DNA of 64,000 nt. Origin: an uncultured Verrucomicrobiae bacterium. Its GTDB lineage: Bacteria > Verrucomicrobiota > Verrucomicrobiia > Chthoniobacterales > JAFAMB01. Of this stretch, positions 1-64,000 are shown in pieces. Below the pieces are notes generated by a model, which saw nothing but the letters and a program-made list of their open reading frames with translations, searched no databases and had not been told where the DNA came from. The translations under genes and the position numbers were made by a program. Position 1 is the first letter of the stretch. Each line of letters starts with the position of its first letter. The stretch is taken from positions 1,312,001-1,376,000 of the forward strand of contig CAVXLD010000001.1 in assembly GCA_963762565.1 (NCBI GenBank), read 5' to 3'.

Positions 1-212
1 TGGGAACTTTGGAAGGCGTGATCGGATTTGTGGAAGCGGGTGTAGGCATCGCAGCGATGCCGGAGAGTTTTATCCGTCCGATCAGCAAAGGGAGAAAGGT
101 AGTTCTGCTTCCGTTGCCTGGGAAAATGGCCACGCTGCGTACTTATGTCGTGGCATTGGAACGTACGGCATCGCCGTTGGTGAACGATTTTGTGGATCAT
201 TGCCAGGCGTGA
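1..212 (+). CDS. LysR-family regulator, C-terminal fragment (truncated by window edge)
   Basis: GTLEGVIGFVEAGVGIAAMPES resembles the LysR substrate-binding domain C-terminus; the frame is open to the window start. Confidence 0.75.
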   Translation, partial: GTLEGVIGFVEAGVGIAAMPESFIRPISKGRKVVLLPLPGKMATLRTYVVALERTASPLVNDFVDHCQA

Positions 213-247
213 TGCCTCGTTCTTGGATTGCGTGCAGACCCATTGCG

Positions 248-368
248 GGGAGGGATCGCGTCCGCGTCCGGCAGCTGCCGGATGATTGCCGAAGTGTTGT
301 GATCGCGGACCAAATTACACCCTTGGGGGTGGCACGTCCTCGCGGCGCGCGGGGACGCGCGCCCTCCC
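248..368. repeat. REP-doublet family A, copy 1
   Basis: GGGAGGGATCGCGTCC ... GGCGCGCGGGGACGCGCGCCCTCCC; related copies at 4977, 8648, 53779, 60704. Confidence 0.85.
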
Positions 369-425
369 CGATTTGCAACCTGGGAACGCGAGGACGAGAA
401 CGAAGCGCTTCGGACACCGCCGTCC

Positions 426-1466
426 TCACCCAACTCGCCGCTGCGACTTCGCGAACGTATCAAAGGCGACGGCAAGCACAATAATGATGCCGATAATGAT
501 CTGCTGGATATAAGCGGAAACATCCATCAGCACTAAACCATTGAGCAGCACGCCAATGAGTATAGTGCCAATGACAGTGCCAAAGATCGTACCGAGGCCT
601 CCGAATAGACTGGTACCGCCTATCACTACGGACGCAATCACCGTGAGCTCGTAACCAGTGCCGGCGACGGCTTCGGCCGAGTTCAGGCGTGCTGAAAGGA
701 CGAAAGCGCCCAGACCAGCAAAGAAACCCATGATGACGTACACGCTGGTAGTAACGGCGCGGACGTTCAGCCCTGACAGGCGCGCAGCTTCCGGGTTGCC
801 GCCGACGGCATAGACCTGGCGTCCGTAGCGGGTGTACCGGAGAACGATATGCGCGAGTATGGCGAAAGCGAGGAAGATGACGACTGGGACGGGTATCTGG
901 TCGAAAATCTTTCCCTGGCCCATCCAGACGAAATTCGGTTCGAAACCGCTAATCGGGCCTCCGGCTGCGAATAGCAAAGCCCCCCCTCGGAAAGCCGACA
1001 TGCCGCCGAGTGTAACCACGAACGGTGGAACCTTAAGCCTAGTGATAGCAAAACCCTGTACCCAGCCTCCAATAACCCCGACTGCGATCGCGGCAAGCGC
1101 GGCAAGATACCAGGGATTGCTCGCCGCCACCTCGCCCGCACCGACAGTGAACCGGTTAGAGAGGCCGCCCTTGGACACTGCCGCAGCGACTAACCCAGCA
1201 AAGGCGACTAGCGAGCCGATCGAAAGGTCGATGCCGGCTGTCAAAATGACGAAGGTCATCCCCACCGCGAGCAGGCCGTAGATAGAGACCTGGCGGAGAA
1301 TATTGAAGAGGTTGAGCGGTGTCAGAAAACGCGGTTGGAACGCAGCGAACGCGCCCATCAAAACAAGCAGGAAAATGAGAGGCGCGAAGCGAGCCAGAAA
1401 CCCAAAAATATCGAGTTTCGTCCGCCCCGGTGCAGCTGAGTGGGAGTCTTCGGTCAATGTTTCCAT
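426..1466 (-). CDS. Monosaccharide ABC transporter permease (RbsC-like)
   Basis: GIDLSIGS and YAVGGNPEAARLSG motifs; many hydrophobic helices. Confidence 0.93.
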   Translation of the reverse strand: METLTEDSHSAAPGRTKLDIFGFLARFAPLIFLLVLMGAFAAFQPRFLTPLNLFNILRQVSIYGLLAVGMTFVILTAGIDLSIGSLVAFAGLVAAAVSKGGLSNRFTVGAGEVAASNPWYLAALAAIAVGVIGGWVQGFAITRLKVPPFVVTLGGMSAFRGGALLFAAGGPISGFEPNFVWMGQGKIFDQIPVPVVIFLAFAILAHIVLRYTRYGRQVYAVGGNPEAARLSGLNVRAVTTSVYVIMGFFAGLGAFVLSARLNSAEAVAGTGYELTVIASVVIGGTSLFGGLGTIFGTVIGTILIGVLLNGLVLMDVSAYIQQIIIGIIIVLAVAFDTFAKSQRRVG

Positions 1467-1524
1467 CGGTTAGATTGCCTTTCTCAAAAATGCACAGCTG
1501 GCAGAACGGTTTTGTAGCCCGCTA

Positions 1525-3102
1525 TCAAGGATTGTTTTGTTTAGAGGCATCAGATTCTGAGGCATCAGATTTACGAGTTGCGCTCAAAGTCATCATCGAC
1601 ATCAGGATCTCCTCGGTTGCGTCTTCCCGTTTGATCTGGCCGGTGATATGGCCTTCCCGCATCGTGATAATGCGGTCGCTGACCGCAAGCACCTCGGGCA
1701 ACTCTGAGGATATGGCGATCACCGCGATACCGGTTTGCGCCATTTCGAAAAGGAGATTGTGGACCTCAACTTTGGCTCCGATATCGATGCCGCGGGTCGG
1801 CTCGTCCACGATGAGCACCTTCGGCCGCAACGCCAGCCAGCGGGCAAGGATCACCTTTTGTTGGTTGCCACCCGAAAGACTGGCAATCAACTGTTCCGGA
1901 CTGGCCATGCGAATATTGAGTTTCTGCTGATATTCATCCACCATGGCGCGTTCGGCGGTTTCATCGATAAACACGCCCCAACGCAGGATGTGCTGGTGCG
2001 ATGCCATGCTGAGATTAGCGCGTACTGCCAGCGCCAGGAATAGCGCCTGCTGTTTCCGATCCTCCGGTACCAGCCCGATTCCGTGATGGATTGCATCCTT
2101 GGGCGAACGAATACGGACCTGTCTGCCGTCTATGATAATCCGACCGGAATCGAATTGGTCGGCTCCAAATATGGCTCGAGCCATTTCCGTCCGTCCGGCG
2201 CCTACTAAACCGGCTATCCCCAGGATCTCACCCTTGCGCACTTCGAAGCTGACGTCTGCGAGTACCGTGGCGCTCTGATCCCGGGCATTACCGCGCCGAT
2301 TCAGGCCTTCAACCCGCAGTACGACATCGTTTCCGGTCTCCCGGTCCCGATGAGCGAACAATTCTTTTACCTCGCGGCCAACCATCAGCCGGATGATGCC
2401 GTCAATCGTGATGTCAGCGATGGATCCGCTGCCAATCAGGCGTCCGTCTCGAAGCACAGTATAACGGTCACAAATCTGCATTACTTCTTCGAGGCGATGG
2501 GTAACGAAGATAATGCTGAGGCCGTGCGCCTTCAGTTCGCGAGCGATGCGAAAAAGCTTATCGACCTCTGCCGAGGACAAAGCCGATGTCGGTTCATCCA
2601 TGACGATCAACCGCGACTTCATCGAGAGTGCACGCGCAATTTCCACCATTTGTTGCTCAGCCACGCTCAACCCTCGCACGATAGCCATCGGTTGTAGCTC
2701 GAGGCCGAGGCGCTTAGTGATCGCTCGCGTTTCCGAAGCCATTTTCGGCCAGTCGACGAAAACGCTCGGACCGGGTTCGCGCCCGATAAAAACATTTTCG
2801 GCGATCGTCATATTTGGAGCCAGGGTGAACTCTTGATAGATGGTGGCGATACCTCTGCGCTGCGCGTCATGAGGTGAAGCCATCACCACGTTCTCTCCTC
2901 CGAACTCAATCGTGCCGCTGTCAGGTTGCTGGGCGCCGGCCAGGATTTTGATTAGCGTCGATTTACCGGCTCCGTTTTCGCCCAGCAAAGCGTGAATCTC
3001 ACCGGGGCGCACCTCGAGCCCGGCATCGTCTAGCGCCTGGACACCCGGAAATTTTTTCCGGATCGAGGTCATGCGAAGGAGGGGTGGTTCGCTGGCGCTC
3101 AT
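1525..3102 (-). CDS. Monosaccharide ABC transporter ATPase with two ABC domains (RbsA-like)
   Basis: GENGAGKST, MDEPT, LSGGNQQK, VDEPTRG; start set at MSASEPP (ATG 3102) because the upstream extension runs through a repeat element. Confidence 0.92.
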   Translation of the reverse strand: MSASEPPLLRMTSIRKKFPGVQALDDAGLEVRPGEIHALLGENGAGKSTLIKILAGAQQPDSGTIEFGGENVVMASPHDAQRRGIATIYQEFTLAPNMTIAENVFIGREPGPSVFVDWPKMASETRAITKRLGLELQPMAIVRGLSVAEQQMVEIARALSMKSRLIVMDEPTSALSSAEVDKLFRIARELKAHGLSIIFVTHRLEEVMQICDRYTVLRDGRLIGSGSIADITIDGIIRLMVGREVKELFAHRDRETGNDVVLRVEGLNRRGNARDQSATVLADVSFEVRKGEILGIAGLVGAGRTEMARAIFGADQFDSGRIIIDGRQVRIRSPKDAIHHGIGLVPEDRKQQALFLALAVRANLSMASHQHILRWGVFIDETAERAMVDEYQQKLNIRMASPEQLIASLSGGNQQKVILARWLALRPKVLIVDEPTRGIDIGAKVEVHNLLFEMAQTGIAVIAISSELPEVLAVSDRIITMREGHITGQIKREDATEEILMSMMTLSATRKSDASESDASKQNNP

Positions 3103-3106
3103 TTTT

Positions 3107-3390
3107 GGTGGGGCGAGGCTCCGGAACTTTCCTTCCGGACGAGCAGGGCTGCCAAGGTTGTCGAATCTGTAGTATGCCGGGCCGCAGAGCTGCCGAGCCG
3201 TGGCCCAGCGTTCGGTATCGGCAAAGGATGGACGAGGCCAGATCGGACGCAGACTGCCCAATTCAAAGCGCTGGACGACGGCGGCGTGGTGGGCCCGCCT
3301 CGGCAGCGCTTTGACCCAAAACACAAAGTCTTCCTTCAATGTCGCATTCCCTGGGAAGTCGCCAAGGCCGTACCGGAGCCTCGCCCCACC
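3107..3390. repeat. Split-REP family B, copy 1
   Basis: Outer IR GGTGGGGCGAGGCTCC 3107-3122 / 3375-3390; inner IR GCTGCCGAGCCG 3189-3200 / 3296-3307. Confidence 0.85.
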
Positions 3391-3424
3391 GGCCTTGGGC
3401 ATCGCCGCACCGGGGAAGAAAAGT

Positions 3425-4384
3425 CTATTTTACTTCGTTTAGTCGTTCAGCCTGATTGAGGTTGTCGCTGGTGATCGCGATCGGAGTGAGCAGCTTTACC
3501 GGTTCGGCCGGTTTTTTGCCGTCGCGGAGATAGGCAACCAGCGTATCCAGAGCGCCCTTAACCTGCCCGCCGGGCATCTGCTCGATCGTGGCTGTCATGT
3601 TACCAGCCTTGATCTGGCCTAACGCTTCGGGGAGAGCGTCGAACCCGATGAGTTTTACCTTACCGACGAGGTTACGCGCTTTGAGTGCTTCAAGGGCGCC
3701 AAGCGCCATGTCGTCGTTTGCGCAGTTGATCACGTCTGGCGGCGTCTTCATACCGGCAAGGGCAGACTCCGTCATGCTCAGACCCTTTGCCCTATCGAAG
3801 GCGGCAGTATCTTCAAACACTATTTTGTATTTGTCTTTGGCTTGATCCAGAACGTTGTGCAGGCCCTTGTTGCGGTCGATAGCCGGACTCGAACCCGACT
3901 GTCCCTGGAGATTCATAACTGTGCAGCCGTTCGGAAACAGCTTTTCGATCAGCTCACCCTGCGCTTCGCCGCCTTTAACGTTGTCGGCTCCTACATGGGC
4001 AAGGATCCCAGGGACCTTGTTGACGCGGCGGTCGAACGTGACCACCGGAATCTTTGCGTCGACCGCTTCCTGTAATGCCGGCGCTAGAGCATCGGCGTCA
4101 TTCGGAGAGATGACGATCCCGTTGACACCCTTTGTAATCGCTGCCTCGATATCCGCCGTTTGCTTGGGCGAGCTGACTTGTCCATCGGAAACCAGCAGGT
4201 CGATGTCGCCAAGCTTAGCTGCCTCTGCTTTCCCCTGGTTAATGCAGTGTACGAAGAACGGGAATGTCAGACCGGGAACAGACATCAAGATAGTTAAGTG
4301 TTTCTCCGCTGCCTGTGCGGGACCGAATGCGACTAACGCAAGCCCAAGAGTCGCCGATAGCCCAATTTTTCTGAAGTATCTCAT
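3425..4384 (-). CDS. Sugar ABC transporter periplasmic binding protein (RbsB-like)
   Basis: Signal peptide; FPFF, VVTFDR, NDDMALGA, IGFDA motifs; operon with ATPase and permease. Confidence 0.92.
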   Translation of the reverse strand: MRYFRKIGLSATLGLALVAFGPAQAAEKHLTILMSVPGLTFPFFVHCINQGKAEAAKLGDIDLLVSDGQVSSPKQTADIEAAITKGVNGIVISPNDADALAPALQEAVDAKIPVVTFDRRVNKVPGILAHVGADNVKGGEAQGELIEKLFPNGCTVMNLQGQSGSSPAIDRNKGLHNVLDQAKDKYKIVFEDTAAFDRAKGLSMTESALAGMKTPPDVINCANDDMALGALEALKARNLVGKVKLIGFDALPEALGQIKAGNMTATIEQMPGGQVKGALDTLVAYLRDGKKPAEPVKLLTPIAITSDNLNQAERLNEVK

Positions 4385-4483
4385 AGGTGTTTTCTGACTT
4401 CTCGTCAGAATAAGTATTAGGGGGGTGTGCCTACGGGATTTAGAGATGTCCCGCAGAGCCAGAACGATGCTTCCATTCGAGTC

Positions 4484-4682
4484 GTGTTAACGTCAACACA
4501 AAATTGCTGCTTACGGCCGGACAGGTGGAGTCAATTGAAACCATTTTAAGAAAACAATTTCACCTAACTCGCCGGTTCTGGTGGGAGGTAAGACGAATAC
4601 GAGTGGAGGGGGATGGGGTAAACAGTTTCTCCGTTGATCAGTTTACATAAAGGCCGCGCAAACCATTGCGCAATCGATTGCG
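4484..4682. promoter_or_regulatory. Candidate LacI-family operators upstream of the sugar ABC operon
   Basis: CG-centred palindromes GTGTTAACGTCAACAC (4484-4499) and CGCAATCGATTGCG (4669-4682), plus related GCGCAAACCATTGCGC (4656-4671). Confidence 0.5.
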
Positions 4683-4976
4683 GTCAGGTTTAGGCTTTTT
4701 TCCTGCAAGTGTCAACGGTCATCGTTAACGATCGTAAACTCGAACCACCGAGTACAATCGTTTGCCCGGTGATGAAACGGCAAAGCGTGCCTTTGCCGGC
4801 TTGGCTCCCCGAAAACGCTCTTAAGCCTCGTATTGCGGGTACTGGAGTTAATTCCCTATCTGCTAGATTGGAGGTCGACGCGGTGAGCGCCGTCTTTGTC
4901 CCGGATCCCGAAGTGGATCTCTTCCTCGCCCAAGGAAGCATCTCCAACCCCCTAGTGTTCGCACGGTTGCAAATAG

Positions 4977-5190
4977 GGGAGGGCGCGCAGCCTGTCCGCC
5001 ATAGCTTTAGCGACGGAGGATCCCCGCACGCCGCGAGGACGTGCCTTAACCCAAAGGTGTATTTTCGTCCGAGGTCAAGACACGTCCTCGACTTCGGCAA
5101 CAAGCCGGATCGCGAGGATCCGACGTCGCCAACGCTTCTAAGAAAGACCTGCAGACAGAAGGCTATGTCGGACAGGCAGCGATCCCTCCC
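4977..5190. repeat. REP-doublet family A, copy 2, with nested hairpin insertions in both arms
   Basis: Reverse-complement homolog of 248-368, with inserts at 4989-5020 and 5119-5178. Confidence 0.85.
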
Positions 5191-5397
5191 AGGCGATGGG
5201 GCCGCACTCATTCCGAGGAAGGAGCGTCTGGTGAGCCTATTGGTGGTTTGTCTTTTCTGGGCCTGCGAAAAGTAGTATGTGTGTCGCGAATACTGATCCG
5301 GCCCGATGCGTCGAAACCTGGCGACTCTTCCGACGTCAAAAGGTTGAGAGCACGCTCGGTTCAGAAGCGATTCTCTAGCAGCACCTAAATTAATGTT

Positions 5398-5985
5398 ATG
5401 AAGTTTGTTATGAAGTTTAAACGGTTGTTATTTTCGATATCAGCCGCCTTGATTTTCCTGCTTTCGCCAAGCTCGAGTCTTGCCGGTTGGGGTGGCGGCT
5501 GGCACGGCGGAGGCGGTTGGGGCGGGCATGGCGGTGGTTGGCACGGAGGCTGGCATGGCGGCTGGCATGGCGGCTGGTGGCACGGTGGTTGGTGGCACGG
5601 CGGCCATTTTTATAATTGGGGTTGGTGGCCCGGCTACGGCTGGGGCTGGTGGGGGTGGGGCGGATGGTATCCCTACTGGGCTTGGGGCGAATATCCTTAT
5701 GGCTACTGGAATGGCGGTTACGGAAGCTACGGCGATAGCGGAGGTTATGGCGATAACGGAGGTTACGGAGGCGGCCACGGTGAGCCTCCGGGCGCCCAAA
5801 GTGAAACCTCAGCGATTCAATCCAGGCTTGCTAACCTCGGTTTCTATCATGGCCCGATCGACGGCAAGGTTGGCCCGGGTACAGAAAGCGCGCTCAAAGC
5901 CTTTCAGGCACGACATGGCTTGAGAGCTTCAGGCCAGATTGATGACGAGACATTGAACGCTCTCGGCTTAGCACAAGGGCAATAA
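5398..5985 (+). CDS. Secreted Gly/Trp/His/Tyr-rich protein with C-terminal peptidoglycan-binding domain
   Basis: Signal peptide; GGWH repeats; IQSRLANLGFYHGPIDGKVGPGTESALKAFQ..GL..SG PG_binding_1 pattern; start may be 5410. Confidence 0.85.
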   Translation: MKFVMKFKRLLFSISAALIFLLSPSSSLAGWGGGWHGGGGWGGHGGGWHGGWHGGWHGGWWHGGWWHGGHFYNWGWWPGYGWGWWGWGGWYPYWAWGEYPYGYWNGGYGSYGDSGGYGDNGGYGGGHGEPPGAQSETSAIQSRLANLGFYHGPIDGKVGPGTESALKAFQARHGLRASGQIDDETLNALGLAQGQ

Positions 5986-6095
5986 GTCGCTTGTAAGCAG
6001 GTACCCAGCGTCAGCCTTCTCCAGACTCACGCTAGTGGAAAAGGTCTGGCGCTCAGGGTCGAGCGCCAGGTTTGCCGGGAAGTCATAACAAAGTA

Positions 6096-6131
6096 ATAAC
6101 CCAGAGCCGAACGAATTCGGCCCTGGGCTAT
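6096..6131. repeat. Small dispersed hairpin, copy 1
   Basis: ATAACCCAGAGCCGAACGAATTCGGCCCTGGGCTAT; homolog at 59429-59460. Confidence 0.6.
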
Positions 6132-6371
6132 GATCTCTTACCCGTCGTGCCGGGCAACTCTAATGACCCAAATCGGTGTTTCGAAAGTTACTGGGCGGAC
6201 GCCCAATCAAAGTCAGTGGCGCCGGGGTACGTTCTGATCCCCGCTTAGCGCCAGGAAGAACAAAAAAAGCGAAACCCCGGACAGAAAAATCAAAGCGCTC
6301 ATTTGTTGGGAGTCGCTTAATCTCTGCGACTCGCTCCTTTCATTGTTATTTCCCCAACTCAAGCTCATTCG

Positions 6372-6569
6372 TTACTCGACGATCAGGGAGACAACGTTCT
6401 GGGTGGCCGGCAGAGTAAAAGTGAACCGCCGATGCTCGGCCGGAAGACCACCTGACAGGCTCTCGAGCCGGTCCGACAATCCGGCCGCCTCTAGTAACGT
6501 GACAATTTTGTCTAGACGACCTTGGTCGTGACTCGTTTGGTCTGCGATGTTGAAGTGGCTGCAGTCCAT
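6372..6569 (-). CDS. Hypothetical 65-aa protein, probably TetR-regulated
   Basis: ATG with upstream AAGGA; preceded by a copy of the operator found upstream of the tetR gene. Confidence 0.55.
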   Translation of the reverse strand: MDCSHFNIADQTSHDQGRLDKIVTLLEAAGLSDRLESLSGGLPAEHRRFTFTLPATQNVVSLIVE

Positions 6570-6593
6570 GATGTTAATCCGATCCTTTCTATA

Positions 6594-6613
6594 TTGACTA
6601 GTTAGTCTAGTGC
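6594..6613. promoter_or_regulatory. TetR operator copy 1 (NemR-box-like)
   Basis: TTGACTAGTTAGTCTAGTGC, 18/20 identical to 7262-7281. Confidence 0.7.
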
Positions 6614-6633
6614 GCGTTCAAAAAAAGAGAGCC

Positions 6634-7248
6634 TTAAGCCGGTACTGATTCCTCTAGGTGAATCCCAAGGACCCGAGCAACACCTGGTTTAAGCCGCTTA
6701 AGTGTTTCCGGATCATTTCGGATCTTCGCCTGGGTTAAAACGCCGACAACAAAGCAATAAGCCTCCTTCGCGAGTTGGGCGGGATCCTCCGTCCTGATAG
6801 AACCCTCTGCCACTGCGTCCCGTATCGCCCCGGTCAGATAGCGAATCACTTGATCCGCGACTTCTTCCGTTTTTTTGCGAATCCCTTCATCCTGAGTACT
6901 GAGTTCGCATCCGACCGAGACGAAAGGGCAACCCAACACCCTGCCGAAGCTCTGATACTTCTCCATTTGATCGTTTACGAGCTGGTCACAATAATTCCCA
7001 AGTCTCACGAGAGGAGGCTCTTGCGACGAGAAAATTCTATCCATAGTGGGCCGCTTATTTTTTGCGTGCTCCTCATAAGCGGCGACCGTCAGATCCGACT
7101 TCGTCTTGAAGGCGTAATAGAAGCTCCCCTTATTAACGCCGGCCCGCTCACAAATGTCGTCGACACTGACTGACCCGTAGCTGTTCTCCCAGATCAGCTG
7201 GATGGCGGTGCGTAGGAGCTTCTGCCTGGTGTCACCTTCTCGTCTCAC
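6634..7248 (-). CDS. TetR/AcrR-family regulator (NemR-like)
   Basis: N-terminal HTH SVDDICERAGVNKGSFYYAFKTK; C-terminal GCPF motif. Confidence 0.92.
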   Translation of the reverse strand: MRREGDTRQKLLRTAIQLIWENSYGSVSVDDICERAGVNKGSFYYAFKTKSDLTVAAYEEHAKNKRPTMDRIFSSQEPPLVRLGNYCDQLVNDQMEKYQSFGRVLGCPFVSVGCELSTQDEGIRKKTEEVADQVIRYLTGAIRDAVAEGSIRTEDPAQLAKEAYCFVVGVLTQAKIRNDPETLKRLKPGVARVLGIHLEESVPA

Positions 7249-7254
7249 GCGACC

Positions 7255-7283
7255 AGCTTAGTTGACTGGTTAGTATAGTGCAA
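7255..7283 (-). promoter_or_regulatory. Sigma70-type promoter of tetR, probably leaderless, overlapped by operator copy 2
   Basis: TTGCAC-N17-TAAGCT then 6 nt to the GTG start; operator 7262-7281 covers the spacer. Confidence 0.65.
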
Positions 7284-7356
7284 GGGTTTTTTTTCGGAAA
7301 AACGTGCCTATGAGGAGCATACACGCCGTTACCCGGGACCTCACAGAACCCCTGGT

Positions 7357-7528
7357 TTCGTTCTCGTCGTCGTCCTCGTCCTCGAGGGGCGATGGGCGCG
7401 CGACCGCGAGCGGTAAATCATCGCGCCTACTCCAAACCCGGATAGGACTTATGGGACCTATACGACTTATGGGACCGATTGGACCCCAAACGATCGAGGA
7501 CGAGGACGACGACGAGGACGAGAACGAA
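7357..7528. repeat. Hexamer-array inverted element family E, copy 1, enclosing a 9-bp array
   Basis: TTCGTTCTCGTCGTCGTCCTCGTCCTCGA ... TCGAGGACGAGGACGACGACGAGGACGAGAACGAA; inner 9-mers ATAGGACTT/ATGGGACCT x5 at 7442-7486. Confidence 0.85.
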
Positions 7529-7640
7529 GTGTCAGGGACGCCGGGTTCGCCGATCCGAACCCATTCCTTTTTAAGGTATCTCAACATTCATTGACCTACC
7601 CATTGCTCCTTCCCGGACCCTCGCTAAACTCTATCCACTC

Positions 7641-8624
7641 ATGAAATACCGCAGACTCGGTAAGACTGGTTTTGAGGTTTCAGAGGTCAGCCTTGGGACT
7701 TGGCAAATCGGTGCTTCCTGGGGGTCGATCTCCGAAAAAGACTCAATTGAGCTCCTACATGCCGCTATCGACAACGGCATCAACTTCTTCGATACCGCGG
7801 ACGTGTACGGAGATGGGCGTAGCGAACGGCTGATCGCTCAAGTCTTGCGCGATCGGAAGGAGAAAGTTTACGTGGCGACAAAAGCCGGCCGGCGCCTTCA
7901 ACCGCACGTGGCAGAGGGATACAATGAAACAAATCTGAGCGCGTTCGTTGAGCGGAGCCTCGCTAATTTGCAACGCGAGACGCTCGATCTTGTTCAGCTT
8001 CATTGCCCACCAACGGACGTCTATTATCGACCCGAGGTCTTTGAGGCACTCGATAAACTAAAGCGGGCAGGGAAGATTCTGCACTACGGGGTCAGCGTGG
8101 AAAAGATCGAAGAAGCGATCAAAGCAACGGAGTTTCCCGGAGTGGCGACCATCCAGATCATCTTCAACATCTTCAGGCAACGGCCGAAGGAAGTATTCTT
8201 CCCGCTCGCCCAGAAGCGCGATGTCGGCATTCTGGTCCGGCTACCATTAGCGAGCGGGCTGCTAGGGGGTAAGATCACGAAGCAGACTCAGTTCGCGGCG
8301 GATGATCACCGCAGTTACAACCGAAACGGTGAACAGTTTGATCGAGGAGAGACATTTTCGGGCGTCGATCTCGATATTGCCTTGGACGCGGTGGAAAAGG
8401 TGCGCGAGCTGGTTCCACCCGAGGTGGGCATGCCAAAGTTCGCTTTACGCTGGATTCTTGATCACGAGGAGGTGAGCTGTGTCATCCCGGGCGCCCGAAA
8501 TGGTACGCAGGTGATTGAGAACATAAAAGCGGCTGAAGTACCGCCACTTGGCTCCAGCCAGAGTGTCGCCCTGGCGAACATTTATCTGAACCAGATCCGT
8601 CCATTGGTTCATCAGCGTTGGTAG
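7641..8624 (+). CDS. Aldo/keto reductase
   Basis: LGKTG..VSEVSLGTW, FFDTADVYG, ATK, DLVQLH, VIPGA motifs. Confidence 0.95.
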   Translation: MKYRRLGKTGFEVSEVSLGTWQIGASWGSISEKDSIELLHAAIDNGINFFDTADVYGDGRSERLIAQVLRDRKEKVYVATKAGRRLQPHVAEGYNETNLSAFVERSLANLQRETLDLVQLHCPPTDVYYRPEVFEALDKLKRAGKILHYGVSVEKIEEAIKATEFPGVATIQIIFNIFRQRPKEVFFPLAQKRDVGILVRLPLASGLLGGKITKQTQFAADDHRSYNRNGEQFDRGETFSGVDLDIALDAVEKVRELVPPEVGMPKFALRWILDHEEVSCVIPGARNGTQVIENIKAAEVPPLGSSQSVALANIYLNQIRPLVHQRW

Positions 8625-8647
8625 AAAAGGCGCGCTACCGTTCAACC

Positions 8648-8770
8648 GGGAGGGCGCGCGTCCTCGCGCGCCGTCAGGGCGTCACCGAAGCCGGGGGCGC
8701 CGAAATGACAGCGGGTTTAGCAACGCTAGTCGCTTCGGCCGCCGCGGATCGCGAGGACGCGATCCCTCCC
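8648..8770. repeat. REP-doublet family A, copy 3 (overlaps the 3' end of the sigma-factor ORF)
   Basis: GGGAGGGCGCGCGTCCTCGCGCGCC ... GGATCGCGAGGACGCGATCCCTCCC. Confidence 0.9.
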
Positions 8771-10072
8771 TTCGCAGTCCTGTAATCTTTTCTCCAGGAA
8801 TACCTTTTCGGACTTGAGATCGGTGAGTTTGATCGCCTGGCGAAAATGTTCGGCCGCTACTTCGAATTGGTTTAGGCGAAATTCGAATTCTCCGAGCACC
8901 GCATAAAGCAGATAATAGGAATCCAGTTGTCCGCTCTTTCGGATGGCTTCGATTGCCGCAATGCCTGCCTTGGGCCCGTTGACGTTGGCAACGGCAACAG
9001 CTCGGTTGAGTGCGATCACTGGCGAGTCATTAATCGTCACCCAATGATCATATAAGGTTAAAATCTTCCACCAGTCAGTCGACTTATAATCGGCGGCCGT
9101 GTCGTGGCAGGCTGCGATCCCTGCCTGGATATGATACTCGGTGATTTCGTCGCCGGCAGCGGCCAATCCTAATTGCAGGATTCCGTGCTCTATCATGTTC
9201 CGATTCCAGAGCGACCGATCCTGCTCTTTAAGACGCAGAATATTTCCCTCCGAATCTACCCGGGCACGGAGCCGAGCTCCATCCAGCAGCATTAGAGCAA
9301 TCAGCGCGTGAATTCGAGGTTGATTCGTCAGTGGATGTTCCGCGAGCAACGTCGCGAGACCAATTGCTTCAGAACAAAGATCCTCTCTAACCAGATTCTC
9401 ACCGCTCGATGCCTTGTACCCTTCATTAAAGAGCAGATACAAGGTCTGTAGGACACCGTCCAACCGACCAGACAGGTCTGAACCGGATGGAATCTCAAAC
9501 GCAATATGCAAATCGCGGATTCGCTGTCTGGCTCGAGTCAATCTTTTGGCGATCGCGGCCTCGGTGGTGAGAAAGGCGATCGCGATTTCGGTAGTACTGA
9601 ATCCGCAAAGAGTTTTAAGAGCTAATGCGGTTTGCGCTTCGGGTGGAAGCTCGGGATGGCAACAGGCAAACATCAACCGCAGACGTCCGTCTCTGATTTC
9701 AGTGTCGAAAATCGGAGAGTCGTCCCCAGCAGGATCCGAAGACCATTGATCGATGAAGGTAATAATCTCGGTTTGTTTATCCCGAAACGTCTTCTCCCGA
9801 CGAATCAAGTCCAAAGCCAGATGCTTTGCGGTCTGAGTGAGCCAGGCCGCTGGGTTGTCCGGGATTCCGTAGTAAGGCCACGTCTGCATGGCACGGACCA
9901 GCGCCTCCTGAACTACGTCCTCCGCTAGCTGCAACCGTTCGATCCCGAAGATACCGGTGAGAACCGAAACTAACTTTCCGGACTCGTGGCGAAAAAAATG
10001 TTCTGCCAACCGGGAAATCTCGCCGGTTGGAGTTTGCGGTTCATTGTTCGCCGTTCCTTGTTCACGGTTCAC
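8726..10072 (-). CDS. ECF sigma factor with C-terminal TPR-like extension (ECF42 type)
   Basis: AEDVVQEA, LRLMFACCHP, LYLLFNEGY, LNRAVAVA motifs; downstream of YciI genes; start uncertain because it lies in a repeat array. Confidence 0.92.
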   Translation of the reverse strand: MNREQGTANNEPQTPTGEISRLAEHFFRHESGKLVSVLTGIFGIERLQLAEDVVQEALVRAMQTWPYYGIPDNPAAWLTQTAKHLALDLIRREKTFRDKQTEIITFIDQWSSDPAGDDSPIFDTEIRDGRLRLMFACCHPELPPEAQTALALKTLCGFSTTEIAIAFLTTEAAIAKRLTRARQRIRDLHIAFEIPSGSDLSGRLDGVLQTLYLLFNEGYKASSGENLVREDLCSEAIGLATLLAEHPLTNQPRIHALIALMLLDGARLRARVDSEGNILRLKEQDRSLWNRNMIEHGILQLGLAAAGDEITEYHIQAGIAACHDTAADYKSTDWWKILTLYDHWVTINDSPVIALNRAVAVANVNGPKAGIAAIEAIRKSGQLDSYYLLYAVLGEFEFRLNQFEVAAEHFRQAIKLTDLKSEKVFLEKRLQDCEGRDRVLAIRGGRSD

Positions 10073-10186
10073 TGTTGTCGTCCTTCTGTTTTAGCCCGCG
10101 TTTGGGTTCTATGCCTCGTCGCTGTCGTCCATAAGCGGCATACGCGAGAACCGCGAACGATGAACCGTGAACCGTGAACGGCGAAC
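10032..10186. repeat. Inverted pair of heptamer arrays (GTTCNNN x6 / NNNGAAC x6)
   Basis: GTTTGCG GTTCATT GTTCGCC GTTCCTT GTTCACG GTTCACT ... CGAGAAC CGCGAAC GATGAAC CGTGAAC CGTGAAC GGCGAAC. Confidence 0.85.
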
Positions 10187-10189
10187 ATT

Positions 10190-10567
10190 TCAAATCGGTC
10201 CGCGGCCCATATCTTCACTGATCGGTCTTATCTCGACGCTCATTCCGCAATCTAACCCTGGGCACTCCTTCGCGATTTCCGTCGCTTCGTCCAGGTCGAC
10301 CACGCGTAGGAGGATATATCCTGCGACTGCTTCTTTGGATTCCGTGAACGGTCCGTCCACTACCATTAGTCCCTGTTTTCCGGCAACGATCTTGCCGTCA
10401 TTAACTAGCGGTTGGCCGAGCTTCGCCTTTCCGTCAGCGGTCAATCGATCGAACCAGACGGTCCACCGGCTCAGGGTTTGCTGAATTTCCTCTGATGAAA
10501 GGCCTCTGTCCCAATCGGTTCCCCGGAACAACAATATAAACGGAGAAGTGGCGGTGTCAGTGCTCAT
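10190..10567 (-). CDS. YciI/DGPF-family protein
   Basis: DGPFTESKEAVAGY motif; VEIRPI end. Confidence 0.92.
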   Translation of the reverse strand: MSTDTATSPFILLFRGTDWDRGLSSEEIQQTLSRWTVWFDRLTADGKAKLGQPLVNDGKIVAGKQGLMVVDGPFTESKEAVAGYILLRVVDLDEATEIAKECPGLDCGMSVEIRPISEDMGRGPI

Positions 10568-10593
10568 GGCAAGTTCTGCGCCTACTAGCAGGT

Positions 10594-10989
10594 CTAGTTA
10601 GTTGCAGCCGCTAAGCCAATCCGGTCCATCGCTGAACACTGCTCGATGACCGGGCGCACCTCCACAACCAGACCATACTTGAGGGCCGGACATTCCTTGG
10701 CGATCTCCACGGCTTCCTCCTCACTCGCTAGCAGCAGGAAGTAGCCACCGATTGCTTCTTTTGATTCCGCGAATGGACCGTCAACCACTGCCCCCTGTTT
10801 CCAGGTGATAATCTTGCCTTGATTAGCCAGCGGTTGAGCTGATCTGATTTTGCCTTCTTGAGTCAACCGGTTGAGCCAACTCGTCCATCGAGTCATGACC
10901 TGTTGGACCTCCTCCGGCGATAGACCGCGATCCCATCGGGTCCCTTTGAATAAGAGCATGTATTCAGAGCTAGTAGTGGACGTGTTCAT
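10594..10989 (-). CDS. YciI/DGPF-family protein (tandem paralog)
   Basis: DGPFAESKEAIGGY motif. Confidence 0.92.
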   Translation of the reverse strand: MNTSTTSSEYMLLFKGTRWDRGLSPEEVQQVMTRWTSWLNRLTQEGKIRSAQPLANQGKIITWKQGAVVDGPFAESKEAIGGYFLLLASEEEAVEIAKECPALKYGLVVEVRPVIEQCSAMDRIGLAAATN

Positions 10990-11138
10990 ATTTGATTTGG
11001 TTCAGTTTGTCGCACGTCGTCCAGGAGTTCCAGTGCAACCTCCAACTCGCGGCGTTTTCTGGCTTCGCGACGGACCACAACTGCGAAAAACTGGGCCCAA
11101 AACTCGCGTTGTTCGTCTGGGGAAAGGTCTTCGTTCAT
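10986..11138 (-). CDS. 50-aa hypothetical protein
   Basis: MNEDLSPDEQREFWAQFF...; ATGA overlaps with both neighbouring genes. Confidence 0.6.
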   Translation of the reverse strand: MNEDLSPDEQREFWAQFFAVVVRREARKRRELEVALELLDDVRQTEPNQI

Positions 11139-11521
11139 GGGTGCCTCTTCAGCGCAATTCGGGTAACAACGTAAACGACGGATTTCGTCCCTAAATAAAA
11201 GAGAGAAACGACGCACAAAACGATGATTGCCAATCGCAGTTGGGCGAATCTCGAGAGTGAAAACCCTACGCTTGTTCCAATCACCGCGTAGCCGGCTACA
11301 CAAGCCGGACACTTCGGTATCAGAGCCAGAATCGCGGTGGGAACGATCCACCCGACGAAGTTGAGAAAACGGTTCACGAAGTGAGATCGTTCCGCACTCG
11401 GCATGGACCCATTGCCCGTTGGCGAATCATCTTCGGCGTCAGGTTCCGACTCCAGAAAACCGGAATCGCTATCCCGTCCGGGTTCTACGTCCGGACGAAT
11501 TCCGCAGTTACAAGGTCTCAT
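11135..11521 (-). CDS. Membrane protein with PKCPAC motif
   Basis: LALIPKCPACVAGY plus hydrophobic segments; start overlaps the DUF899 gene end. Confidence 0.7.
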   Translation of the reverse strand: MRPCNCGIRPDVEPGRDSDSGFLESEPDAEDDSPTGNGSMPSAERSHFVNRFLNFVGWIVPTAILALIPKCPACVAGYAVIGTSVGFSLSRFAQLRLAIIVLCVVSLFYLGTKSVVYVVTRIALKRHP

Positions 11522-12293
11522 GGCCGTTTGTTCCCGCTCCTTGATCCTCATACCGGTCATGATGCCGGACCCAATCCATCAGATTGTGTGCCGGTCCATT
11601 CTCGTTGCGACCCTTTGGCAAGTGATCGAGATAGCCGTACACGCCTCCCACTAACTCACTGCCGCGGGCGTAGGCGGAATAGGTGTGGAAGATCTTACCG
11701 GCCGGGTTTCGATAAAACATACTGGTGCCCGGCAACTCATCTATGGCGAAGTCCTGGGTTTTGTAATTGTAATAGGCCTTGCCTCGGGCGATTTCGTCCT
11801 GGGTGAAGGACACATGATAATCGAAGTTAAAATCACTTCCGTACGACGAAACCCACTTGAAGGCCCATCCCATCCGTTTCTTAAATGCCTCGATCTTAGT
11901 TAACGGTGCACGAGAAACGACGACGAATGCGACATCGTGATGCTCCAGATGTACTACGATCCCATCGTAGTGATCGGCTCCGAAGGAACAACCCACACAG
12001 CCTTGTTCCCAGTCGGGACCCAGCATGAAGTGAACCACGATTAGTTGGCTCTTATCGCAGAACAAATCTGCCAGCGTCTGTTTCCCCGTGACTGTGTCGA
12101 AAAGGTAAGCCTTTTCGACCTTAACCCATGGCAGAGCGCGGCACTCTGCAAAAAGCCGGTCTTTTCGTCGAGTGAGGTCTTTTTCCTTTTCCAGCAAGGT
12201 CTTACGAGCTTCTAGCCACTGCTCTCGGGAAACCACGGGGTGAATGGAGAGATCTTCCGCCGATTCGAGTATCTGTGCTTCTATCGTCGTCAT
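11508..12293 (-). CDS. DUF899-family thioredoxin-like protein
   Basis: VVSREQWLEARKTLL..EK, LPWVKVEK.Y, GCVGCSF, HTYSAYARG, PKGRNE. Confidence 0.92.
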   Translation of the reverse strand: MTTIEAQILESAEDLSIHPVVSREQWLEARKTLLEKEKDLTRRKDRLFAECRALPWVKVEKAYLFDTVTGKQTLADLFCDKSQLIVVHFMLGPDWEQGCVGCSFGADHYDGIVVHLEHHDVAFVVVSRAPLTKIEAFKKRMGWAFKWVSSYGSDFNFDYHVSFTQDEIARGKAYYNYKTQDFAIDELPGTSMFYRNPAGKIFHTYSAYARGSELVGGVYGYLDHLPKGRNENGPAHNLMDWVRHHDRYEDQGAGTNGHETL

Positions 12294-12436
12294 ATCGTTG
12301 TTCTTTGATTCCTGGCGTTTGTTGAATGGTTTCGTTTTGGATTTCAAAGAAACGACGAATCAGAACTGTCGTTTTGGACAGGCTGGTCGATTTTTTTGGG
12401 CTGAATCTGGACGATTCCGGCGGTCATCCGCCGAAG

Positions 12437-12653
12437 GCCTGGAGGGGAGCCGCTTCGCAACGCGGCAGTTCTACCGAATGGCAGCAGGCGGCTCCCGAGC
12501 ACGGCCTCAGAGCTAGGCAGTTCTATAGCGGCTTTGCAAGTCGGTGCCTATTCCAGGCGCGTCATCCTGCATGGCAAACGCTGGGTAGTTCCCGGGAGCC
12601 GCCTGTTGCCATCCGATAGAGCTACCACCCTACAAAGCGGCTCCCCTCCAGGC
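12437..12653. repeat. Expanded-loop REP doublet family D, copy 1
   Basis: 57-nt arms GGAGGGGAGCCGCTT..GGCGGCTCCCG at 12441-12497 and inverted at 12593-12649. Confidence 0.88.
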
Positions 12654-12720
12654 GCTGGGCGTGCGACACCGCAGTGTTATCAGGAGGACGGGAACGATTC
12701 ACCTGGAGCGCTGTTTTGCT

Positions 12721-12760
12721 CGTTCCCGGCATTGTCGGCGTTCCCGGCGCTGTCGGCGTT
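12721..12760. repeat. 9-bp tandem array (AACGCCGAC/AGCGCCGGG on minus strand)
   Basis: CGTTCCCGGCATTGTCGGCGTTCCCGGCGCTGTCGGCGTT; related array at 25320-25355. Confidence 0.6.
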
Positions 12761-12762
12761 GT

Positions 12763-13371
12763 TCAACCCGCCTGAGCCCGCAAAATCTGGATCAGAAGCC
12801 GTAAACGTTCGGCGACATCCTGTGATTCCAGGAGTTTTTGTCGTGGCGCCGACTCATTAACAAAAGCAGCTCCTACCACGTCAGCCAGGACTTCCGGGTT
12901 ATCGATCTGATGCATCTGCTCCAGCAGATTCGCCGGCAACGGCAGCCCAAGTTGTTGAATCCGCACACAGAGTTCCTTGACTTTCTCGCTTAAAGCATCT
13001 GTTTCAACCGCGTTCCCGATTCGAGATTCGATTAGTTCGATCTCAGCGATCCGAAAGGGTTCCTCTTGGGTCCAATCCAGGATTTTAACCCGGGCCAAGC
13101 CTTGTAGAACCAGATTGGAAGTACCGTTCTCATTACCAACGCAAGCGCGGATTAACCCTACCCCGGCAACTGAACGCAAGTCTTCAACTCCTTTAGGTTC
13201 ACGTATACCTGCTTTTGCTGACGCAACAGAGAACATTCGCTCTCCAGTCAGGCAATGGCTTAACATCTGTCGATATCGGTTCTCAAAAATATGGAGCGGA
13301 AGCAGCGAATGCGGGAATAGCACCACATTCGGGAGCACCATTATAGGAACTTCGCGTGGGATACGAATCAC
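12763..13371 (-). CDS. Lon protease N-terminal substrate-binding domain protein (stand-alone)
   Basis: VLFPHSLLPLHIFENRYRQM motif; no AAA or protease domain. Confidence 0.9.
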   Translation of the reverse strand: MIRIPREVPIMVLPNVVLFPHSLLPLHIFENRYRQMLSHCLTGERMFSVASAKAGIREPKGVEDLRSVAGVGLIRACVGNENGTSNLVLQGLARVKILDWTQEEPFRIAEIELIESRIGNAVETDALSEKVKELCVRIQQLGLPLPANLLEQMHQIDNPEVLADVVGAAFVNESAPRQKLLESQDVAERLRLLIQILRAQAG

Positions 13372-13375
13372 GAGA

Positions 13376-14593
13376 TCAAGTCAGGCGAGGTAACCGTCGA
13401 GTGAGTTGATCAACATCCTTGTCTCCCCGGCCCGACAGATTGACCACTACGATTTGGTTTTCAGGCATTTCGTGAGCGTGCTTCACGACGTAAGCCAGCG
13501 CATGCGTCGATTCTAGAGCAGGCAAGATGCCTTCGGTCTTGGCCACGAGTTGGAACGCCTCTAGCACCTCATCGTCCGAGGCAAAATCGTAATGGACGCG
13601 GCCGATATCGTGTAGATAACTGTGCTCGGGCCCTACCGCAGCATAGTCAAGACCCGCCGAAATTGAATGGGTCAGCTGGATCTGGCCATCTTCATCGGAG
13701 AGCAAGTAGGTCTTAGTGCCTTGTAGCACGCCTAACCGCCCACCCTGAAACCGAGCTGCATGTTGCCCGGGTAAAATTCCCGTTCCGCCTGCCTCTACAC
13801 CGACCATAGCGACGTTTTCATCCTTCAGAAATGCATAGAACAAACCGATCGCGTTACTGCCTCCACCAACACAGGCCACCAGTAGGTCCGGAAGCTTTTC
13901 TTCAACTGCAAGAATTTGCCGGCGCGTTTCGTCCCCGATCACTCGATGGAAATCCCGTACCATCATCGGATAGGGATGTGGTCCGTAAACAGTGCCTAAG
14001 AGATAGTGGGTTGTGCGCACATTTGTCACCCAATCGCGCATCGCTTCGTTGATCGCCTCTTTTAAAGTGGCCTGTCCGACCGTAACCGGAACGACTTTGG
14101 CTCCCAGAAATTCCATCCGCGCCACATTCAACGCCTGGCGTTTCATGTCGGTCTCCCCCATGTAAACGACGCATTCCAGGCCGAATCGGGCAGCAACGGT
14201 GGCGGTGGCTACCCCATGTTGGCCGGCGCCGGTTTCGGCGATAAGTCTTTTTTTGCCCATTCTCACCGCCAATAGGGCTTGCCCAACAGCGTTATTGATT
14301 TTGTGCGCTCCGGTATGAAGCAAATCTTCGCGCTTAAAATAGATACGTGGCCCACCCAGCTTTTGGGTCAATCGCTCTGCGAAATAAAGTGGAGTAGGCC
14401 GGCCACAGAAAGTGCGTAGCAGCTCTTCCAATTGCCACCGAAATTGTGGATCTTTCTTTGCCCGCGCATATTCTTCTCGAAGTTGTTCAATCGCAGGCAT
14501 CAAGGTTTCTGGCACAAAAACGCCGCCGAAAACTCCGAAGCGTCCCCGCTCATCCGGCAGTTGGCTGAAATTAATCTGTACGTTCGGTTGCAT
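13376..14593 (-). CDS. trpB: Tryptophan synthase beta chain
   Basis: [49 protein letters not shown]. Confidence 0.98.
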
Positions 14594-14658
14594 GTCGCGG
14601 AATGCAGCGACGCACGCTTAAGGGCGGGAATCAAGTGCGAAAGGGTGGAGGGCGGTGG

Positions 14659-15023
14659 GGCGAGACGGCGAAAGGGCGAAGGGGCGAAGGGGCGACCGAG
14701 GCCCAGCCTTGGTGGGGCGAGGCTCCGGAACAGACGCAAAGATTGCCGAAGGCGCCTCACGTTGCCCGCATTGCCACGGATTAGGGCCTAAGCGCTGCCG
14801 AGCCGATCCCACGTTGGGCCACCCCTAAGAAACCAAGCGACCAACTCGAACCCTATTCCGGCTGCTTACCGCTGGGTCGGCTCGGCAGCGAGTCGATCTT
14901 GCTCCCGATGTCGTCCATTCCCACCAGATGCTTCGCGAATACAATCGGCCGTTCCGGAGCCTCGCCCTACCAGCGCTGGGCTTGGGTCGCCCCTTCGCCC
15001 TTTCGCCCATTCGCCGTTTCGCC
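14659..15023. repeat. Split-REP family B, copy 2 (14711-14971), wrapped by inverted 8-bp GGCGAAGG arrays
   Basis: Outer IR 14711-14726 / 14956-14971; inner IR 14794-14805 / 14878-14889; octamer arrays 14659-14697 and 14985-15023. Confidence 0.88.
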
Positions 15024-16013
15024 TTCCGCGAGCAACGCATCCAGACTCTTCCGATGCGGTGTCGGCATAGGAAGACCGGCAAGATCTTTGATCGGGTGAT
15101 AACAGTTATCAGGCGCTAACACGACTGGGGCCGGTCCAGAGAAAACCTGCAGGTGAATGAGGAATCGGGTTACCGAGTGCCGCATCTGAAAGACCGGGAT
15201 TTCGTCGCTTTCCACCTCATCGGCCAACGGCAATGTCCACATCCCTTTCCATCGGGGACCGGCACATTTTCTAAGCAGGACATGATCTCCACGACGAATC
15301 CACCTATAGTTTTCTTGCCTAGGCACTACTTCGGCCTTGGCGCTCTTGCGAGGAATTCTCTCTGGACTCTGAGCCCGGCAATGCGTCCGAACCGGGCAAC
15401 TTTCACAGGCTGGAGCCCGCGAAGTACAGATCAGTGCTCCTAGCTCCATCAGCGCCGAGTTGAATGTCCCGGGTTCCGGACCCGTAACCAACCGCTCGGC
15501 CAGTTCCCAGAGAGTGCTTTTGCCGGGTTCGCGGTCGATAGGGATGACAAGGTCGATCAGACGAGCCAAAACCCGGCTTACATTCCCATCCAGGATAGGA
15601 GCCGGCAGATTAAAAGCGAAACTGGCAACTGCGCCCGCCGTGTAACGGCCGATACCCGGCAATTTCAGGAGAGCATTTACATTACGAGGCAGTTCGCCGC
15701 CGCAGTGCTCCACAACCCAGCGAGCGCACTTGTGCAGGTGCCGGGCACGGGAATAGTATCCCAGTCCTTGCCATGCACGAAGCACATCGGTTTCGTCAGC
15801 ATGCGCCAGTGACTCCAGAGTTGGAAACAATTCAAACCAGCGATCGTAGTACGGAAGGACTGTAACCACCTGGGTCTGCTGCAGCATCATTTCTGACACC
15901 AGAATTCGATAGGGGTCTGTGGTCGTTCTCCACGGGAGGCGCCTGCCATTAAGCCGATACCAAGCTATCAAGGACGCCCGAAACCGCGTGCTTTGCAGCT
16001 CAACCTGATTCAT
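14967..16013 (-). CDS. mutY: A/G-specific adenine glycosylase
   Basis: LPWR..DPY.ILVSEMMLQQTQV, WQGLGYYSRAR, LPGIGRYTAGA, C-x6-C-x2-C-x5-C Fe-S motif. Confidence 0.96.
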   Translation of the reverse strand: MNQVELQSTRFRASLIAWYRLNGRRLPWRTTTDPYRILVSEMMLQQTQVVTVLPYYDRWFELFPTLESLAHADETDVLRAWQGLGYYSRARHLHKCARWVVEHCGGELPRNVNALLKLPGIGRYTAGAVASFAFNLPAPILDGNVSRVLARLIDLVIPIDREPGKSTLWELAERLVTGPEPGTFNSALMELGALICTSRAPACESCPVRTHCRAQSPERIPRKSAKAEVVPRQENYRWIRRGDHVLLRKCAGPRWKGMWTLPLADEVESDEIPVFQMRHSVTRFLIHLQVFSGPAPVVLAPDNCYHPIKDLAGLPMPTPHRKSLDALLAEGETANGRKGEGATQAQRW

Positions 16014-16022
16014 GCTCAGCGG

Positions 16023-16934
16023 GTGACTTCGTTCACGTTACCTTTAAGCGCCACCCAAGCCGAGAAACTAAGAGAGCTATTGGCAGAGCAAGGCTTTGAG
16101 TTCATCAGCCGCCCATACATGCTCTTTTTCGCCAGCAAAGGCAAACTCTCCATCGCGGTGTACGAAAAGGGCCCGAAGGTTGTCGTTCAAGGAAAAGGAA
16201 CCGAGGATTTCGTTAAATTCGAGCTCGAGCCGAAGATCACAGGAGAGGCCCGGCTTGGGTACGAAGAGGTTTTGCAGCCTGCGATGTTCGAGCCCCACTT
16301 CGGGATCGACGAAAGCGGAAAAGGCGATTTCTTCGGTCCGTTGGTGATTGCCGGCGTCTTTGTTGATCGGTCGATCGCGCGGCAGCTACTTGATGCGGGA
16401 GTTATGGACAGCAAACGGATCTCGTCGGACCAAAGGATCATGCAGCTGGCCGAACTGATCCGCAGCACTCCTGTTATCAGCACTAACGTAGTCTTGATTG
16501 GCCCCGAAAAATACAACGAATTGTATGAGCGTTTTAACAATTTGAACGATCTGCTTGGCTGGGGTCATGCCAGGGTGATTGAAAACCTTTTAGGGGAACG
16601 ACCGGACTGCCCGCGGGCGCTATCTGATAAATTTGCGAACGAGCGTGTAGTTCAGCGCGCTTTGTTGTCCGCCGGGAGCAAGATCAACGTGGAACAACGT
16701 ACTAAGGCGGAGTCTGATATTGCGGTCGCGGGGGCTTCCATTCTGGCTAGGGAAAAGTTCGTCCGCTGGTTAGACCGGAAAGGTAAAGACCTCGGGATCA
16801 CTCTGCCAAAGGGAGTCTCTGCCGGGGTCAAAGCCGCTGCCAGAGCGATTGTGGCCAAACACGGAGAGGAAACTTTGCGCCAAGTCGCGAAGATGCATTT
16901 CCGGACTGCTGGGGAGGTGATTTCCACGCCGTGA
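16023..16934 (+). CDS. rnhC: Ribonuclease HIII
   Basis: N-terminal TBP-like domain; GIDESGKGDFFGPL, DSK, AGASILARE, KMHFRT; GTG start at 16023 chosen. Confidence 0.93.
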   Translation: MTSFTLPLSATQAEKLRELLAEQGFEFISRPYMLFFASKGKLSIAVYEKGPKVVVQGKGTEDFVKFELEPKITGEARLGYEEVLQPAMFEPHFGIDESGKGDFFGPLVIAGVFVDRSIARQLLDAGVMDSKRISSDQRIMQLAELIRSTPVISTNVVLIGPEKYNELYERFNNLNDLLGWGHARVIENLLGERPDCPRALSDKFANERVVQRALLSAGSKINVEQRTKAESDIAVAGASILAREKFVRWLDRKGKDLGITLPKGVSAGVKAAARAIVAKHGEETLRQVAKMHFRTAGEVISTP

Positions 16935-17229
16935 AACCGGAGCGGTACAAAGTGCCCTACTTCCGACCTCGTGAAAGGCAAGACTCGTGCCAGATCGTCG
17001 CTGATTGCCCACCGCAAACCGCGTCGGTCCCCTTAAATACAAGGGTTTCCAGCGTCTTTGAGTTCTCCAAATCATAGGGATGAAATGCGATAATCCCTTG
17101 CCTCACCCCCGTTCTTGTAGCTACTTTGACTTAATTCAGTCCCGAAGTTAACGGAGTTGAGCCTCCGGGACTGACGGTTGCTAGGCGACCGCTAATGCCA
17201 GGATAGACGAACGATCGAAAGGAGTTCAA

Positions 17230-17565
17230 ATGCCAAACCTAACGAAGCGGGAGATCGTTGTAAGAATCAGTAACGATACAGGCTTAGTCCAACATCAGGT
17301 CTTCGACGTCGTCCAACGGACGCTAGACCTGATCACAGACAGCCTGGCCCGAGGCGAGGATGTAGAGTTAAGAAACTTCGGTATATTCGAAGTACGACTG
17401 ACGAAGGAGCGGGTTGGAAGAAACCCGAATCAGCCAGGAAGTAGCTTCAAGATCCCCCCTCGTGCGACGGTCAAGTTTAAAGCGGGAAAAGTAATGCGGC
17501 AGAAAGTCGCTAAATTGTCACCCGCTCTTCGCCAGGCCGAAGCCTTGAAGGGTGCACCCGTGTAG
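17230..17565 (+). CDS. HU/IHF-family DNA-binding protein
   Basis: LTKREIV, VELRNFGIFEV, GRNPN, VKFKAGK; GGAG RBS. Confidence 0.95.
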   Translation: MPNLTKREIVVRISNDTGLVQHQVFDVVQRTLDLITDSLARGEDVELRNFGIFEVRLTKERVGRNPNQPGSSFKIPPRATVKFKAGKVMRQKVAKLSPALRQAEALKGAPV

Positions 17566-17625
17566 CCACGTCAGGTTTACCTGATAAAGTGGCTCGCTCC
17601 TGTAGCTGAAGGCCCCCCGCCCTCT

Positions 17626-18042
17626 TTAGCTATCCTGGCCGGAGCTGTTGCAAGCGTCCCACTGCTTAAGCAGGGTTTCTATAGCTGGTGACACGGTTGG
17701 CTGCTTTTCGGGGCGTAGATGGAACTGAGATAGACTTCGGTCAACCCGCGGTTTCTTGCTTCTTCCCTTTTTTTCGCGAAGCTGCTCGGCTTTCATTTCA
17801 TGACGAGTCTTATTCTGGGCCTGAGCTTCTAACTCTTCCACCAACAAGCGCCGGGCAAAGAATCGATTCAAAGCCTGGCTTCTCTCCCGGTTGCAGCGCA
17901 CCCTGATACCAGTCGGCCGATGGAGGATTGTGATAGAGGTTCCGCGGAAACTCTCTTCGAGGTCCCTTTCGTGGCAACCCAAGGCATCCATCTTGCTCTG
18001 CAACGCCCTGGCTTTTCGTTCTGAGACGGGAAAAACAATCAC
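17626..18042 (-). CDS. RF-1-domain (ArfB-like) protein lacking the GGQ loop
   Basis: DLEESF, LHRPTGIRVRC..ERSQALNR.FARRLL match the release-factor-like domain; no GGQ present. Confidence 0.8.
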   Translation of the reverse strand: MIVFPVSERKARALQSKMDALGCHERDLEESFRGTSITILHRPTGIRVRCNRERSQALNRFFARRLLVEELEAQAQNKTRHEMKAEQLREKKGRSKKPRVDRSLSQFHLRPEKQPTVSPAIETLLKQWDACNSSGQDS

Positions 18043-18179
18043 CAGCTAATCCCTTACCCTGAGCGCGACCATACAAATAGCAAGTTAGATTGAGAGTATA
18101 AGTTGAGACCTTTCCGTATCAATATCGTTAAAATCCTGTGATGGTGTTTGCGCCATTCTAGACTAAGATTAACGCCGCC

Positions 18180-19670
18180 ATGTCTTCTGAACTTCTCACC
18201 ACGAATCGTAAGGCCCTGACCATTAATCTGGCTGAGTCTAAATATGGGACGTTCGCCGAAATCGGAGCTGGACAGGAGGTTGCACGCCATTTTTTCCAGG
18301 CGGGGGGAGCCGCCGGCACAGTGGCGAAATCGATCTCCGCGTATGACATGAAATTCAGCGACGCGATCTATGGCAAGTCCGCTCGCTATGTTTCCCGGGA
18401 ACGACTCGGCTTGATGCTAGAGCACGAGTATGAGTTACTGCTGGAACGCCTCAAAGCCCTGCGGGGCGATCAAACGGAGTTTTTTGTTTTTGGCGACACG
18501 GTGGCGGCCAGAAATTTCAAGGGCACGAACGAATGCCATGGATGGCTGGGAATCCGGTTTCAGGGGCAGCCCAATTCGGAGCCGAGCGATATCGTGATGC
18601 ACGTTCGGATGTGGGACAAAGAAAATCTCCTGCAACAACAGGCCTTGGGCATCATCGGCGTCAATCTGATTTATGGCGCTTTTTTTTATCTAACCGATCA
18701 AGACAAATTTATTCAATCCCTGGCTGATAACCTTACCGTGGATCGGATTGAAGTCGATATGATCACCTTCAGCGGCCCGCTGTTTGTGAATGTCGACAAT
18801 CGGTTAATGAGCCTGAAGCTGGTTGAGTATGGGCTCACCAATGCGGTGTTGTTCAACCCCGATGGCGCGGTGATGCAACCATCCGAAGTACTGCACAAGA
18901 AAACGATCGTCGTCGAAAGAGGCAGTTTCCGCCCAGTTACCCTGGTGAACGACGATATGCTCAAATGCGCGCTAGCTCAGTTTTTGCAGGAACCCGCTGT
19001 GGTGGGTAGAGAAACCGTGGTCTTGATGGAGCTGACGATGCATAATTTGCTGGCCTCAGGCAATCTTGACCACGAAGACTTCCTGGCGAGAGTAGATACT
19101 CTCGCCGGCATCGGATACAATGTTCTGATCTCGGGTTATTTTGAGTTTTTCCGGCTTACTTCCTACTTGCGCCGTTATACGAAGGAAATGGTTGGGGTTG
19201 TAATGGGCATAAATAACCTGCTGGAGATCTTTAATGAGAAGTACTACGACAGCCTCGATGGCGGCATTCTGGAAGCGGTGGGCCGTCTCTTTAAAGGGTC
19301 GACCAAGCTCTATGCTTACCCCATGAGAAAGAGCGCCTACGACCGTTATTGCCTAAAGGCTGATTGTCCCGTGCCGGATTCCAAGGCTCTGGCACTGCCT
19401 ACAGATGTCTGGATCAATGCGACCAATCTACAGGTCGCGCTTAATCTCAGGAATCTTTACGCTCATCTTATGGAGAACCGTTATATTGCTCCTATCGTCG
19501 GCTTCGATCCCTCGATTATGGACATTTTCTCGCGTGACGTCCTGGCTAAGATTCAAAACGGCGGGAGTGGCTGGGAGAGCGCTGTACCAGCAAAAGTAGC
19601 GGCTCTAATTAAGGAGCGGCATCTATTCGGCTACCAAAAATCGTCCGCGCGCGAGCTCCATCCGGTTTAA
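18180..19670 (+). CDS. Conserved cytoplasmic protein with a nucleotidyltransferase-like C-terminal half (family often labelled TonB-dependent receptor)
   Basis: YGTFAEIGAGQEVAR, ERGSFRPVT motifs; no signal peptide or beta-barrel pattern. Confidence 0.75.
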   Translation: MSSELLTTNRKALTINLAESKYGTFAEIGAGQEVARHFFQAGGAAGTVAKSISAYDMKFSDAIYGKSARYVSRERLGLMLEHEYELLLERLKALRGDQTEFFVFGDTVAARNFKGTNECHGWLGIRFQGQPNSEPSDIVMHVRMWDKENLLQQQALGIIGVNLIYGAFFYLTDQDKFIQSLADNLTVDRIEVDMITFSGPLFVNVDNRLMSLKLVEYGLTNAVLFNPDGAVMQPSEVLHKKTIVVERGSFRPVTLVNDDMLKCALAQFLQEPAVVGRETVVLMELTMHNLLASGNLDHEDFLARVDTLAGIGYNVLISGYFEFFRLTSYLRRYTKEMVGVVMGINNLLEIFNEKYYDSLDGGILEAVGRLFKGSTKLYAYPMRKSAYDRYCLKADCPVPDSKALALPTDVWINATNLQVALNLRNLYAHLMENRYIAPIVGFDPSIMDIFSRDVLAKIQNGGSGWESAVPAKVAALIKERHLFGYQKSSARELHPV

Positions 19671-19802
19671 TCCAGAGATGGAGCATCAGTAAGAAGAGGT
19701 GGATAATTCTTTAGGAAGTTACAGGTTGAAATCAGTCTTGCTCCGATTGGTCAATCATCATTTCCTAAGTCGTAGCCAGGTAGTCCGACTACGCTTTAGT
19801 TG

Positions 19803-20531
19803 ATGAACCCCCTAGAACAACGCATCGGATATAAGTTCCGAAACTCGCTGCTTTTGGCCGAAGCGCTCACTCACCCGAGCCTCGGCCATGAAACACAGCG
19901 ACATCATTTCGATAATCAAAGGCTGGAGTTTCTCGGTGATGCAGTGCTCCAATTGATCTTTACCGAGCATCTCTTCCGACTATTCCCGCATTTTAGCGAG
20001 GGACAGCTTACCAAGCTGCGGTCGCGTCTCGTCTCGCGCGAAGGTCTTAAGGTTCACGCCTTGAGTATCGGCTTGGGCACTTATTTGATGATGGGTCGAG
20101 GAGAAGAGGCCAGTGGCGGCCGGGAAAGAGCCTCGATCCTGGCGGACGCCTTCGAAGCGCTAGTGGGTGCAATGTACCTCGATAGCAACCTCGAGGTCGT
20201 ACGGCGTTTTATACTTGAGGAAGCACACGAAGACATCCAACGCCTGGCTTTACAGCCTTTAGAAGTGAATCCTAAAGGCCAGCTGCAAGAGATTCTACAA
20301 GCGATCTCGGCTAAAAGCCCGGTCTATGAGATTATTTCGCAAACCGGACCCGAACATCAAAAACTGTTTATCGCTAAAGTGATTTGGGACAACGCCGAGC
20401 TCGGTTCCGGCGAGGGTTCAAGTAAGAAGCAGGCCGAAACGGCTGCCGCCCTGGCCGCTCTGCGATCGCGGCTCTGGGAAAAGGACTCTTCCGCCGCTGC
20501 TACCCCAGAAACGGAATCGGCCGGTTCGTAG
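19803..20531 (+). CDS. rnc: Ribonuclease III
   Basis: NQRLEFLGDAVL, ADAFEALVGAMYLD, C-terminal dsRBD. Confidence 0.97.
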   Translation: MNPLEQRIGYKFRNSLLLAEALTHPSLGHETQRHHFDNQRLEFLGDAVLQLIFTEHLFRLFPHFSEGQLTKLRSRLVSREGLKVHALSIGLGTYLMMGRGEEASGGRERASILADAFEALVGAMYLDSNLEVVRRFILEEAHEDIQRLALQPLEVNPKGQLQEILQAISAKSPVYEIISQTGPEHQKLFIAKVIWDNAELGSGEGSSKKQAETAAALAALRSRLWEKDSSAAATPETESAGS

Positions 20532-21615
20532 AGCGTAGATACACCAGGCCGACTCCAAGCAGGAAGAACACAACTGGCGGTGTCCAAGCGGCTACCAGCG
20601 GGGAAACTCGTGAACCTGCTCCTAACGCGGCAAAAATTTGTCCCGCGCCGAAAAGCGCTAGAAACAGAAACAAGCCTGCTGCCACACCCCCAAGCGCGCC
20701 GCGCCGGGAGAAAATGACACAAAGCGGGCTGGCGATTAGCACTACCACCAGAACATTAACCGGCACAGCAAAACGGTCCCAAAACTGGGTCCGATATTCA
20801 GCCAGTACGCTGCTAGGAAAATCCGAGTTGACCCTTAAGTAGTGCTGAAGCTCAGGCACTGTCATCATCCGGCCGTTGAGCGCTGAGCTACCTAATTGCC
20901 AGATCGTTTCTGACCAATCTGGTTCTTCTTTTTTGTCGAAGAATTCTTCGTCCGTAACATTCCCGTCTGCATCTACATATGAGATCTTGCCGTCGTACAA
21001 GATCCACTTGTTTCCATGATGAATGGCGGATGCTGCGTACGCGACCCACTGGATAACCTCGTTGTCGTCCTGCTGGGTGATTTCCAAGCCTTTGACCTCG
21101 CTCGTTTTGGTATTGAGCAACTGGATAAACCAGATTCGATGCTGTCTCCGATTAACGTAAACGTGGCCATCCAGATACGTGACCTTAGAATGTCCCTTGG
21201 AAACTTCGTCCATCCGGTTGTTCATCACGTAGTACCCCGTAGGCGCCAACTCGTAATTCAGATATCCGCAGACGCAGCTGAGAACCAATCCAAAGACGAT
21301 TAAGGGCATTAGCACTCTGGGCACACTTCTCCCGGCGCCCAGCATGGCCACGATCTCGTTTCGGCGCGACATCCTGGTCAGGACGTAGAGCAGACCCAGT
21401 AGGACTGCGAGCGGCATCCAGAGGACCAGCATGTACGGCACCTGCTGCAGGTAGTACAGTAGGATGACCCGGAACGAGAGGTGCAGTTCCGCAAACCTTG
21501 GGCCCTCGACGCCAAGCTGGTAGACCAACCAAATGCCCAAGATCCCGAAGATCGCGTAGAAAAAGAACAATAAAAAGTTCTTGAGCAAATAGCGATCTAA
21601 GAGTCCGAACAACAC
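20500..21615 (-). CDS. LptF/LptG-family LPS export permease
   Basis: LLDRYLLKNF, RRNEIVAMLGAG, AAWTP; 3+3 TM layout; overlaps rnc 3' end by 32 nt. Confidence 0.9.
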   Translation of the reverse strand: MLFGLLDRYLLKNFLLFFFYAIFGILGIWLVYQLGVEGPRFAELHLSFRVILLYYLQQVPYMLVLWMPLAVLLGLLYVLTRMSRRNEIVAMLGAGRSVPRVLMPLIVFGLVLSCVCGYLNYELAPTGYYVMNNRMDEVSKGHSKVTYLDGHVYVNRRQHRIWFIQLLNTKTSEVKGLEITQQDDNEVIQWVAYAASAIHHGNKWILYDGKISYVDADGNVTDEEFFDKKEEPDWSETIWQLGSSALNGRMMTVPELQHYLRVNSDFPSSVLAEYRTQFWDRFAVPVNVLVVVLIASPLCVIFSRRGALGGVAAGLFLFLALFGAGQIFAALGAGSRVSPLVAAWTPPVVFFLLGVGLVYLRSTNRPIPFLG

Positions 21616-21631
21616 GGGGGTAAAATAGGAA

Positions 21632-21892
21632 GGAGTTGAAGGAGTTCAAGGAGTTGGTAGGGCGAGGCTCCCGAACGACCTAAACCGGTTAGCGGGGATA
21701 CTGATGCCCTATTTTCTAAACGCGTAGTTACTACTGGTGACCCGCCGAGCCGTGTCCTGCGCGACCCACGGCTCGGCGGGCCGCTCGACATAGCGTCGCG
21801 AGATTCTGGAGCGGGAGCCCGGGCTTCGCGCCCTGTTCAAGGTTCTTCAGGAGCCTCGCCCTACCGAACTCCTTGAACTTCCCGAACTCCTT
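21632..21892. repeat. Split-REP family B, copy 3 (21656-21865), wrapped by inverted 9-bp GGAGTTCAA arrays
   Basis: 16-bp outer IR, 69-nt inserts, 14-bp inner IR, 12-nt centre. Confidence 0.9.
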
Positions 21893-21912
21893 GCTGATTA
21901 TGCCCGGGGGAT

Positions 21913-22671
21913 ATGCTTGCTAAACGAATCATTCCTTGTCTCGATGTGACCGAGGGCCGCGTCGTGAAAGGCACGAAATTTGTACAACTCCGGGATGCTG
22001 GTGATCCGGTGGAATGTGCAAAAGAGTACAATCGGCAAGGCGCTGACGAGCTGGTTTTTCTCGATATCACTGCCAGTTCTGATCATCGGAGAACAATGAT
22101 CGATGTGGTGGAACGCACAGCCGAACAATGTTTTATGCCGCTTACCGTCGGGGGCGGCATTCGGAGTCTGATCGATGTCCGCGATATGTTGTTGGCGGGA
22201 GCAGACAAGGTGAGCATGAACACGGCAGCGATCCAACGGCCCACGCTGATCAGTGAAGCGGCTGAAGCGTTTGGTGTTCAATGTATTGTGGTGGCGATCG
22301 ACGCCAAGAAAGAGCCCACAGGCGGTTGGAGGGTTTATACTCATGGCGGCCGCAAACCGACCGAGCTTGACGCGATCGAATGGGCCTTAACTGCGTCAAG
22401 GCTTGGCGCAGGGGAAATATTACTTACGAGTATGGATGCAGACGGGACTAAAGATGGTTACGATCTGGCGCTGACCGCAGCGGTCAGCTCAGCAGTCACG
22501 ATTCCCGTCATCGCCAGCGGGGGCGCGGGTAGTTTGGAACATTTGGAGAAAGTACTTCGCGAGGGACACGCGGACGCCGTGCTGGCCGCCAGCATATTTC
22601 ATTTTGGCGAGTATTCCGTAGCGGACGCCAAACGGTTTCTTTCCGAACATGGAATTCATGTACGGCTGTGA
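21913..22671 (+). CDS. hisF: Imidazole glycerol phosphate synthase cyclase subunit
   Basis: [43 protein letters not shown]. Confidence 0.98.
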
Positions 22672-22680
22672 AAGAAGTTC

Positions 22681-22910
22681 GGTAGGGCGAAAACCTCGGC
22701 GCGCCGAGGACGCGACCATTACTCTTGGGCGGATCGCGCCGGGTTTGAGCCGCGCCGTGCGGCTAAGCTCATCCGAGATCGCCCTGAACCTGGATGCTTG
22801 GTTCGCGTCCGTCGAGGGAGAACGCCACACATCGGGTCGCGGCTCAAACCCGGCGCGGGAAGATCAAGTTAGAAACAATGCGCTCGGCGCGCCGAGGTTT
22901 TCGCCCAACC
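22681..22910. repeat. GTAG-type nested inverted element, family C
   Basis: 28-bp outer IR 22681-22708 / 22883-22910; perfect 20-bp inner IR 22735-22754 / 22838-22857. Confidence 0.88.
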
Positions 22911-22914
22911 GCCC

Positions 22915-24606
22915 TTGAACTACCTCTGGGACCTTACCGCAGCCGCTGATCGCAGCGACCTGGCTGCACTCGCGGCGGAACTTCGGCTACCGATTTCGAT
23001 TCTTCGGCTCTTGAGTCGCAGAGGATTTCAAGATGCCGAGGCGATTCGCAGTTTTCTATGGCCACGGCTTCGTGAACTGTCTGACCCCTTTCTCCTGGCA
23101 GGCATGAAGGCGGCCGTCGAGCGTATCTTTCAGGCGGTTGATCGACAGGAACGGATCGTTCTATACGGAGATTACGACGTTGACGGGATCACTTCGCTAA
23201 CCTTGCTCGCCCGCGTGTTGCAAGCCTATGGAGCCAGTCCTGCTTTATTTCTGCCGATGCGGGTTGAGGAAGGGTATGGCTTGACGGCAGACGGTGTTTC
23301 CCGGTGTCTTCAAGCGCATCACCCTCAATTGCTGATTGCGTTGGATTGCGGCACCTCATCGGCTGAGCGCATCACGGAGATTGAAGCGACTGGAATCGAC
23401 GTCGTGGTAATCGATCACCACGAGGTTCAACATGCCCCGCCTAAATGCCACGCCTTCATCAATCCGAAGACTGGGACCGACCACAGATATTTCTGTACGG
23501 TGGGGTTGGTATTCAAGTTATGCCACGCCCTACTCAAAGAGCGACGAATCCCCGATCTCGATTTGAAACAGTACCTCGATCTCGTTGCCATCGGCACCAT
23601 TGCTGATCTGGTTCCGTTGGTCGCCGAAAATCGGCTCCTTGTCTATCATGGGTTGAAACAGCTCGAAACCACCCAGTGGGTTGGTGTTAAAACTTTGATG
23701 CGGGTCGCTGGAATCAACTTTCCGGTACGGCCGGACGATGTGGGGTTTCGCCTCGGGCCGCGACTAAACGCAGCCGGTCGTCTCGGCTTAGCGGAAGCTG
23801 CACTGAACTTACTCCTGACCTCCGACGATGACGTCGCAGCTTCTCTATCCGCCGAACTTGATCAACAAAATCGAGCTCGCCAGGAACTGGAACAACAGAC
23901 GTTCGATGCCGCTTGCCGGCTTCTGGAACAGGATCCGGATTTGGCGTCTCATTGCGCGATCGTGGTAGGTGAGGCCGGCTGGCATCCCGGGGTGGTCGGG
24001 ATTGTAGCGGCTCGTCTAGTTCGTCAGTATTATCGTCCGGCCTTGGTTATCGGATTTGACCAGGAAGGGGTCGGTAAAGGTAGCGGCCGCAGCATCCCTG
24101 GATTTTCATTGGTGCAAGCGCTAGACGGGTGCTGCGGTTCACTGACCCAGTACGGCGGCCACGAAATGGCGGCTGGGTTTTCACTACCTTTTGAGCAACT
24201 TGCTGTTTTTGCAGGCGCGTTCAGAGCGGTTGCCAAAAATACGCTCAGTGCGGAACAACTATTGCCCAGGCTGCAGATCGACGCGTTAGTTAACGGGAGC
24301 GAAATCAACTACGATTTCCTGGTCGCGCACGAACGGTTGCAACCTTTTGGGCTGGGGAACTGGCAGCCATTGTTGCTATTGCAACGAGGAGAACCAACCG
24401 GCGACATAAAAGTCTTGAAGGAAAAACATCGGGTCTTTGGGCTACGCCATAACGGTCGCCTGTTACGCGCCATCGAGTTTAATTTTAGTGAACCATTGCC
24501 GGCGCCGCCTTGGGACGTCGCGTTTTATCTGGAGCCCGCAGTTTATCGCGACCAGATTCAAATCCAGCTTAGAGTCGTAGCGATCAGGACATCAGGGCCG
24601 GGATAG
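22915..24606 (+). CDS. recJ: ssDNA-specific exonuclease RecJ
   Basis: YGDYDVDG, LDCG, IDHH, GPRLNAAGR, GSGRS, GGHEMAAG. Confidence 0.97.
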   Translation: MNYLWDLTAAADRSDLAALAAELRLPISILRLLSRRGFQDAEAIRSFLWPRLRELSDPFLLAGMKAAVERIFQAVDRQERIVLYGDYDVDGITSLTLLARVLQAYGASPALFLPMRVEEGYGLTADGVSRCLQAHHPQLLIALDCGTSSAERITEIEATGIDVVVIDHHEVQHAPPKCHAFINPKTGTDHRYFCTVGLVFKLCHALLKERRIPDLDLKQYLDLVAIGTIADLVPLVAENRLLVYHGLKQLETTQWVGVKTLMRVAGINFPVRPDDVGFRLGPRLNAAGRLGLAEAALNLLLTSDDDVAASLSAELDQQNRARQELEQQTFDAACRLLEQDPDLASHCAIVVGEAGWHPGVVGIVAARLVRQYYRPALVIGFDQEGVGKGSGRSIPGFSLVQALDGCCGSLTQYGGHEMAAGFSLPFEQLAVFAGAFRAVAKNTLSAEQLLPRLQIDALVNGSEINYDFLVAHERLQPFGLGNWQPLLLLQRGEPTGDIKVLKEKHRVFGLRHNGRLLRAIEFNFSEPLPAPPWDVAFYLEPAVYRDQIQIQLRVVAIRTSGPG

Positions 24607-24768
24607 AGGCGGTTTTTCGTCCTCGTGCTCGATGAATCGACGCGCGTCCGCAGAATACGGATGGGATCCGCCTTCGCCAAGCCCACCGCGGGACAAGCTC
24701 GATAGGGCTAATGTGACTTATGGGTCATGTCGGTTCGCATTCATCGAGGACGAGGACGAAAACCGCCT
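24607..24768. repeat. Family E element, copy 2, with nested cargo
   Basis: AGGCGGTTTTTCGTCCTCGTGCTCGATGAAT / ATTCATCGAGGACGAGGACGAAAACCGCCT; encloses GGATCCGCCTTCGCCAAG..GGACAAG and a degenerate 9-mer array. Confidence 0.8.
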
Positions 24769-25201
24769 ACCGTGCCACACGAGACGACGGTTCTCGGTGC
24801 ATTTGCGCTCCGACAAACTCGACCAGTTGCTTTGGAAAGAACGGCTTCCTTAATAGCAGCTGTTTTTCGACCATCACCGCGGCACGAGGATCTGACTCAG
24901 ATAATGCCCCGGTTATAAACAAGACGGGCAGGCCGGGGGCGAGCTGATGAATCTTCTCTGCTAGTTCCAGGCCATCAACGGGCCCGGGCATAACGATGTC
25001 GGTAAGCACGAGCTCGATTTCGGATTGTCGCTGTTCCAAGATCTTCCAGGCATCCTCCACTGTGGCTGCAGTGATGACCCCATAGTTCGCCAGCTGCAGG
25101 ACGCGCTCGATGTACTGCAAAATAAACGGTTCGTCATCAGCCACCAGGATGAGTGGTTGGTTCAGATTGCGAGCGAAACCGGGTTGGACTGCACGTGCCA
25201 T
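24767..25201 (-). CDS. Single-domain response regulator
   Basis: ILVADDE, LTDIVMPG, FITG, KPF. Confidence 0.92.
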   Translation of the reverse strand: MARAVQPGFARNLNQPLILVADDEPFILQYIERVLQLANYGVITAATVEDAWKILEQRQSEIELVLTDIVMPGPVDGLELAEKIHQLAPGLPVLFITGALSESDPRAAVMVEKQLLLRKPFFPKQLVEFVGAQMHREPSSRVAR

Positions 25202-25319
25202 GATTTCAAGAACTCTGCTCTCTTATATTTTTCGCGAATAATTGTGGAAAATATAGCATTTTCTTGTGGTTAGTTTGCACTCTCGGTGGCGACAAAGTCC
25301 GACATCACGGACAAAGGAA

Positions 25320-25355
25320 AACGCCAGGAGCGCCGAGATCGCCGTGAACGCCAAG
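25320..25355. repeat. 9-bp tandem array
   Basis: AACGCCAGG AGCGCCGAG ATCGCCGTG AACGCCAAG. Confidence 0.6.
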
Positions 25356-25382
25356 GGCAGAGCCGATGGCGGAGTTGAGTCT

Positions 25383-26372
25383 TTATTTTTGCGGGACAGC
25401 CGCCCCGGCGCGAGCCAAAGTCGGTATCCGCAACATTGCTCCGTAGCAGTTAAAGACCCGCCGGCTACCAAACGTCAGGTCGTGCGCCTGGGCTAGACTT
25501 TCGACCATGCGTAAACCAATCCCGGTTCCCGTTTCAGTATTCGTCTTGGTGCCTACCCGATTCAGAACAAACAGGGTCAATGCTTCATTGCAGGCGCGTG
25601 ATCGCAACCGGATCTCCCCTACCCCGTGAGAAAAAGCGTTGGAGAGCAGATTGTGAAGGATCAATCCGAAGATCTTTTCATCCAACTCGGCTTCCAACTC
25701 TGGCGGTAGGTCAATAGAAAGCTTGCGCTGTTGGGCCGCGGCCTGGAGCTCGTAAGGCGCCACTATCGCCTGCACAGACTTGGCGACCTTTTGCCTGGTT
25801 TTAACCGGACGAATTTTGTGTTCGGCGACTTTCGCAAGGAAAAGCGCAGTATCGACATACTCGGTCAACCGGCGGATTTCTCCCGTCATAAAGTCCAGAA
25901 ACTGCGGATCAAGCTGCTTCGCCGCATAGTCGAGATGTAGCTGAAGGGATGTGAGTGGGCCCCGCAGCTCATGAGCGACTTTGGCTGCATAGTGATCCAG
26001 ACGAGCCTGGCTCTCCCTTAAAACTTCCATTAGATCGGTAATTTCTGCGACCAGCTTCTGATACTCTCGATCGCGGTTCAAGGATCCCAATGCCAACAGG
26101 TCCGAGCTCGATATTCTCCGTTCCGCCAAGGCGTTGGCCACCTGCTCAACCGGGCGATTGATTCGGCGAGTGACAATCAAGACCGGGATGGCAACAACCC
26201 CGGCGGTCACCGCCAAAGAACTAACCCAGATTTTGAGCAACTCAGGCCCGAGTTGCTCCCAGTGATCCGTTGTTTGACTAAGCCAGAGCCAAGTAATGGC
26301 CAGAGATATCGCCACGCCGATTCCAGCGGTCGCCACGCAGGCCAAAGTTACGGCTACTTTCGTGGATCTCAT
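25383..26372 (-). CDS. Membrane histidine kinase with a short or degenerate ATPase domain
   Basis: Two TM helices, AHELRGPLT H-box, NLLSNA N-box, GTGIGL G2; G1/F boxes not evident. Confidence 0.85.
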   Translation of the reverse strand: MRSTKVAVTLACVATAGIGVAISLAITWLWLSQTTDHWEQLGPELLKIWVSSLAVTAGVVAIPVLIVTRRINRPVEQVANALAERRISSSDLLALGSLNRDREYQKLVAEITDLMEVLRESQARLDHYAAKVAHELRGPLTSLQLHLDYAAKQLDPQFLDFMTGEIRRLTEYVDTALFLAKVAEHKIRPVKTRQKVAKSVQAIVAPYELQAAAQQRKLSIDLPPELEAELDEKIFGLILHNLLSNAFSHGVGEIRLRSRACNEALTLFVLNRVGTKTNTETGTGIGLRMVESLAQAHDLTFGSRRVFNCYGAMLRIPTLARAGAAVPQK

Positions 26373-26378
26373 CGCGGA

Positions 26379-26486
26379 AGACAGAATTCACCACAAAGAC
26401 ACGGAGGCCACAAAGGACCAATCCAAGATGAGGCTTTTTGGTTTTTGTTCTTTGTGACCTCTGTGTCTCTGTGGTGAATTCTGTCT
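26379..26486. repeat. Inverted pair of 9-bp CACARAGRC arrays (empty element)
   Basis: AGACAGAATTCACCACAAAGACACGGAGGCCACAAAG / CTTTGTGACCTCTGTGTCTCTGTGGTGAATTCTGTCT. Confidence 0.85.
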
Positions 26487-26490
26487 CCTA

Positions 26491-27555
26491 CTAAATCGAG
26501 GTTTCGCGTTTGGTTGAGCGCAGACGGATGGTTTTCTGAACGAGATCGTGGTAAGCCTCGATCATTCGTACCGTGCGGCTGCGAGCACGCATCAGAACGG
26601 AATGAGTGACCGCGGTATGACCACGCACCCGGACACCCCGCAACAATGGATTGTCGCTAATGCCTGTGGCGCAAAAGATGATGTTATCGCCCTGGGCGAG
26701 ATCCTTGGCATAGAAGACCTTGCCCAATTCGCTTCGGTATCCCGCCTCCATCACTGCTTGCTCTTCCGCGCTGTCTCGGGGCCACATCACGGTCTGTAAA
26801 TCGCCGCCCAAACAGCGAATTGCGGCCGCAGCCAGTACCGCTTCGGGAGACCCGCCAATTCCGACATAGAGATCTACGCCACTGTCAGCTATCGAGGGCG
26901 CTATCGCTGCAGTGATATCGCCATCTGAAATCATGCGCACCATGGCGCCGGTAGAACGGACTGCTTCCACCAGTTTCTGGTGGCGGGGCCGGTCCAGAAT
27001 AACGACCGATAGATCCTGGACCCTTTTACGCAGGGCCTTGGCAACCAGGGGAATAATTTCTTCGATCGGGTTCAAGATTGAGATCGTCTGAATCCCGGTC
27101 CGTTGCATATAGCGCACCACCTTCAAACCATAGGCCAGCTTCATCATGTAGAACGTGGGGATATCTTTCAACGAGACCCCAATATCGTGTTCGGGAGAGG
27201 CGGCGGCGATGCAGCAGATCGAACCCGGGAGCCCTTTTGAGACATTGGTGGTGCCGTCAATCGGATCGAGCGCCAAATCGAATTTATGGCTGCCAGGCGA
27301 CCAGGTTCCAAGGTGTTCTCCTTTAAATATCCCGGGAGCATTATCCTTGATCCCCTCTCCAATCACCACCTCTCCACAAATGTTCATGAGGTCGAACATA
27401 CCGCGGATCGCATCGCAGGCCGCAGCGTCGGCCTTCTCCTTTTCACCCCGTCCGATCCACGGCAGAGTGTTCAAAGCGGCCGCCTCGGTTGCCCTCAGGA
27501 AGTCGATCTCGATGATGCGTTCGTAATCTTCGTACGGTTGCTGGTGGGAGCGCAT
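26491..27555 (-). CDS. glpX: Fructose-1,6-bisphosphatase class II
   Basis: ATEAAA, VVIGEG, DPIDGT, LDRPRH, ISDGD, GGSPE, ATGISD; start at MRSHQQ. Confidence 0.95.
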   Translation of the reverse strand: MRSHQQPYEDYERIIEIDFLRATEAAALNTLPWIGRGEKEKADAAACDAIRGMFDLMNICGEVVIGEGIKDNAPGIFKGEHLGTWSPGSHKFDLALDPIDGTTNVSKGLPGSICCIAAASPEHDIGVSLKDIPTFYMMKLAYGLKVVRYMQRTGIQTISILNPIEEIIPLVAKALRKRVQDLSVVILDRPRHQKLVEAVRSTGAMVRMISDGDITAAIAPSIADSGVDLYVGIGGSPEAVLAAAAIRCLGGDLQTVMWPRDSAEEQAVMEAGYRSELGKVFYAKDLAQGDNIIFCATGISDNPLLRGVRVRGHTAVTHSVLMRARSRTVRMIEAYHDLVQKTIRLRSTKRETSI

Positions 27556-27563
27556 GAGACAGA

Positions 27564-27728
27564 ATGACAGATGACAAATGACAGATGACAAATCGAATAG
27601 CCAATTGCAAATCGCCACGCGTCGCGAATAGGCGATAGCCACGCTGTCGCGAATAGTCGATAGCCAATCAGGAGATTGCCTTGGCTATTGGCTATTCAAT
27701 TTGTCATTTGTCATCTGTCATTTGTCAT
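27564..27728. repeat. Nested inverted heptamer arrays (outer ATGACAR x4, inner AATAGCC type)
   Basis: ATGACAG ATGACAA x2 - AATAGCC AATTGCA AATCGCC ... GGCTATT x2 - TTGTCAT TTGTCAT CTGTCAT TTGTCAT. Confidence 0.9.
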
Positions 27729-27756
27729 TTTTCCGAAACTGTGGTTTTCAGACAGA

Positions 27757-28509
27757 GTGAATCCCACAGTGAACCCTACCCGCGTTATCTTTTGGAACGA
27801 ATACATTCACGAAAAAAAGGACCCAGCGGTTGCAGCTGTCTATCCGCAAGGAATCCATGCTCAGTTAGCGACCGCTTTTGCTCATGACTCCGCGTTGATC
27901 TGCGAAACGGCGACGCTGGAGGAAAAAGAGCATGGCCTATCGGTCGACCGATTGGACGCTACCGATGTCCTGGTTTGGTGGGGGCATCTAGCGCACAAGC
28001 AAGTTGAGGATGAGATCGTGGAACGGGTCCGAAAGCGGGTTCTGGAAGGAATGGGACTAGTGGTGCTGCACTCAGGGCACTATTCGAAGGTCTTTCAAAG
28101 ATTGCTCGGGACCACCTGTTCGTTGGGTTGGCGTGAAGCCGGTGAAAAAGAGCGGGTCTGGGTCTGCCAGCCAGGGCACCCCATTGCCCGCGATCTACCG
28201 GCTTACTTTGAGATCCCACACGAGGAAATGTATTCGGAGCCTTTTGGTATCCCTAATCCGGACGAATTAGTTTTTATTTCCTGGTTCCAAGGTGGAGAAG
28301 TCTTTCGATCGGGCTGCTGTTGGCGGCGTGGCGCTGGAAAGATCTTTTATTTCCGGCCAGGTCACGAAACCTTTCCCACATACCGGCAACCAGAGGTTCT
28401 GCAAGTGATCCGAAACGGCATCGGATGGGCGACTCCGGATAGACCACGCTGGATTGATGCATGCCCGAATATAAAGGTCTCGCCAGAGGGAATTAGGCAG
28501 GAACGCTAA
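27757..28509 (+). CDS. thuA: Trehalose utilisation protein ThuA family
   Basis: [42 protein letters not shown] start at 27757 or 27769. Confidence 0.92.
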
Positions 28510-28518
28510 CGTTCCTAA

Positions 28519-28588
28519 ATGACAAAGTGACAAATGACAGATCGCCGCGAGACTACGGCGCTTGGCGGGAAAATTTGTCATCTGTCAT
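28519..28588. repeat. Inverted ATGACAR heptamer arrays (empty)
   Basis: ATGACAA-A-GTGACAA ATGACAG ... TTGTCAT CTGTCAT, between convergent stop codons. Confidence 0.8.
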
Positions 28589-28590
28589 TC

Positions 28591-28809
28591 TCAACGTCTG
28601 AACAGCCAGCTCAATAACGTGAGGACGATGCTGATTAAAATGCACGTCACCAGCGGGAAATAGAAAGAGAAGTTCCCTTTTTGAACCGAGATATCGCCCG
28701 GCAGACGCCCCATCCAGCCAAACCAGCCAGGGAACTTCCACAAAAGCGCGCCTCCGATCGCAAGAACTATCCCGACGATCATCGCGATTCTGCCGATTTC
28801 CTGCATCAT
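28591..28809 (-). CDS. DUF2905 small membrane protein
   Basis: GRLPGDI....NFSFYFPLVTCILISIVL. Confidence 0.92.
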   Translation of the reverse strand: MMQEIGRIAMIVGIVLAIGGALLWKFPGWFGWMGRLPGDISVQKGNFSFYFPLVTCILISIVLTLLSWLFRR

Positions 28810-28824
28810 AGGAAATAAAGGGGA

Positions 28825-29077
28825 AGGAGTTCAGGAGTTCAAGGAGTTGGTAGGGCGAGGCTCCCGAACGGCCCAAGCCTGTTCGCGGGGATACTGATGC
28901 CTCATTTCTAAAGGTGCAGTTACGACTGTTGACCTGCCGAGCCGTGCGCTGCGCGACCCACGGCTCGGCGGGCTGCTTGACGTCGCACCGCGAAATCCGG
29001 GACGGAACATCGGGCTCCGCGAACTGTTGAAGGTCTTTCGGGAGCCTCGCCCTACCATCTCCTTGAACTCCTCGAAC
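28825..29077. repeat. Split-REP family B, copy 4 (28849-29056), wrapped by GGAGTTCAA arrays
   Basis: 16-bp outer IR, 68-nt inserts, 14-bp inner IR, 12-nt centre; alignable end to end with copy 3. Confidence 0.9.
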
Positions 29078-29100
29078 GTCTCGTTACGTTCGTCCCGCCT

Positions 29101-30048
29101 ATGTGGCTCGCGTTTTACGTTCATCACCTCGACCCTTTTCTGGTTCGGTTCTATGGAGATATTGGTATCCGTTGGTACGGTACCGCCTATCTGGCGGGAT
29201 TTGTCGCCGCTTTTTTCCTCCTGAAATGGCTTGCTCGAAAAGGGTACGGCCCCCTCGCCGAATCCCAGGTAGCCGACTTCATCTTTTTTGCGGCTGTCTT
29301 CGGCGTTCTAGTTGGCGGACGTCTTGGCTACGTTCTCTTTTATCGGCCTCAGATGATCTTTCATCCTTTGGAGATATTTCAAGTTTGGGACGGAGGAATG
29401 GCCAGTCACGGCGGAATTCTGGGACTAGTGATCTTTTCGTTTATTTACGCTCGTCGACATCACATTTCCTGGACAGGAATCGGTGACAACCTGGTGGCGG
29501 CGGCGCCACTCGGATTAATGTTCGGCCGGCTAGCCAATTTCATTAACGGTGAGCTTTACGGGCGACCCACAACCGTACCCTGGGCCATGCAATTTCCTTC
29601 CGAGCTACTCGATCCCAGCTTCCCAGCCGATAAGGTCAATGCTGTCATCGGAAAATGCGAGGCCGTGGACCCGGCCATTGTGCAGGCAGCAGACCCCATC
29701 AGGGCAATCATCGCTGCGGCTCGTACGAATCCGCAGGTCCGGGACGTACTTGCCCAGTTTCTGACTCCAAGACATCCGAGCCAACTTTACGAGGCGTTCC
29801 TTGAAGGCTTGCTGCTTTTTATTTGTCTAATCACCGTTCGCCTCCGGTTTCGACAACCCAATGGCATAACCACCGGCTGTTTCTTTCTTCTGTACCCGAC
29901 GATGCGAATCATCGGGGAGCAATTCCGAGAACCCGACGCGCCGTTAACCGGCCCATTCACCCGGGGACAATTTTTGTCTCTATTTATGTTCGTGGTCGGA
30001 ATTGCGTTTCTGGTTTACGCACTGCGGTCCCGGAAAGGTGCAGCGTGA
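29101..30048 (+). CDS. lgt: Prolipoprotein diacylglyceryl transferase
   Basis: IRWYG, GGRLGYVLFY, GGMASHGG, GRLANFINGELYGR, RHPSQLYE. Confidence 0.97.
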   Translation: MWLAFYVHHLDPFLVRFYGDIGIRWYGTAYLAGFVAAFFLLKWLARKGYGPLAESQVADFIFFAAVFGVLVGGRLGYVLFYRPQMIFHPLEIFQVWDGGMASHGGILGLVIFSFIYARRHHISWTGIGDNLVAAAPLGLMFGRLANFINGELYGRPTTVPWAMQFPSELLDPSFPADKVNAVIGKCEAVDPAIVQAADPIRAIIAAARTNPQVRDVLAQFLTPRHPSQLYEAFLEGLLLFICLITVRLRFRQPNGITTGCFFLLYPTMRIIGEQFREPDAPLTGPFTRGQFLSLFMFVVGIAFLVYALRSRKGAA

Positions 30049-30065
30049 TTCCGGGCGAGAGCTTA

Positions 30066-30409
30066 TCGTACTCGTCTCTCGTCCTTGAAAAGACTACAGC
30101 AGCCTGCCAGGTTGATCGTCCGAGCAGCGTCTGCAGAGCCCCAATCTGGAGGGGAGCCGCTTTGTAAGATTGCAGCTCTATGGGTTTGCAGCAGGCGGCT
30201 CCCGGGGATCACCCAGCGTAGCATTTGTGCCCAACGCTATCCGCGAATCGATACAGACACGCCCAAATCCCTGCAAAACCTGGAGCCGTTCCCGGGAGCC
30301 GCTTGCTGCGACGTGATAGAACTAGCGACCTATAAAGCGGCTCCCCTCCAGTCGCGCTCGGCTTCTCGTTGACCGCACAACCCTCTCTCGAGAACGAGGA
30401 CGAGAACGA
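30066..30409. repeat. Family E shell (copy 3) enclosing family D copy 2 (30146-30351)
   Basis: TCGTACTCGTCTCTCGTCCTTGA ... TCGAGAACGAGGACGAGAACGA around CTGGAGGGGAGCCGCTTT ... AAAGCGGCTCCCCTCCAG. Confidence 0.85.
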
Positions 30410-30466
30410 CCTGCCACCACACGCTGGATCACCTCCTAGATTCTCGCTCCTGACACTGCTTACTGC

Positions 30467-30649
30467 TTACTGATTACTCGGCCCGACAGCTCCAGCGCGC
30501 GCCATCTCAGGAACCACCTGCTCCAGCTCGCGCCGATGAAAAGCATCGCTAACGACCGCGCAGGTCATCAGGATGAAGCAAATTAAGAAAACGGCGCAGA
30601 CAACATAGCCGAACCGGTAGCTATAGTCCGAGGTGTTTTCGGGTGACAT
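30467..30649 (-). CDS. Small single-TM hypothetical protein
   Basis: ATG 6 nt after the helicase stop; one hydrophobic helix; 3' end merges into a heptamer array (30454-30478). Confidence 0.6.
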   Translation of the reverse strand: MSPENTSDYSYRFGYVVCAVFLICFILMTCAVVSDAFHRRELEQVVPEMARAGAVGPSNQ

Positions 30650-30655
30650 TAGGTC

Positions 30656-33166
30656 TTAGGCTGATCTTGCTAGGCGTGAGATAAATCGCCCGGTGTACCG
30701 TTGACTCTGAGCGGGAGCCAATTGAGGCAACGGATCACGGGCTGGGCTCCTGGTGGAATGCACATACCTTGAAGCCATCTCCCGCAACTGCAACCAGCGG
30801 TCCCAATCGTAAGCGGGCGCTTGTGTGATCTGCCGCAGCAAACTTCGCCATTCAGTAAGCGCTCGTTCGATATCCCCGTAGCGCACGCTCTCGCTGACCA
30901 GCCGATGGCGAGGTACCTGATGTGCCACGACTTCCCGCACCACTTCTGAACCTCCTGGCCCATACGCAATGGGCAGCCCCATCTCGAGGTAACCTGAGTA
31001 CTCACCCCGCTGATAGACCGTTTGGCAAACCGCACCTAATCGTCCATGGGAATAGGTTTCATCCAAAGAAAACCGATGCCCGACACGAAGATTGGCTAAA
31101 TCAAAAACCAAGTCCTCGATTGGATAATCCGACTCTTCAAGAGCAGCAGCGATCGCCAGGCCCTCTCCCTGATTGAAAAAACTGAAGATAATCCCGCGAC
31201 GGGTGGGAACCCCTCTCTGATCCACCAGACCAAGTTGTCGCCAAGCTAACGCGGGTGAAACCGAAAGCTCCAGAGCCTCACAATCCGCTTTTAGCGCACA
31301 AGGCTGGCAAACCGCTGGATAAGTTCGGCGGGTCTCGGGGTTTTCCAAGATACGGCCGCGGCCGTCTCGATAACCGGTGACCGGTAAGCCGGCAAACCGG
31401 AACCGGCCAAAAATCATCCCGTCTCGGACGCACTGTTCATGGAGCCGCCCACTCATCTCGGCTTCCACAATCGGTAGCACTTGCTTTAAGAATTCTTCTG
31501 GTTTCCAACCATTGACGGCAGCCAGCAAAGGAAACCGTTCACGAAGAAGCTTCCGCAGCCATTTGGCCGCCAACCAACTTCCTCTTTTTTCGGCTGCAAG
31601 CGGGATTTCTCTGCCGTATTCAAACGGCTGCCGGACCTGAGTCTGCCCCGTGGGCCCGTCCTGAGCTTGTCGAACGGGTTCACCAAACCTGATCTTACAA
31701 AGGGCGCCGAATCCGTGCTTTTGAGCAATAGCAGCCACCGTCAAAGCGGGCCGCCAATGTCCGGTCGGCAATCGAACCAACAGCTCGCCCAAGCCAGCCT
31801 CGCCAGGGGCGGGCAGCGGCTCCCAAAGTCCCTCCGGCGTAAGCATTTCCCGATCGTGTCTTCGGACCAGCCGCGCTCGTTCGCCATCGACCGGCAGGCC
31901 ACAGAGCGGATCGCTTGCCGAATTTTCCTTAACGGCATAAAAGCTCTCGACGCCAACAGTCAGGGGTCTGGATGAAAAAAGCCCAGCGATTAGCTGCCTG
32001 GCTTTCAAAAAAGGGTCCTCGTCGCGTAAGGCCGCCTGGCGCATCACCCCGATCATAGTCGGCCAGTCCACCGGCTCTGCTCTCCTTAATTTGAGGGGGT
32101 GAGCGTCGTGCAGCCGGGGGATATCCGGCGTGACTAAAACGTAGCCGAACTCGTCCAGTCCGCGGCGGCCAGCCCGGCCAAACATTTGTAATAGTTCATC
32201 GGGACGCACTTGCCGTTGAAAATTGCCGGCCTGGTATTGAGTCCCGGTGACGAGGACTGAACGCATCGAAAAGTTAATGCCCGCCGCCAGCCCCATAGTT
32301 GCCACGACCACTCGTAGTTGTCCCCGTTTCGCCAATGGTTCAACGATGCCCGCCCGTACCGCATAGCTAAGTCCGCTGTGGTGGAATGCGACCCTGTTCC
32401 GCAACAATTTCCCTAACCGGTCGCCGGTCAACGCCTGCTGTTCCTGGGTTAGGGATAAGGGCTCGTCGAGCGGTAGCGTCGACGAGAGTGCCGTAGCCAG
32501 GTCTTCGGCCATTTGCCGCCGTGGCGCGAAGATCAGCAGTGGCCCGAGATCGGCGAGCAGCGCTCTGCTAATCAGTTTCGGCCAATAGCCACGAACCATT
32601 CCTGGCGCCGCAACCGGGAGATCGCTCAGCATCACCTCATCCAGCTGGACCGGCCGTTGTTGATGAGAGATCAATTCGGCCGGTCGCCCGATGCGGCGCA
32701 GCCATTCCACCACGTCAGCCGGGTTCCCGACACTGCCGCTCAAGAGAAGTAGCTGGGTCTCCGGCGGCGCCAGCGAGAGGATAATTTCATAACCGGTTCC
32801 GCGAATTGGATCAGCGATGAGTTGATATTCATCGACCACCAGCAGCCTCGGACCGTCCCGATGGAGAAAACGTCCCTTTTGAGTCTCCAAGGTTGCTACC
32901 ACAACCCGCGCATCGAGGTTCTCAGCCAAATCACCCGTCGAAATACCCACATCCCACCCTCGAGCCCGCCACTCAGCCAGCTTGTCATTAGCCAATGCTC
33001 GAGTCGGGACGGTAAAAACCGCCTGGCCTTTGAGGGATTCGTACAATAGCTCGAATATGTACGTTTTCCCCGCGCCCGTGGGGGCATGAACCACTACGTC
33101 TTTTCCCTCGCGCAACAGCTTGACCGCGTCCTGTTGCCACTTATCAGGGATGATCAAATTGACCAT
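30656..33166 (-). CDS. DEAD/DEAH-box (Ski2/HelY-like) SF2 helicase
   Basis: APTGAGKT, PTRALANDK, VVDEYQ, LSGS, HHSGL, QMFGRAGRRG. Confidence 0.92.
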   Translation of the reverse strand: MVNLIIPDKWQQDAVKLLREGKDVVVHAPTGAGKTYIFELLYESLKGQAVFTVPTRALANDKLAEWRARGWDVGISTGDLAENLDARVVVATLETQKGRFLHRDGPRLLVVDEYQLIADPIRGTGYEIILSLAPPETQLLLLSGSVGNPADVVEWLRRIGRPAELISHQQRPVQLDEVMLSDLPVAAPGMVRGYWPKLISRALLADLGPLLIFAPRRQMAEDLATALSSTLPLDEPLSLTQEQQALTGDRLGKLLRNRVAFHHSGLSYAVRAGIVEPLAKRGQLRVVVATMGLAAGINFSMRSVLVTGTQYQAGNFQRQVRPDELLQMFGRAGRRGLDEFGYVLVTPDIPRLHDAHPLKLRRAEPVDWPTMIGVMRQAALRDEDPFLKARQLIAGLFSSRPLTVGVESFYAVKENSASDPLCGLPVDGERARLVRRHDREMLTPEGLWEPLPAPGEAGLGELLVRLPTGHWRPALTVAAIAQKHGFGALCKIRFGEPVRQAQDGPTGQTQVRQPFEYGREIPLAAEKRGSWLAAKWLRKLLRERFPLLAAVNGWKPEEFLKQVLPIVEAEMSGRLHEQCVRDGMIFGRFRFAGLPVTGYRDGRGRILENPETRRTYPAVCQPCALKADCEALELSVSPALAWRQLGLVDQRGVPTRRGIIFSFFNQGEGLAIAAALEESDYPIEDLVFDLANLRVGHRFSLDETYSHGRLGAVCQTVYQRGEYSGYLEMGLPIAYGPGGSEVVREVVAHQVPRHRLVSESVRYGDIERALTEWRSLLRQITQAPAYDWDRWLQLREMASRYVHSTRSPARDPLPQLAPAQSQRYTGRFISRLARSA

Positions 33167-33189
33167 CGGGTTTCTACTTACAGTAGAAC

Positions 33190-33217
33190 CATACCCAATA
33201 GCAAATAGCCAATAGCC
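33190..33217. repeat. Heptamer array, left arm of four-helix-bundle cassette
   Basis: CATACCC AATAGCA AATAGCC AATAGCC. Confidence 0.8.
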
Positions 33218-33238
33218 GATGGGGTCTCGGTCCCAGCG

Positions 33239-33691
33239 TTACTCCGGGCGGGTCGGCTTTCGGAATTCACTGAGCGATTCCTTAATTCCCGCCTGTGAGC
33301 GGTAGCGTTTGCCTTTGACCGAAGAATCCTCGATTGAAGTGATCCAGGCCGTAATCTGGCGCGCACAGGATTTGGCCAATTCGAGAATTAGGACAAATTG
33401 CCCGCTCAATTCCGCCAGGCGCCGGCGATTTTTAACTACTGCTATCATCGAACGGACTTCACCCGCCGAGCCTCGAGCAATTCCCAGGTATCCCACCAAC
33501 TCTTTGGTTGAGGCGCGTTCAAAGCCTTCCGCGATATTATTGGAAACAGAAAGCCCCGCTCGATCCAGCTGGTTTCGAAATCCCGAGGTCAATGGGCAGT
33601 TGAGGTCCTCCAGCAGATCCAGTACGGCGTTGTACAATCGAGCGGCTTCTTGCCAGACGGGCAGATCTTCGAAACGCTCATACTTAGCCAT
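33239..33691 (-). CDS. Four-helix-bundle protein (TIGR02436 / 23S-IVS-protein / Avd-like family)
   Basis: FEDLPVWQEA, NQLDRAGLSVSNNIAEGFER, LGIARGSAGEVRS signature. Confidence 0.93.
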   Translation of the reverse strand: MAKYERFEDLPVWQEAARLYNAVLDLLEDLNCPLTSGFRNQLDRAGLSVSNNIAEGFERASTKELVGYLGIARGSAGEVRSMIAVVKNRRRLAELSGQFVLILELAKSCARQITAWITSIEDSSVKGKRYRSQAGIKESLSEFRKPTRPE

Positions 33692-33748
33692 ACAACGCAA
33701 AATAATAGTGTTTGTTTATGTAAACGCAACGCTCTATTTTGCCCCCTT

Positions 33749-33776
33749 TGCTATCGGCTATTGGCTATTGTCTATT
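33749..33776. repeat. Heptamer array, right (inverted) arm of cassette; contains the bioB stop codon
   Basis: TGCTATC GGCTATT GGCTATT GTCTATT. Confidence 0.8.
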
Positions 33777-34697
33777 CTGCAGGCCTAACGCCTGCAGCAG
33801 CTCCCGATCCTCATCCACCCCCGGATTCGCAGCGGTCAAGAGCTTGCTTCCGTAGAAAATCGAATTGGCACCAGCAAAAAAGCAGAGCGCTTGTGCTTCC
33901 TTGGATAGCCGAGTCCTCCCGGCGGACATGCGGACCCGCGCTTTTGGCAGAACGATCCTGGTGGTGGCTATCAATCGGACCAGCTCGAATACATCAACCG
34001 GCGGTTGCGCTTCCAATGGAGTCCCCGGCATCGGGATCAGGCAATTGATCGGCACACTTTCCGGTGTCGGATCAAAGCTAGTCAGTACTTCTAACATTTT
34101 CAGACGGTCGGTTTCTGATTCTCCCATCCCAATGATACCGCCGCAGCAGACAGAGATACCGGCCAACTGAACCGCTTTGATCGTATCCAGCCGATCTTGA
34201 AAGGTATGGGTGGAAACTATCTCCCGGTAGAATTCTTCCGACGTGTCGAGGTTATGATTGTAGGCAGTAACTCCCGCTTCTTTCAGCTTCTTCGCCTCAG
34301 ACGACCCGAGATGGCCTAACGTGACGCAGACCTCCATGCCGAGACGGCTGACGTTTCGGACGATATCTAAGACTTGCTCGAATTTCGCCTCGCCTTCTCG
34401 GACGCCCTTCCAGGCAGCACCCATACAGAATCGAGTGGAGCCATTTTCCCTGGCTCGTTCCGCTAACTTCAGAACCTCTTCGGTCTTCATTAGGCGGCCG
34501 GCTTCCACCCCGGTGGAGTAGCGGGCGCTCTGTGCACAGTAGGCGCAGTCTTCACTGCATCCGCCGGTCTTAATGCTCAGCAAGGTGCAAAGTTGGACCT
34601 CGTCCCGCGACCAATGTTCGAGATACACCGAGCGCGCCTGTGAGATCAGGTCGAAGAAAGGTTGAGAATAGATTTCTTGTAGTTCAGGGAGTGTCAT
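33765..34697 (-). CDS. bioB: Biotin synthase
   Basis: KTGGCSEDCAYCAQS radical-SAM motif, YNHNLDT, ESVPIN, AGANSIFYG. Confidence 0.98.
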   Translation of the reverse strand: MTLPELQEIYSQPFFDLISQARSVYLEHWSRDEVQLCTLLSIKTGGCSEDCAYCAQSARYSTGVEAGRLMKTEEVLKLAERARENGSTRFCMGAAWKGVREGEAKFEQVLDIVRNVSRLGMEVCVTLGHLGSSEAKKLKEAGVTAYNHNLDTSEEFYREIVSTHTFQDRLDTIKAVQLAGISVCCGGIIGMGESETDRLKMLEVLTSFDPTPESVPINCLIPMPGTPLEAQPPVDVFELVRLIATTRIVLPKARVRMSAGRTRLSKEAQALCFFAGANSIFYGSKLLTAANPGVDEDRELLQALGLQNRQ

Positions 34698-34772
34698 GCC
34701 GGCGTTGGAAAATCGGGGCGGGGTGTTGGAGCGATGGAGTTATGGAGTACGGCGCGAAGGAACTGCAAACCA

Positions 34773-35477
34773 TTAATCTCCGGCCGACCATTTGCCGTTA
34801 CTTGAGACCAGGACAGGAAGTTCGTTCGTCATGTATTGGGTTTTGCAGGTTGCCCCAATCATTTTCGCTCCGGTAGCCGCTCTCCATAGACCCGACATGC
34901 TTAGTGCCGTGTAACATCCCCAGGACTGAACTTGAGCGTTCTTGGCGAATATCCCGCGATGAAGCTTCTCTTTGAGCTCGCTTTCGTGCAACCAGCACTT
35001 AGATGCGCTGCCAATCTGGCTGCTGTAGTCGAACATAAAGCAAGCGCGGTTCGAATGGCCGAAATAATCGAATGAAGCAATCTTGTATAAGGAGCGATCT
35101 TCGCCGCGGTTGAGATAATCACAGACATCGTCCGCGGTCTTAAAATAGATCAGCTTGAGATTATACGTGGTGCGTACAGAATCGATGATACCAAACAAGT
35201 TCTCTTTCTCCTGAGCCTGCCGCCGCTTGTACCCTGGGCCGTACACCATCCAAGTAATGTAGGCTGAGGGACCGTACTGTTCGCGGAGTTGAGCGATCCG
35301 GATCCGGCTGGCTCGGACAAAGTTCATCCACCAATTGTCGTGAGGTTCGATCTTATACTTTTCCCATTCCATGAGTGACGGTGCGCCGGTCACGACGATG
35401 TGTTCGTCGTAGTTCTGAGCAAGCGCCGCGGCGGCCGAAAAGCAAAGGACACACAAGATTAAGCTAAGCCGAGCCAT
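34773..35477 (-). CDS. Secreted conserved hypothetical protein, possible His-Cys dyad
   Basis: Signal peptide from MARLSL; FDYFGHS and SWGC motifs. Confidence 0.75.
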   Translation of the reverse strand: MARLSLILCVLCFSAAAALAQNYDEHIVVTGAPSLMEWEKYKIEPHDNWWMNFVRASRIRIAQLREQYGPSAYITWMVYGPGYKRRQAQEKENLFGIIDSVRTTYNLKLIYFKTADDVCDYLNRGEDRSLYKIASFDYFGHSNRACFMFDYSSQIGSASKCWLHESELKEKLHRGIFAKNAQVQSWGCYTALSMSGLWRAATGAKMIGATCKTQYMTNELPVLVSSNGKWSAGD

Positions 35478-35581
35478 AACGGCGTTAAGCTTGGCGCGGA
35501 CGCTCTGTTCCGTCAACCCGCTGGAAGTCATCTGGAGCTAGAATCTAGGAGCTAGAAGAGCGTGTCGTGGCTCTAAGGTAA

Positions 35582-35752
35582 TCATTCTCGTCCTCGTCGT
35601 CGTTCTCGTCCTCGGAAAGTGGTGGGTTTGCTCGCCGAGTTGCATCGGTTGCAGAGCCAATCTCTGGCAAAAATCGAAAGTCCTAGGTCTTACACAATCT
35701 TGGGCGAAATTTCGCTTTTCGAGGACGAGGACGACGACGAGGACGAGAACGA
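35582..35752. repeat. Family E element, copy 4
   Basis: TCATTCTCGTCCTCGTCGTCGTTCTCGTCCTCGG / TCGAGGACGAGGACGACGACGAGGACGAGAACGA. Confidence 0.85.
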
Positions 35753-35805
35753 CTGTCGCTGAGCTGCAGCGCTCCCTCCTAGTTCCGGACGGCAAGCGCA
35801 AACCG

Positions 35806-38800
35806 CTAACCCAGCACACACCGAAAGCCGTAATTATCCCGGCGGCTAGTGGGCGTATCGTCGCGACGATGCGACAATAGCAGATCGTCAGGATGTTCAT
35901 TGAGCCAGGAAGCGCCTCGGAGCACTCGGCGAAACCGGCTCGTGTTGTGCCAGTCTTCACACCATTGCCAGACGTTCCCTCCCATATCATGAAGACCGTA
36001 ACGATTGGGCGAGAACGCGCTGACCGGACTCGTTCTAGGGTAACCGTCGTTATAGCCCGAAATCACGGGCCAACTGGAACGACCACCCTTCGTTTCTTCA
36101 CCGCAAAAATTGCCCGACCCGGGCGGCGGCGGCCAACCCAACCCCCAGGGATACACCTTGATTTTTCCTTTCTTCTGTTCCGGTGTATTTCCGGGCTCTG
36201 TGCCCAGGCCAACGGCATTGCTCCATTCCAAATCGGTCGGCAATCGGTAGCTCATGCTAGCAGGCAACAATCCCAAACCTCGTTCTCGGTTGGTCAACCA
36301 ATTACAAAAAGCCAGGGCATCGTCCCAACTCACGTTCACCACCGGATGATCCGGACCCTGCTTAAAACCAGGCTCTCTCCATTTGTCAGAGGTTTGATAA
36401 TCGCTGTGCTCAACAAATTGTTCGAAGTCTTGCAAGCGGGTATCCCAGATGCAGAAACAGACTCCGGCTACGGGCACGAATCTCATACCGAGGCTGTTTT
36501 CCCACGGTTTTTCTTTCGTTGCGCTTAGGCTGGGATGACGATCAAGTTTCGGCAGTTCGACCGGCGGTGGCGCCGCAGTCCGAACCGGAGTTGGCGCTGC
36601 CGGCTGAACCGGCGGTTGCTCGACCATAGCCGGTCGACCGGGGACGGGAAGGTTACTGGCTGGCGGCGGCGTTTTCACGCTTCGCGACGGTTGCTCTGGA
36701 ACTGGGGTCGCCGTTCGCTCTGGATGCGGATACGGAGTTGCGGGCATACCCCCGGTTGATTCGATGCTCTCCCGGAGCGCTCGCCAGAAATCCTCACAGT
36801 CAACAAATGGGTGATCGGAACGCGTACACGCTCGATGCAGGACGGCATTGCCCGCCTCGTTTAGGGCGGAGAGAGGGGTGTACTTCGGCGGGATTCCTCC
36901 GGTGTCAGCCAGAGGATGGCCGCTGAGCAGCTCGTAAATGAGGCGACCAAATAAACGGACTGCCTTCACCCCGCGAATCCCGGTTTCGGCCTGAGTTAAC
37001 GACAAGATTCGGCTCGAAGGGATGAGCGTCTGGTTACCGCGCGATTGCCGGTTATGGAGGATCAAAGGCCCGAGGCTAAGCGGATTCAATTTCACTTCGC
37101 ACCGGTCCCAATCCTCGATGTTATTCTGACCCAGAGTAGAAAAAGCGCCCGGATCGATATCGCCCGGGCAGTTGACAAATATCTTTCGAGCGCTGACGTC
37201 CACGAGACCGAGACCGTGTTCGGCTATGAAATCTAAGGTCGCTGCTATCGGTTGCAGCAGCTTCATCACTTCCGCGATTCGACAGGCCCGCCTCCAGCGG
37301 AGTAGATCGTAAAGAAGAAATCCATGTACCCATTCTCTTACCAGGAACGGCGTCGAGACCTCGTTCTCGAAACTGAAATAGCGGAGAACATGCGGATCGA
37401 TCGCGCCGCGAATAGCGCCGATCTCGTTGTCGACCCGGTTCATCAGGCTGACGTCCGATGCGATGGTCGGATGCAATAGTTTCAGCGCTACGCCGGCTGG
37501 TTGACGGCCAGTCACCTTTTCATCCTTTGCCAGAAAGAGGCGGCCGCCGATTCCTTCGCGTATCTCCTTTATAACCAAGTAACGCTCCGCTAAGACCGCA
37601 CCCACACTCACCTTCCGATAGCCGTCGGATTGACCTGGACGAACCGCTGCTTCGGGCGATCCAAATTGAACCTGAGGAGAGCCCGCTTGCCCTGAGCCTG
37701 CCGAATCGGCCGGGATGAAGGTTAGTTCCGAAGCGGATTGTATCCTTGAACTTGTCGAAAGTGACCGCCCGATCCTTGTCGCAGCCGGCTGACCGGGAAG
37801 AGCGGCAATCACTTTTTCAACGGCTTCTTGCAGTTCATCCGGCGTTTGTGGACGCTCTATTGGGTCCTTCGCCAGCATCCGCCGCAGAAGGTCTGCAACG
37901 GCTACCGGGACACTCTCCAGGTCACTCCAGGGCGGCGCTTTCACAGCATGCGCAACCAACAACTGGCCAACTGTCCCTGTGAAAGGGAGCTTCCCCAAAA
38001 GCAGGTACCAAAGTGTGACGCCGAGCGAATAAATGTCCGATCGAGTGTCCAGGGAGCCGTTCATTTCACATTGTTCAGGACTAGCAAAGGCGGGGCTGCC
38101 TACGAAGTCCTGGGAGTGAGTAATTTGGCCCGCATCAGAGTCAGACGGATCGGTTAACCTGGCCAAACCGAAATCAATTAGTTTGACCTCTAGATCGCCT
38201 AAACGGTTGGCCCGGGTCATGATGTTCCCCGGCTTGATATCGCGATGGATCAGTTGATGGGACTGAGCGGCCTCCAAGGCTTGCGCTACCTGATGCGTGA
38301 CCAGCAACGCGTCCCTTGGACTCATGGGACCGCGGCCGCGCACGTAGCGCTCGAGATCTTCTCCCTCTAAAAATTCCATCGCGTAGAAGTAAGCATCTCC
38401 CTCTTCCCCAAACTGGAAGACCGTGGCTACGTTCGGGTGCACTAGTTTGGCGGCTGCTTTGGCCTCCCGAAGGAATCGCTGCCTCGCTTTGGTGCTTTTT
38501 AGTAACTCGGCAGCAATTAGTTTGAGCGCCACCGGCCGATCCAAGGTGGTATCGATCGCCTTGTAAGTAACGCCCATACCACCCTGACCCAACCGATACA
38601 GGGATCCATCGGGTTTTCGCAAAATGCGGAAATTGGCAAAAGTCTGGGCCTGCGCTGAGGCCGCCGGATGGGCTTGGCCCGCAGAATCGCCCTCCGCAGC
38701 AGGTTCCTCCTCGGATTTCAACAACTCCTTGATGTGCCGCAACAGATCAGGAAGATGCGCTTCCAAAGGACTTTCGAATCCGTCAACCAGGCGCTTTTCC

Positions 38801-39105
38801 CAGAGAAAATAGGAAAGGTCATCGGCGGGCTGAACCGGCTCAACTCGGAACGCAAGCAATGGGAGCTTAAAATGGGCAGCGGTTTCAAGCTGTTGACGGA
38901 CCTCTGCCGAGCGGTTCGATTGCTGGCTCAAAATCAGCAAAAAGACCCGCGCGTCCCGAATCGCTTCACTACCGCGACTGGTCAAGGATTCGACCGGCGC
39001 CAAACCAGGATTCGAGAGGAAGCATTTCAGGCCGTTGTTCTCCAAGCTTGCCCGAACGGCTTCTCCAGCCGCTTCATCTTGAGTCGCGCAACAAACAAAA
39101 ACCAT
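35806..39105 (-). CDS. TIR - Ser/Thr kinase - pseudokinase - Pro-rich linker - FGE-sulfatase domain protein
   Basis: TIR-like N-terminus; LGQGGMG, VALK, HRDIKPGN, DFG, SPE; second VALK lobe lacking HRD/DFG; HPVVNVSWDDA, RLPT..EW, DMGGNVWQW, YGFRCVL. Confidence 0.9.
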   Translation of the reverse strand: MVFVCCATQDEAAGEAVRASLENNGLKCFLSNPGLAPVESLTSRGSEAIRDARVFLLILSQQSNRSAEVRQQLETAAHFKLPLLAFRVEPVQPADDLSYFLWEKRLVDGFESPLEAHLPDLLRHIKELLKSEEEPAAEGDSAGQAHPAASAQAQTFANFRILRKPDGSLYRLGQGGMGVTYKAIDTTLDRPVALKLIAAELLKSTKARQRFLREAKAAAKLVHPNVATVFQFGEEGDAYFYAMEFLEGEDLERYVRGRGPMSPRDALLVTHQVAQALEAAQSHQLIHRDIKPGNIMTRANRLGDLEVKLIDFGLARLTDPSDSDAGQITHSQDFVGSPAFASPEQCEMNGSLDTRSDIYSLGVTLWYLLLGKLPFTGTVGQLLVAHAVKAPPWSDLESVPVAVADLLRRMLAKDPIERPQTPDELQEAVEKVIAALPGQPAATRIGRSLSTSSRIQSASELTFIPADSAGSGQAGSPQVQFGSPEAAVRPGQSDGYRKVSVGAVLAERYLVIKEIREGIGGRLFLAKDEKVTGRQPAGVALKLLHPTIASDVSLMNRVDNEIGAIRGAIDPHVLRYFSFENEVSTPFLVREWVHGFLLYDLLRWRRACRIAEVMKLLQPIAATLDFIAEHGLGLVDVSARKIFVNCPGDIDPGAFSTLGQNNIEDWDRCEVKLNPLSLGPLILHNRQSRGNQTLIPSSRILSLTQAETGIRGVKAVRLFGRLIYELLSGHPLADTGGIPPKYTPLSALNEAGNAVLHRACTRSDHPFVDCEDFWRALRESIESTGGMPATPYPHPERTATPVPEQPSRSVKTPPPASNLPVPGRPAMVEQPPVQPAAPTPVRTAAPPPVELPKLDRHPSLSATKEKPWENSLGMRFVPVAGVCFCIWDTRLQDFEQFVEHSDYQTSDKWREPGFKQGPDHPVVNVSWDDALAFCNWLTNRERGLGLLPASMSYRLPTDLEWSNAVGLGTEPGNTPEQKKGKIKVYPWGLGWPPPPGSGNFCGEETKGGRSSWPVISGYNDGYPRTSPVSAFSPNRYGLHDMGGNVWQWCEDWHNTSRFRRVLRGASWLNEHPDDLLLSHRRDDTPTSRRDNYGFRCVLG

Positions 39106-39195
39106 ACTGTGCCGATTCGACGTCCGGACGCCTTATACTCGGCTGCCGGCTTCACCTCTGGCTATATACTAGTAGCGGGTATCGTCGCGAAATAC

Positions 39196-40215
39196 TCATT
39201 TGTGCAGAAAATCTTCGAGTGCTTGATGAAATTGGTCCGTCGCCTCCAGATGCGGGATATGGCCTACGCCGGGAATCTCCACCAATTTCGCACCCGGAAT
39301 TTGAGTCGCCGCCTTTCTCGCCAGTTCGGCCACGTTTCCAAGGTTACGCCGCAAGTCGATCGGTGCTCGGTCCTTTCCCACGGCAGTGTGGTCCTCTTGA
39401 CCGACAATTAAAAGGGTTGGGACTTTTATCTCGGCGAATTCGTAACAGATGGGTTGTTCATAGATCATCAAATCCGTCAGTGCGGCTACCCGAGCCCAGC
39501 GCGGGAAGTCACCGCTCAAAGTCACCCCTATACGTGGTTCAACATAAATCTCGGCTTTTTCCGGGGGATAATGCACGAAGTAGCTTTGTACGTACTTGCG
39601 ATAATCCTCCAAACTGGTGTTCAGCTCTCGCTGATAAAGCGATTCCAACGGGGCCGGTGGTACGACCAATCGATAGTCCTCCAAGCCAATGGGATCTTCC
39701 AAAACCAGCGCCTCAGTTCGCCCCGGATAAAGGCGCGCAAACCGGATCCCGAGCATCCCACCCATCGAATGGCCCACTACCACCGCTTTCGGTATCCCTA
39801 ACAGATCGAGGAGACCCGCTGTGTTCTCCGCCATGAAATCGAAGCTATAGTGAAGGTCGGGTTTCGAGGATTTGCCGAATCCAATTTGGTCCGGAACCAC
39901 AACCCGGTAGCCGCGATCGGTCAGGAACTTGATGGTATCGCTCCAGTAAGCGCCCCAGAAATTTTTGCCATGTAATAGCAGAACAGTTCGTCCATTAGGA
40001 TTTTTGGGCGGCTGTACATCCATGAAACACATCCGCACATCCTGGCCTTCCACATGAAGGTTTAGGAATGCCGTCGGATAAGGATATTTCAGGTCCTCAA
40101 AACAGGTCCCAAGGGGGGCGTCGTAATGATCCGGCAGCGATTTTTCCTGACCTAAAGCCGGACCCGCGGGTGATAAGAGGACCAAGGAAGCCAGAAATAT
40201 CCAATTTCTTCTCAC
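39196..40215 (-). CDS. Secreted alpha/beta hydrolase
   Basis: LLHGKNF, PDQIGFGKS, GHSMGG, GHIPH; GTG start at 40215 chosen because the longer ORF starts in a repeat. Confidence 0.92.
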   Translation of the reverse strand: MRRNWIFLASLVLLSPAGPALGQEKSLPDHYDAPLGTCFEDLKYPYPTAFLNLHVEGQDVRMCFMDVQPPKNPNGRTVLLLHGKNFWGAYWSDTIKFLTDRGYRVVVPDQIGFGKSSKPDLHYSFDFMAENTAGLLDLLGIPKAVVVGHSMGGMLGIRFARLYPGRTEALVLEDPIGLEDYRLVVPPAPLESLYQRELNTSLEDYRKYVQSYFVHYPPEKAEIYVEPRIGVTLSGDFPRWARVAALTDLMIYEQPICYEFAEIKVPTLLIVGQEDHTAVGKDRAPIDLRRNLGNVAELARKAATQIPGAKLVEIPGVGHIPHLEATDQFHQALEDFLHK

Positions 40216-40243
40216 GGCCTTATAAGAGGACGAACCGAGAGGA

Positions 40244-40322
40244 ATGACAAATGACAAATGACAGATGACAAATTACCGAGGGCGGTGGCTCAATTTGTCA
40301 TTTGTTATCTGTCATTTGTCAT
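40244..40322. repeat. Inverted ATGACAR heptamer arrays, 4+4 units with 23-nt centre (empty)
   Basis: ATGACAA ATGACAA ATGACAG ATGACAA / TTGTCAT TTGTTAT CTGTCAT TTGTCAT. Confidence 0.9.
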
Positions 40323-40386
40323 ACAATCCTAGTCCCCCAGTGAGCGGCGCCCATCGCAGGACGCGGAGCCGCCGATGCTCCGGACC

Positions 40387-41805
40387 CTATAACAGCCTCG
40401 GTTCTTGATTTTCGTCTTCGAGTTTCAAGCTGGAGATTTCGGGGAGGGATGTGCTGCCGATAATGCCCTGTAGATCACCGTACATTCCAGAGAGGCCATC
40501 AATCACCGTCTCGATCTGTTTCTCTCTTGCGCCCCAGTGTTTGATGAGGGCACGTTTTTCCCGATCCAATTGTTCCTTCATCCCCACAAATGTCCTCAAT
40601 ATGGCGTTTACCCTCTCTCTGAACTCCGGGCCGGTTAGATAACGATAAACGACCTCCATTTTTGTATCTCTGCCTTGAGCCGATAACCGAGCGAAGGTTA
40701 GGGCTATTAATTGTTGCCGAAGTGTGGACGCGAGAATCGGCCAAACCGTGAGATCGCAAATCCAAAGACCATCGATTGAGCCAAAATGCTTGACCCCTTC
40801 CGGCAAAACTGTCGAAACCAGAACTCCAAATTCTGATTTGTTGGCGATCATATCGCTTCGCAGTTTCTCCAGCCATCTCGGATTCCAGTTCTGGGCGTTC
40901 TTCGTTTCCCAGGTTATTGAACCGCAGAGCCGCCCATCCGGCGACAGAACGTGTTGAATCACGTCCGCGCCAAACACCCCTTTTGAGATCGGCTCGATCC
41001 GGTCTGATCCGAAGCGGTGGGCTAACTCGCGTTCCAGGATCAGTTCAAGCACTTCTCCTTGAGTTTGCTGTGAGCCTTGAGTCATTCTTCGGCGAAGGTC
41101 CTCCGCCACCTGCTTCGCGTCGTCCCGTTGCTTCTCCAATTCCCGCTGTTTTAGCCGCAACGATTCCAGTTCTTCCTCAAACCGTTGCTTCATCTCCTGT
41201 TCAGCTTTTAGCAGCGCTTCGGCAGCGGCAGCCTGGCGGGCGTCACTGGAAGCTTTTACTAAGGCTTCCTGATGGCTCAGTTTCAATTCTTCGATCGCTT
41301 GTCTCAGATTAATCTCGGCCGCGTTCTTCTGCGTTAACTGGCTCCGAATCTCCTGTATCAACTGGGTTTGCCCATCCAACTGATCCTTGAGGATTTGTTC
41401 GCGAGTTTTTGCCCGCTGCAACTCTTCAGTGCGAGCTGCTTGGCTGATCGCTTCTCGCTCCGCCTCGATCTGTTTAGCCAGATTGATCGCCTGTTCCGCC
41501 CTCTCCTTTTCGAATTTTGCCCGCTCAGCCAGCAGCGTCCCTTCCCGGTTTCGCCAACTGGTAATCTCCTCGGCTAGTTGGTGAAGTTCCCGTTCCAGCG
41601 TTTTTTCTCGCTCCGAAAATTCGCGGCCAATCTGATCCCGGGCCCGGGCTAGCTCTCGTTCCTGCTCTTCGGACCACTCGCGTTGCATCCGGTGAATCGT
41701 GGATTCGGCTAGGCCTTCGCGTAGAGGAAACCGGTGCCCGCTGTCCTCTGGACACACGACCTCCTGTTTCAGGCTTATGCGAATCGGTTCATCTTCAGCG
41801 GGCAT
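40387..41805 (-). CDS. DUF2130-domain coiled-coil protein
   Basis: Long coiled coil, then QGSQQTQGEVLEL, GADVIQ, WETKNAQNW...WLEKL, MYGDLQGI. Confidence 0.88.
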   Translation of the reverse strand: MPAEDEPIRISLKQEVVCPEDSGHRFPLREGLAESTIHRMQREWSEEQERELARARDQIGREFSEREKTLERELHQLAEEITSWRNREGTLLAERAKFEKERAEQAINLAKQIEAEREAISQAARTEELQRAKTREQILKDQLDGQTQLIQEIRSQLTQKNAAEINLRQAIEELKLSHQEALVKASSDARQAAAAEALLKAEQEMKQRFEEELESLRLKQRELEKQRDDAKQVAEDLRRRMTQGSQQTQGEVLELILERELAHRFGSDRIEPISKGVFGADVIQHVLSPDGRLCGSITWETKNAQNWNPRWLEKLRSDMIANKSEFGVLVSTVLPEGVKHFGSIDGLWICDLTVWPILASTLRQQLIALTFARLSAQGRDTKMEVVYRYLTGPEFRERVNAILRTFVGMKEQLDREKRALIKHWGAREKQIETVIDGLSGMYGDLQGIIGSTSLPEISSLKLEDENQEPRLL

Positions 41806-41911
41806 AGCGTAGGCCTTCGGGAGCGGAAGGCTGTGGTAAAATACGGCACCTTGAAAATTGTTGCCAACTTTTGCCGCTTTTCCGGTGTAGTGGGAGAAAC
41901 AAGGAATGATT

Positions 41912-42652
41912 ATGACGAACCGACCTGTTTTTGCGTTGCTCCTCTTGACCCTGTTCAGTTTTCCATTGGCGATCTGGGCCGGGCAAGTCACTAAAGTCGA
42001 GAACTACAACTATCCGCTGGCCAATGGAGGCAAGTTTACGATCGAGGACGCAAATGGAACGATCGCGATTGGTTCCTCGGACCGGAACAACGTCGAAATA
42101 ACCGCCACCAAACATGCCGAAAGTCAAACTGACTTGGACGCAATCCGAATCGATATAAAGCAGGGAAACGACTCGATCGAGGTTCGAACCGTCAATCCTC
42201 CTGGACTACACAATGGCGGGGTTTCCTATCAAGTCGTGTTACCGAAAGATATTGGTCGCCTTCTGGCCAAGACGGCCAATGGGAGCATCTCAGCGGAAGG
42301 CATCGATGGTGATGTAACCATGAAATCCGAAAATGGCGCGATCACCGCGACTAGCCTCAAGGGTTCCTTCTCCCTCGATACCACAAATGGCTCCATCAGC
42401 GCCGTCTGTACTGATTTAGCAGGCGACGGCCATCTTCGCACCACGAACGGATCTATCACCCTGGCTCTCCCAAAGTCTGCCGACGCTTTAATCGAGGCAG
42501 GCACCACCGTCGGCCGAATCAGTTCGAACCTACCCGCTAATAAGGTAAACAAAGGAATCGTAGGAGAGACTCTTGAGGCGAAACTTGGCGCCGGTTCTCA
42601 TCGTTTAGAGGCGAAAACCACGAACGGGAGCATTCGGTTAGAGGCCCGTTAA
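41912..42652 (+). CDS. DUF4097-family beta-repeat secreted protein
   Basis: Signal peptide; repeated T(T/A)NGSI motifs. Confidence 0.88.
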   Translation: MTNRPVFALLLLTLFSFPLAIWAGQVTKVENYNYPLANGGKFTIEDANGTIAIGSSDRNNVEITATKHAESQTDLDAIRIDIKQGNDSIEVRTVNPPGLHNGGVSYQVVLPKDIGRLLAKTANGSISAEGIDGDVTMKSENGAITATSLKGSFSLDTTNGSISAVCTDLAGDGHLRTTNGSITLALPKSADALIEAGTTVGRISSNLPANKVNKGIVGETLEAKLGAGSHRLEAKTTNGSIRLEAR

Positions 42653-42731
42653 AGAAGAAAATATCGCAAGGGGATGGTGATCTGAGGCGGTTTCCGAGTT
42701 AGACTTGAGAACCTCAGGTAACGACCCTGGC

Positions 42732-44856
42732 ATGTCGCCACGCCCTGCGATCTTCATCTCGGCCGTTAGCTGCGAGCTGAGAAGCGCCCGGCAGCTAGTA
42801 GCCAATACCCTAACCTTTTTGGGCTACGACTCCGATTGGCAGGAAATCTTCGGCACAGAAGCAGGCGACCTGCGGTCAATGCTGCGTCGCCACATCGACT
42901 CCTGCAAAGGCTTGGTACAATTGGTGGGCGAATGCTACGGCGCTGAACCGCCCACGACGGACGATCAATTCGGCCGGGTCAGTTACACCCAATACGAAGC
43001 GCTCTACGCTAGCAGCAGAGGAAAGAGAGTCTGGTATCTCTTCCTTGACGAAAGTTTTCCTACCGATTCGCATGAAACGGAGGTAGCCGAGAAACAGGAA
43101 CTACAGAAAGTGTATCGAGATCGGCTGAAAGCCGATGCCCATCTTTACCATTCACTCAGCACCAAAGAAGGTCTGGAAAACAGCGTGCTCAAGCTGCGAG
43201 ACGACCTTACTCGTCTGCGACGCGGCGTTAAACGATGGGCAGCGTCAGTTGCGATACTGCTTTTGGCCAGTGTCGGTCTAAGTCTGTGGCTGTTAGAGAG
43301 TCAGCGCCAAGCAAATCAACAACAGGAGCAGGCGAATCAACGGCTCGATGCCCTCCAGGCACGACTCGATAAGCTGCAAGAAGGCGTCAATTCCTTTGCC
43401 GAGGTGCAGAGCAAGGTAAGCCGCGAACAGCCTGGCCAAAAATCGGAGCAACTGGAGGACCGCACTTACGAAGAGCTCGGCAAGCAGCTGGGACTGGATC
43501 CCGTCGCGCTGAGAGAACAACTGCCTCGTTTCGCCGAACAATTGAGAAAGTCTCCTAACGCCAGCATGTACGAGCGAGCCAACGCAGCGTATGTCGCCAA
43601 GGACTACAGCGAAGCGGAAAGACTTGCACTGGCTGCAGCCGATGAGGCTCAACGTGCCAGTCCGCCTAAGAACTCCGAGGCGATCCGAGCTTTTGAACTG
43701 GCTGGTTGGTCTGCGGAGAAGCGCATCGATTATGTGGATGCTTTAGCCCGTTTCCAAGACGCCGAGAAGCTAACAGATCGCACCCGCGACCCATTGGAAT
43801 GGGCTCGAGTGCAGTTCGGCATCGGCATGGTCCAGTACGATCGAGGGCAAAATAGCGATGCCGAGAGCCTTTGCCGCGAGGTGTTGAAGGAACGTGAACG
43901 CGTGCTTGGTCCAGAACATCCCGACAGCTTGGCGACACGCAGCCAGCTGGAAAACGCATTGTATTACCAAGGTAAATATGCGGAGGACGAAGAGGTGATT
44001 CGGGTACTGCTCGCACTCAAAGAAAAGGCGCTCGGTCCAGAGCACCCTGACACCCTGAAAGCCCGCAACAATCTTGGAGCTTTATTCTTTGCCGAAGGTA
44101 AATATGCCGATGCCGAAACCGAGTTCCGCGCCGTGCTCAAGCTCAAGGAAAAAGTGCTCGGCCCGGAGCATCAAGACACACTTGGTACCCGCAACAATCT
44201 AGCCAGCACTCTTGCCGCCGAGGGAAAATATATTGAATCGGAGACGCAGTTTCGGGCTCTGGTGAAGTTGGACCAGAAAGCGTTCGGCCCAGAACATCCC
44301 AATACGTTGTCCACCCGCGGCAACTTGGCAGAACTCCTGGATAAAGAAGGCAATCTGCCGAGGCGGAAACCGAAGAACGAGAGGTGCTGAAGCTCGACGA
44401 GAAAGTTTTGGGACCCCAACATCCGGATACACTAGATACACGGGCAAATCTGGCTGCCGTGCTCCTCCATCAAGGAAGGTATAGCGAGGCGGAGACGGAG
44501 GAACGACAAGTCTTCAGCCTCGAAGAGAAATTGCGCGGCCCCGAACATCCTAGCGCGCTGGATACGCGCAATAATCTGGCTAACGCGATCGCGGAGCAAG
44601 GCAGGTATCCTGAGGCAGAAACTGAATATCGAAACGTCCTGACGCTTAGAGAGAAAGTACTCGGCGTCGAACATCCGGACACGCTGGAGACTTGTTTTAA
44701 TCTTGCGAGTTGTTTGCGAGCTGAAGGCAAAACATCGGAAGCAAAGGCATTTGCTCAACGCGCAGCGGATGGCGCCCGGAAAACCTTGGGGCCCGAACAC
44801 CCCGATACGAAGAAAACGAGCAACTGCGAGAGGAGCTGTTTGCTAAACAAGAATAA
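42732..44856 (+). pseudogene. DUF4062-like domain + TM + 42-aa TPR repeats, broken by two apparent 1-nt deletions
   Basis: IFISAVS.EL..AR and SYTQYEA N-terminus; LGPEHPDT repeats continue across a frame change near 44352; second shift near 44816. Confidence 0.8.
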
Positions 44857-44942
44857 GCCTAAACAACAAGCAAGAGCTTAACCGCAGATGAACGCAGATT
44901 AACGAACCGTGAATGGATGCGAAAGAGGAGTCGGCCCAGCGC

Positions 44943-46073
44943 CTACACGATTACCAGATCAACATCGGGCAATTCACGCATCAGGATTTCGTGCATCGAG
45001 CCACCGACCAAATGAAATTTTCTCGGTTTTGGCCGGCCTAAAATAACGTGGGTAATCCCGTACTCTTTGGCGAAAGAAACCAAGGCTTGGGCGACGTTAT
45101 CGTGCTTCAACGAGATAACCAATCCGCCCATTTTTTGAGCGGTCTCCAAAGTGTCAGCCACTCGCCGCTGAACAGCCGCGTCGATGCGTACCGCTGATTC
45201 TTGAGGGGTCCGAACATAAACCGCATACCATTCGGCGTTCAATTGGGCGGCCAGTCGCGCCGTCTTACGCAATAATCGGCCGGGGTCCGGCCCTTGGCTG
45301 CTGACCGCCACCATCACTTGCCCCAGAGCATTGACATTTGGTCCTTGCTCAGCCGCGATCCGTTCCTTCCGGTCAAGCAAATTGGCGGTTTCGCTCAGCG
45401 TCATCTCCCGGAGCCGGGTAAGATTCTTAGTCGTGAAAAAGTGGTCTAGAGCAGCCGAGATACGCTCATTCGGATAGATCTTTCCTGCTTGTAACCTCTC
45501 TTGCAGGTCTTCAGCCGGCAAATCGACGTTCACGACTTGATCGGCGCGCGCGATAATCTCATCTGGAACCCGTTCCTTCACTCGGACCCCGGTCGCATCT
45601 TCCACTACGTTATAGAGCGACTCAAAATGCTGGATGTTGACCGTGGTAATGACATTGATCCCTTCCCGTAGCAGGTCTTCTACATCCTCGTAGCGTTTCC
45701 GGTTCCGGCTTTGAGGAGCATTGGTGTGGGCAAGTTCATCAACCAGCGCCACGGTCGGTTTCCGCCGGATAACGGCATCAAGATCCATCTCGCTTAAAGT
45801 GATGCCGTGATATTGGGCGACCAGCGGCGGCACGATCTCCAAATCACCTATTTGCGCCTGAGTCTCCGGCCGCTCATGCGGTTCTACATACCCGATGACC
45901 ACGTCGATGCCACGCCGTTTCAGGCGGTTGCCTTCGATTAACATCTGGTAGGTTTTGCCGACTCCAGGGCAGGGTCCTAAATAGATCTTCAATTTGCCGG
46001 TCTGTTGCTGCCGGATAATCGAAAGAAACTCGTCTGCGCTAGGCCGCAGCTTATCGTTTTCGACCGTTGCCAT
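44943..46073 (-). CDS. kdpD: Stand-alone KdpD N-terminal sensor + Usp domain (no kinase part)
   Basis: GKLKIYLG.CPGVGKTYQML, ALVDELAHTN, TTVNIQHFESL, LRE. Confidence 0.93.
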   Translation of the reverse strand: MATVENDKLRPSADEFLSIIRQQQTGKLKIYLGPCPGVGKTYQMLIEGNRLKRRGIDVVIGYVEPHERPETQAQIGDLEIVPPLVAQYHGITLSEMDLDAVIRRKPTVALVDELAHTNAPQSRNRKRYEDVEDLLREGINVITTVNIQHFESLYNVVEDATGVRVKERVPDEIIARADQVVNVDLPAEDLQERLQAGKIYPNERISAALDHFFTTKNLTRLREMTLSETANLLDRKERIAAEQGPNVNALGQVMVAVSSQGPDPGRLLRKTARLAAQLNAEWYAVYVRTPQESAVRIDAAVQRRVADTLETAQKMGGLVISLKHDNVAQALVSFAKEYGITHVILGRPKPRKFHLVGGSMHEILMRELPDVDLVIV

Positions 46074-46150
46074 GAGTTAGGTAATAGATACCCGATCAAA
46101 ACCATAAACTCTAGCCAGAGGTTGGCCGGACTTTCCCCCGGAAGAACGAC

Positions 46151-46251
46151 AGTGGACTCGAGTGGACGTAGTAGACAGGAGTGGACACCGACCGCGGGGC
46201 GGCAGGGACGGACTCTGTCCACTCAGTCAACTGTTGTCCACTAGGTCCACT
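46151..46251. repeat. Inverted pair of 9-10-bp AGTGGAC arrays between kdpC and kdpD
   Basis: AGTGGACTCG AGTGGACGT AGTAGACAGG AGTGGAC / GTCCACTCA GTCAACTGTT GTCCACTAG GTCCACT. Confidence 0.85.
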
Positions 46252-46289
46252 GGTGTGTGCAAGCGCGGGGTATGTTCGGAGGCCGGGCG

Positions 46290-46889
46290 CTAGCTGCCGG
46301 CTGGCGCGGGCAGATTATCCAAAGCCAGATTTAATTTCAGAACGTTGACTCCGGGCTCACCGCCGATCCGCAAAAAAGAATGCTCGGTGGCGGCCTGAAT
46401 CGCCTTCTTAACCACCGCGATGTCGAGGTTACGGGCTTTAGCCACCCGAGGCGCCTGTAGCAACGCGTTTTCGGCGCTGATATGTGGGTCCAGGCCGCTT
46501 CCGGATGCGGTCACCGCGTCAGCGGGAACCAGAATACTGTCCGCTAACCCGTTTTCTTTGCGATAGGCTTCAACGTTTTGTTTGATCTGGTCGATCAACT
46601 TCTGCGATGTCGGGCCCAAGTTGGAACCGCCAGACGCCGTCGGGTCATAACCTGTGCCGGCAGAAGACGGGCGCGGCTGGAAATATTTCTCACCGCTAAA
46701 CCCCTGAGCTAGCAAAGCCGACCCCACGATGGTGCCGTCTTTCGCTTCGATTAGGCTGCCGTTAGCTTGATACGGAAAAACCACTTGGCCAATCGCCCAG
46801 ATTACCAACGGGTAGAGGCCACTGCAGATAATCGCCAGGACGATGGTGGCGATAATCGAGGTCTTGAGATCCAAGAGAAAAGTTTTCAT
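46290..46889 (-). CDS. kdpC: K+-transporting ATPase subunit C
   Basis: QANGSLI, YFQPRPS, SGGSNLGP, VTASGSGLDPHIS, VNVLKLNLALD. Confidence 0.97.
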   Translation of the reverse strand: MKTFLLDLKTSIIATIVLAIICSGLYPLVIWAIGQVVFPYQANGSLIEAKDGTIVGSALLAQGFSGEKYFQPRPSSAGTGYDPTASGGSNLGPTSQKLIDQIKQNVEAYRKENGLADSILVPADAVTASGSGLDPHISAENALLQAPRVAKARNLDIAVVKKAIQAATEHSFLRIGGEPGVNVLKLNLALDNLPAPAGS

Positions 46890-46904
46890 TGTCTTCTGAG
46901 AGTG

Positions 46905-48923
46905 TTAAGCGAGGTGAATAAAGGTGATGAACATGTCGATCAGCTTAATCCCGATAAACGGCAGGATGATGCCGCCAAGTCCGTAGATCAGTAGATTTCG
47001 CTGCAAGATTTTAGCTGCTCCCAAAGGCCGGAACTTTACGCCCTTCAACGCCAGCGGGATCAACGCCACGATGATCACGGCATTGAAAATAACCGCGCTG
47101 AGAATCGCGCTATTAGTCGTCTTTAACCCCATGACGTTGAGGGGAGCGATCAAAGGGAATTTCTCCATCAACATGGCCGGAATGATGGCGAAATACTTGG
47201 CCACATCGTTCGCAATGCTGAAGGTGGTTAGCGCACCGCGGGTGATTAAGAGCTGTTTACCGATCTCAACGATTTCAATCAGCTTGGTCGGGTTGGAATC
47301 CAGATCGACCATGTTGCCGGCTTCTTTAGCGGCTTGCGTTCCGGTATTCATAGCCACACCCACATCCGCTTGAGCTAACGCCGGTGCGTCATTGGTGCCG
47401 TCTCCCGTCATCGCCACCAGGTGTCCTTGCGCTTGTTCCTCCCGAATCCGGGCCAGTTTATCTTCCGGCTTCGCTTCGTACAGGAAATCATCAACCCCAG
47501 CTTCTTTGGCAATCGCGGCCGCGGTTAACCGGTTGTCACCGGTAATCATCACGGTCTTAATACCCATTGCCCGGAACCGCTCGAATCGGTCAGCTAAGCC
47601 CCCTTTAACGATATCTTTCAGACGGATAGTTCCGAGCACTTCCGCGTTACGAGCGACCACGAGCGGCGTAGCGCCTTCACTGGAGATCGTGACCACATCT
47701 TTCTCGACCGCTTCCGGCAACTTTCCACCGACAAATTTGCGAACTGCGTCGGCAGCCCCTTTCCGATAGCTCGAGTGGTCGATATCCACACCGCTCATTC
47801 GGGTTTGGGCCGTGAACGGGATAAAATCGGCGTGTCCTAATTCATGAATCTCACGCCCTCGAATACCAAGACCTTTGGCGAGCACAACGATACTTCTCCC
47901 CTCCGGAGTTTCGTCCGCTAACGAAGCGAGTTGAGCTGCGTCCGCTAGAGTCTGCCGGTCCACATTCGGGGCAGGCAGGAACTCGGTTGCCTGGCGATTG
48001 CCCAGGGTGATAGTGCCGGTCTTGTCCAGTAACAAAACGTCGACATCGCCAGATGCTTCGACCGAACGGCCGCTCATAGCCAAAACATTCTTCTGAACGA
48101 GACGATCAATACCGGCGATCCCGATTGCGCTTAACAGACCGCCGATTGTGGTCGGGATTAAACAAACTAAAAGCGCAACCAGCACCGGGATCGAGAAATC
48201 GACACCGGAATAGATCCCGTAAGCCTTCATCGACATCATCGCGATCAGGAAAATCAGGGTCAAGGCCGACAACAAAATGGTGAGCGCAATTTCGTTCGGT
48301 GTTTTCTGCCTTGCTGCGCCTTCAACCAAACTAATCATTCGATCCAGAAAGGTCTCACCCGGATTCGAGGTAATTCGGATCTTGAGAATGTCCGAGAGAA
48401 CCTTCGTTCCTCCAGTAACCGCGCTGCGGTCACCACCGGCTTCACGAATCACCGGTGCAGATTCTCCGGTGATAGCCGATTCGTCCACCGTTGCTGCGCC
48501 TTCGATCACGTCGCCGTCACCCGGAATTAATTCACCGGCCTTGACCAGGACGATGTCCTCTTTGCGCAGCTGTTCCGCTGCCACCTGCTCAGTCTGATCG
48601 CTACCGTTTGTCAACCGGTTGGCAAATGTCTGGGTTCGAGTCGCTCGTAAAGCTTTGGCTTGGGCTTTACCGCGCCCCTCGGCCATTGCCTCAGCGAAGT
48701 TGGCGAATAGAACCGTGAACCAAAGCCAGAGCGCAATCTGGGTCAAAAACAGAAGGTCGCCGCGACCTTCAAATAAGACCACGGTTGTGATCGCCGCGCC
48801 AACTTCCGTCACGAACATGACCGGGTTTCTGGCGAGCGTGACCGGATTGAGTTTCTTGAATGACTCCCCAATCGCCGGCACTACGATCGACGGATCAAAA
48901 ATAGAATGTTGCTTTGCAGCCAT
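46905..48923 (-). CDS. kdpB: K+-transporting ATPase subunit B
   Basis: [34 protein letters not shown]. Confidence 0.98.
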
Positions 48924-48967
48924 AGATAACTTTCAGGTCCGTTAACTCGTTCGCTTGGTTTAACCGC

Positions 48968-50785
48968 TTAGTAGGTTTTACCTCCGTACATCAGGAAGTG
49001 CTCCAGGATTGGCCCCAGAGACAAGGCCGGGAAAAATGTGAGAGCACCCACTAACAGAATGGTGCCGATCAGCAAAATAACGAATATGGGACCACTTACT
49101 GGGAAGGTTCCCGCTCCAGTCGCGACCAGTTTCTTGCGAGCTAGCGAGCCGGCCAGAGCCATGACCGGGATAATCATCCCAAATCGCCCAACTAACATCG
49201 CGAATCCCAGGGTAATATCGTAATGCGGATCTCCGTTGGTGGGAGCAGCGGTTAGTCCGGCAAATGCGCTCCCATTGTTTCCGGTACAGGAAGTAAAAGC
49301 ATACAAGATCTCGCTCAGGCCGTGTGGCCCCAGATTATTCCGCCCGGCCTGCCCCCAATCCGTGACCGATGCCCAGCCGGAAAAACCTAAAATAGAGAAA
49401 GACATCAACAAAATTCCGAATGCCGCCATCTTCACGTCATAAGATTCGATCTTCTTTCCCAGATATTCGGGTGTTCGGCCTACCATTAGGCCGGCGATGA
49501 AGACCGCTAGTACCACGAAGAGAATCATCCCATAGAGTCCGGCGCCCACACCGCCGAAAATAATCTCGCCTAGTTGAATATTGAGCATCGGGATTAGTCC
49601 GCCGAGCGGAGTGAAGGAATCGTGCATTGAGTTCACGGCGCCGCAGGAGGCATCAGTCGTAATGGTGGCAAAAAGTGCGGAGTTCGTAATACCGAACCGT
49701 ACTTCCTTACCCTCCATGTTGCCGTCCGCATGATTAACTCCAAGCGCTGTTACCTGCGGGTTACCCGCGGCTTCGCATCCCCAACAAATGACAAAACCGA
49801 TGACAAACACTAAAGCCATCGTAGTCCAGACCGCCCAGCCATGTTTCTGGCTCTTTATCATTCGTCCGAGGTAGTAAGTGAGGGCGCTGGGAATAGCGAA
49901 GATAGAGAGCATCTGAATGAAATTGGAGAGCGGCGTCGGGTTTTCGAACGGATGCGCAGCATTAGCGTTAAGAAATCCGCCACCGTTGGTGCCTAGCATC
50001 TTAATCGCCATTTGCGAAGCCATCGGTCCTTCGGTGATGGTTTGCGAATCGACCGTTTGCTCCTCCATAACCGGATTGCCTTTGGCGTCGTTCACGGGAT
50101 TGCCATTCGCGTCCTTCTTGGGAACCTGGACCTTTTGCGCCTCCACCACCTTAGCCGTTTGATACGGTTTGAAGTTCTGCGGTACTCCCTGCCAGACCAA
50201 GAATACGGCGTAGACTATGCAGATCGGTAACAGCAGGTAGTAAGTGATCCGAACCAGATCCACCCAGAAATTGCCGAGGGTTTTAGCGGTATGACGAGCA
50301 ATCCCACGGACGACTGCAGCCGCTACGGCGATACCGACGGCTGCGGACATAAAATTGTGCAGAGCCAAACCGACCATTTGAGAGAAATAGCTCATGGTCG
50401 ATTCCCCGGAATAACTCTGCCAGTTAGTATTGGTAGAAAAGCTAATCGCCGTGTTGAACGCGATGTGGTCGGTAACCGCCTGAAATGTTTTCGGATCCTG
50501 GTTTAGAGGTAGGAAGCCCTGCAGACGCAGAATTCCGTAAGTAAACAAAACCGTAACCGCGGTGAACACCAACATCGCGATGGTGTACTGAAGCCAGGAT
50601 TGCTCTTTTTCCGGATCGACTCCAAAGAGCCGATAAGTGAGCCTTTCCACGGGTTTAACCACCGGATCCAGGAAGGTCTTGCCCTGGGTGTCCAAGACCT
50701 GAACGAGATAGATACCGAGCGGTTTAGTAATCGCTAAGAGGACGATCAAATAGATCGCCAATTCCAGCCAGCCTAGGATGTTCAT
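48968..50785 (-). CDS. kdpA: K+-transporting ATPase subunit A
   Basis: TNTNWQSY, LGTNGGG, GAVNSMHDS, NNGSAFAG. Confidence 0.98.
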   Translation of the reverse strand: MNILGWLELAIYLIVLLAITKPLGIYLVQVLDTQGKTFLDPVVKPVERLTYRLFGVDPEKEQSWLQYTIAMLVFTAVTVLFTYGILRLQGFLPLNQDPKTFQAVTDHIAFNTAISFSTNTNWQSYSGESTMSYFSQMVGLALHNFMSAAVGIAVAAAVVRGIARHTAKTLGNFWVDLVRITYYLLLPICIVYAVFLVWQGVPQNFKPYQTAKVVEAQKVQVPKKDANGNPVNDAKGNPVMEEQTVDSQTITEGPMASQMAIKMLGTNGGGFLNANAAHPFENPTPLSNFIQMLSIFAIPSALTYYLGRMIKSQKHGWAVWTTMALVFVIGFVICWGCEAAGNPQVTALGVNHADGNMEGKEVRFGITNSALFATITTDASCGAVNSMHDSFTPLGGLIPMLNIQLGEIIFGGVGAGLYGMILFVVLAVFIAGLMVGRTPEYLGKKIESYDVKMAAFGILLMSFSILGFSGWASVTDWGQAGRNNLGPHGLSEILYAFTSCTGNNGSAFAGLTAAPTNGDPHYDITLGFAMLVGRFGMIIPVMALAGSLARKKLVATGAGTFPVSGPIFVILLIGTILLVGALTFFPALSLGPILEHFLMYGGKTY

Positions 50786-50809
50786 GTTCTATTTAATTTA
50801 AAGCGGCGG

Positions 50810-50893
50810 TTAAAACTTCTCCGGCCGAATCATGCTGAAGATCAGGTAGACGATAAGTCCGATTGAAACGATACCGACGAGTACATTTTCCAT
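50810..50893 (-). CDS. kdpF: KdpF subunit (27 aa, not in the ORF track)
   Basis: MENVLVGIVSIGLIVYLIFSMIRPEKF; YL....PEKF signature directly upstream of kdpA. Confidence 0.93.
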   Translation of the reverse strand: MENVLVGIVSIGLIVYLIFSMIRPEKF

Positions 50894-50912
50894 AGAGAGT
50901 CAGTTTATAAAA

Positions 50913-50996
50913 CTAGACATTTTTACAGCCCCACGCGAAAAGCGTCAGAACGACGAACGATCCGATAGAGATTCCGATATAAATAATATCAGCCAT
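50913..50996 (-). CDS. 27-aa hydrophobic peptide upstream of kdpF
   Basis: MADIIYIGISIGSFVVLTLFAWGCKNV; single TM helix, in line with the operon. Confidence 0.7.
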   Translation of the reverse strand: MADIIYIGISIGSFVVLTLFAWGCKNV

Positions 50997-51035
50997 AATG
51001 ATAGGTTAGTTTCTTTGAGTTTCCTTAGGCGCGGG

Positions 51036-51728
51036 TTAATCAGGATGATTGGCTTGGGTGCGGCGCGGTTCGATCGGCTCGGCGGGATGAAGCGCTTGGA
51101 AGACCCGGCGCAGTCCTTCTTTGGCGGCAACATTGTTTCCATCCAGTTTTATGGCCGCTTCGAAGAGCTTGCGGGCGCGCTCGATATCGCCGGTTCGTTC
51201 CGCCAACTCGCCGGCTAAATTGAAACTATCGGGTGAGTTAGTATTGAGTTCAATCGCGTGCAGGACGTGTCCTTTAGCAGCTCCCAGATCGCCTGTCTCC
51301 ATCAGGCGGCGTGCTTCGCTGGCCGAGCGCTCGAAATCTATCACCTCGGCTTTTTTTCCGGACTGATCGTTGCGAGCGAGAACTTCCTGCACCACCTGGC
51401 GCAGATCCTCGGGCGTGAGCGGTTTTTGCAAGAAGTCGCTCGCCCCAAGTTGGATTGCACGCACCGCGTTAGGCACATCACTGAAGGCGGTAATAATGAT
51501 CGCCGGTATGTTAATTCTTTGCGCGCGCATGGCAGCCAACAGATCGAGGCCGCCCATCCTGGGCATCCGCATATCCAGAATGACCAGGTCAAATTTATCG
51601 ACTTTCAGCTTCTTGAGTCCTTCGGTGCTTAGCCCGGTCTCATCAACCTCGTACCCCTCCAGCTCTAAAGTGACCCGGTAGTTCAACCGGACATTGGGTT
51701 CGTCATCGACGATAAGAATCCGTTTCAT
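51036..51728 (-). CDS. Response regulator (REC + TPR-like C-terminus)
   Basis: ILIVDDE, LDMRMP, ITA, KP; SFNLAG...A..L..AIKLD TPR pattern; ATGA overlap with the kinase. Confidence 0.9.
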   Translation of the reverse strand: MKRILIVDDEPNVRLNYRVTLELEGYEVDETGLSTEGLKKLKVDKFDLVILDMRMPRMGGLDLLAAMRAQRINIPAIIITAFSDVPNAVRAIQLGASDFLQKPLTPEDLRQVVQEVLARNDQSGKKAEVIDFERSASEARRLMETGDLGAAKGHVLHAIELNTNSPDSFNLAGELAERTGDIERARKLFEAAIKLDGNNVAAKEGLRRVFQALHPAEPIEPRRTQANHPD

Positions 51729-53524
51729 GCCGCCTTTCGTTCTGCCAGAGGGAGATCGAAGTAGAACTCGCTTCCTTCCCCAGACCGGCTTTCCAAACCA
51801 ATGGTGCCGCCATGGCTTAGCACGATCTCGCGTGCGATAGCTAATCCCAAGCCAACTCCGCCGCGTTCAGTCCCGGGAATCCGGTAGAACCGTTCGAAAA
51901 TCTTGGATTGATACTCCAAGGGTATACCGTTACCGCGGTCGATTACAGAAAATCTAATTCCGTCCCCAATCCGTTTGGCCCGAATTAATATCTCACTCCC
52001 CGGCTGCGAATGTTTAGCGGCGTTTGAAACCAGGTTAGAGAATACGTGCCGGATCTGTTGAAGGTCGACAGCCACCGGCTCAAGGTCCGGTTCCGCTTCG
52101 AATTTCAGGCGGCTACCGTGGGCTTCAACGGTGGGTTCCAGATCCTGCACCACGCTCGTAATCAACGTCTTGGGATAAACCTTCTGGAACGTGCTCTGAG
52201 CGGTATCAGATTCTAGCCGCGCCAGGTCCAGAAGATCATTAATTATCTTGAGCAACCGCTCCGAATCCTCGCGGGCCGCCAGCATGAGTTCGGTCTGTTT
52301 TGTGTTCAGCGATCCGATTCGCTCCTCCAAGAGCAAATGCAACCCCATGCGGATGCTGGTCAACGGCGTTTTTAACTCGTGGCTAACCGTCGAAACCAAA
52401 TTGGTCTTCACTTCGTCCATCAGACGAAAACGAGTGACATCTTGCAGGATCATGGCGGCGCCGAACAGATTACCCGTCTCGTCCCGCATCCCGATGATAC
52501 GAGGAAGCAGATGAAGATCGTATCCGTGTAGCCTAAGGGAGATGGCTTTTTCGAAGCTGGCGGGTAAGAAATCAGGGGCACCTCGCAGGACGTTTTCGAC
52601 TTCCGGCAGCAACGCATCCGGTAGATGCCCGTTCAGCTTGGCCAAAAGGCGTTCCGCAGCCGGGTTCGTGAAACTAAATTTTTTGTCTGGGGTATAAGCG
52701 AAGATCGGGTCAGGAAACGCAGAGAGCGTGATCTCGGTCATTTGCCTGGCCTGAAGGACCTGGTCAGTAGTGACTTGCCGATAGGCGCGCAGCTTCGACG
52801 CCAACTTGTTGAACGCAGCAGCCAGCTGGCTCATTTCGTCATGCCCAGACACCGGCACCAGTTGGTCGAGGTTACCCTCCCCCAGCTCTTTGGCGACTGA
52901 GGTCAACCTATGCAGCGATCGAACAATTGAACGCTGCAACCAGTACGCGAAAAATAAACTAGCGGCGATCCCGATCGCGACCGCTAACGAAAGGTAGCGG
53001 CTGGAATTTGTGCTTAATGAGCGCGCTCCCTGGTTTTCATTCAACATGTTCTCTTCGTTGATACGAATAACCTGCTGGGCCGTGTCTTTGATCTTGGTTC
53101 CCAGAGGCAGAACTGTCGAAAAGTAGAACTGGCGCTTTTGATCCGTTCCAGGCTCGTCGTTGAAGCGCTGAACGTCGGATTGGTAAGTGGTGAAGTCTTG
53201 CCGGAGGGTATCAGCTAATTGCTGCTCGCCTGGCAGGGTGATGTTGTGTTCCTCAGCTACCAGATTCTTGGCGAAAACCTCTTGGTTCTGCTGATAGACT
53301 TTGATCCCCATTTCGGTTTCACCGATCAAGGTCAAGACGAGCCCTGAATCCATCGCCTGCAGGCTCTCTCTCATCCGGCGCCCGGCCACCACGCTCCGAT
53401 AGTTCTCTTTTAGCGTGAGGTCGATTTTTCCGCCCAGGGCTTTGAGCAACACGATGGCGTAGATGCCGATGCCTGCGAGCAGGACCAAAATCGGGGCTAG
53501 CCCTAGAAAAATACGCCTTTTCAT
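51725..53524 (-). CDS. Sensor histidine kinase (KinB-like: helical sensor, HAMP, PAS, HisKA, HATPase)
   Basis: ENYRSV, SHELKTPLTS, NLVSNA, DRGNGI, GLGLAI. Confidence 0.93.
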   Translation of the reverse strand: MKRRIFLGLAPILVLLAGIGIYAIVLLKALGGKIDLTLKENYRSVVAGRRMRESLQAMDSGLVLTLIGETEMGIKVYQQNQEVFAKNLVAEEHNITLPGEQQLADTLRQDFTTYQSDVQRFNDEPGTDQKRQFYFSTVLPLGTKIKDTAQQVIRINEENMLNENQGARSLSTNSSRYLSLAVAIGIAASLFFAYWLQRSIVRSLHRLTSVAKELGEGNLDQLVPVSGHDEMSQLAAAFNKLASKLRAYRQVTTDQVLQARQMTEITLSAFPDPIFAYTPDKKFSFTNPAAERLLAKLNGHLPDALLPEVENVLRGAPDFLPASFEKAISLRLHGYDLHLLPRIIGMRDETGNLFGAAMILQDVTRFRLMDEVKTNLVSTVSHELKTPLTSIRMGLHLLLEERIGSLNTKQTELMLAAREDSERLLKIINDLLDLARLESDTAQSTFQKVYPKTLITSVVQDLEPTVEAHGSRLKFEAEPDLEPVAVDLQQIRHVFSNLVSNAAKHSQPGSEILIRAKRIGDGIRFSVIDRGNGIPLEYQSKIFERFYRIPGTERGGVGLGLAIAREIVLSHGGTIGLESRSGEGSEFYFDLPLAERKAA

Positions 53525-53566
53525 CTCAAACCTTAACCCTAACGCGACGCGCGGGCAGTCCTAAGA

Positions 53567-53582
53567 AGCTGGAGCTGTGCCA
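53567..53582 (-). promoter_or_regulatory. Sigma54 -24/-12 promoter candidate
   Basis: TGGCACAGCTCCAGCT (GG-N10-GC) 42 nt upstream of the kinase start. Confidence 0.6.
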
Positions 53583-53639
53583 CCCTAAGAATCACTGTTC
53601 AAAGTTTTGTGTCTCCCCTAGGGACCGGATAGTGGTATG

Positions 53640-53706
53640 CGCCATTTTGGCGAGCTCGCCGGTCGTATCTTGCGAGATTCCGAACCGAAAGGGTCGCAAA
53701 CTGCGA
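53640..53706. promoter_or_regulatory. Candidate upstream activator sites
   Basis: CGCCATTTTGGCG 53640-53652, TCGTATCTTGCGA 53663-53675, TCGCAAACTGCGA 53694-53706. Confidence 0.45.
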
Positions 53707-53778
53707 GTAACTTCGCGGCTGGCGGTTCGAACGCGAGGGAAGGGCGCGCGTCCTCCCAATGAACGCGAGCCCATCGCC

Positions 53779-53902
53779 GGGAGGGATCGCGTCCTCGTCC
53801 CGCGGCCGCGGATTATCGAAGTCCACGACAGACCCAATCCAGCGTCAAAGCAGTTCCCAAATTATCGGCCTATTCGCGGCGCGCGGGGACGCGCGCCCTC
53901 CC
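53779..53902. repeat. REP-doublet family A, copy 4 (plus a partial REP at 53737-53756)
   Basis: GGGAGGGATCGCGTCCTCG ... GGCGCGCGGGGACGCGCGCCCTCCC. Confidence 0.85.
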
Positions 53903-53923
53903 ATCTCACCCTTTCGCCCCCCC

Positions 53924-55243
53924 TCAGAGGCGTTTTTTGCGTCGATAAAGGGTAGCTGGGTCGATTTGAAGGATATGCGCAGCCTCATCAATCGTCCGGG
54001 AGTTCGCCAGAACTTTCCGGATGTGCTCGTTCTCGACTTCCTCGAGGCTGACTCTACCTCCGAGACGAAATTCGGCGGTATTCTGAGCGATATCTCCTAG
54101 GTCGCCGGCTTCGATTCGATCGGTCTCCGCGAGAATCACAGCTCTCTCGATAACGTTCCGCAGCTCTCTCAAGTTACCTGGCCAAGAGTATGCCCGCATT
54201 GCTTGCATTGCCTCCGGAGAAAAGGTGAGACCGAGTTTGCCGGATCGTCTGGAAAAGAATTGGAGTTGTTTCTCTGCGATCCGCTGCACATCAACGCTGC
54301 GATCGCGCAAAGGCGGAATATGAATCGAAATAACGTTCAACCGATAATAGAGGTCCTCTCGGAAGCGCCCGGCGGTGACAGCCGGACCGAGGTCTTTATT
54401 TGTCGCGGAAATGATTCGCACATCGGCGCGGCGCGATCGGGTGTCGCCGACTCTTTCGTATTCCTTTTCTTGAAGCAGACGTAAGAGCTTAGCTTGAATC
54501 TCGGAAGGCAAATCCCCGATCTCATCAAGAAATAAGGTCCCGCCTTCAGCCACGGTCACCTTACCCACGGTCTCAGTGAGCGCGCCGGTGAAAGCCCCTT
54601 TTACATGCCCAAAAAGCTCGCTCTCCAAGAGGTCCCGGGAAAGACTAGGGCAGCTGACCGTGACAAAGGGGGCTTTCGCCCGGGAGCTTCGTTCATGCAT
54701 AGCCCGGGCAAGTACGCTTTTCCCAGTGCCGCTTTCGCCAAGGAGCAAAACATTGGCCTCGCTGACGGCGGCTTTTATCGCGATATTGAGAACCTTCTCC
54801 ATTGCCGGCGCCTCTGACTCGAGATCGACGTCCGGCGCTTCGGTTCTCAATCGGGTCTCAAGCTCCAAGACCCGGTTTTGGAGCCGTCGGGTCCGCTCGA
54901 TCTTTTCCAGGACCTGGCGGACTTGTTCGGGAGTGCAGGGTTTGGCTAAGAAATCGAAAGCACCACGCCGCATCGCTTCCACAGCGGTTTCTATCGACGC
55001 ATAGGCGGTAACGATGACCACCGGCGTGCTCGGCGCCAAGCGCAGAAGTTCGGCCAACAAATCCAGGCCGCTTTCCTCCTGCAGTTTTAGATCCAAGAGG
55101 ATGGCATGAAACTCTTCGTCATTGACCAGTTTCAGGGCTTCAGCGCTCGTGCTCGCCGTCGCCACAGCGTGATTAGCGGATTCGATCGCGGTAGCAAACG
55201 CTTGCCGGATATTCTTTTGATCGTCAATTACGAGTACACGCAT
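53924..55243 (-). CDS. Sigma54-dependent response regulator (AlgB/NtrC family)
   Basis: REC domain, GESGTGKS, ELFGHVKGAFTGA, LFLDEIG, WPGNLREL, Fis-type HTH. Confidence 0.96.
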   Translation of the reverse strand: MRVLVIDDQKNIRQAFATAIESANHAVATASTSAEALKLVNDEEFHAILLDLKLQEESGLDLLAELLRLAPSTPVVIVTAYASIETAVEAMRRGAFDFLAKPCTPEQVRQVLEKIERTRRLQNRVLELETRLRTEAPDVDLESEAPAMEKVLNIAIKAAVSEANVLLLGESGTGKSVLARAMHERSSRAKAPFVTVSCPSLSRDLLESELFGHVKGAFTGALTETVGKVTVAEGGTLFLDEIGDLPSEIQAKLLRLLQEKEYERVGDTRSRRADVRIISATNKDLGPAVTAGRFREDLYYRLNVISIHIPPLRDRSVDVQRIAEKQLQFFSRRSGKLGLTFSPEAMQAMRAYSWPGNLRELRNVIERAVILAETDRIEAGDLGDIAQNTAEFRLGGRVSLEEVENEHIRKVLANSRTIDEAAHILQIDPATLYRRKKRL

Positions 55244-55468
55244 GCCACCTAACCGTTAGTCTTTGATTCCCAGACATCATCAAGACCCCACTAGATCGCC
55301 ATTGGTGGGAAACGCAAACTCTGGCCATTTTTGCCAACATGCAACCCAAACCGCCCCAAGCTTGTACGGCGCGGACAAAGCGTTGTTGTTATCTGGACCT
55401 GAGCTTGACACCTCACTTTGACGACTGTTAACTGAATACAGACTCCATTCTTGTTCTAGAAACCCCCA

Positions 55469-56764
55469 ATGAACAGTAACAAACTCCCCTCATACGGGCG
55501 CATTCTGCCCCGTTCTTTCTTGGCCGCAGCTGCGGCGGTCTTTATGCCTGCCGCCTTATACGCAGGAGTAACGCTCCATTTCGCCGGGCCTCCCGGCGGG
55601 GCGGAATTAGACTTCATGAAGAAGGTGTGTGACCAATGGGCGCAAAAGACCGGAAATACTGTGCAGCTGATCAGCCGGCCGAATGACACGACCCAGGCTC
55701 TACAAACATTTGAACAGTACTGGGCGGCTAGGAGCGGAGATGTTGATATCTACCAGGTAGACGTCATTTGGCAGGGCATTTGCGCGCCCCACGCTGTGGA
55801 TCTCAAGAAGTATTATAAAGAGGACGATCTCAGCCAGTATTTTCCGCGCATCATCCAAAACAACACCGTCAAGGGTAAGCTCGTGTCTATTCCGTTATTC
55901 ACGGATGCAGGCATTCTGTATTACCGCACCGACCTTCTGCAGAAATACGGGTATTCCGATCCGCCGAAGACCTGGGTAGATTTGACCGAGATGGCCAAGA
56001 AGATCATGGACGGCGAACGTAAAGCCGGTCAAAGCGATTTCTACGGCTTCGTTTTTCAAGGTAAGTCCAGCGAGACCGTGACCTGTGATGCGCTTGAGTG
56101 GGTCTACAGCTACGGAGGTGGGACCATCATCGAACCGGACAAGAAGGTCAGCATAAATAATCCAAATGCCATCAAGGCACTTGAAGAGGCGCACAGTTGG
56201 GTCGGTACGATCGCTCCTGCCGGTGTGGTGACTTACGACGAAGAGCCGGCTCGAAACGTTTGGCAGGACGGCAAAGCTGCCTTTATGCGGAACTGGCCCT
56301 ACGCTTATTCATTAGGCCAGGATCCGAAGAGCCCAATCTCAGGAAAATTCGACGTATCCGTACTTCCTAAGGGTCCAGGGCCTGACGGCAAAAACGCGGC
56401 GTGCCTTGGCGGCTGGCAATTGATGGTTTCGACTTATTCCAAAAACGCGGATGTCGCAGCGGACCTGGTTAAATACCTAAGCTCAGCTGAGATTCAGAAG
56501 CAACGTGCGATTGAGATCAGCGAGTTGCCGACCCGGCCGGCGCTCTACAGCGATCCTGATATCTTAGCGAAGAACCCCTGGTTCAAGAATATTCCCGAGG
56601 TTTTGTCGAATGCGGTCGCCCGGCCGTCCACGGTAACCGGGGCTGATTACAACCAGATCTCAACTGCTTTCTTTCAGAATGTGAACCAGGTTCTCAGTGG
56701 TACTGAAAGCGCGGCGGACGCGGTTAAGAAGGTCGAGCAAGTAGGAAAACGACTGGTGCGATAG
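55469..56764 (+). CDS. Trehalose/maltose-type ABC substrate-binding protein
   Basis: Signal peptide; DVIW, LYYRTDLL, FMRNWPYAY, LGGWQL, ARP. Confidence 0.9.
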   Translation: MNSNKLPSYGRILPRSFLAAAAAVFMPAALYAGVTLHFAGPPGGAELDFMKKVCDQWAQKTGNTVQLISRPNDTTQALQTFEQYWAARSGDVDIYQVDVIWQGICAPHAVDLKKYYKEDDLSQYFPRIIQNNTVKGKLVSIPLFTDAGILYYRTDLLQKYGYSDPPKTWVDLTEMAKKIMDGERKAGQSDFYGFVFQGKSSETVTCDALEWVYSYGGGTIIEPDKKVSINNPNAIKALEEAHSWVGTIAPAGVVTYDEEPARNVWQDGKAAFMRNWPYAYSLGQDPKSPISGKFDVSVLPKGPGPDGKNAACLGGWQLMVSTYSKNADVAADLVKYLSSAEIQKQRAIEISELPTRPALYSDPDILAKNPWFKNIPEVLSNAVARPSTVTGADYNQISTAFFQNVNQVLSGTESAADAVKKVEQVGKRLVR

Positions 56765-56786
56765 CCCTACAACTGGACACCGAGCA

Positions 56787-57674
56787 GTGATCAAAGAAAT
56801 CGATCTCTACGCCCGTCAGAAACGGCTAGCGTGGTGGCTGATCACGCCATCCGTTCTGGTTGTCCTGGTAATCATCGCGTACCCGACGATCCAGGTTTTC
56901 GTGTACTCGTTTATGAAGTACAAGCTTGACGGGGTCACCCCGCCAAGCTTCGTCGGGTGGGACAACTACTCTTACGTTTTGAGCGACCCGGATTGGTGGA
57001 GTGCGGTCAGCAACACACTCATCTTTACTGTAGTCTCGGTTATTCTGGAGTGTGTCTTGGGTCTGACCGTCGCCATGGTGGCGAACTCGAAATTTAAAGG
57101 GCGAACCATATTGCGAGTTGCGATTTTAGTTCCTTGGGCAATTCCGACCGTGGTTTCGTCAAAGGTTTGGAGCTGGATGGTCAACGATATCTATGGGGTC
57201 GTAAATATCGTCCTTACCGATCTGCATATTCTGCCCCAGAAAATAGCCTGGCTGGCAACTCCGGCGACCGCGTTGCCGGTGATCATCGCGGTCGATGTAT
57301 GGAAAGCAACGCCTTTCATGGCATTGCTATTATTAGCTGGGCTCCAGTTAATTCCTAAAGACCTCTACGAGGCAGGATCGATCGACGGCGCCAACAAGGT
57401 GCGCCAATTCTGGGCGATCACGCTCCCCTTAGTTACGCCAACTCTATTGGTGGCCCTGGTATTTCGAACCCTCGACGCCCTCCGGGTGTTCGACATTTTT
57501 TATGTAATGGTCGGAGGTCAGGGAAATCTCGAGACGATGGCAGTTTATAACCAGCAACAGCTGGTCTCGTTTCTGGATGCGGGTGTGGGTTCGGCCACGT
57601 CGGTGATCATCCTCATCGTGATCATGTTGTTTGTCATCCTGTACACTCGTTTCAGCCGGACAAGTTTCGAATGA
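56787..57674 (+). CDS. Carbohydrate ABC permease (MalF/ThuF-like)
   Basis: PWAIPTVVS, DVWKATPF, LYEAGSIDGA (EAA motif). Confidence 0.93.
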   Translation: MIKEIDLYARQKRLAWWLITPSVLVVLVIIAYPTIQVFVYSFMKYKLDGVTPPSFVGWDNYSYVLSDPDWWSAVSNTLIFTVVSVILECVLGLTVAMVANSKFKGRTILRVAILVPWAIPTVVSSKVWSWMVNDIYGVVNIVLTDLHILPQKIAWLATPATALPVIIAVDVWKATPFMALLLLAGLQLIPKDLYEAGSIDGANKVRQFWAITLPLVTPTLLVALVFRTLDALRVFDIFYVMVGGQGNLETMAVYNQQQLVSFLDAGVGSATSVIILIVIMLFVILYTRFSRTSFE

Positions 57675-58567
57675 GCACTACTAAAACTGTCGCCACGTTA
57701 GAGGCCCCGACCACCCAAGGCGCCACCAAGAAAGCCGATACCAAAGCCACGGTCTTGCGCATTTTGTTTTACGTACTCGTGGTTGTGATCATTGTATTCA
57801 ATTTGTTCCCGTTTTTCTGGGCGCTGCTTTCATCGTTCCGGCCAAGCAATGAATTGTTCTCAACCAAGCTCATTCCGAACGCGCTGACGCTGGACCACTA
57901 CATAGAAGTGTTCAAGGAGCAAAGGTTTGTCCAGAGCTTGGTCAACTCGGTAATCGTAGCCGGCTTAACAGTTTTGATCGCACTGGGTCTCGGTAGTGTT
58001 TGTGCGTATGCATTGGGGCGGCTTCCGTTTCGGTTCAAAGGGCCGGTACTTTACCTGGTCCTCACGATGACGATGTTCCCCCAGATCGCGATTCTTTCCG
58101 GCCTATTTGTAATGCTCAGAACGCTGGACATGTTTAACAGCCGGCAGGGACTGGTGCTGACTTATCTGATCTTCACCATGCCGTTCACCATCTGGGTCAT
58201 GACCCAATATTTTCGTAGTCTGCCTAAGGAGCTCGAAGAGGCAGCCTATGTAGATGGTGCGTCGCCGCTCAAAGTGTTCTGGGAAATCTTGCTTCCTCTC
58301 ACGATGCCGGGACTGGTTTCGACTGGGCTACTGGCATTCATTGCCGCTTGGAACGAATTCTTGTTCGCGTTGACCTTCACGATCACGGACAACATGAAAA
58401 CGGTCCCAGTCGTAATCTCTCAATTCACGGGCGCAAGCTCCTTTGAGCAGCCGTGGGGCTCCATCATGGCCGCCTCAATGGTGGTTACGATTCCGTTGGT
58501 GATCCTGGTTATGATATTCCAGTACCGGATCGTTGAAGGTCTGACCGCTGGCGCAGTCAAAGGCTAA
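57671..58567 (+). CDS. Carbohydrate ABC permease (MalG/ThuG-like)
   Basis: ELEEAAYVDGA, AWNEFLFA, GLTAGAVKG; ATGA overlap. Confidence 0.94.
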   Translation: MSTTKTVATLEAPTTQGATKKADTKATVLRILFYVLVVVIIVFNLFPFFWALLSSFRPSNELFSTKLIPNALTLDHYIEVFKEQRFVQSLVNSVIVAGLTVLIALGLGSVCAYALGRLPFRFKGPVLYLVLTMTMFPQIAILSGLFVMLRTLDMFNSRQGLVLTYLIFTMPFTIWVMTQYFRSLPKELEEAAYVDGASPLKVFWEILLPLTMPGLVSTGLLAFIAAWNEFLFALTFTITDNMKTVPVVISQFTGASSFEQPWGSIMAASMVVTIPLVILVMIFQYRIVEGLTAGAVKG

Positions 58568-58630
58568 ATCTCGGCTAGTCCAGTAAAACAGCATTGCTTT
58601 TGCTCGGGCGAGTCGCTTAAAAAGAGCGGC

Positions 58631-58975
58631 TTGCATAAGACAGTCACAAAGGTCTTTCTTGCTCCAGCTTTGGCCCTGCTCCTATGGCCTCTCGCGGCGC
58701 GGGTTCAGGCAGATGAATTGCCCAAGTTCAGCGATGCCAAAGTGAACGAATTCGTCAGTCAGTATGCCGATTTTGTAAAAAAGTATATTGAAGCCTATAA
58801 CGCCGCGAAGACTGGTAATCCAGCCGCGTTCAACCAGTTAAAGACCCAGGTGAAAAAGTTGCAAGATGAGATCGCAGAAGTGGCAGAAAAACTACAATCT
58901 AAGCCGGAGGAAGTTCAAAGATACGAACTATTTATTACGACTTACACGGAGAAAATGATTGACGGTACCAAGTAG
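58631..58975 (+). CDS. Secreted helical hypothetical protein (paralog 1)
   Basis: Signal peptide; PKFSDAKVNEFVSQYADFVKKY. Confidence 0.75.
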   Translation: MHKTVTKVFLAPALALLLWPLAARVQADELPKFSDAKVNEFVSQYADFVKKYIEAYNAAKTGNPAAFNQLKTQVKKLQDEIAEVAEKLQSKPEEVQRYELFITTYTEKMIDGTK

Positions 58976-59010
58976 AAAAAGCTAGTCAATCAAGTCCCCG
59001 CCAAACTCAA

Positions 59011-59358
59011 ATGAAAAAACTCTACTACACCCTTCGAAATCTCTGTTTGGTTATCGCCTGTATGGCGGTGGGCAGCTTCATTGCCAGCCGTGCTCTTGGT
59101 GACGATGTTCCGACGTTTAGCGATCCGGCAGTAAACACCTTCGTGAAAACGTACGCCCAGTTTGTGAGCGACTACCTTGACGCGTACAAAGCCATGAAAA
59201 CAGGCGACAACAGCAAAATCACGGCGCTGCAGACAAAACTGCCCGAACTGCAATCTGAAGCGAGTCAGGTGGCCGGCAAAGTGAAGCCTGATGAAGCGAC
59301 CAAATTTCAAACATTCGTAACCGGTTGCGCCCAGAAGGTCGTGGACGCGACGAAATAG
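59011..59358 (+). CDS. Secreted helical hypothetical protein (paralog 2)
   Basis: Signal peptide; PTFSDPAVNTFVKTYAQFVSDY, alignable to paralog 1. Confidence 0.8.
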   Translation: MKKLYYTLRNLCLVIACMAVGSFIASRALGDDVPTFSDPAVNTFVKTYAQFVSDYLDAYKAMKTGDNSKITALQTKLPELQSEASQVAGKVKPDEATKFQTFVTGCAQKVVDATK

Positions 59359-59428
59359 CTGCGTTACGCAGCCCGCCGGCTTGATCTGCGTCGTTTACCC
59401 GACTGAGCCGGCGCAGCGATTATTGATC

Positions 59429-59460
59429 GACCCAGGGCCGAACGTATTCGATCCTGGGTC
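59429..59460. repeat. Small dispersed hairpin, copy 2
   Basis: GACCCAGGGCCGAACGTATTCGATCCTGGGTC. Confidence 0.6.
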
Positions 59461-59612
59461 TTATCGTTTAAACTATCCTGCTGAAAAGCCCTGGATGTCC
59501 CCGCCCTCGGTAGCAGTCCGACAGCAGCCGGATCCCTACCGTTTTCCTGGACGCCTCGAAATGCTTGCGCATTTTAGCAGAATAAAGGCTACTCTTTGGC
59601 CTTTGGTCCACT

Positions 59613-60671
59613 ATGGCTTTTCGATTTGAAAATCACGAAACGCCGATTGACGGGTTAAAACGCGTCGCAAGTGAACGGCTGGAGCAAGCGATCATGGCCG
59701 CCGGGATTAAGCCGCGGCCAAGCGCTGAAGATGTACATGAGATTAGAAAAGATCTGAAGAGCTTGCGCGCTCTTCTTCAGTTGGCTCGTGGGCATTTGGC
59801 CAAGGCCACCCGAGGCCAGGAGAACCTGGTCTTGCGTGACGCTGGCCGGACGCTCTCAAGCAGCCGCGACGCCGAGGCTTTACTAGAGTCTCTAGAGAAA
59901 CTTTTCGGCACTCACGAACAACCGAAAGGAGAAGCGTTGCATCCCGCCGGTCGACAAATTATCGACCGAATCAGACAGCAACTCCAAACTGAATCCGCTC
60001 GTTCTTTAACCCATCGCGAACTCAAGACGGTTACAGAGATGTTGTCGAGTATGCGCGCTCGGATTCCCGAATGGGTATTTGCCACTGGCGTTATACAGCG
60101 CGGGAGTATGCTGTTGGCAACTGGCTTGGAACGGACTTACCGGCGAGGGCGCCAGCACTATCGGATCGTCGAGACGATTGGGATGGAGAATGCCACGGAT
60201 GAGCTTTGGCACGAGATTCGTAAGCAAGCCAAAGCGCTGGGTTACCAGCTGAGACTACTCAGAAAGATTTGGCCGTCCGCTCTTCACGCCTGGATCGATG
60301 CGCTAGACGAGATTTCTGACGGCTTAGGCGACGATCACGACTTTGCCCTGATCCAGCAAAAGCTCATAGAGTTGCCTTTCGAGCCGGCTGATACCGAAGG
60401 ACACGTTAACGCACGGCAGGCGCTCCTGCGCACGATCGATCGGCGACGGCAGCGGCTTAAGCTGTTTTCCCTCAATCGCGCTCGGATGATCTATGTGGAG
60501 AAGCCGGCTCGATTTGTGGAGCGTCTAAGCGTGTACTGGGAACTATGGAGAGACGGAGGTAAAGCAGTTGCGCCCAGGAAACGGACTGGCGACGAGCACA
60601 AGCCTGGTGAGCCTGGTCACAAACAAAACGTGACCGCAAACGGGCCCGCCTTAGCCAAACGACTCCACTAA
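59613..60671 (+). CDS. CHAD-domain protein (polyphosphate-binding family)
   Basis: VHEIRKDLKSLRALL, SRDAE, WHEIRKQAK..Y, LGDDHD. Confidence 0.92.
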   Translation: MAFRFENHETPIDGLKRVASERLEQAIMAAGIKPRPSAEDVHEIRKDLKSLRALLQLARGHLAKATRGQENLVLRDAGRTLSSSRDAEALLESLEKLFGTHEQPKGEALHPAGRQIIDRIRQQLQTESARSLTHRELKTVTEMLSSMRARIPEWVFATGVIQRGSMLLATGLERTYRRGRQHYRIVETIGMENATDELWHEIRKQAKALGYQLRLLRKIWPSALHAWIDALDEISDGLGDDHDFALIQQKLIELPFEPADTEGHVNARQALLRTIDRRRQRLKLFSLNRARMIYVEKPARFVERLSVYWELWRDGGKAVAPRKRTGDEHKPGEPGHKQNVTANGPALAKRLH

Positions 60672-60703
60672 CCTCGACGAATCCGAGCAGGGTTGCAAAT
60701 CTG

Positions 60704-60821
60704 GGGAGGGCGCGCGTCCTCGCGCGCCGCGGACAGGTATCGGTCGTGAAGCAGGCTAAGCGCTGGATCTGGTCTATCCTGGGCTTCGCGAACAACGGAT
60801 CGCGAGGACGCGATCCCTCCC
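60704..60821. repeat. REP-doublet family A, copy 5
   Basis: GGGAGGGCGCGCGTCCTCGCGCGCC ... GGATCGCGAGGACGCGATCCCTCCC. Confidence 0.9.
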
Positions 60822-60918
60822 GGACGCCGTGACCCGCGACCATTAACAGACAAGAACGAAGCATCTTGTGCGGTTGGAGATGCTGAAGGGCCAGCCCGGC
60901 TTTGGCACACAGTACCGT

Positions 60919-61143
60919 TCACTGGGTTCCGGTTGCTGATGGCGAGGGGGAGGGAGAAGAGTTCCCCGGTTTGGGCAGCGAAAGAGTCTTAAGCTGGTCG
61001 CCAAACTGATGGAGTTCCGCTTGCAAAGCATCTGTCTGCGTCCGGACCTCAGCGTTGAGCTCATTTCTCCTCGGATCCGGGAGAAACAAGACCGCTGCTC
61101 CTCCAATTATCAATCCCAACAGGAAGGCCACGAGAGTTCTCAT
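60919..61143 (-). CDS. Small membrane-anchored protein
   Basis: GGAG RBS; N-terminal TM FLLGLIIGGAAVLFL, coiled segment, SP-rich tail. Confidence 0.75.
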   Translation of the reverse strand: MRTLVAFLLGLIIGGAAVLFLPDPRRNELNAEVRTQTDALQAELHQFGDQLKTLSLPKPGNSSPSPSPSATGTQ

Positions 61144-61164
61144 GTCTCCCTTGTTCGCAATTAG

Positions 61165-61686
61165 TCATTCGGCCGGCTGTTTCGCGACTGATTCCTTTAC
61201 CTTGGTCCAAACCGCTGTCCGACCGAGTAGGGAGATCCCGATATAGCCCCTCAGCTTTAGCGTGTCGCCGCCGCTATACTCCAGAAAAGAAGAGTAGGTG
61301 TTTCCCGACTTAGGATCGTAAACAGTTCCGTGGTCCCATTTTCCTGATCCTTCCGGGGTGAAGCCGGTCATGAAAACCAACCCGATAAGGGGCCGGTTCC
61401 TTTTCGCCGGATCCGGATTCGAGATGTCGGTTTTTTCAATCCCGTCCGACGTGTATTCTTTGTTCAACGCGGCGATCTTTCCACTCAGCGTTCCATCCAC
61501 TTCAAAAATTTCGATCTCTGCATCTTGGGTTTTCCAGAGTCCCACTGGAGCCGTTCCTTCGTCCGCTCTACTCGCGCTCGGTGAGATTGCGGAGGCTAGG
61601 AGTAACGTTAAAACGGCGATTTTCCTGAACCCCGTGTATAAGCCGATCAACCCTGGATCTGGCGTTGGATTTGACTTTGATTGCAT
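61165..61686 (-). CDS. DUF2147-domain protein
   Basis: GLWKT, NPDPAKRNRPLIGL, GTVYDPKSGNTY, LKLRGYIGISLLGRT..W; start uncertain. Confidence 0.9.
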   Translation of the reverse strand: MQSKSNPTPDPGLIGLYTGFRKIAVLTLLLASAISPSASRADEGTAPVGLWKTQDAEIEIFEVDGTLSGKIAALNKEYTSDGIEKTDISNPDPAKRNRPLIGLVFMTGFTPEGSGKWDHGTVYDPKSGNTYSSFLEYSGGDTLKLRGYIGISLLGRTAVWTKVKESVAKQPAE

Positions 61687-62006
61687 AGCCGGCGTCCCAT
61701 CTGTCTCTCCTGAGGCTCTCAAGTAGTAAACGCCTCACCCCATAATTTATTCCCACGGGTGTTTCCGGGTTCAAGTTCAGCTGCGTTGCGTCTAGCTTGG
61801 TTTCAGCCTGAACGGCATCAACCATCGCGCAGCGTCGCACCTCGCTTCATCGCCCTGAGAAATGTTGATCGGGTGGCTCTTTTCCGCTTACTAAGGCTTC
61901 ACTACCATGCTTTTGTAGAATTCGCGCGCCGATAAACCGATGGCCGGGCTTGTGTTACAGACGACCATCTGGTAATAGCAAAGCGATCTTAAGGTAGGAA
62001 AGATCT

Positions 62007-62177
62007 ATGGAAAACTTGACCTGGTTAGCGGCAGTGACTCTTTCGTTTTCTTTAGGGCCAGTCGTGGCTTTGATAGCGGGCGTTCTGATTCTAATCATGC
62101 CGCGGCTGTTAAACTTCATCGTGGCGCTTTACCTGATAATCGTCGGCTTGAGCGGCCTTTTGCATTGGCCTCTATAG
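62007..62177 (+). CDS. DUF3096 small membrane protein (56 aa, not in the ORF track)
   Basis: PVVALIAGVLILIMPRLLNFIVALYLIIVGL signature; AGGA RBS. Confidence 0.9.
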   Translation: MENLTWLAAVTLSFSLGPVVALIAGVLILIMPRLLNFIVALYLIIVGLSGLLHWPL

Positions 62178-62250
62178 TTAGGGCCGCGAAAGACGCGCCA
62201 ACGACCTGAGCAGCCCCGATATCGCTTTCCAGGCTGGCAAAGAGAGTCGT

Positions 62251-63018
62251 CTATTCCCGCTTGGGCAAGGTTCCTTTTTCGATCAGGAGCCGCAGAGCAT
62301 CATCGAATCCTCGCCAAGCCGCGGCCGCTAAACCGCCGCCGGTGCTCACCCGCCTCACACCAATGTCTGCCAAGCTGGCAACGCGCATCTCGGGTCCCAT
62401 CAGCAGCGCATTTACTGGCTTCGGCGCCACGGCCGAAACCAATTCAGCCATCGCCGAAAGATCTCTGATACCAGGAGCATACAAACAATCGGCTCCGGCA
62501 TTTGCGTAAGCCACAAGTCGCTCGATAGTCGCCGCAAGATCCGTCTGTCCAATGAGAAACCCTTCCGACCGGGCAACCAAAATAACGTCGTGGCCCGATT
62601 TCGTGATCGCCTCTCGCGCTGCTTTGATTCGATTTACTGCCAGCCGTAATTCGTAAAGAGAACGGCCGGTTCGATCCTCGATCGAGAGGCCAGCCACACC
62701 TGTGTCGAGGGCAAGAGTGACGTTCGCCGCGACATCCTCCGGCTCATCGGCAAAACCGGCTTCGAAATCGGCGTTAATCGGTAGATCCGTGGCGGCAGAG
62801 AGGAAACGTAAATGCGTCAGCACCTCGTCGAGCGACAGTTCGCCGTCATTTCGTCCAATAGCCCAGGCAGCGCCGGCGCTGGTCGAAGCCAGCGCCTTGA
62901 ACCCGGCCTTCTCGAGCCGTCTGATTCCGCCTAGGTCCCAAGGGTTCGGTAAGACAAAGCATCCCTCCTGATGGAGAGCCCGAAAAGAGGCACGTTTTGC
63001 GCGCAGATCCGTATCCAT
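62251..63018 (-). CDS. Isocitrate lyase / PEP mutase family protein
   Basis: FRALH..GCFVLPNPWD, ALASTSAG, NADFEAG, SIED, AGADCLYAPG; GGAGG RBS. Confidence 0.93.
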   Translation of the reverse strand: MDTDLRAKRASFRALHQEGCFVLPNPWDLGGIRRLEKAGFKALASTSAGAAWAIGRNDGELSLDEVLTHLRFLSAATDLPINADFEAGFADEPEDVAANVTLALDTGVAGLSIEDRTGRSLYELRLAVNRIKAAREAITKSGHDVILVARSEGFLIGQTDLAATIERLVAYANAGADCLYAPGIRDLSAMAELVSAVAPKPVNALLMGPEMRVASLADIGVRRVSTGGGLAAAAWRGFDDALRLLIEKGTLPKRE

Positions 63019-63070
63019 ATCCTCCGTTCGTTTAATCCACGAAAAAGAGATTTCAATCTGAATAGGCTGG

Positions 63071-63505
63071 TTAAGCCGAGACTGAGGCGCAGAGCAGGAG
63101 AAACCCGAGGAGAAAGAAGACCGCCGAGATAATGCGGACAATTCGCAAGGTTTGTTCACCGGAGACCGGGAAAGGGATACCGCTCAAATCCTGTTCCGGC
63201 GGTAGATCTCGGAATGGAATCACCCACCAGATGGCGATCACTAGACAGACACTGAGACAAAAGACCGCTCCCCAAGCAGTGGCATTAGCAACGCCACCGG
63301 AACCGAAGCGCAATGCGTAGATCACCGTCGCCAAAAGGTCTCCCCCCAACAACAGAACATACACGATGGTATCGAGGTTCGAAGGCTCATGCTGGCTAGG
63401 CAAATCCGGGGAATGATGGCTAACCAGATCATGCCTCACCATCGCATATTGATAGACTGCGAAGACGCCCGAAAGAACTAGGACGAAAAACTTGAGCCAG
63501 TCCAT
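63071..63505 (-). CDS. Hypothetical membrane protein (about 4 TM)
   Basis: MDWLKFFV start with GGAG RBS; four hydrophobic segments. Confidence 0.6.
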   Translation of the reverse strand: MDWLKFFVLVLSGVFAVYQYAMVRHDLVSHHSPDLPSQHEPSNLDTIVYVLLLGGDLLATVIYALRFGSGGVANATAWGAVFCLSVCLVIAIWWVIPFRDLPPEQDLSGIPFPVSGEQTLRIVRIISAVFFLLGFLLLCASVSA

Positions 63506-63768
63506 AGGAGTTAGCGCTCCCTTGCTGCCTCTATCGATCGATTCACCGGTCGCAAAAATCCTTTCCTTAGCCGGTTTGGCTTCCAAATTATCTGCATTTG
63601 GTAGCGATACCAGCTGTGAGTAGAATACTCCGTTTACGCCGGAGCATTCTACTGCTTTTTTCTTGAGACGCCCTCGGAAGCCAGATACAGAGCGCAGACG
63701 ACGGAAAGACGTGCGTACGTACGCTCTCTCCTTGCTTACCACGGCCTCGCACGCGAGGCGCGCTCCAC

Positions 63769-63808
63769 AAAAGAAAACCCGCCCAACCTTACGGCGGGAC
63801 GGGTTTTC
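63769..63808 (-). terminator. Rho-independent terminator of groEL
   Basis: GAAAACCCGTCCCGCC-GTAA-GGTTGGGCGGGTTTTC followed by TTTT on the minus strand. Confidence 0.8.
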
Positions 63809-63832
63809 GAAGTGCTTAGCTGGACTGCTCTC

Positions 63833-64000
63833 TTAGTAGTCCATGCCGCCCATACCGGGCATTCCACCACCCGGGGCACCAGCCGGTTTATCTTTCTCCG
63901 GCAATTCTGTCACCAGGGCTTCAGTCATCAACAGCAACCCGGAGATAGAAGCCGCATTTTGCAGCGCGGTTCTGGTCACCTTGGTCGGGTCGACAACACC
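63833..64000 (-). CDS. groL: Chaperonin GroEL, C-terminal fragment
   Basis: [27 protein letters not shown]...[15 protein letters not shown]. Confidence 0.97.

Follow-up and report, generated by a model that had tools for sequence, protein, structure and literature searches.

The window analyzed comprises 64,000 nucleotides (positions 1,312,001–1,376,000 of contig CAVXLD010000001.1) from an uncultured Verrucomicrobiae bacterium and contains four palindromic elements, without assigned strand, all of which were present where an earlier note on this DNA had placed them. Each element is composed of two arms, and each arm of an outer block, a filler, and an inner block facing the center. Element 1 (3107–3390) has outer blocks at 3107–3122 and 3375–3390, inner blocks at 3192–3200 and 3296–3304, fillers at 3123–3191 (69 nt) and 3305–3374 (70 nt), and a center at 3201–3295; its right inner block reads GCCGAGGCG, with one mismatch, and two minus-strand ORFs lie on its two sides. 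Element 2 (14711–14971) has outer blocks at 14711–14726 and 14956–14971, inner blocks at 14797–14805 and 14878–14886, fillers at 14727–14796 (70 nt) and 14887–14955 (69 nt), and a center at 14806–14877, and its flanks are mirrored arrays of GGGCGAA-type words. Element 3 (21656–21865) consists of outer blocks at 21656–21671 and 21850–21865, inner blocks at 21744–21752 and 21769–21777, fillers at 21672–21743 and 21778–21849 (72 nt each), and a center at 21753–21768. Element 4 (28849–29056), with outer blocks at 28849–28864 and 29041–29056, inner blocks at 28936–28944 and 28961–28969, fillers at 28865–28935 and 28970–29040 (71 nt each), and a center at 28945–28960, is a recent duplicate of element 3; by our count the fillers of the two are about 81% and 68% identical, and their blocks and flanking words are almost identical. 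Eight copies of the 12-mer GGGCGAGGCTCC are present in the window and form four convergent pairs, against 0.64 copies expected after shuffling, a count not attained in any of 100 shuffles. The filler lengths, taken as the distance between GGCTCC and GCCGAGCC, exceed the 66–69 nt of the earlier note by a constant 3 and agree with the near-constant insert length that it reported for the eight arms.

In the 6.1-Mb genome, about 480 arms at about 300 loci were detected using exact motifs. Their heads are divided almost equally between GTAG and GTGG (12-mers GCCTCGCCCTAC and GCCTCGCCCCAC, 239 and 240 copies). Among the 481 outer blocks, 394 have GCCGAGCC at 65–74 nt downstream, 4 more at 60–81 nt, and 10 at other distances (1, 38, and 95–163), while 73 lack it inside 300 nt; the outer and inner blocks are adjacent in only one. 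Filler length averages 70.7 nt with a standard deviation of 1.5 (1.54) genome-wide and 1.0–1.2 within subfamilies, and the fixed insert length thus holds far beyond the window. The arms are paired tail to tail in 134 clean convergent pairs and in about 32 others with one inexact arm; divergent arms were never seen among the pairs of the genome. Arm pairs separated by 0.4–5 kb, considered as candidates for an autonomous copy, occur as well. The center measures 17–21 nt (equal to 12 nt in the measure of the earlier note, which had described centers as freely varying) in 66 of the 134 clean pairs and 24–146 nt in the others. Within an element, the two arm lengths show a weak correlation (r 0.28). 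According to crude ORF-based gene calls, 261 of 297 loci are located outside genes, and the gaps holding the family are convergent in 82 cases, tandem in 139, and divergent in 36, compared with 779, 2048, and 785 among all gaps; the family prefers gene ends. No orientation bias relative to neighboring genes was observed for single arms (21 in sense and 18 in antisense).

A second repeat family, GAGGGGAGCCGC ... GCGGCTCCC, differs in its blocks and is represented by 392 of them. Its spacing has a sharp peak at 69–71 nt (174 arms) and further classes at 34–35 and 57–58 nt; the 70-nt class was judged by eye from the first 100 matches listed. A common filler origin of the two families, considered because of a resemblance between their fillers (ACGACC and GGCCGAAA), was discounted, as the similarities are not collinear.

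The blocks are almost invariant and the fillers are saturated. The outer 12-mer is found in 481 exact copies and in 86 copies with one mismatch (35 expected), with two-mismatch copies at background, and the inner 9-mer is exact in 383 of the 481 arms, with one mismatch in 39 and two in 9. The first three filler positions are G (91%), A (84%), and A (86%) over 393 arms, which corresponds to the GAA-like start already noticed in the window, and positional identity in the middle of the filler is 0.286 against 0.251 expected by composition. When the fillers were compared with each other by BLAST, 289 of 397 had no match and 108 had a relative; 358 of 397 were singletons in alignments of at least 45 nt. 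The left filler and the reverse complement of the right one show a mean gapped identity of 0.55 (134 pairs), compared with 0.51 for unrelated elements, and this coupling is limited to the edges adjoining the blocks. Because a weak common consensus is retained at the edges, the fillers look like saturated drift of one ancestral loop. Positional mutual information consists mostly of subfamily signatures and alignment slip. The AT periodicity of the fillers has excess power at periods 6, 8.5–9, and 10 relative to mononucleotide shuffles, with no clean helical-repeat signal. Coding fillers were dropped by eye, since lengths of 69–73 nt are all common and no reading frame can be kept. In recent duplicates of the family, one indel of 1–2 nt occurs per 15.8 substitutions, and a neutral-walk simulation with these values gave a standard deviation of about 2.8 nt, so that the observed variance is about three-fold tighter than neutral. 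The claim that length rather than sequence is constrained therefore stands in part: a length constraint beyond neutrality is real but modest. A narrow length distribution can persist without a strong ruler, which calls for caution with claims of fixed length and free sequence.

Folded as DNA, the central hairpin of element 3 (21740–21781) reaches −20.7 kcal/mol (z −4.9); element 4, taken complete as single-stranded DNA, reaches −66.9 kcal/mol (z −8.05); 66 real elements reached −122 kcal/mol versus −113 kcal/mol for chimeras of left and right arms. RNAalifold, applied to 49 arms from six species, predicted only block-to-block pairs of GGC..GGC with GCC..GCC, in 49 of 49 arms, and no covarying pairs, because the block pairs never vary. 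The fillers themselves (150 sampled) had a mean z of −0.03, compared with −0.14 for random genomic 71-mers, without excess over shuffles; a candidate inner hairpin did no better than shuffles, and the mean pair probabilities of inner helices were below 0.1. No Rfam family matched at gathering or lax thresholds, and tRNA-like fillers were rejected after a negative ARAGORN search of window positions 1–32000. Element 3, the sole element of the four compared with phage and plasmid collections, had no match there. The fillers have 41 short matches in their own genome outside exact arms, the long ones recurring at few places, and these look like degenerate arms with inexact blocks; spacer-like capture was rejected on these two results. 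The family is neither a folded RNA nor a carrier of cargo, contrary to the suggestion in the earlier note that a cargo is measured by a ruler or that the insert is a structured guide of ssDNA or RNA, and the edge consensus without covariation looks like the neutral decay of one ancestor that the same note had named as speaking against it.

The genome contains 12 Y1_Tnp matches, five of RAYT size. Blocks were found beside none of these 12, none of 23 in five congeners, and none of the best loci of 29 relatives, and bracketing blocks were absent from the 1.5-kb flanks of all of the roughly 100 Y1_Tnp loci examined; the cognate RAYT anticipated in the earlier note did not appear among them. In genomes rich in the compact form described below, 2 of about 41 Y1_Tnp loci had blocks, on one side only and 0.5–1.1 kb away. 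Different repeats of low copy number, such as GTCCCTACGGGAC, bracket the RAYT-size genes of the own genome.

An unsplit form, GG(G/T)AGGGCGAGGCTCC-Y-GCCGAGCCG, was found in Planctomycetota, Armatimonadota, and other Verrucomicrobia, so the idea that removal of the insert leaves a compact REP-like hairpin was right: the adjacent-block form is real in many other genomes. The compact repeat matches the split form in both blocks and in their order and orientation, but its blocks adjoin, leaving a loop of a few nucleotides in place of fillers of about 70 nt, and it occurs mostly as direct tandem arrays with 7–45-nt spacers rather than as tail-to-tail pairs. Such arrays were observed in Fuerstiella, Pirellulaceae, Phycisphaerales, Gemmataceae, Armatimonadota, and some Verrucomicrobia, and the compact form is present at low copy in all five genomes of the sister genus g8. 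Nearest-neighbor folding places compact copies in other registers, with unexceptional scores (z −0.6 to −1.0). To our knowledge, this repeat has no published name. The split form is limited to one genus of soil Verrucomicrobia, where it is high-copy (6 of 6 genomes, 37–398 copies), and is near-absent elsewhere: it was found in 2 of 37 other genomes of the same family, with three copies each, and in none of 120 genomes sampled from the rest of the phylum.

The sites are poorly conserved between species, about one in five being common to congeners. Among 48 congener elements with flanks mapped to this genome, the family is present at 9 sites; for the 30 mapped by both flanks, an outer block was found at 5 (6 under a looser window), other repeat families at 7, and none of those tested at 18, five of these empty gaps being only 32–49 nt long. 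At the position of element 2, two metagenome loci (L179 and L191) carry family elements with identical blocks and diverged fillers. Filler identity between positional orthologues is 0.43–0.58, and the fourfold sites of the neighboring gene show 0.46–0.63; over 14 orthologous fillers the mean identity is 0.589 versus a background of 0.532, with 5 of 14 clearly above background. At the site of element 3, four congeners have a different palindromic family instead.

In the usual view, REPs and REPINs are small hairpins copied by an adjoining domesticated transposase and decaying once immobile. The split family is an unusual variant of this kind and departs from that view in having stem halves about 70 nt apart, no transposase beside any copy examined, and about 480 copies with letter-perfect blocks around DNA drifted to randomness. 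BIMEs of Escherichia coli, which are REP pairs with defined linker motifs, likewise form inverted-REP mosaics at gene ends with linkers in set length classes; their linkers are conserved in sequence, some with an IHF site, whereas the variable stretch of the split family lies inside the REP and is unconserved. The GTAG superfamily, as characterized by Di Nocera et al. (2013; PMC3733652), shares the GTAG/GTGG head beside a GC-rich stem, the high-copy, mostly intergenic distribution, and frequent dimers (tail-to-tail or head-to-head) that may fold as one large stem-loop. One set of its members, the GTAG-20 repeats of the verrucomicrobium Opitutus terrae, has mostly GTGG heads. Loops in the superfamily are 2–20 bp in Table 1 of that source, unusual loops having been discarded, whereas the loop of the split family would be about 74 nt; as for its stem of 5–13 bp, made of complementary halves that adjoin, the GGC..GGC/GCC..GCC pairs noted above were predicted in every arm of the split family, and compact copies fold in other registers. 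REPINs of Pseudomonas fluorescens SBW25, as described by Bertels and Rainey (2011; PMC3116915), also join two REPs in inverted orientation, and they have an invariant 16-mer at each end, a long predicted hairpin, and a less conserved spacer whose length matters. In that account their spacer halves pair with compensatory changes, their populations contain many near-identical copies, and they flank a RAYT gene; the split family has the inverted doublet and the single hairpin, but its fillers are unrelated except at the edges, almost every filler is unique without a master sequence, and no flanked RAYT was found in the genomes sampled.

On balance, these observations make it rather likely that the elements are genus-specific, very high-copy palindromic repeats of the REP type with a split stem, which are not RNAs and whose mover is not adjacent. 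Each arm would be a REP with a GTAG or GTGG head and the stem halves GGCGAGGC and GCCGAGCC, predicted to pair as 3 bp, a G.A/A.G step, and 3 bp; the approximately 71 nt between them would form the loop of about 74 nt (filler plus TCC). With a GC-rich hairpin of about 14 bp between two tail-to-tail arms, a single strand could fold into a long hairpin in which the outer blocks pair with each other and the inner blocks do likewise, leaving two bubbles, each of about 70 nt, unpaired. The blocks would be the working parts, recognized in trans by a protein or required as stems, and the filler a passive spacer derived from one founder loop, whose length has persisted owing to the rarity and small size of indels and probably also to the loss of copies with drifted spacing. 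The elements would be non-autonomous, mobile or unstable DNA, moved by an enzyme encoded elsewhere. A purely selfish copy-and-decay model fails to explain intact blocks beside saturated fillers, which require some maintenance in place, either selection or conversion; maintained blocks would offer a clean natural test of whether host, conversion, or their own replication keeps repeats. A tension remains, because if most sites were gained after the species split, more than 108 of 397 fillers should resemble a source copy.

A classical REPIN system, in which a Y1 (IS200-like) domesticated transposase of the genome recognizes the head and stem and replicates the doublets, agrees with the GTAG/GTGG head, the tail-to-tail arrangement, the long predicted hairpin, and the five RAYT-sized genes, and REPIN spacers are reported in PMC3116915 to be constrained mainly in length and hairpin capacity. 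It is nevertheless somewhat unlikely, given the unbracketed Y1_Tnp loci, the other repeats around the RAYT-size genes, the missing master sequence among mostly singleton fillers, and the lack of complementarity between the two fillers of an element. Fast site turnover alongside 289 of 397 fillers without a detectable relative could also indicate active diversification, i.e., that the fillers, as unpaired bubbles, have a mutation rate far above that of ordinary DNA or acquire a new sequence with every move, so that young copies already look unrelated; the diverged fillers of elements 3 and 4 between nearly identical blocks and the near-background identity of positional orthologues point the same way. 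We regard this as very unlikely, as orthologue divergence is within reach of the neutral level at fourfold sites, the 5 of 14 fillers above background are as slow decay in place predicts, low site sharing is explicable by loss rather than gain, and no mechanism or enzyme is in sight. Constant handles around unique sequences of fixed length would suit structured small RNAs, or guides of ssDNA, in which a constant stem presents a variable loop, an explanation made extremely improbable by fillers that fold like shuffles, zero covariation, the negative Rfam searches, unbiased single-arm orientation, genome matches that are only apparent degenerate arms, and element 3, the one element compared, without a phage or plasmid match.

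A measured spacer, in which a protein of the host or of the element, or else the shape of an extruded cruciform, demands a distance of about 70 nt between the half-stems and length is directly selected in each copy at host-serving sites, e.g., topological or architectural ones, would account for a length variance three-fold below the simulation (about six-fold within subfamilies), for blocks intact at every locus, for the weakly correlated arm lengths, and for the 69–71-nt peak of the GAGGGGAGCCGC ... GCGGCTCCC family. It seems clearly unlikely, however: lengths are only modestly tighter than neutral, the indel rate itself derives from surviving copies, the additional spacing classes of the second family imply that 70 nt is not obligatory, the periodicity lacks a clean helical repeat, and poor site conservation is odd for a function tied to a locus. 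Comparably doubtful is a reading in which selection or directed repair keeps the blocks intact at about 300 loci and the distance of about 70 nt between half-stems is gauged by a protein or complex acting in trans. If true, such a measurement would explain the spacing common to two families with different blocks, and the elements would be a new class of chromosomal sites that are measured and form bubbles or, alternatively, the substrate of an undescribed single-strand DNA machinery other than a neighboring RAYT.

MITEs are defined by terminal inverted repeats together with a target-site duplication; in the split family, terminal inverted repeats of 16–18 nt are present, and alignments of filled and empty sites were too diverged or badly trimmed for the junctions to be read. 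In a contig of a near-identical strain, with flanks 97–99% identical, a difference of about 240 nt was found at one arm. Contigs from four soil metagenome runs, aligned to window positions 12000–31000, provided no usable coverage of the fillers among the alignments listed; they break at the repeat blocks.

The four split REPs described in the earlier note were confirmed in the window at 3107-3390 (element 1), 14711-14971 (element 2), 21656-21865 (element 3), and 28849-29056 (element 4), all of them intergenic between ORFs. Each element consists of two arms placed tail to tail around a centre, and each arm comprises an outer block with the 12-mer GGGCGAGGCTCC, a variable filler, and an inner block, the 9-mer GCCGAGCC, which has one mismatch in the right arm of element 1. 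The 12-mer occurs eight times in the window, arranged as four convergent pairs, against a shuffle expectation of 0.64. Taken as the stretch between GGCTCC and GCCGAGCC, the fillers of elements 1-4 are 69/70, 70/69, 72/72, and 71/71 nt long, which bears out the proposed fixed insert length at three nucleotides above the original count. As DNA, the central hairpin of element 3 has a folding energy of -20.7 kcal/mol (z -4.9), and the entire element 4 reaches -66.9 kcal/mol (z -8.05). Elements 3 and 4 are duplicates, flanking words included; counted on the alignment, the left-hand filler pair shows about 13 substitutions and one gap over 72 nt, and the right-hand pair about 22 substitutions plus one gap. 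Mirrored arrays of short GGAGTTCAAGGAG-type words flank element 3 (21620-21655 and 21866-21895) and element 4 (28813-28848 and 29057-29080), while GGGCGAA-type words flank element 2 (14660-14710 and 14972-15030). Four congeners (other genomes of the genus) have a different palindromic family at the element 3 site, set within the same mirrored GGAGTTCAAGGAG words, so that the word shell looks older than the inner element.

The observation is real and general. In the whole genome (6.1 Mb, 15 contigs, 54% G+C), of which the window occupies C1:1312001-1376000, the outer 12-mer is present in 481 copies, and genome-wide extraction placed GCCGAGCC 65-74 nt downstream of it in 394 of them, with a mode of 70-71 nt. 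Among the remaining outer blocks, 4 have the inner block at 60-81 nt, 10 have it elsewhere, and 73 lack GCCGAGCC within 300 nt; the two blocks are adjacent in a single copy. The arms fall into 297 loci. Convergent pairs number 134 clean cases and about 32 more with one inexact arm, single arms number about 120 (inner block intact in 89), and divergent arm pairs are absent genome-wide. Centres vary freely, as had been noted: they measure 17-21 nt in 66 of the 134 pairs, where they lengthen the inner-block stem to a hairpin of about 14 bp, and 24-146 nt in the others. The elements are enriched in convergent intergenic gaps and depleted in divergent ones (convergent 82, tandem 139, divergent 36, compared with 779, 2048, and 785 among all gaps, counts that rest on crude ORF-based genes). 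Relative to neighbouring genes, single arms are oriented without bias (21 in the same sense, 18 in antisense).

The standard deviation of filler length is 1.54 overall and 1.0-1.2 within subfamilies, defined by the first base and the final three of the filler, among copies detected by exact motifs, which miss badly altered ones. Thirty pairs of recently duplicated fillers contained 332 substitutions and 21 gaps (18 of 1 nt and 3 of 2 nt), i.e., one gap per 15.8 substitutions, an indel rate taken from surviving copies that may be an underestimate. A neutral random walk with these values at 1.2 substitutions per site gave a standard deviation of 2.76 and kept 90% of copies to within 4 nt. The observed variance is about 3 times lower, and about 6 times lower within subfamilies; since the spread is tighter than the neutral walk, it suggests a degree of stabilising loss among copies of deviating length. 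The proposal that length rather than sequence is constrained thus stands as regards the narrow spread, whereas the ruler suggested along with it is not required. A second high-copy palindromic family built on the same plan, GAGGGGAGCCGC ... GCGGCTCCC, numbers 392 outer blocks genome-wide, with 158 convergent pairs. Its GAGGGGAGCCGC-to-GCGGCTCCC distances form sharp peaks at 34-35 nt (127 arms), 57-58 nt (16 arms), and 69-71 nt (174 arms). The window contains two of its 34-nt-class copies, at 12442-12648 and 30149-30348, each reading GAGGGGAGCCGC, a 34-nt filler, GCGGCTCCC, and the mirror image. In the 70-nt class, the fillers are by eye still recognisably alike and of two arm types. That two families whose blocks differ share a spacing of about 70 nt is the best hint that this distance matters; the further distance classes of the second family argue against its being obligatory.

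The fillers share a weak consensus at both edges (5′ side, cGAA.gaCC ... ttcgCArrG; 3′ side, aGGCCgaaa.gC.c) and none in the middle stretch of about 28 nt, which is close to saturation (positional identity 0.286; composition expectation 0.251). In a BLAST comparison among 397 fillers, 289 had no relative and about 39 belonged to small clusters. Arms with the other filler edges AAAACGTGAC ... GCAGCATG were seen at loci L031, L034, L040, L080, and L088 and in own-genome arms whose filler starts with A; fillers of this subfamily are shorter (64-67 nt in congeners), and the own-genome subclass A/ATG averages 67.6 nt (n = 9). The idea that the insert is a structured guide or cargo found no support. 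Folding of 150 sampled fillers did not exceed that of dinucleotide shuffles (mean z -0.03; random genomic 71-mers, -0.14), the inner helices had a mean pair probability below 0.1, no match to Rfam was obtained for the fillers at the gathering threshold or at E up to 10, no tRNA-like call was made, and element 3 had no match in phage and plasmid collections. An inner hairpin CGAA...TTCG, picked out by eye, was rejected, being paired in 43% of cells and indistinguishable from shuffles. The two fillers within an element are not complementary (0.55 vs. 0.51 in the control), and arm-to-arm coupling is confined to positions adjoining the blocks, where it may reflect mere subfamily membership. RNAalifold on 49 arms from six species predicted a single structure, the outer GGC..GGC with the inner GCC..GCC around a GA/GA step; its block-to-block pairs are invariant among these arms and lend no covariation support. 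The inserts accordingly read as decay of one ancestor with no covariation, the outcome that the earlier note had named as refuting its reading.

Relatives were sought by scanning one genome per species for exact patterns. MAGs labelled Verrucomicrobiota or Chthoniobacterales, which are the five congeners, contained the split form with matching filler edges. The compact form, with adjacent blocks, GG(G/T)AGGGCGAGGCTCC-Y-GCCGAGCCG, was found mostly as direct tandem arrays in Fuerstiella, Pirellulaceae, Phycisphaerales, Gemmataceae, Armatimonadota, and a few Verrucomicrobia; lone matches in other phyla may be due to chance. The blocks are therefore two halves of a REP-like unit, as had been deduced by removing the insert. 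Nearest-neighbour folds of compact copies prefer other registers. The split form occurs in 6/6 genomes of its own genus (37-398 arms, the low counts being those of fragmented MAGs; roughly 1,500 arms over the six species), in 2/37 other genomes of the family (three copies each), and in 0/120 genomes sampled elsewhere in the phylum. The compact form occurs in 5/5 genomes of the sister genus g8 (1-13 copies), in one genome of genus g10, and once each in the own genome and one congener. The split element is confined to one genus of Chthoniobacterales-type soil Verrucomicrobia, and on the simplest reading, the compact unit is ancient and widely distributed, and the origin or expansion of the split version dates to the ancestor of the genus. 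Typical split elements were also seen on contigs L078 (labelled as an Actinomycetota MAG) and L051 (labelled as an Alphaproteobacteria MAG); L078 is probably a misbinned contig of the same species, since its flanks are 97-99% identical to the own genome.

The element is a variant of REP/REPIN whose giant loop is constant in length and free in sequence. Di Nocera et al. (2013; PMC3733652) characterise GTAG-tagged REPs whose stems span 5-13 bp and whose loops span 2-20 bp, describe a family with mostly GTGG heads in Opitutus terrae, report dimer spacers that keep similar lengths while the sequence may differ, and mention having excluded repeats whose loops were unusual. For REPIN spacers, length and hairpin-forming capacity are what mainly matter, according to Bertels and Rainey (2011; PMC3116915). 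A limited literature search found no publication on such split REPs in Verrucomicrobia, and no claim is made that they are unpublished.

More striking than the length constraint is the contrast between blocks and fillers. Besides the 481 exact copies of the 12-mer, copies with one mismatch exceed background by about 51 and those with two mismatches show no excess, and the inner 9-mer is exact in 383/481 and has one mismatch in 39. In same-position elements of metagenome relatives, the blocks are identical and the fillers align at a gapped identity of 0.43-0.58, where background is 0.49-0.53 and fourfold sites of the adjoining gene stand at 0.46-0.63. Nearly invariant blocks beside saturated fillers are not produced by copy-and-decay alone, so the blocks must be preserved in situ through selection or some form of conversion. 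The sites themselves turn over. Flanks of 48 congener elements mapped to the own genome, where the family is present at 9 sites. Among the 30 sites mapped by both flanks, 5 have the outer block, 7 have other high-copy repeat families, and 18 have none of the five motifs tested, five of these gaps being only 32-49 nt. The 14 fillers at shared sites have a mean identity of 0.589 (background 0.532), five exceeding the background 95th percentile. One contig of another MAG (flanks 97-99% identical) carries a full arm opposite a remnant of about 45 nt with an altered outer block in the own genome.

A cognate REP-associated tyrosine transposase (RAYT) adjoining the family was sought and not found in the genomes searched. 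No arm lies within 4 kb of the 12 Y1_Tnp matches in the own genome, and no block lies within 1.5 kb of 23 Y1_Tnp loci in the five congeners or of the best Y1_Tnp loci of 29 relatives. In nine compact-rich genomes, blocks occur at 2 of about 41 Y1_Tnp loci, on one side only and 0.5-1.1 kb away. The RAYT-size genes of the own genome (G000; C7:408582-409345, C3:712345-713185, C3:55303-56078, and C1:118899-119543) are each bracketed by their own low-copy repeats, including the GTCCCTACGGGAC type (about 25-38 copies) and the CCGCCCTGAAAGGGCGG type (about 17-22 copies), and resemble ordinary REPIN-RAYT pairs. At C1:532729-532927, outside the window, a tandem array of a third hairpin repeat of high copy number, CGGCCTCGCAAGCGAGGC (about 440 copies), lies directly downstream of a 352-aa Y1_Tnp-domain ORF bracketed by the 15-nt inverted repeats AGGGTCACGTCTTAA.

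Follow-up and report, generated by a model that had tools for sequence, protein, structure and literature searches.

In RAYT/REPIN systems, a single conserved gene for an HUH (Y1) nuclease lies between inverted repeats, and numerous further pairs, extragenic and without a gene, share a fixed polarity. The mobility of REPINs, the PF05635 proteins and paired heptamer arrays are three long-standing puzzles, and we know of no condition named in print that activates any of them. In Coxiella burnetii, an intervening sequence of the 23S rRNA bears an ORF for a PF05635 protein inside its terminal stem (S23p; PMC4990558), with tandem GACAGAT units ahead of the start codon, and Avd of diversity-generating retroelements (4DWL, 8UB7; PMC10053308) has a four-helix-bundle fold. 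Paired heptamer arrays have been described between genes in Xanthomonas and Nostoc, in Xanthomonas often as convergent pairs (PMC4692102), and intergenic TAACTGA arrays in Beggiatoaceae (PMC4679880); the cited parts of both papers leave the origin and the binding protein of the arrays open and draw no link to the PF05635 family or to DNA uptake. In Legionella, comEA, comEC, comM and radC, together with comF, belong to a competence regulon under sRNA control (PMC12378983).

Here, we analysed the window, the whole stretch of 64,000 nt of DNA from an uncultured Verrucomicrobiae bacterium, in which the four-helix-bundle gene P0001 lies between bioB and a helicase gene and is enclosed by inverted AATAGC(C/A) arrays (Table 1). 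ORF, profile and TRF analyses confirmed this arrangement, which a previous sequence-only reading had reported, and the bioB stop codon (TAG, 33765-33767) falls within the upstream arm, as that reading had stated. The pattern ATAGCMRATAGCM matched five times in the window against 0.00 expected (100 shuffles). The arms were also able to pair round the gene as proposed, with both DNA and RNA folds giving a stem of ~21 bp that encloses P0001 (whole-region z -1.6 and -2.8). Heptamer pairs earlier placed near 10032, 28519 and 40244 were all present, and the gene-less AATAGCC pair reported at 27596-27696 exists in a degenerate form, nested inside an AATGACA pair. In congeners, the spacer of this nested hairpin carries one arm type only or a half-replaced form, and that of the pair beginning at 28517 carries other unit types. 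Larger palindromes between inverted 8-, 9-, 7- and 6-base arrays lie at window positions 14649-15023, 21629-21890, 28824-29077 and 35530-35752, and these four spacers hold different elements in congeners, where compared.

Table 1. Features of the cassette, its host genes and the gene-less pairs (window coordinates)
Feature	Position	Strand	Basis or remark
Four-helix-bundle gene P0001, 150 aa, TIGR02436/PF05635	33239..33691	-	profile scores, structure model, dN/dS
Upstream arm, reading (AATAGCM)n on the strand of P0001	33750..33776	-	TRF, 3.9 copies
Downstream arm, inverted copy of upstream arm	33191..33217	+	TRF, 3.9 copies
Dyad box, core AAC-N13-GTT at 33694-33712	33691..33715	.	directly 5' of the P0001 start codon, inside the arms
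Weak sigma-70-like pair TTGCGT-16-TATTAT, 8/12	33702..33729	-	overlaps dyad box; inferred
bioB, upstream host gene	33765..34697	-	TIGR00433
Ski2/Hel308-like DEAD/DEAH helicase, downstream host gene	30656..33166	-	profile scores
Gene-less nested hairpin: AATGACA outer arms 27558-27590/27699-27730, degenerate AATAGCC inner arms 27596-27696	27558..27730	.	
Gene-less AATGACA pair, 28517-28539/28573-28589	28517..28589	.	
Gene-less AATGACA pair, 40243-40273/40293-40322	40243..40322	.	
Gene-less pair of another heptamer (GGTTCAC/GAACCGT type), 10037-10076/10148-10186	10037..10186	.	

In its working the cassette resembles a RAYT/REPIN system that lacks a nuclease of its own, and in its build the Coxiella intervening sequence, but it belongs to neither group and also falls outside the diversity-generating retroelements. 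It shares with the 23S rRNA intervening sequence the terminal inverted repeats that form a stem round an ORF, so the layout, which the sequence-only reading had put forward as a candidate new cassette, is already known inside 23S rRNA. A search of the literature outside subscription journals and supplements, covering the layout and the family with repeats, retrieved no description of such a cassette outside rRNA. In contrast to the Coxiella element, the cassette lies between protein genes rather than inside a 23S rRNA gene, occurs in either orientation and has a box of its own upstream. In Coxiella, the ORF is regarded as unexpressed and decaying (PMC4990558). The GACAGAT heptamer of that element is also the unit of the type B arms found at the bioB-helicase site in relatives. 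The cassette resembles RAYT/REPIN in its many extragenic inverted pairs of fixed polarity, and short RAYT-type genes of the host genome share its box; it differs in having no HUH nuclease, in its tandem heptamer arms and in the mostly unrelated interiors of the gene-less pairs. Neither a reverse transcriptase nor template or variable repeats were found in a scan of seven flanking ORFs, unlike in a diversity-generating retroelement. The arrays of the cassette host are intergenic, as in Xanthomonas, Nostoc and Beggiatoaceae.

P0001 scored 69.6 bits against TIGR02436 (cut-off 24) and 74.9 bits against PF05635 (cut-off 33.8), and its structure model (pLDDT 81) places helices at residues 11-27, 36-59, 62-88 and 93-122 in a four-helix bundle. 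The nearest structures were Xcc0516 (2GSC; sequence E 2e-7, and first by fold with E 0.008) and BT_0352 (2RLD), with Avd lower in the list. A Foldseek search with the model gave no match at E <=0.001, and the Avd chains aligned with TM ~0.7 on the target, E 0.3-0.5 and 11-12% identity. Xcc0516 is reported to form a homopentameric ring (PMC4990558), and P0001 carries no known catalytic motif. Genes of the P0001 type are, on the sequence evidence, under purifying selection (dN/dS 0.05-0.11 in six pairs of homologs).

The sequence-only reading had proposed a mobile, transposase-free cassette and suggested inspecting the flanks of homologs for arrays. The host genome holds eight TIGR02436 loci (nine matches, one gene being split by an insertion), with array units of 7, 7, 7, 8, 7, 7, 6 and 9 bases; inverted arrays flanked all seven scored loci (scores 20-82), and the eighth has 9-base arrays by eye. 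Paired arms were present at 89 of 160 scorable homolog loci, a set that includes the window itself and one duplicate, compared to 0 of 111 control windows. Within the host family, arms surrounded 97 of 109 four-helix-bundle loci (from a set of 128, with 16 dropped for lack of an ORF match and the window counted twice). The protein tree revealed that the arm unit tracks the protein clade across hosts and sites, which suggests that the protein may recognise its arms, although co-variation is no proof of binding because arms and gene are linked in cis. One paralog (L006, G000 C3:44257-44848) is split by a palindromic insert that recurs at C1 near 424400 (L291). The viral collection gave one match.

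The host genome contains 1082 heptamer arrays (240 on C1 versus 1 after shuffling) and 252 inverted 7-mer pairs versus 39 expected. Gene-less pairs had been regarded as empty derivatives of the filled cassette; a few true relics exist (G003 and one in the host genome), yet 206 of the 314 gene-less pair interiors are unique sequence, so deletion from the cassette was rejected for most of them. Many of these pairs sit within REP-like palindromes, and only one pair has a P0001-type relic. In congeners, the corresponding spacers still carry a hairpin of some kind, though its type differs or it is nested or half replaced. No target-site duplication was found by eye, in spacers that are highly diverged and nearly always hairpin-filled.

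To follow the bioB-helicase slot in relatives, we compared the 14 family genomes (of 43 searched) with bioB beside the helicase or a cassette, together with four metagenome contigs. One genome (G011) has a spacer of ~60 nt with no arms, another (G013) an unrelated palindrome, and two (G009, G017) arms with no gene; G003 retains a relic of the gene of G002 (89% over 164 nt), and G014 several arms with a relic, by eye. AATAGC-armed genes at the slot (G000, G020, G042; contigs L126, L127, L152) are all in sense orientation, whereas those with AATGACA arms run in the sense direction in G023 but in antisense in G002, G041 and L171, and G007 carries a third arm type in antisense. The G023 and L171 cassettes matched as reverse complements from arm to arm (77.7% identity over 593 nt) with collinear flanks, an inversion between the arms, and a second flip was seen at another site beside another neighbour gene (L118/L124 versus L128). 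The slot of G012 holds a chimera: one type contributes its left arm and its 5' half, which are joined to the inverted 5' half and the right arm of the other. The sister group of P0001 is located at other sites, and a single clade of slot occupants was rejected (AU p 0.0004; AATAGC-armed genes alone, p 0.0013) in a test on 23 chosen rows with one long branch, the choice following sight of an earlier tree. The slot content is thus, as read from these alignments, gained, lost, replaced and inverted between arms.

Stable synteny without arrays, named in advance as the pattern that would speak against mobility, is not what the relatives showed: the slot turns over through empty and replaced alleles, and arms surround the paralogs. 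Excised forms had been suggested as something to look for in reads; in the assembled contigs, neither an excision nor an inversion joint of the cassette was seen. Junctions from which the gene is missing contain foreign sequence in between and REP-like loose ends and are read as gene-less hairpins from elsewhere. The cassette recurred in two other soil studies in the same orientation, in one of them with a 95-nt deletion in the gene. At the slot of G020 (L070) and G009 (L076), the end of an insertion-sequence-like element lies just inside the left arm, at full length in G020. The proposal that the gene rides the host transcript was weakened, since five homologs at the site are antisense to bioB with their own box and the closest kin have clearer sigma-70-like hexamers (9-10/12); the window copy itself fails a consensus promoter scan.

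Directly upstream of P0001 lies a dyad box that the sequence-only reading did not describe and that the cassette has in common with comEC, comM and radC. AAC-N13-GTT was found upstream of 20 of 170 homolog loci (1.8 expected), inside the arms and inverting together with the cassette. A scan of the host genome located the box before comEC, comM, radC, recQ, DUF2851 and GxxExxY genes, short Y1/RAYT transposases and cassette relics, before a pilin gene with a PilC/GspF gene behind it (type IV pilus operon) and before a VirB2-like pilin gene, as well as before bactofilin, motA/exbB and genes of no assigned function. To guard against circularity, the matrix was retrained only on comEC, comM and radC of other genomes. 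The box core preceded radC in 27/29, comM in 22/26 and comEC in 21/29 of these genomes, compared to at most 4 for other spacer lengths and 0/29 before bioB. With the host-trained matrix, the box of the window scored 15.0 bits, and 13 of 3420 ORFs reached at least 14 bits. The same threshold was reached by 59 of 112 host-family four-helix-bundle loci from many clades, by GxxExxY genes (7/11 in the host genome and 14/27 in other genomes; together 21/38) and by short Y1 (RAYT-type) genes (4/7, versus 0/5 long Y1 genes). The GxxExxY nucleases and the short RAYT-type transposases are two unrelated hairpin-associated families that thus have the same box as the cassette. At 18 bits, N13 gave 35 matches versus 1-6 for N11, N12, N14 and N15, and these spacer shifts rejected simple AT-richness as the source of the box. 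Another match in the window, at 16512-16536, scored 17.0 bits with the first matrix and below 14 with the host-trained one.

The box is lineage-specific. Among homolog loci from other sources, 8/161 were boxed, all of them close metagenome kin and five at the bioB site; in 30 genomes outside the family, comM (0/28 scored) and radC (0/26 scored) had no box, and the P0001 homologs there were also unboxed; presence versus absence counts as one lineage contrast and not as many. Six of the eight host-genome TIGR02436 loci and whole clades of the tree lack the box as well; with 153/161 loci unboxed elsewhere, it is dispensable for the existence of the cassette.

The box is probably a dimer-type candidate binding site whose regulator is probably a repressor, as suggested by its varying distance from the start codon and its overlap with the -10 element in P0001 kin. 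No regulator was found among the boxed ORFs scanned. Control by LexA (SOS) was rejected, as lexA and recA score below 0 for the box. A separate TGTTC-N4-GAACA dyad lies just before lexA (G000 C1 677540, minus). We take this dyad to be the Verrucomicrobia LexA box. An ECF-sigma promoter is unlikely, because the GTT abuts the ATG in 16/68 cases, the distance varies between 0 and 35 and the logo of the oriented sites is symmetric, a symmetry partly built in by choosing sites with a symmetric matrix. An own sigma-70 promoter is weak as a general rule (17/68 boxed versus 3/39 unboxed loci).

Further boxes were recorded in the course of the scan. A VirB2/TrbC-like pilin gene has two (G000 C1:511813 and 511849; L397:960-1316, minus) and a TraG/VirD4-like gene one (G000 C1:490213; L301), and the boxed regulon may include a type IV secretion-like system. 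Two boxes precede a DUF2851 gene (G000 C11:64582 and 64623; L399:708-2090, minus), a candidate DNA-uptake or recombination gene. Three precede a 360-aa protein followed by a YrhA-family gene (G000 C3:715265-715477; L306), for which similarity searches gave leads only. A pilin footprint retained 5 of 18 loci after filtering. Strong boxes also lie, by eye, within cassettes that have decayed: one with a four-helix-bundle gene cut short, one in which 9-base arms enclose a truncated GxxExxY gene, and one a relic with REP flanks (L403:1690-1900, L294:1380-1650, L295:1200-1560).

The shared box suggests that the cassettes would be switched on at DNA import. In transformation, single strands enter via ComEC (PMC12378983, PMC13663708), comEC, comM and radC are listed together among the Legionella competence genes (PMC12378983), and ComM is needed for integrating insertions, with mutants 2-3 logs worse (PMC13663708). 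We propose that the arm-box-gene-arm unit is a selfish hairpin cassette that would occupy an intergenic slot, and that one host regulator, probably a repressor, would release the boxed genes together in the competence state, when DNA is taken up. Next, the Avd-like protein would bind its own heptamer arms, folded as a hairpin on imported or displaced ssDNA, and in the bound state would favour integration or retention of the armed allele. Cutting and joining would come from the recombination machinery of the host (RecA, ComM), acting between the conserved genes on either side, or from co-induced nucleases, and flips from recombination between the two arms. For the full chain, a selfish hairpin cassette timed to the DNA-uptake state of its host and acting on ssDNA, we hold a chance slightly short of even; far more confidence attaches to each of two points, that the cassette is mobile and that the box is a genuine shared site.

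The presence of one shared control element at comEC, comM and radC is a feature that the host family has in common with Legionella, the element being a DNA dyad in the former and an sRNA in the latter (PMC12378983). The host regulon differs from that of Legionella in that dprA and comF are unmarked, comEA was not found in the host genome and mobile cassettes make up a large share. Indeed, dprA, comF, recA, lexA and ssb, all named beforehand, have no box in the host genome, and dprA was unboxed in 30/30 other family genomes. In 30 family genomes examined, dprA overlaps or follows the end of its upstream gene (aroB in the host genome; L305, L635-L664). The boxes of recQ, bactofilin and motA/exbB indicate that the regulon may be a wider one of DNA stress. 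A literature search on competence or the radC/comM motif in Verrucomicrobia, and on the motif with RAYT, outside subscription journals and supplements, retrieved no description of the box.

A broader version of the competence reading holds that the three armed families (Avd-like four-helix bundle, GxxExxY nuclease and RAYT) would form a guild of transformation-dependent selfish elements, each having acquired the host competence operator and thereby making its protein just as ssDNA comes in, recognising its own arms on that ssDNA and driving hairpin replacement in a shared slot. We regard this extension as rather unlikely.

The strongest competing explanation, which we consider improbable at about one chance in a handful, is that the box marks a LexA-independent DNA-damage or ssDNA-stress regulon, so that the cassette would be timed to intracellular ssDNA and would move within the genome without uptake. 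The boxes of recQ and radC, the unboxed dprA and comF, the missing comEA and the presence of close P0001 kin at several different sites all fit such a regulon, whereas the unboxed recA, lexA and ssb and the boxed comEC and pilin-PilC operon do not. Somewhat less probable again is domestication, in which the host would retain the cassettes within the uptake regulon to read repeat tags on incoming DNA (kin preference, in the manner of uptake sequences) or to help purge mobile elements. Strong purifying selection, the 1082 heptamer arrays of the genome and retention of the box in many protein clades agree with a host function, but many copies are broken or relics, occupancy is patchy, only 34 of the 1082 arrays lie in long ORFs, where 61% would be expected, and ORFs show no enrichment of single heptamers. 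DNA uptake sequences are unlike the heptamer arrays in their ORF distribution. Uptake-sequence-like tagging by the heptamers is accordingly not supported, the arrays lying mostly outside long ORFs.

We give little credence to an RNA-level element, a counterpart in mRNA of the 23S rRNA intervening sequence, which RNase III would cut from the bioB-helicase transcript and whose repeat RNA the protein would act on. An RNA stem does enclose P0001, the Coxiella element combines a 28-bp stem with GACAGAT heptamers and RNase III cleavage (PMC4990558), and Avd acts within a ribonucleoprotein; yet this explanation leaves movement between sites, flips and the shared box unaccounted for, and the stem forms in both orientations, so that it may only render the insert harmless. 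Equally improbable is that the gene is passive cargo, its protein having no role: slippage and fold-back copying would give rise to the arrays, and the gene would be carried along by RAYT or by recombination of the host. In favour are the mostly unique interiors of the gene-less pairs, their frequent nesting in REP-like palindromes and, in some unit families, an arm that is a closer mirror image of its own partner than of a swapped one (positive for AATAGC and AAGCAGT, marginal for two families); against it stand a unit that tracks the protein clade across hosts and sites, dN/dS of ~0.07, strict polarity in 195/195 short pairs and negative mirror tests for the AATGACA and GGTGATT pairs.

Taken together, the cassette is real, and the new part is its candidate regulatory link to the competence genes. 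Also new is the comparison of 14 relatives at the slot, where this one site is without arms, armed but empty, or filled by relics, by genes of different lineages in both orientations or by a chimera, with common ancestry of the occupants rejected. The elements described in PMC12378983 block competence, with RAYT unmentioned in its cited parts; on the competence reading of the cassette, mobile elements would have joined the DNA-uptake programme instead. The box defines a conserved regulon in this soil-bacterial family of Verrucomicrobiota, and as a lineage-specific shared site it ties PF05635 proteins, paired heptamer arrays and REPIN mobility to comEC, comM and radC and names a candidate condition for all three. 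The guild, if true, would account for what PF05635 proteins do, how paired heptamer arrays arise and what sets REPINs in motion.
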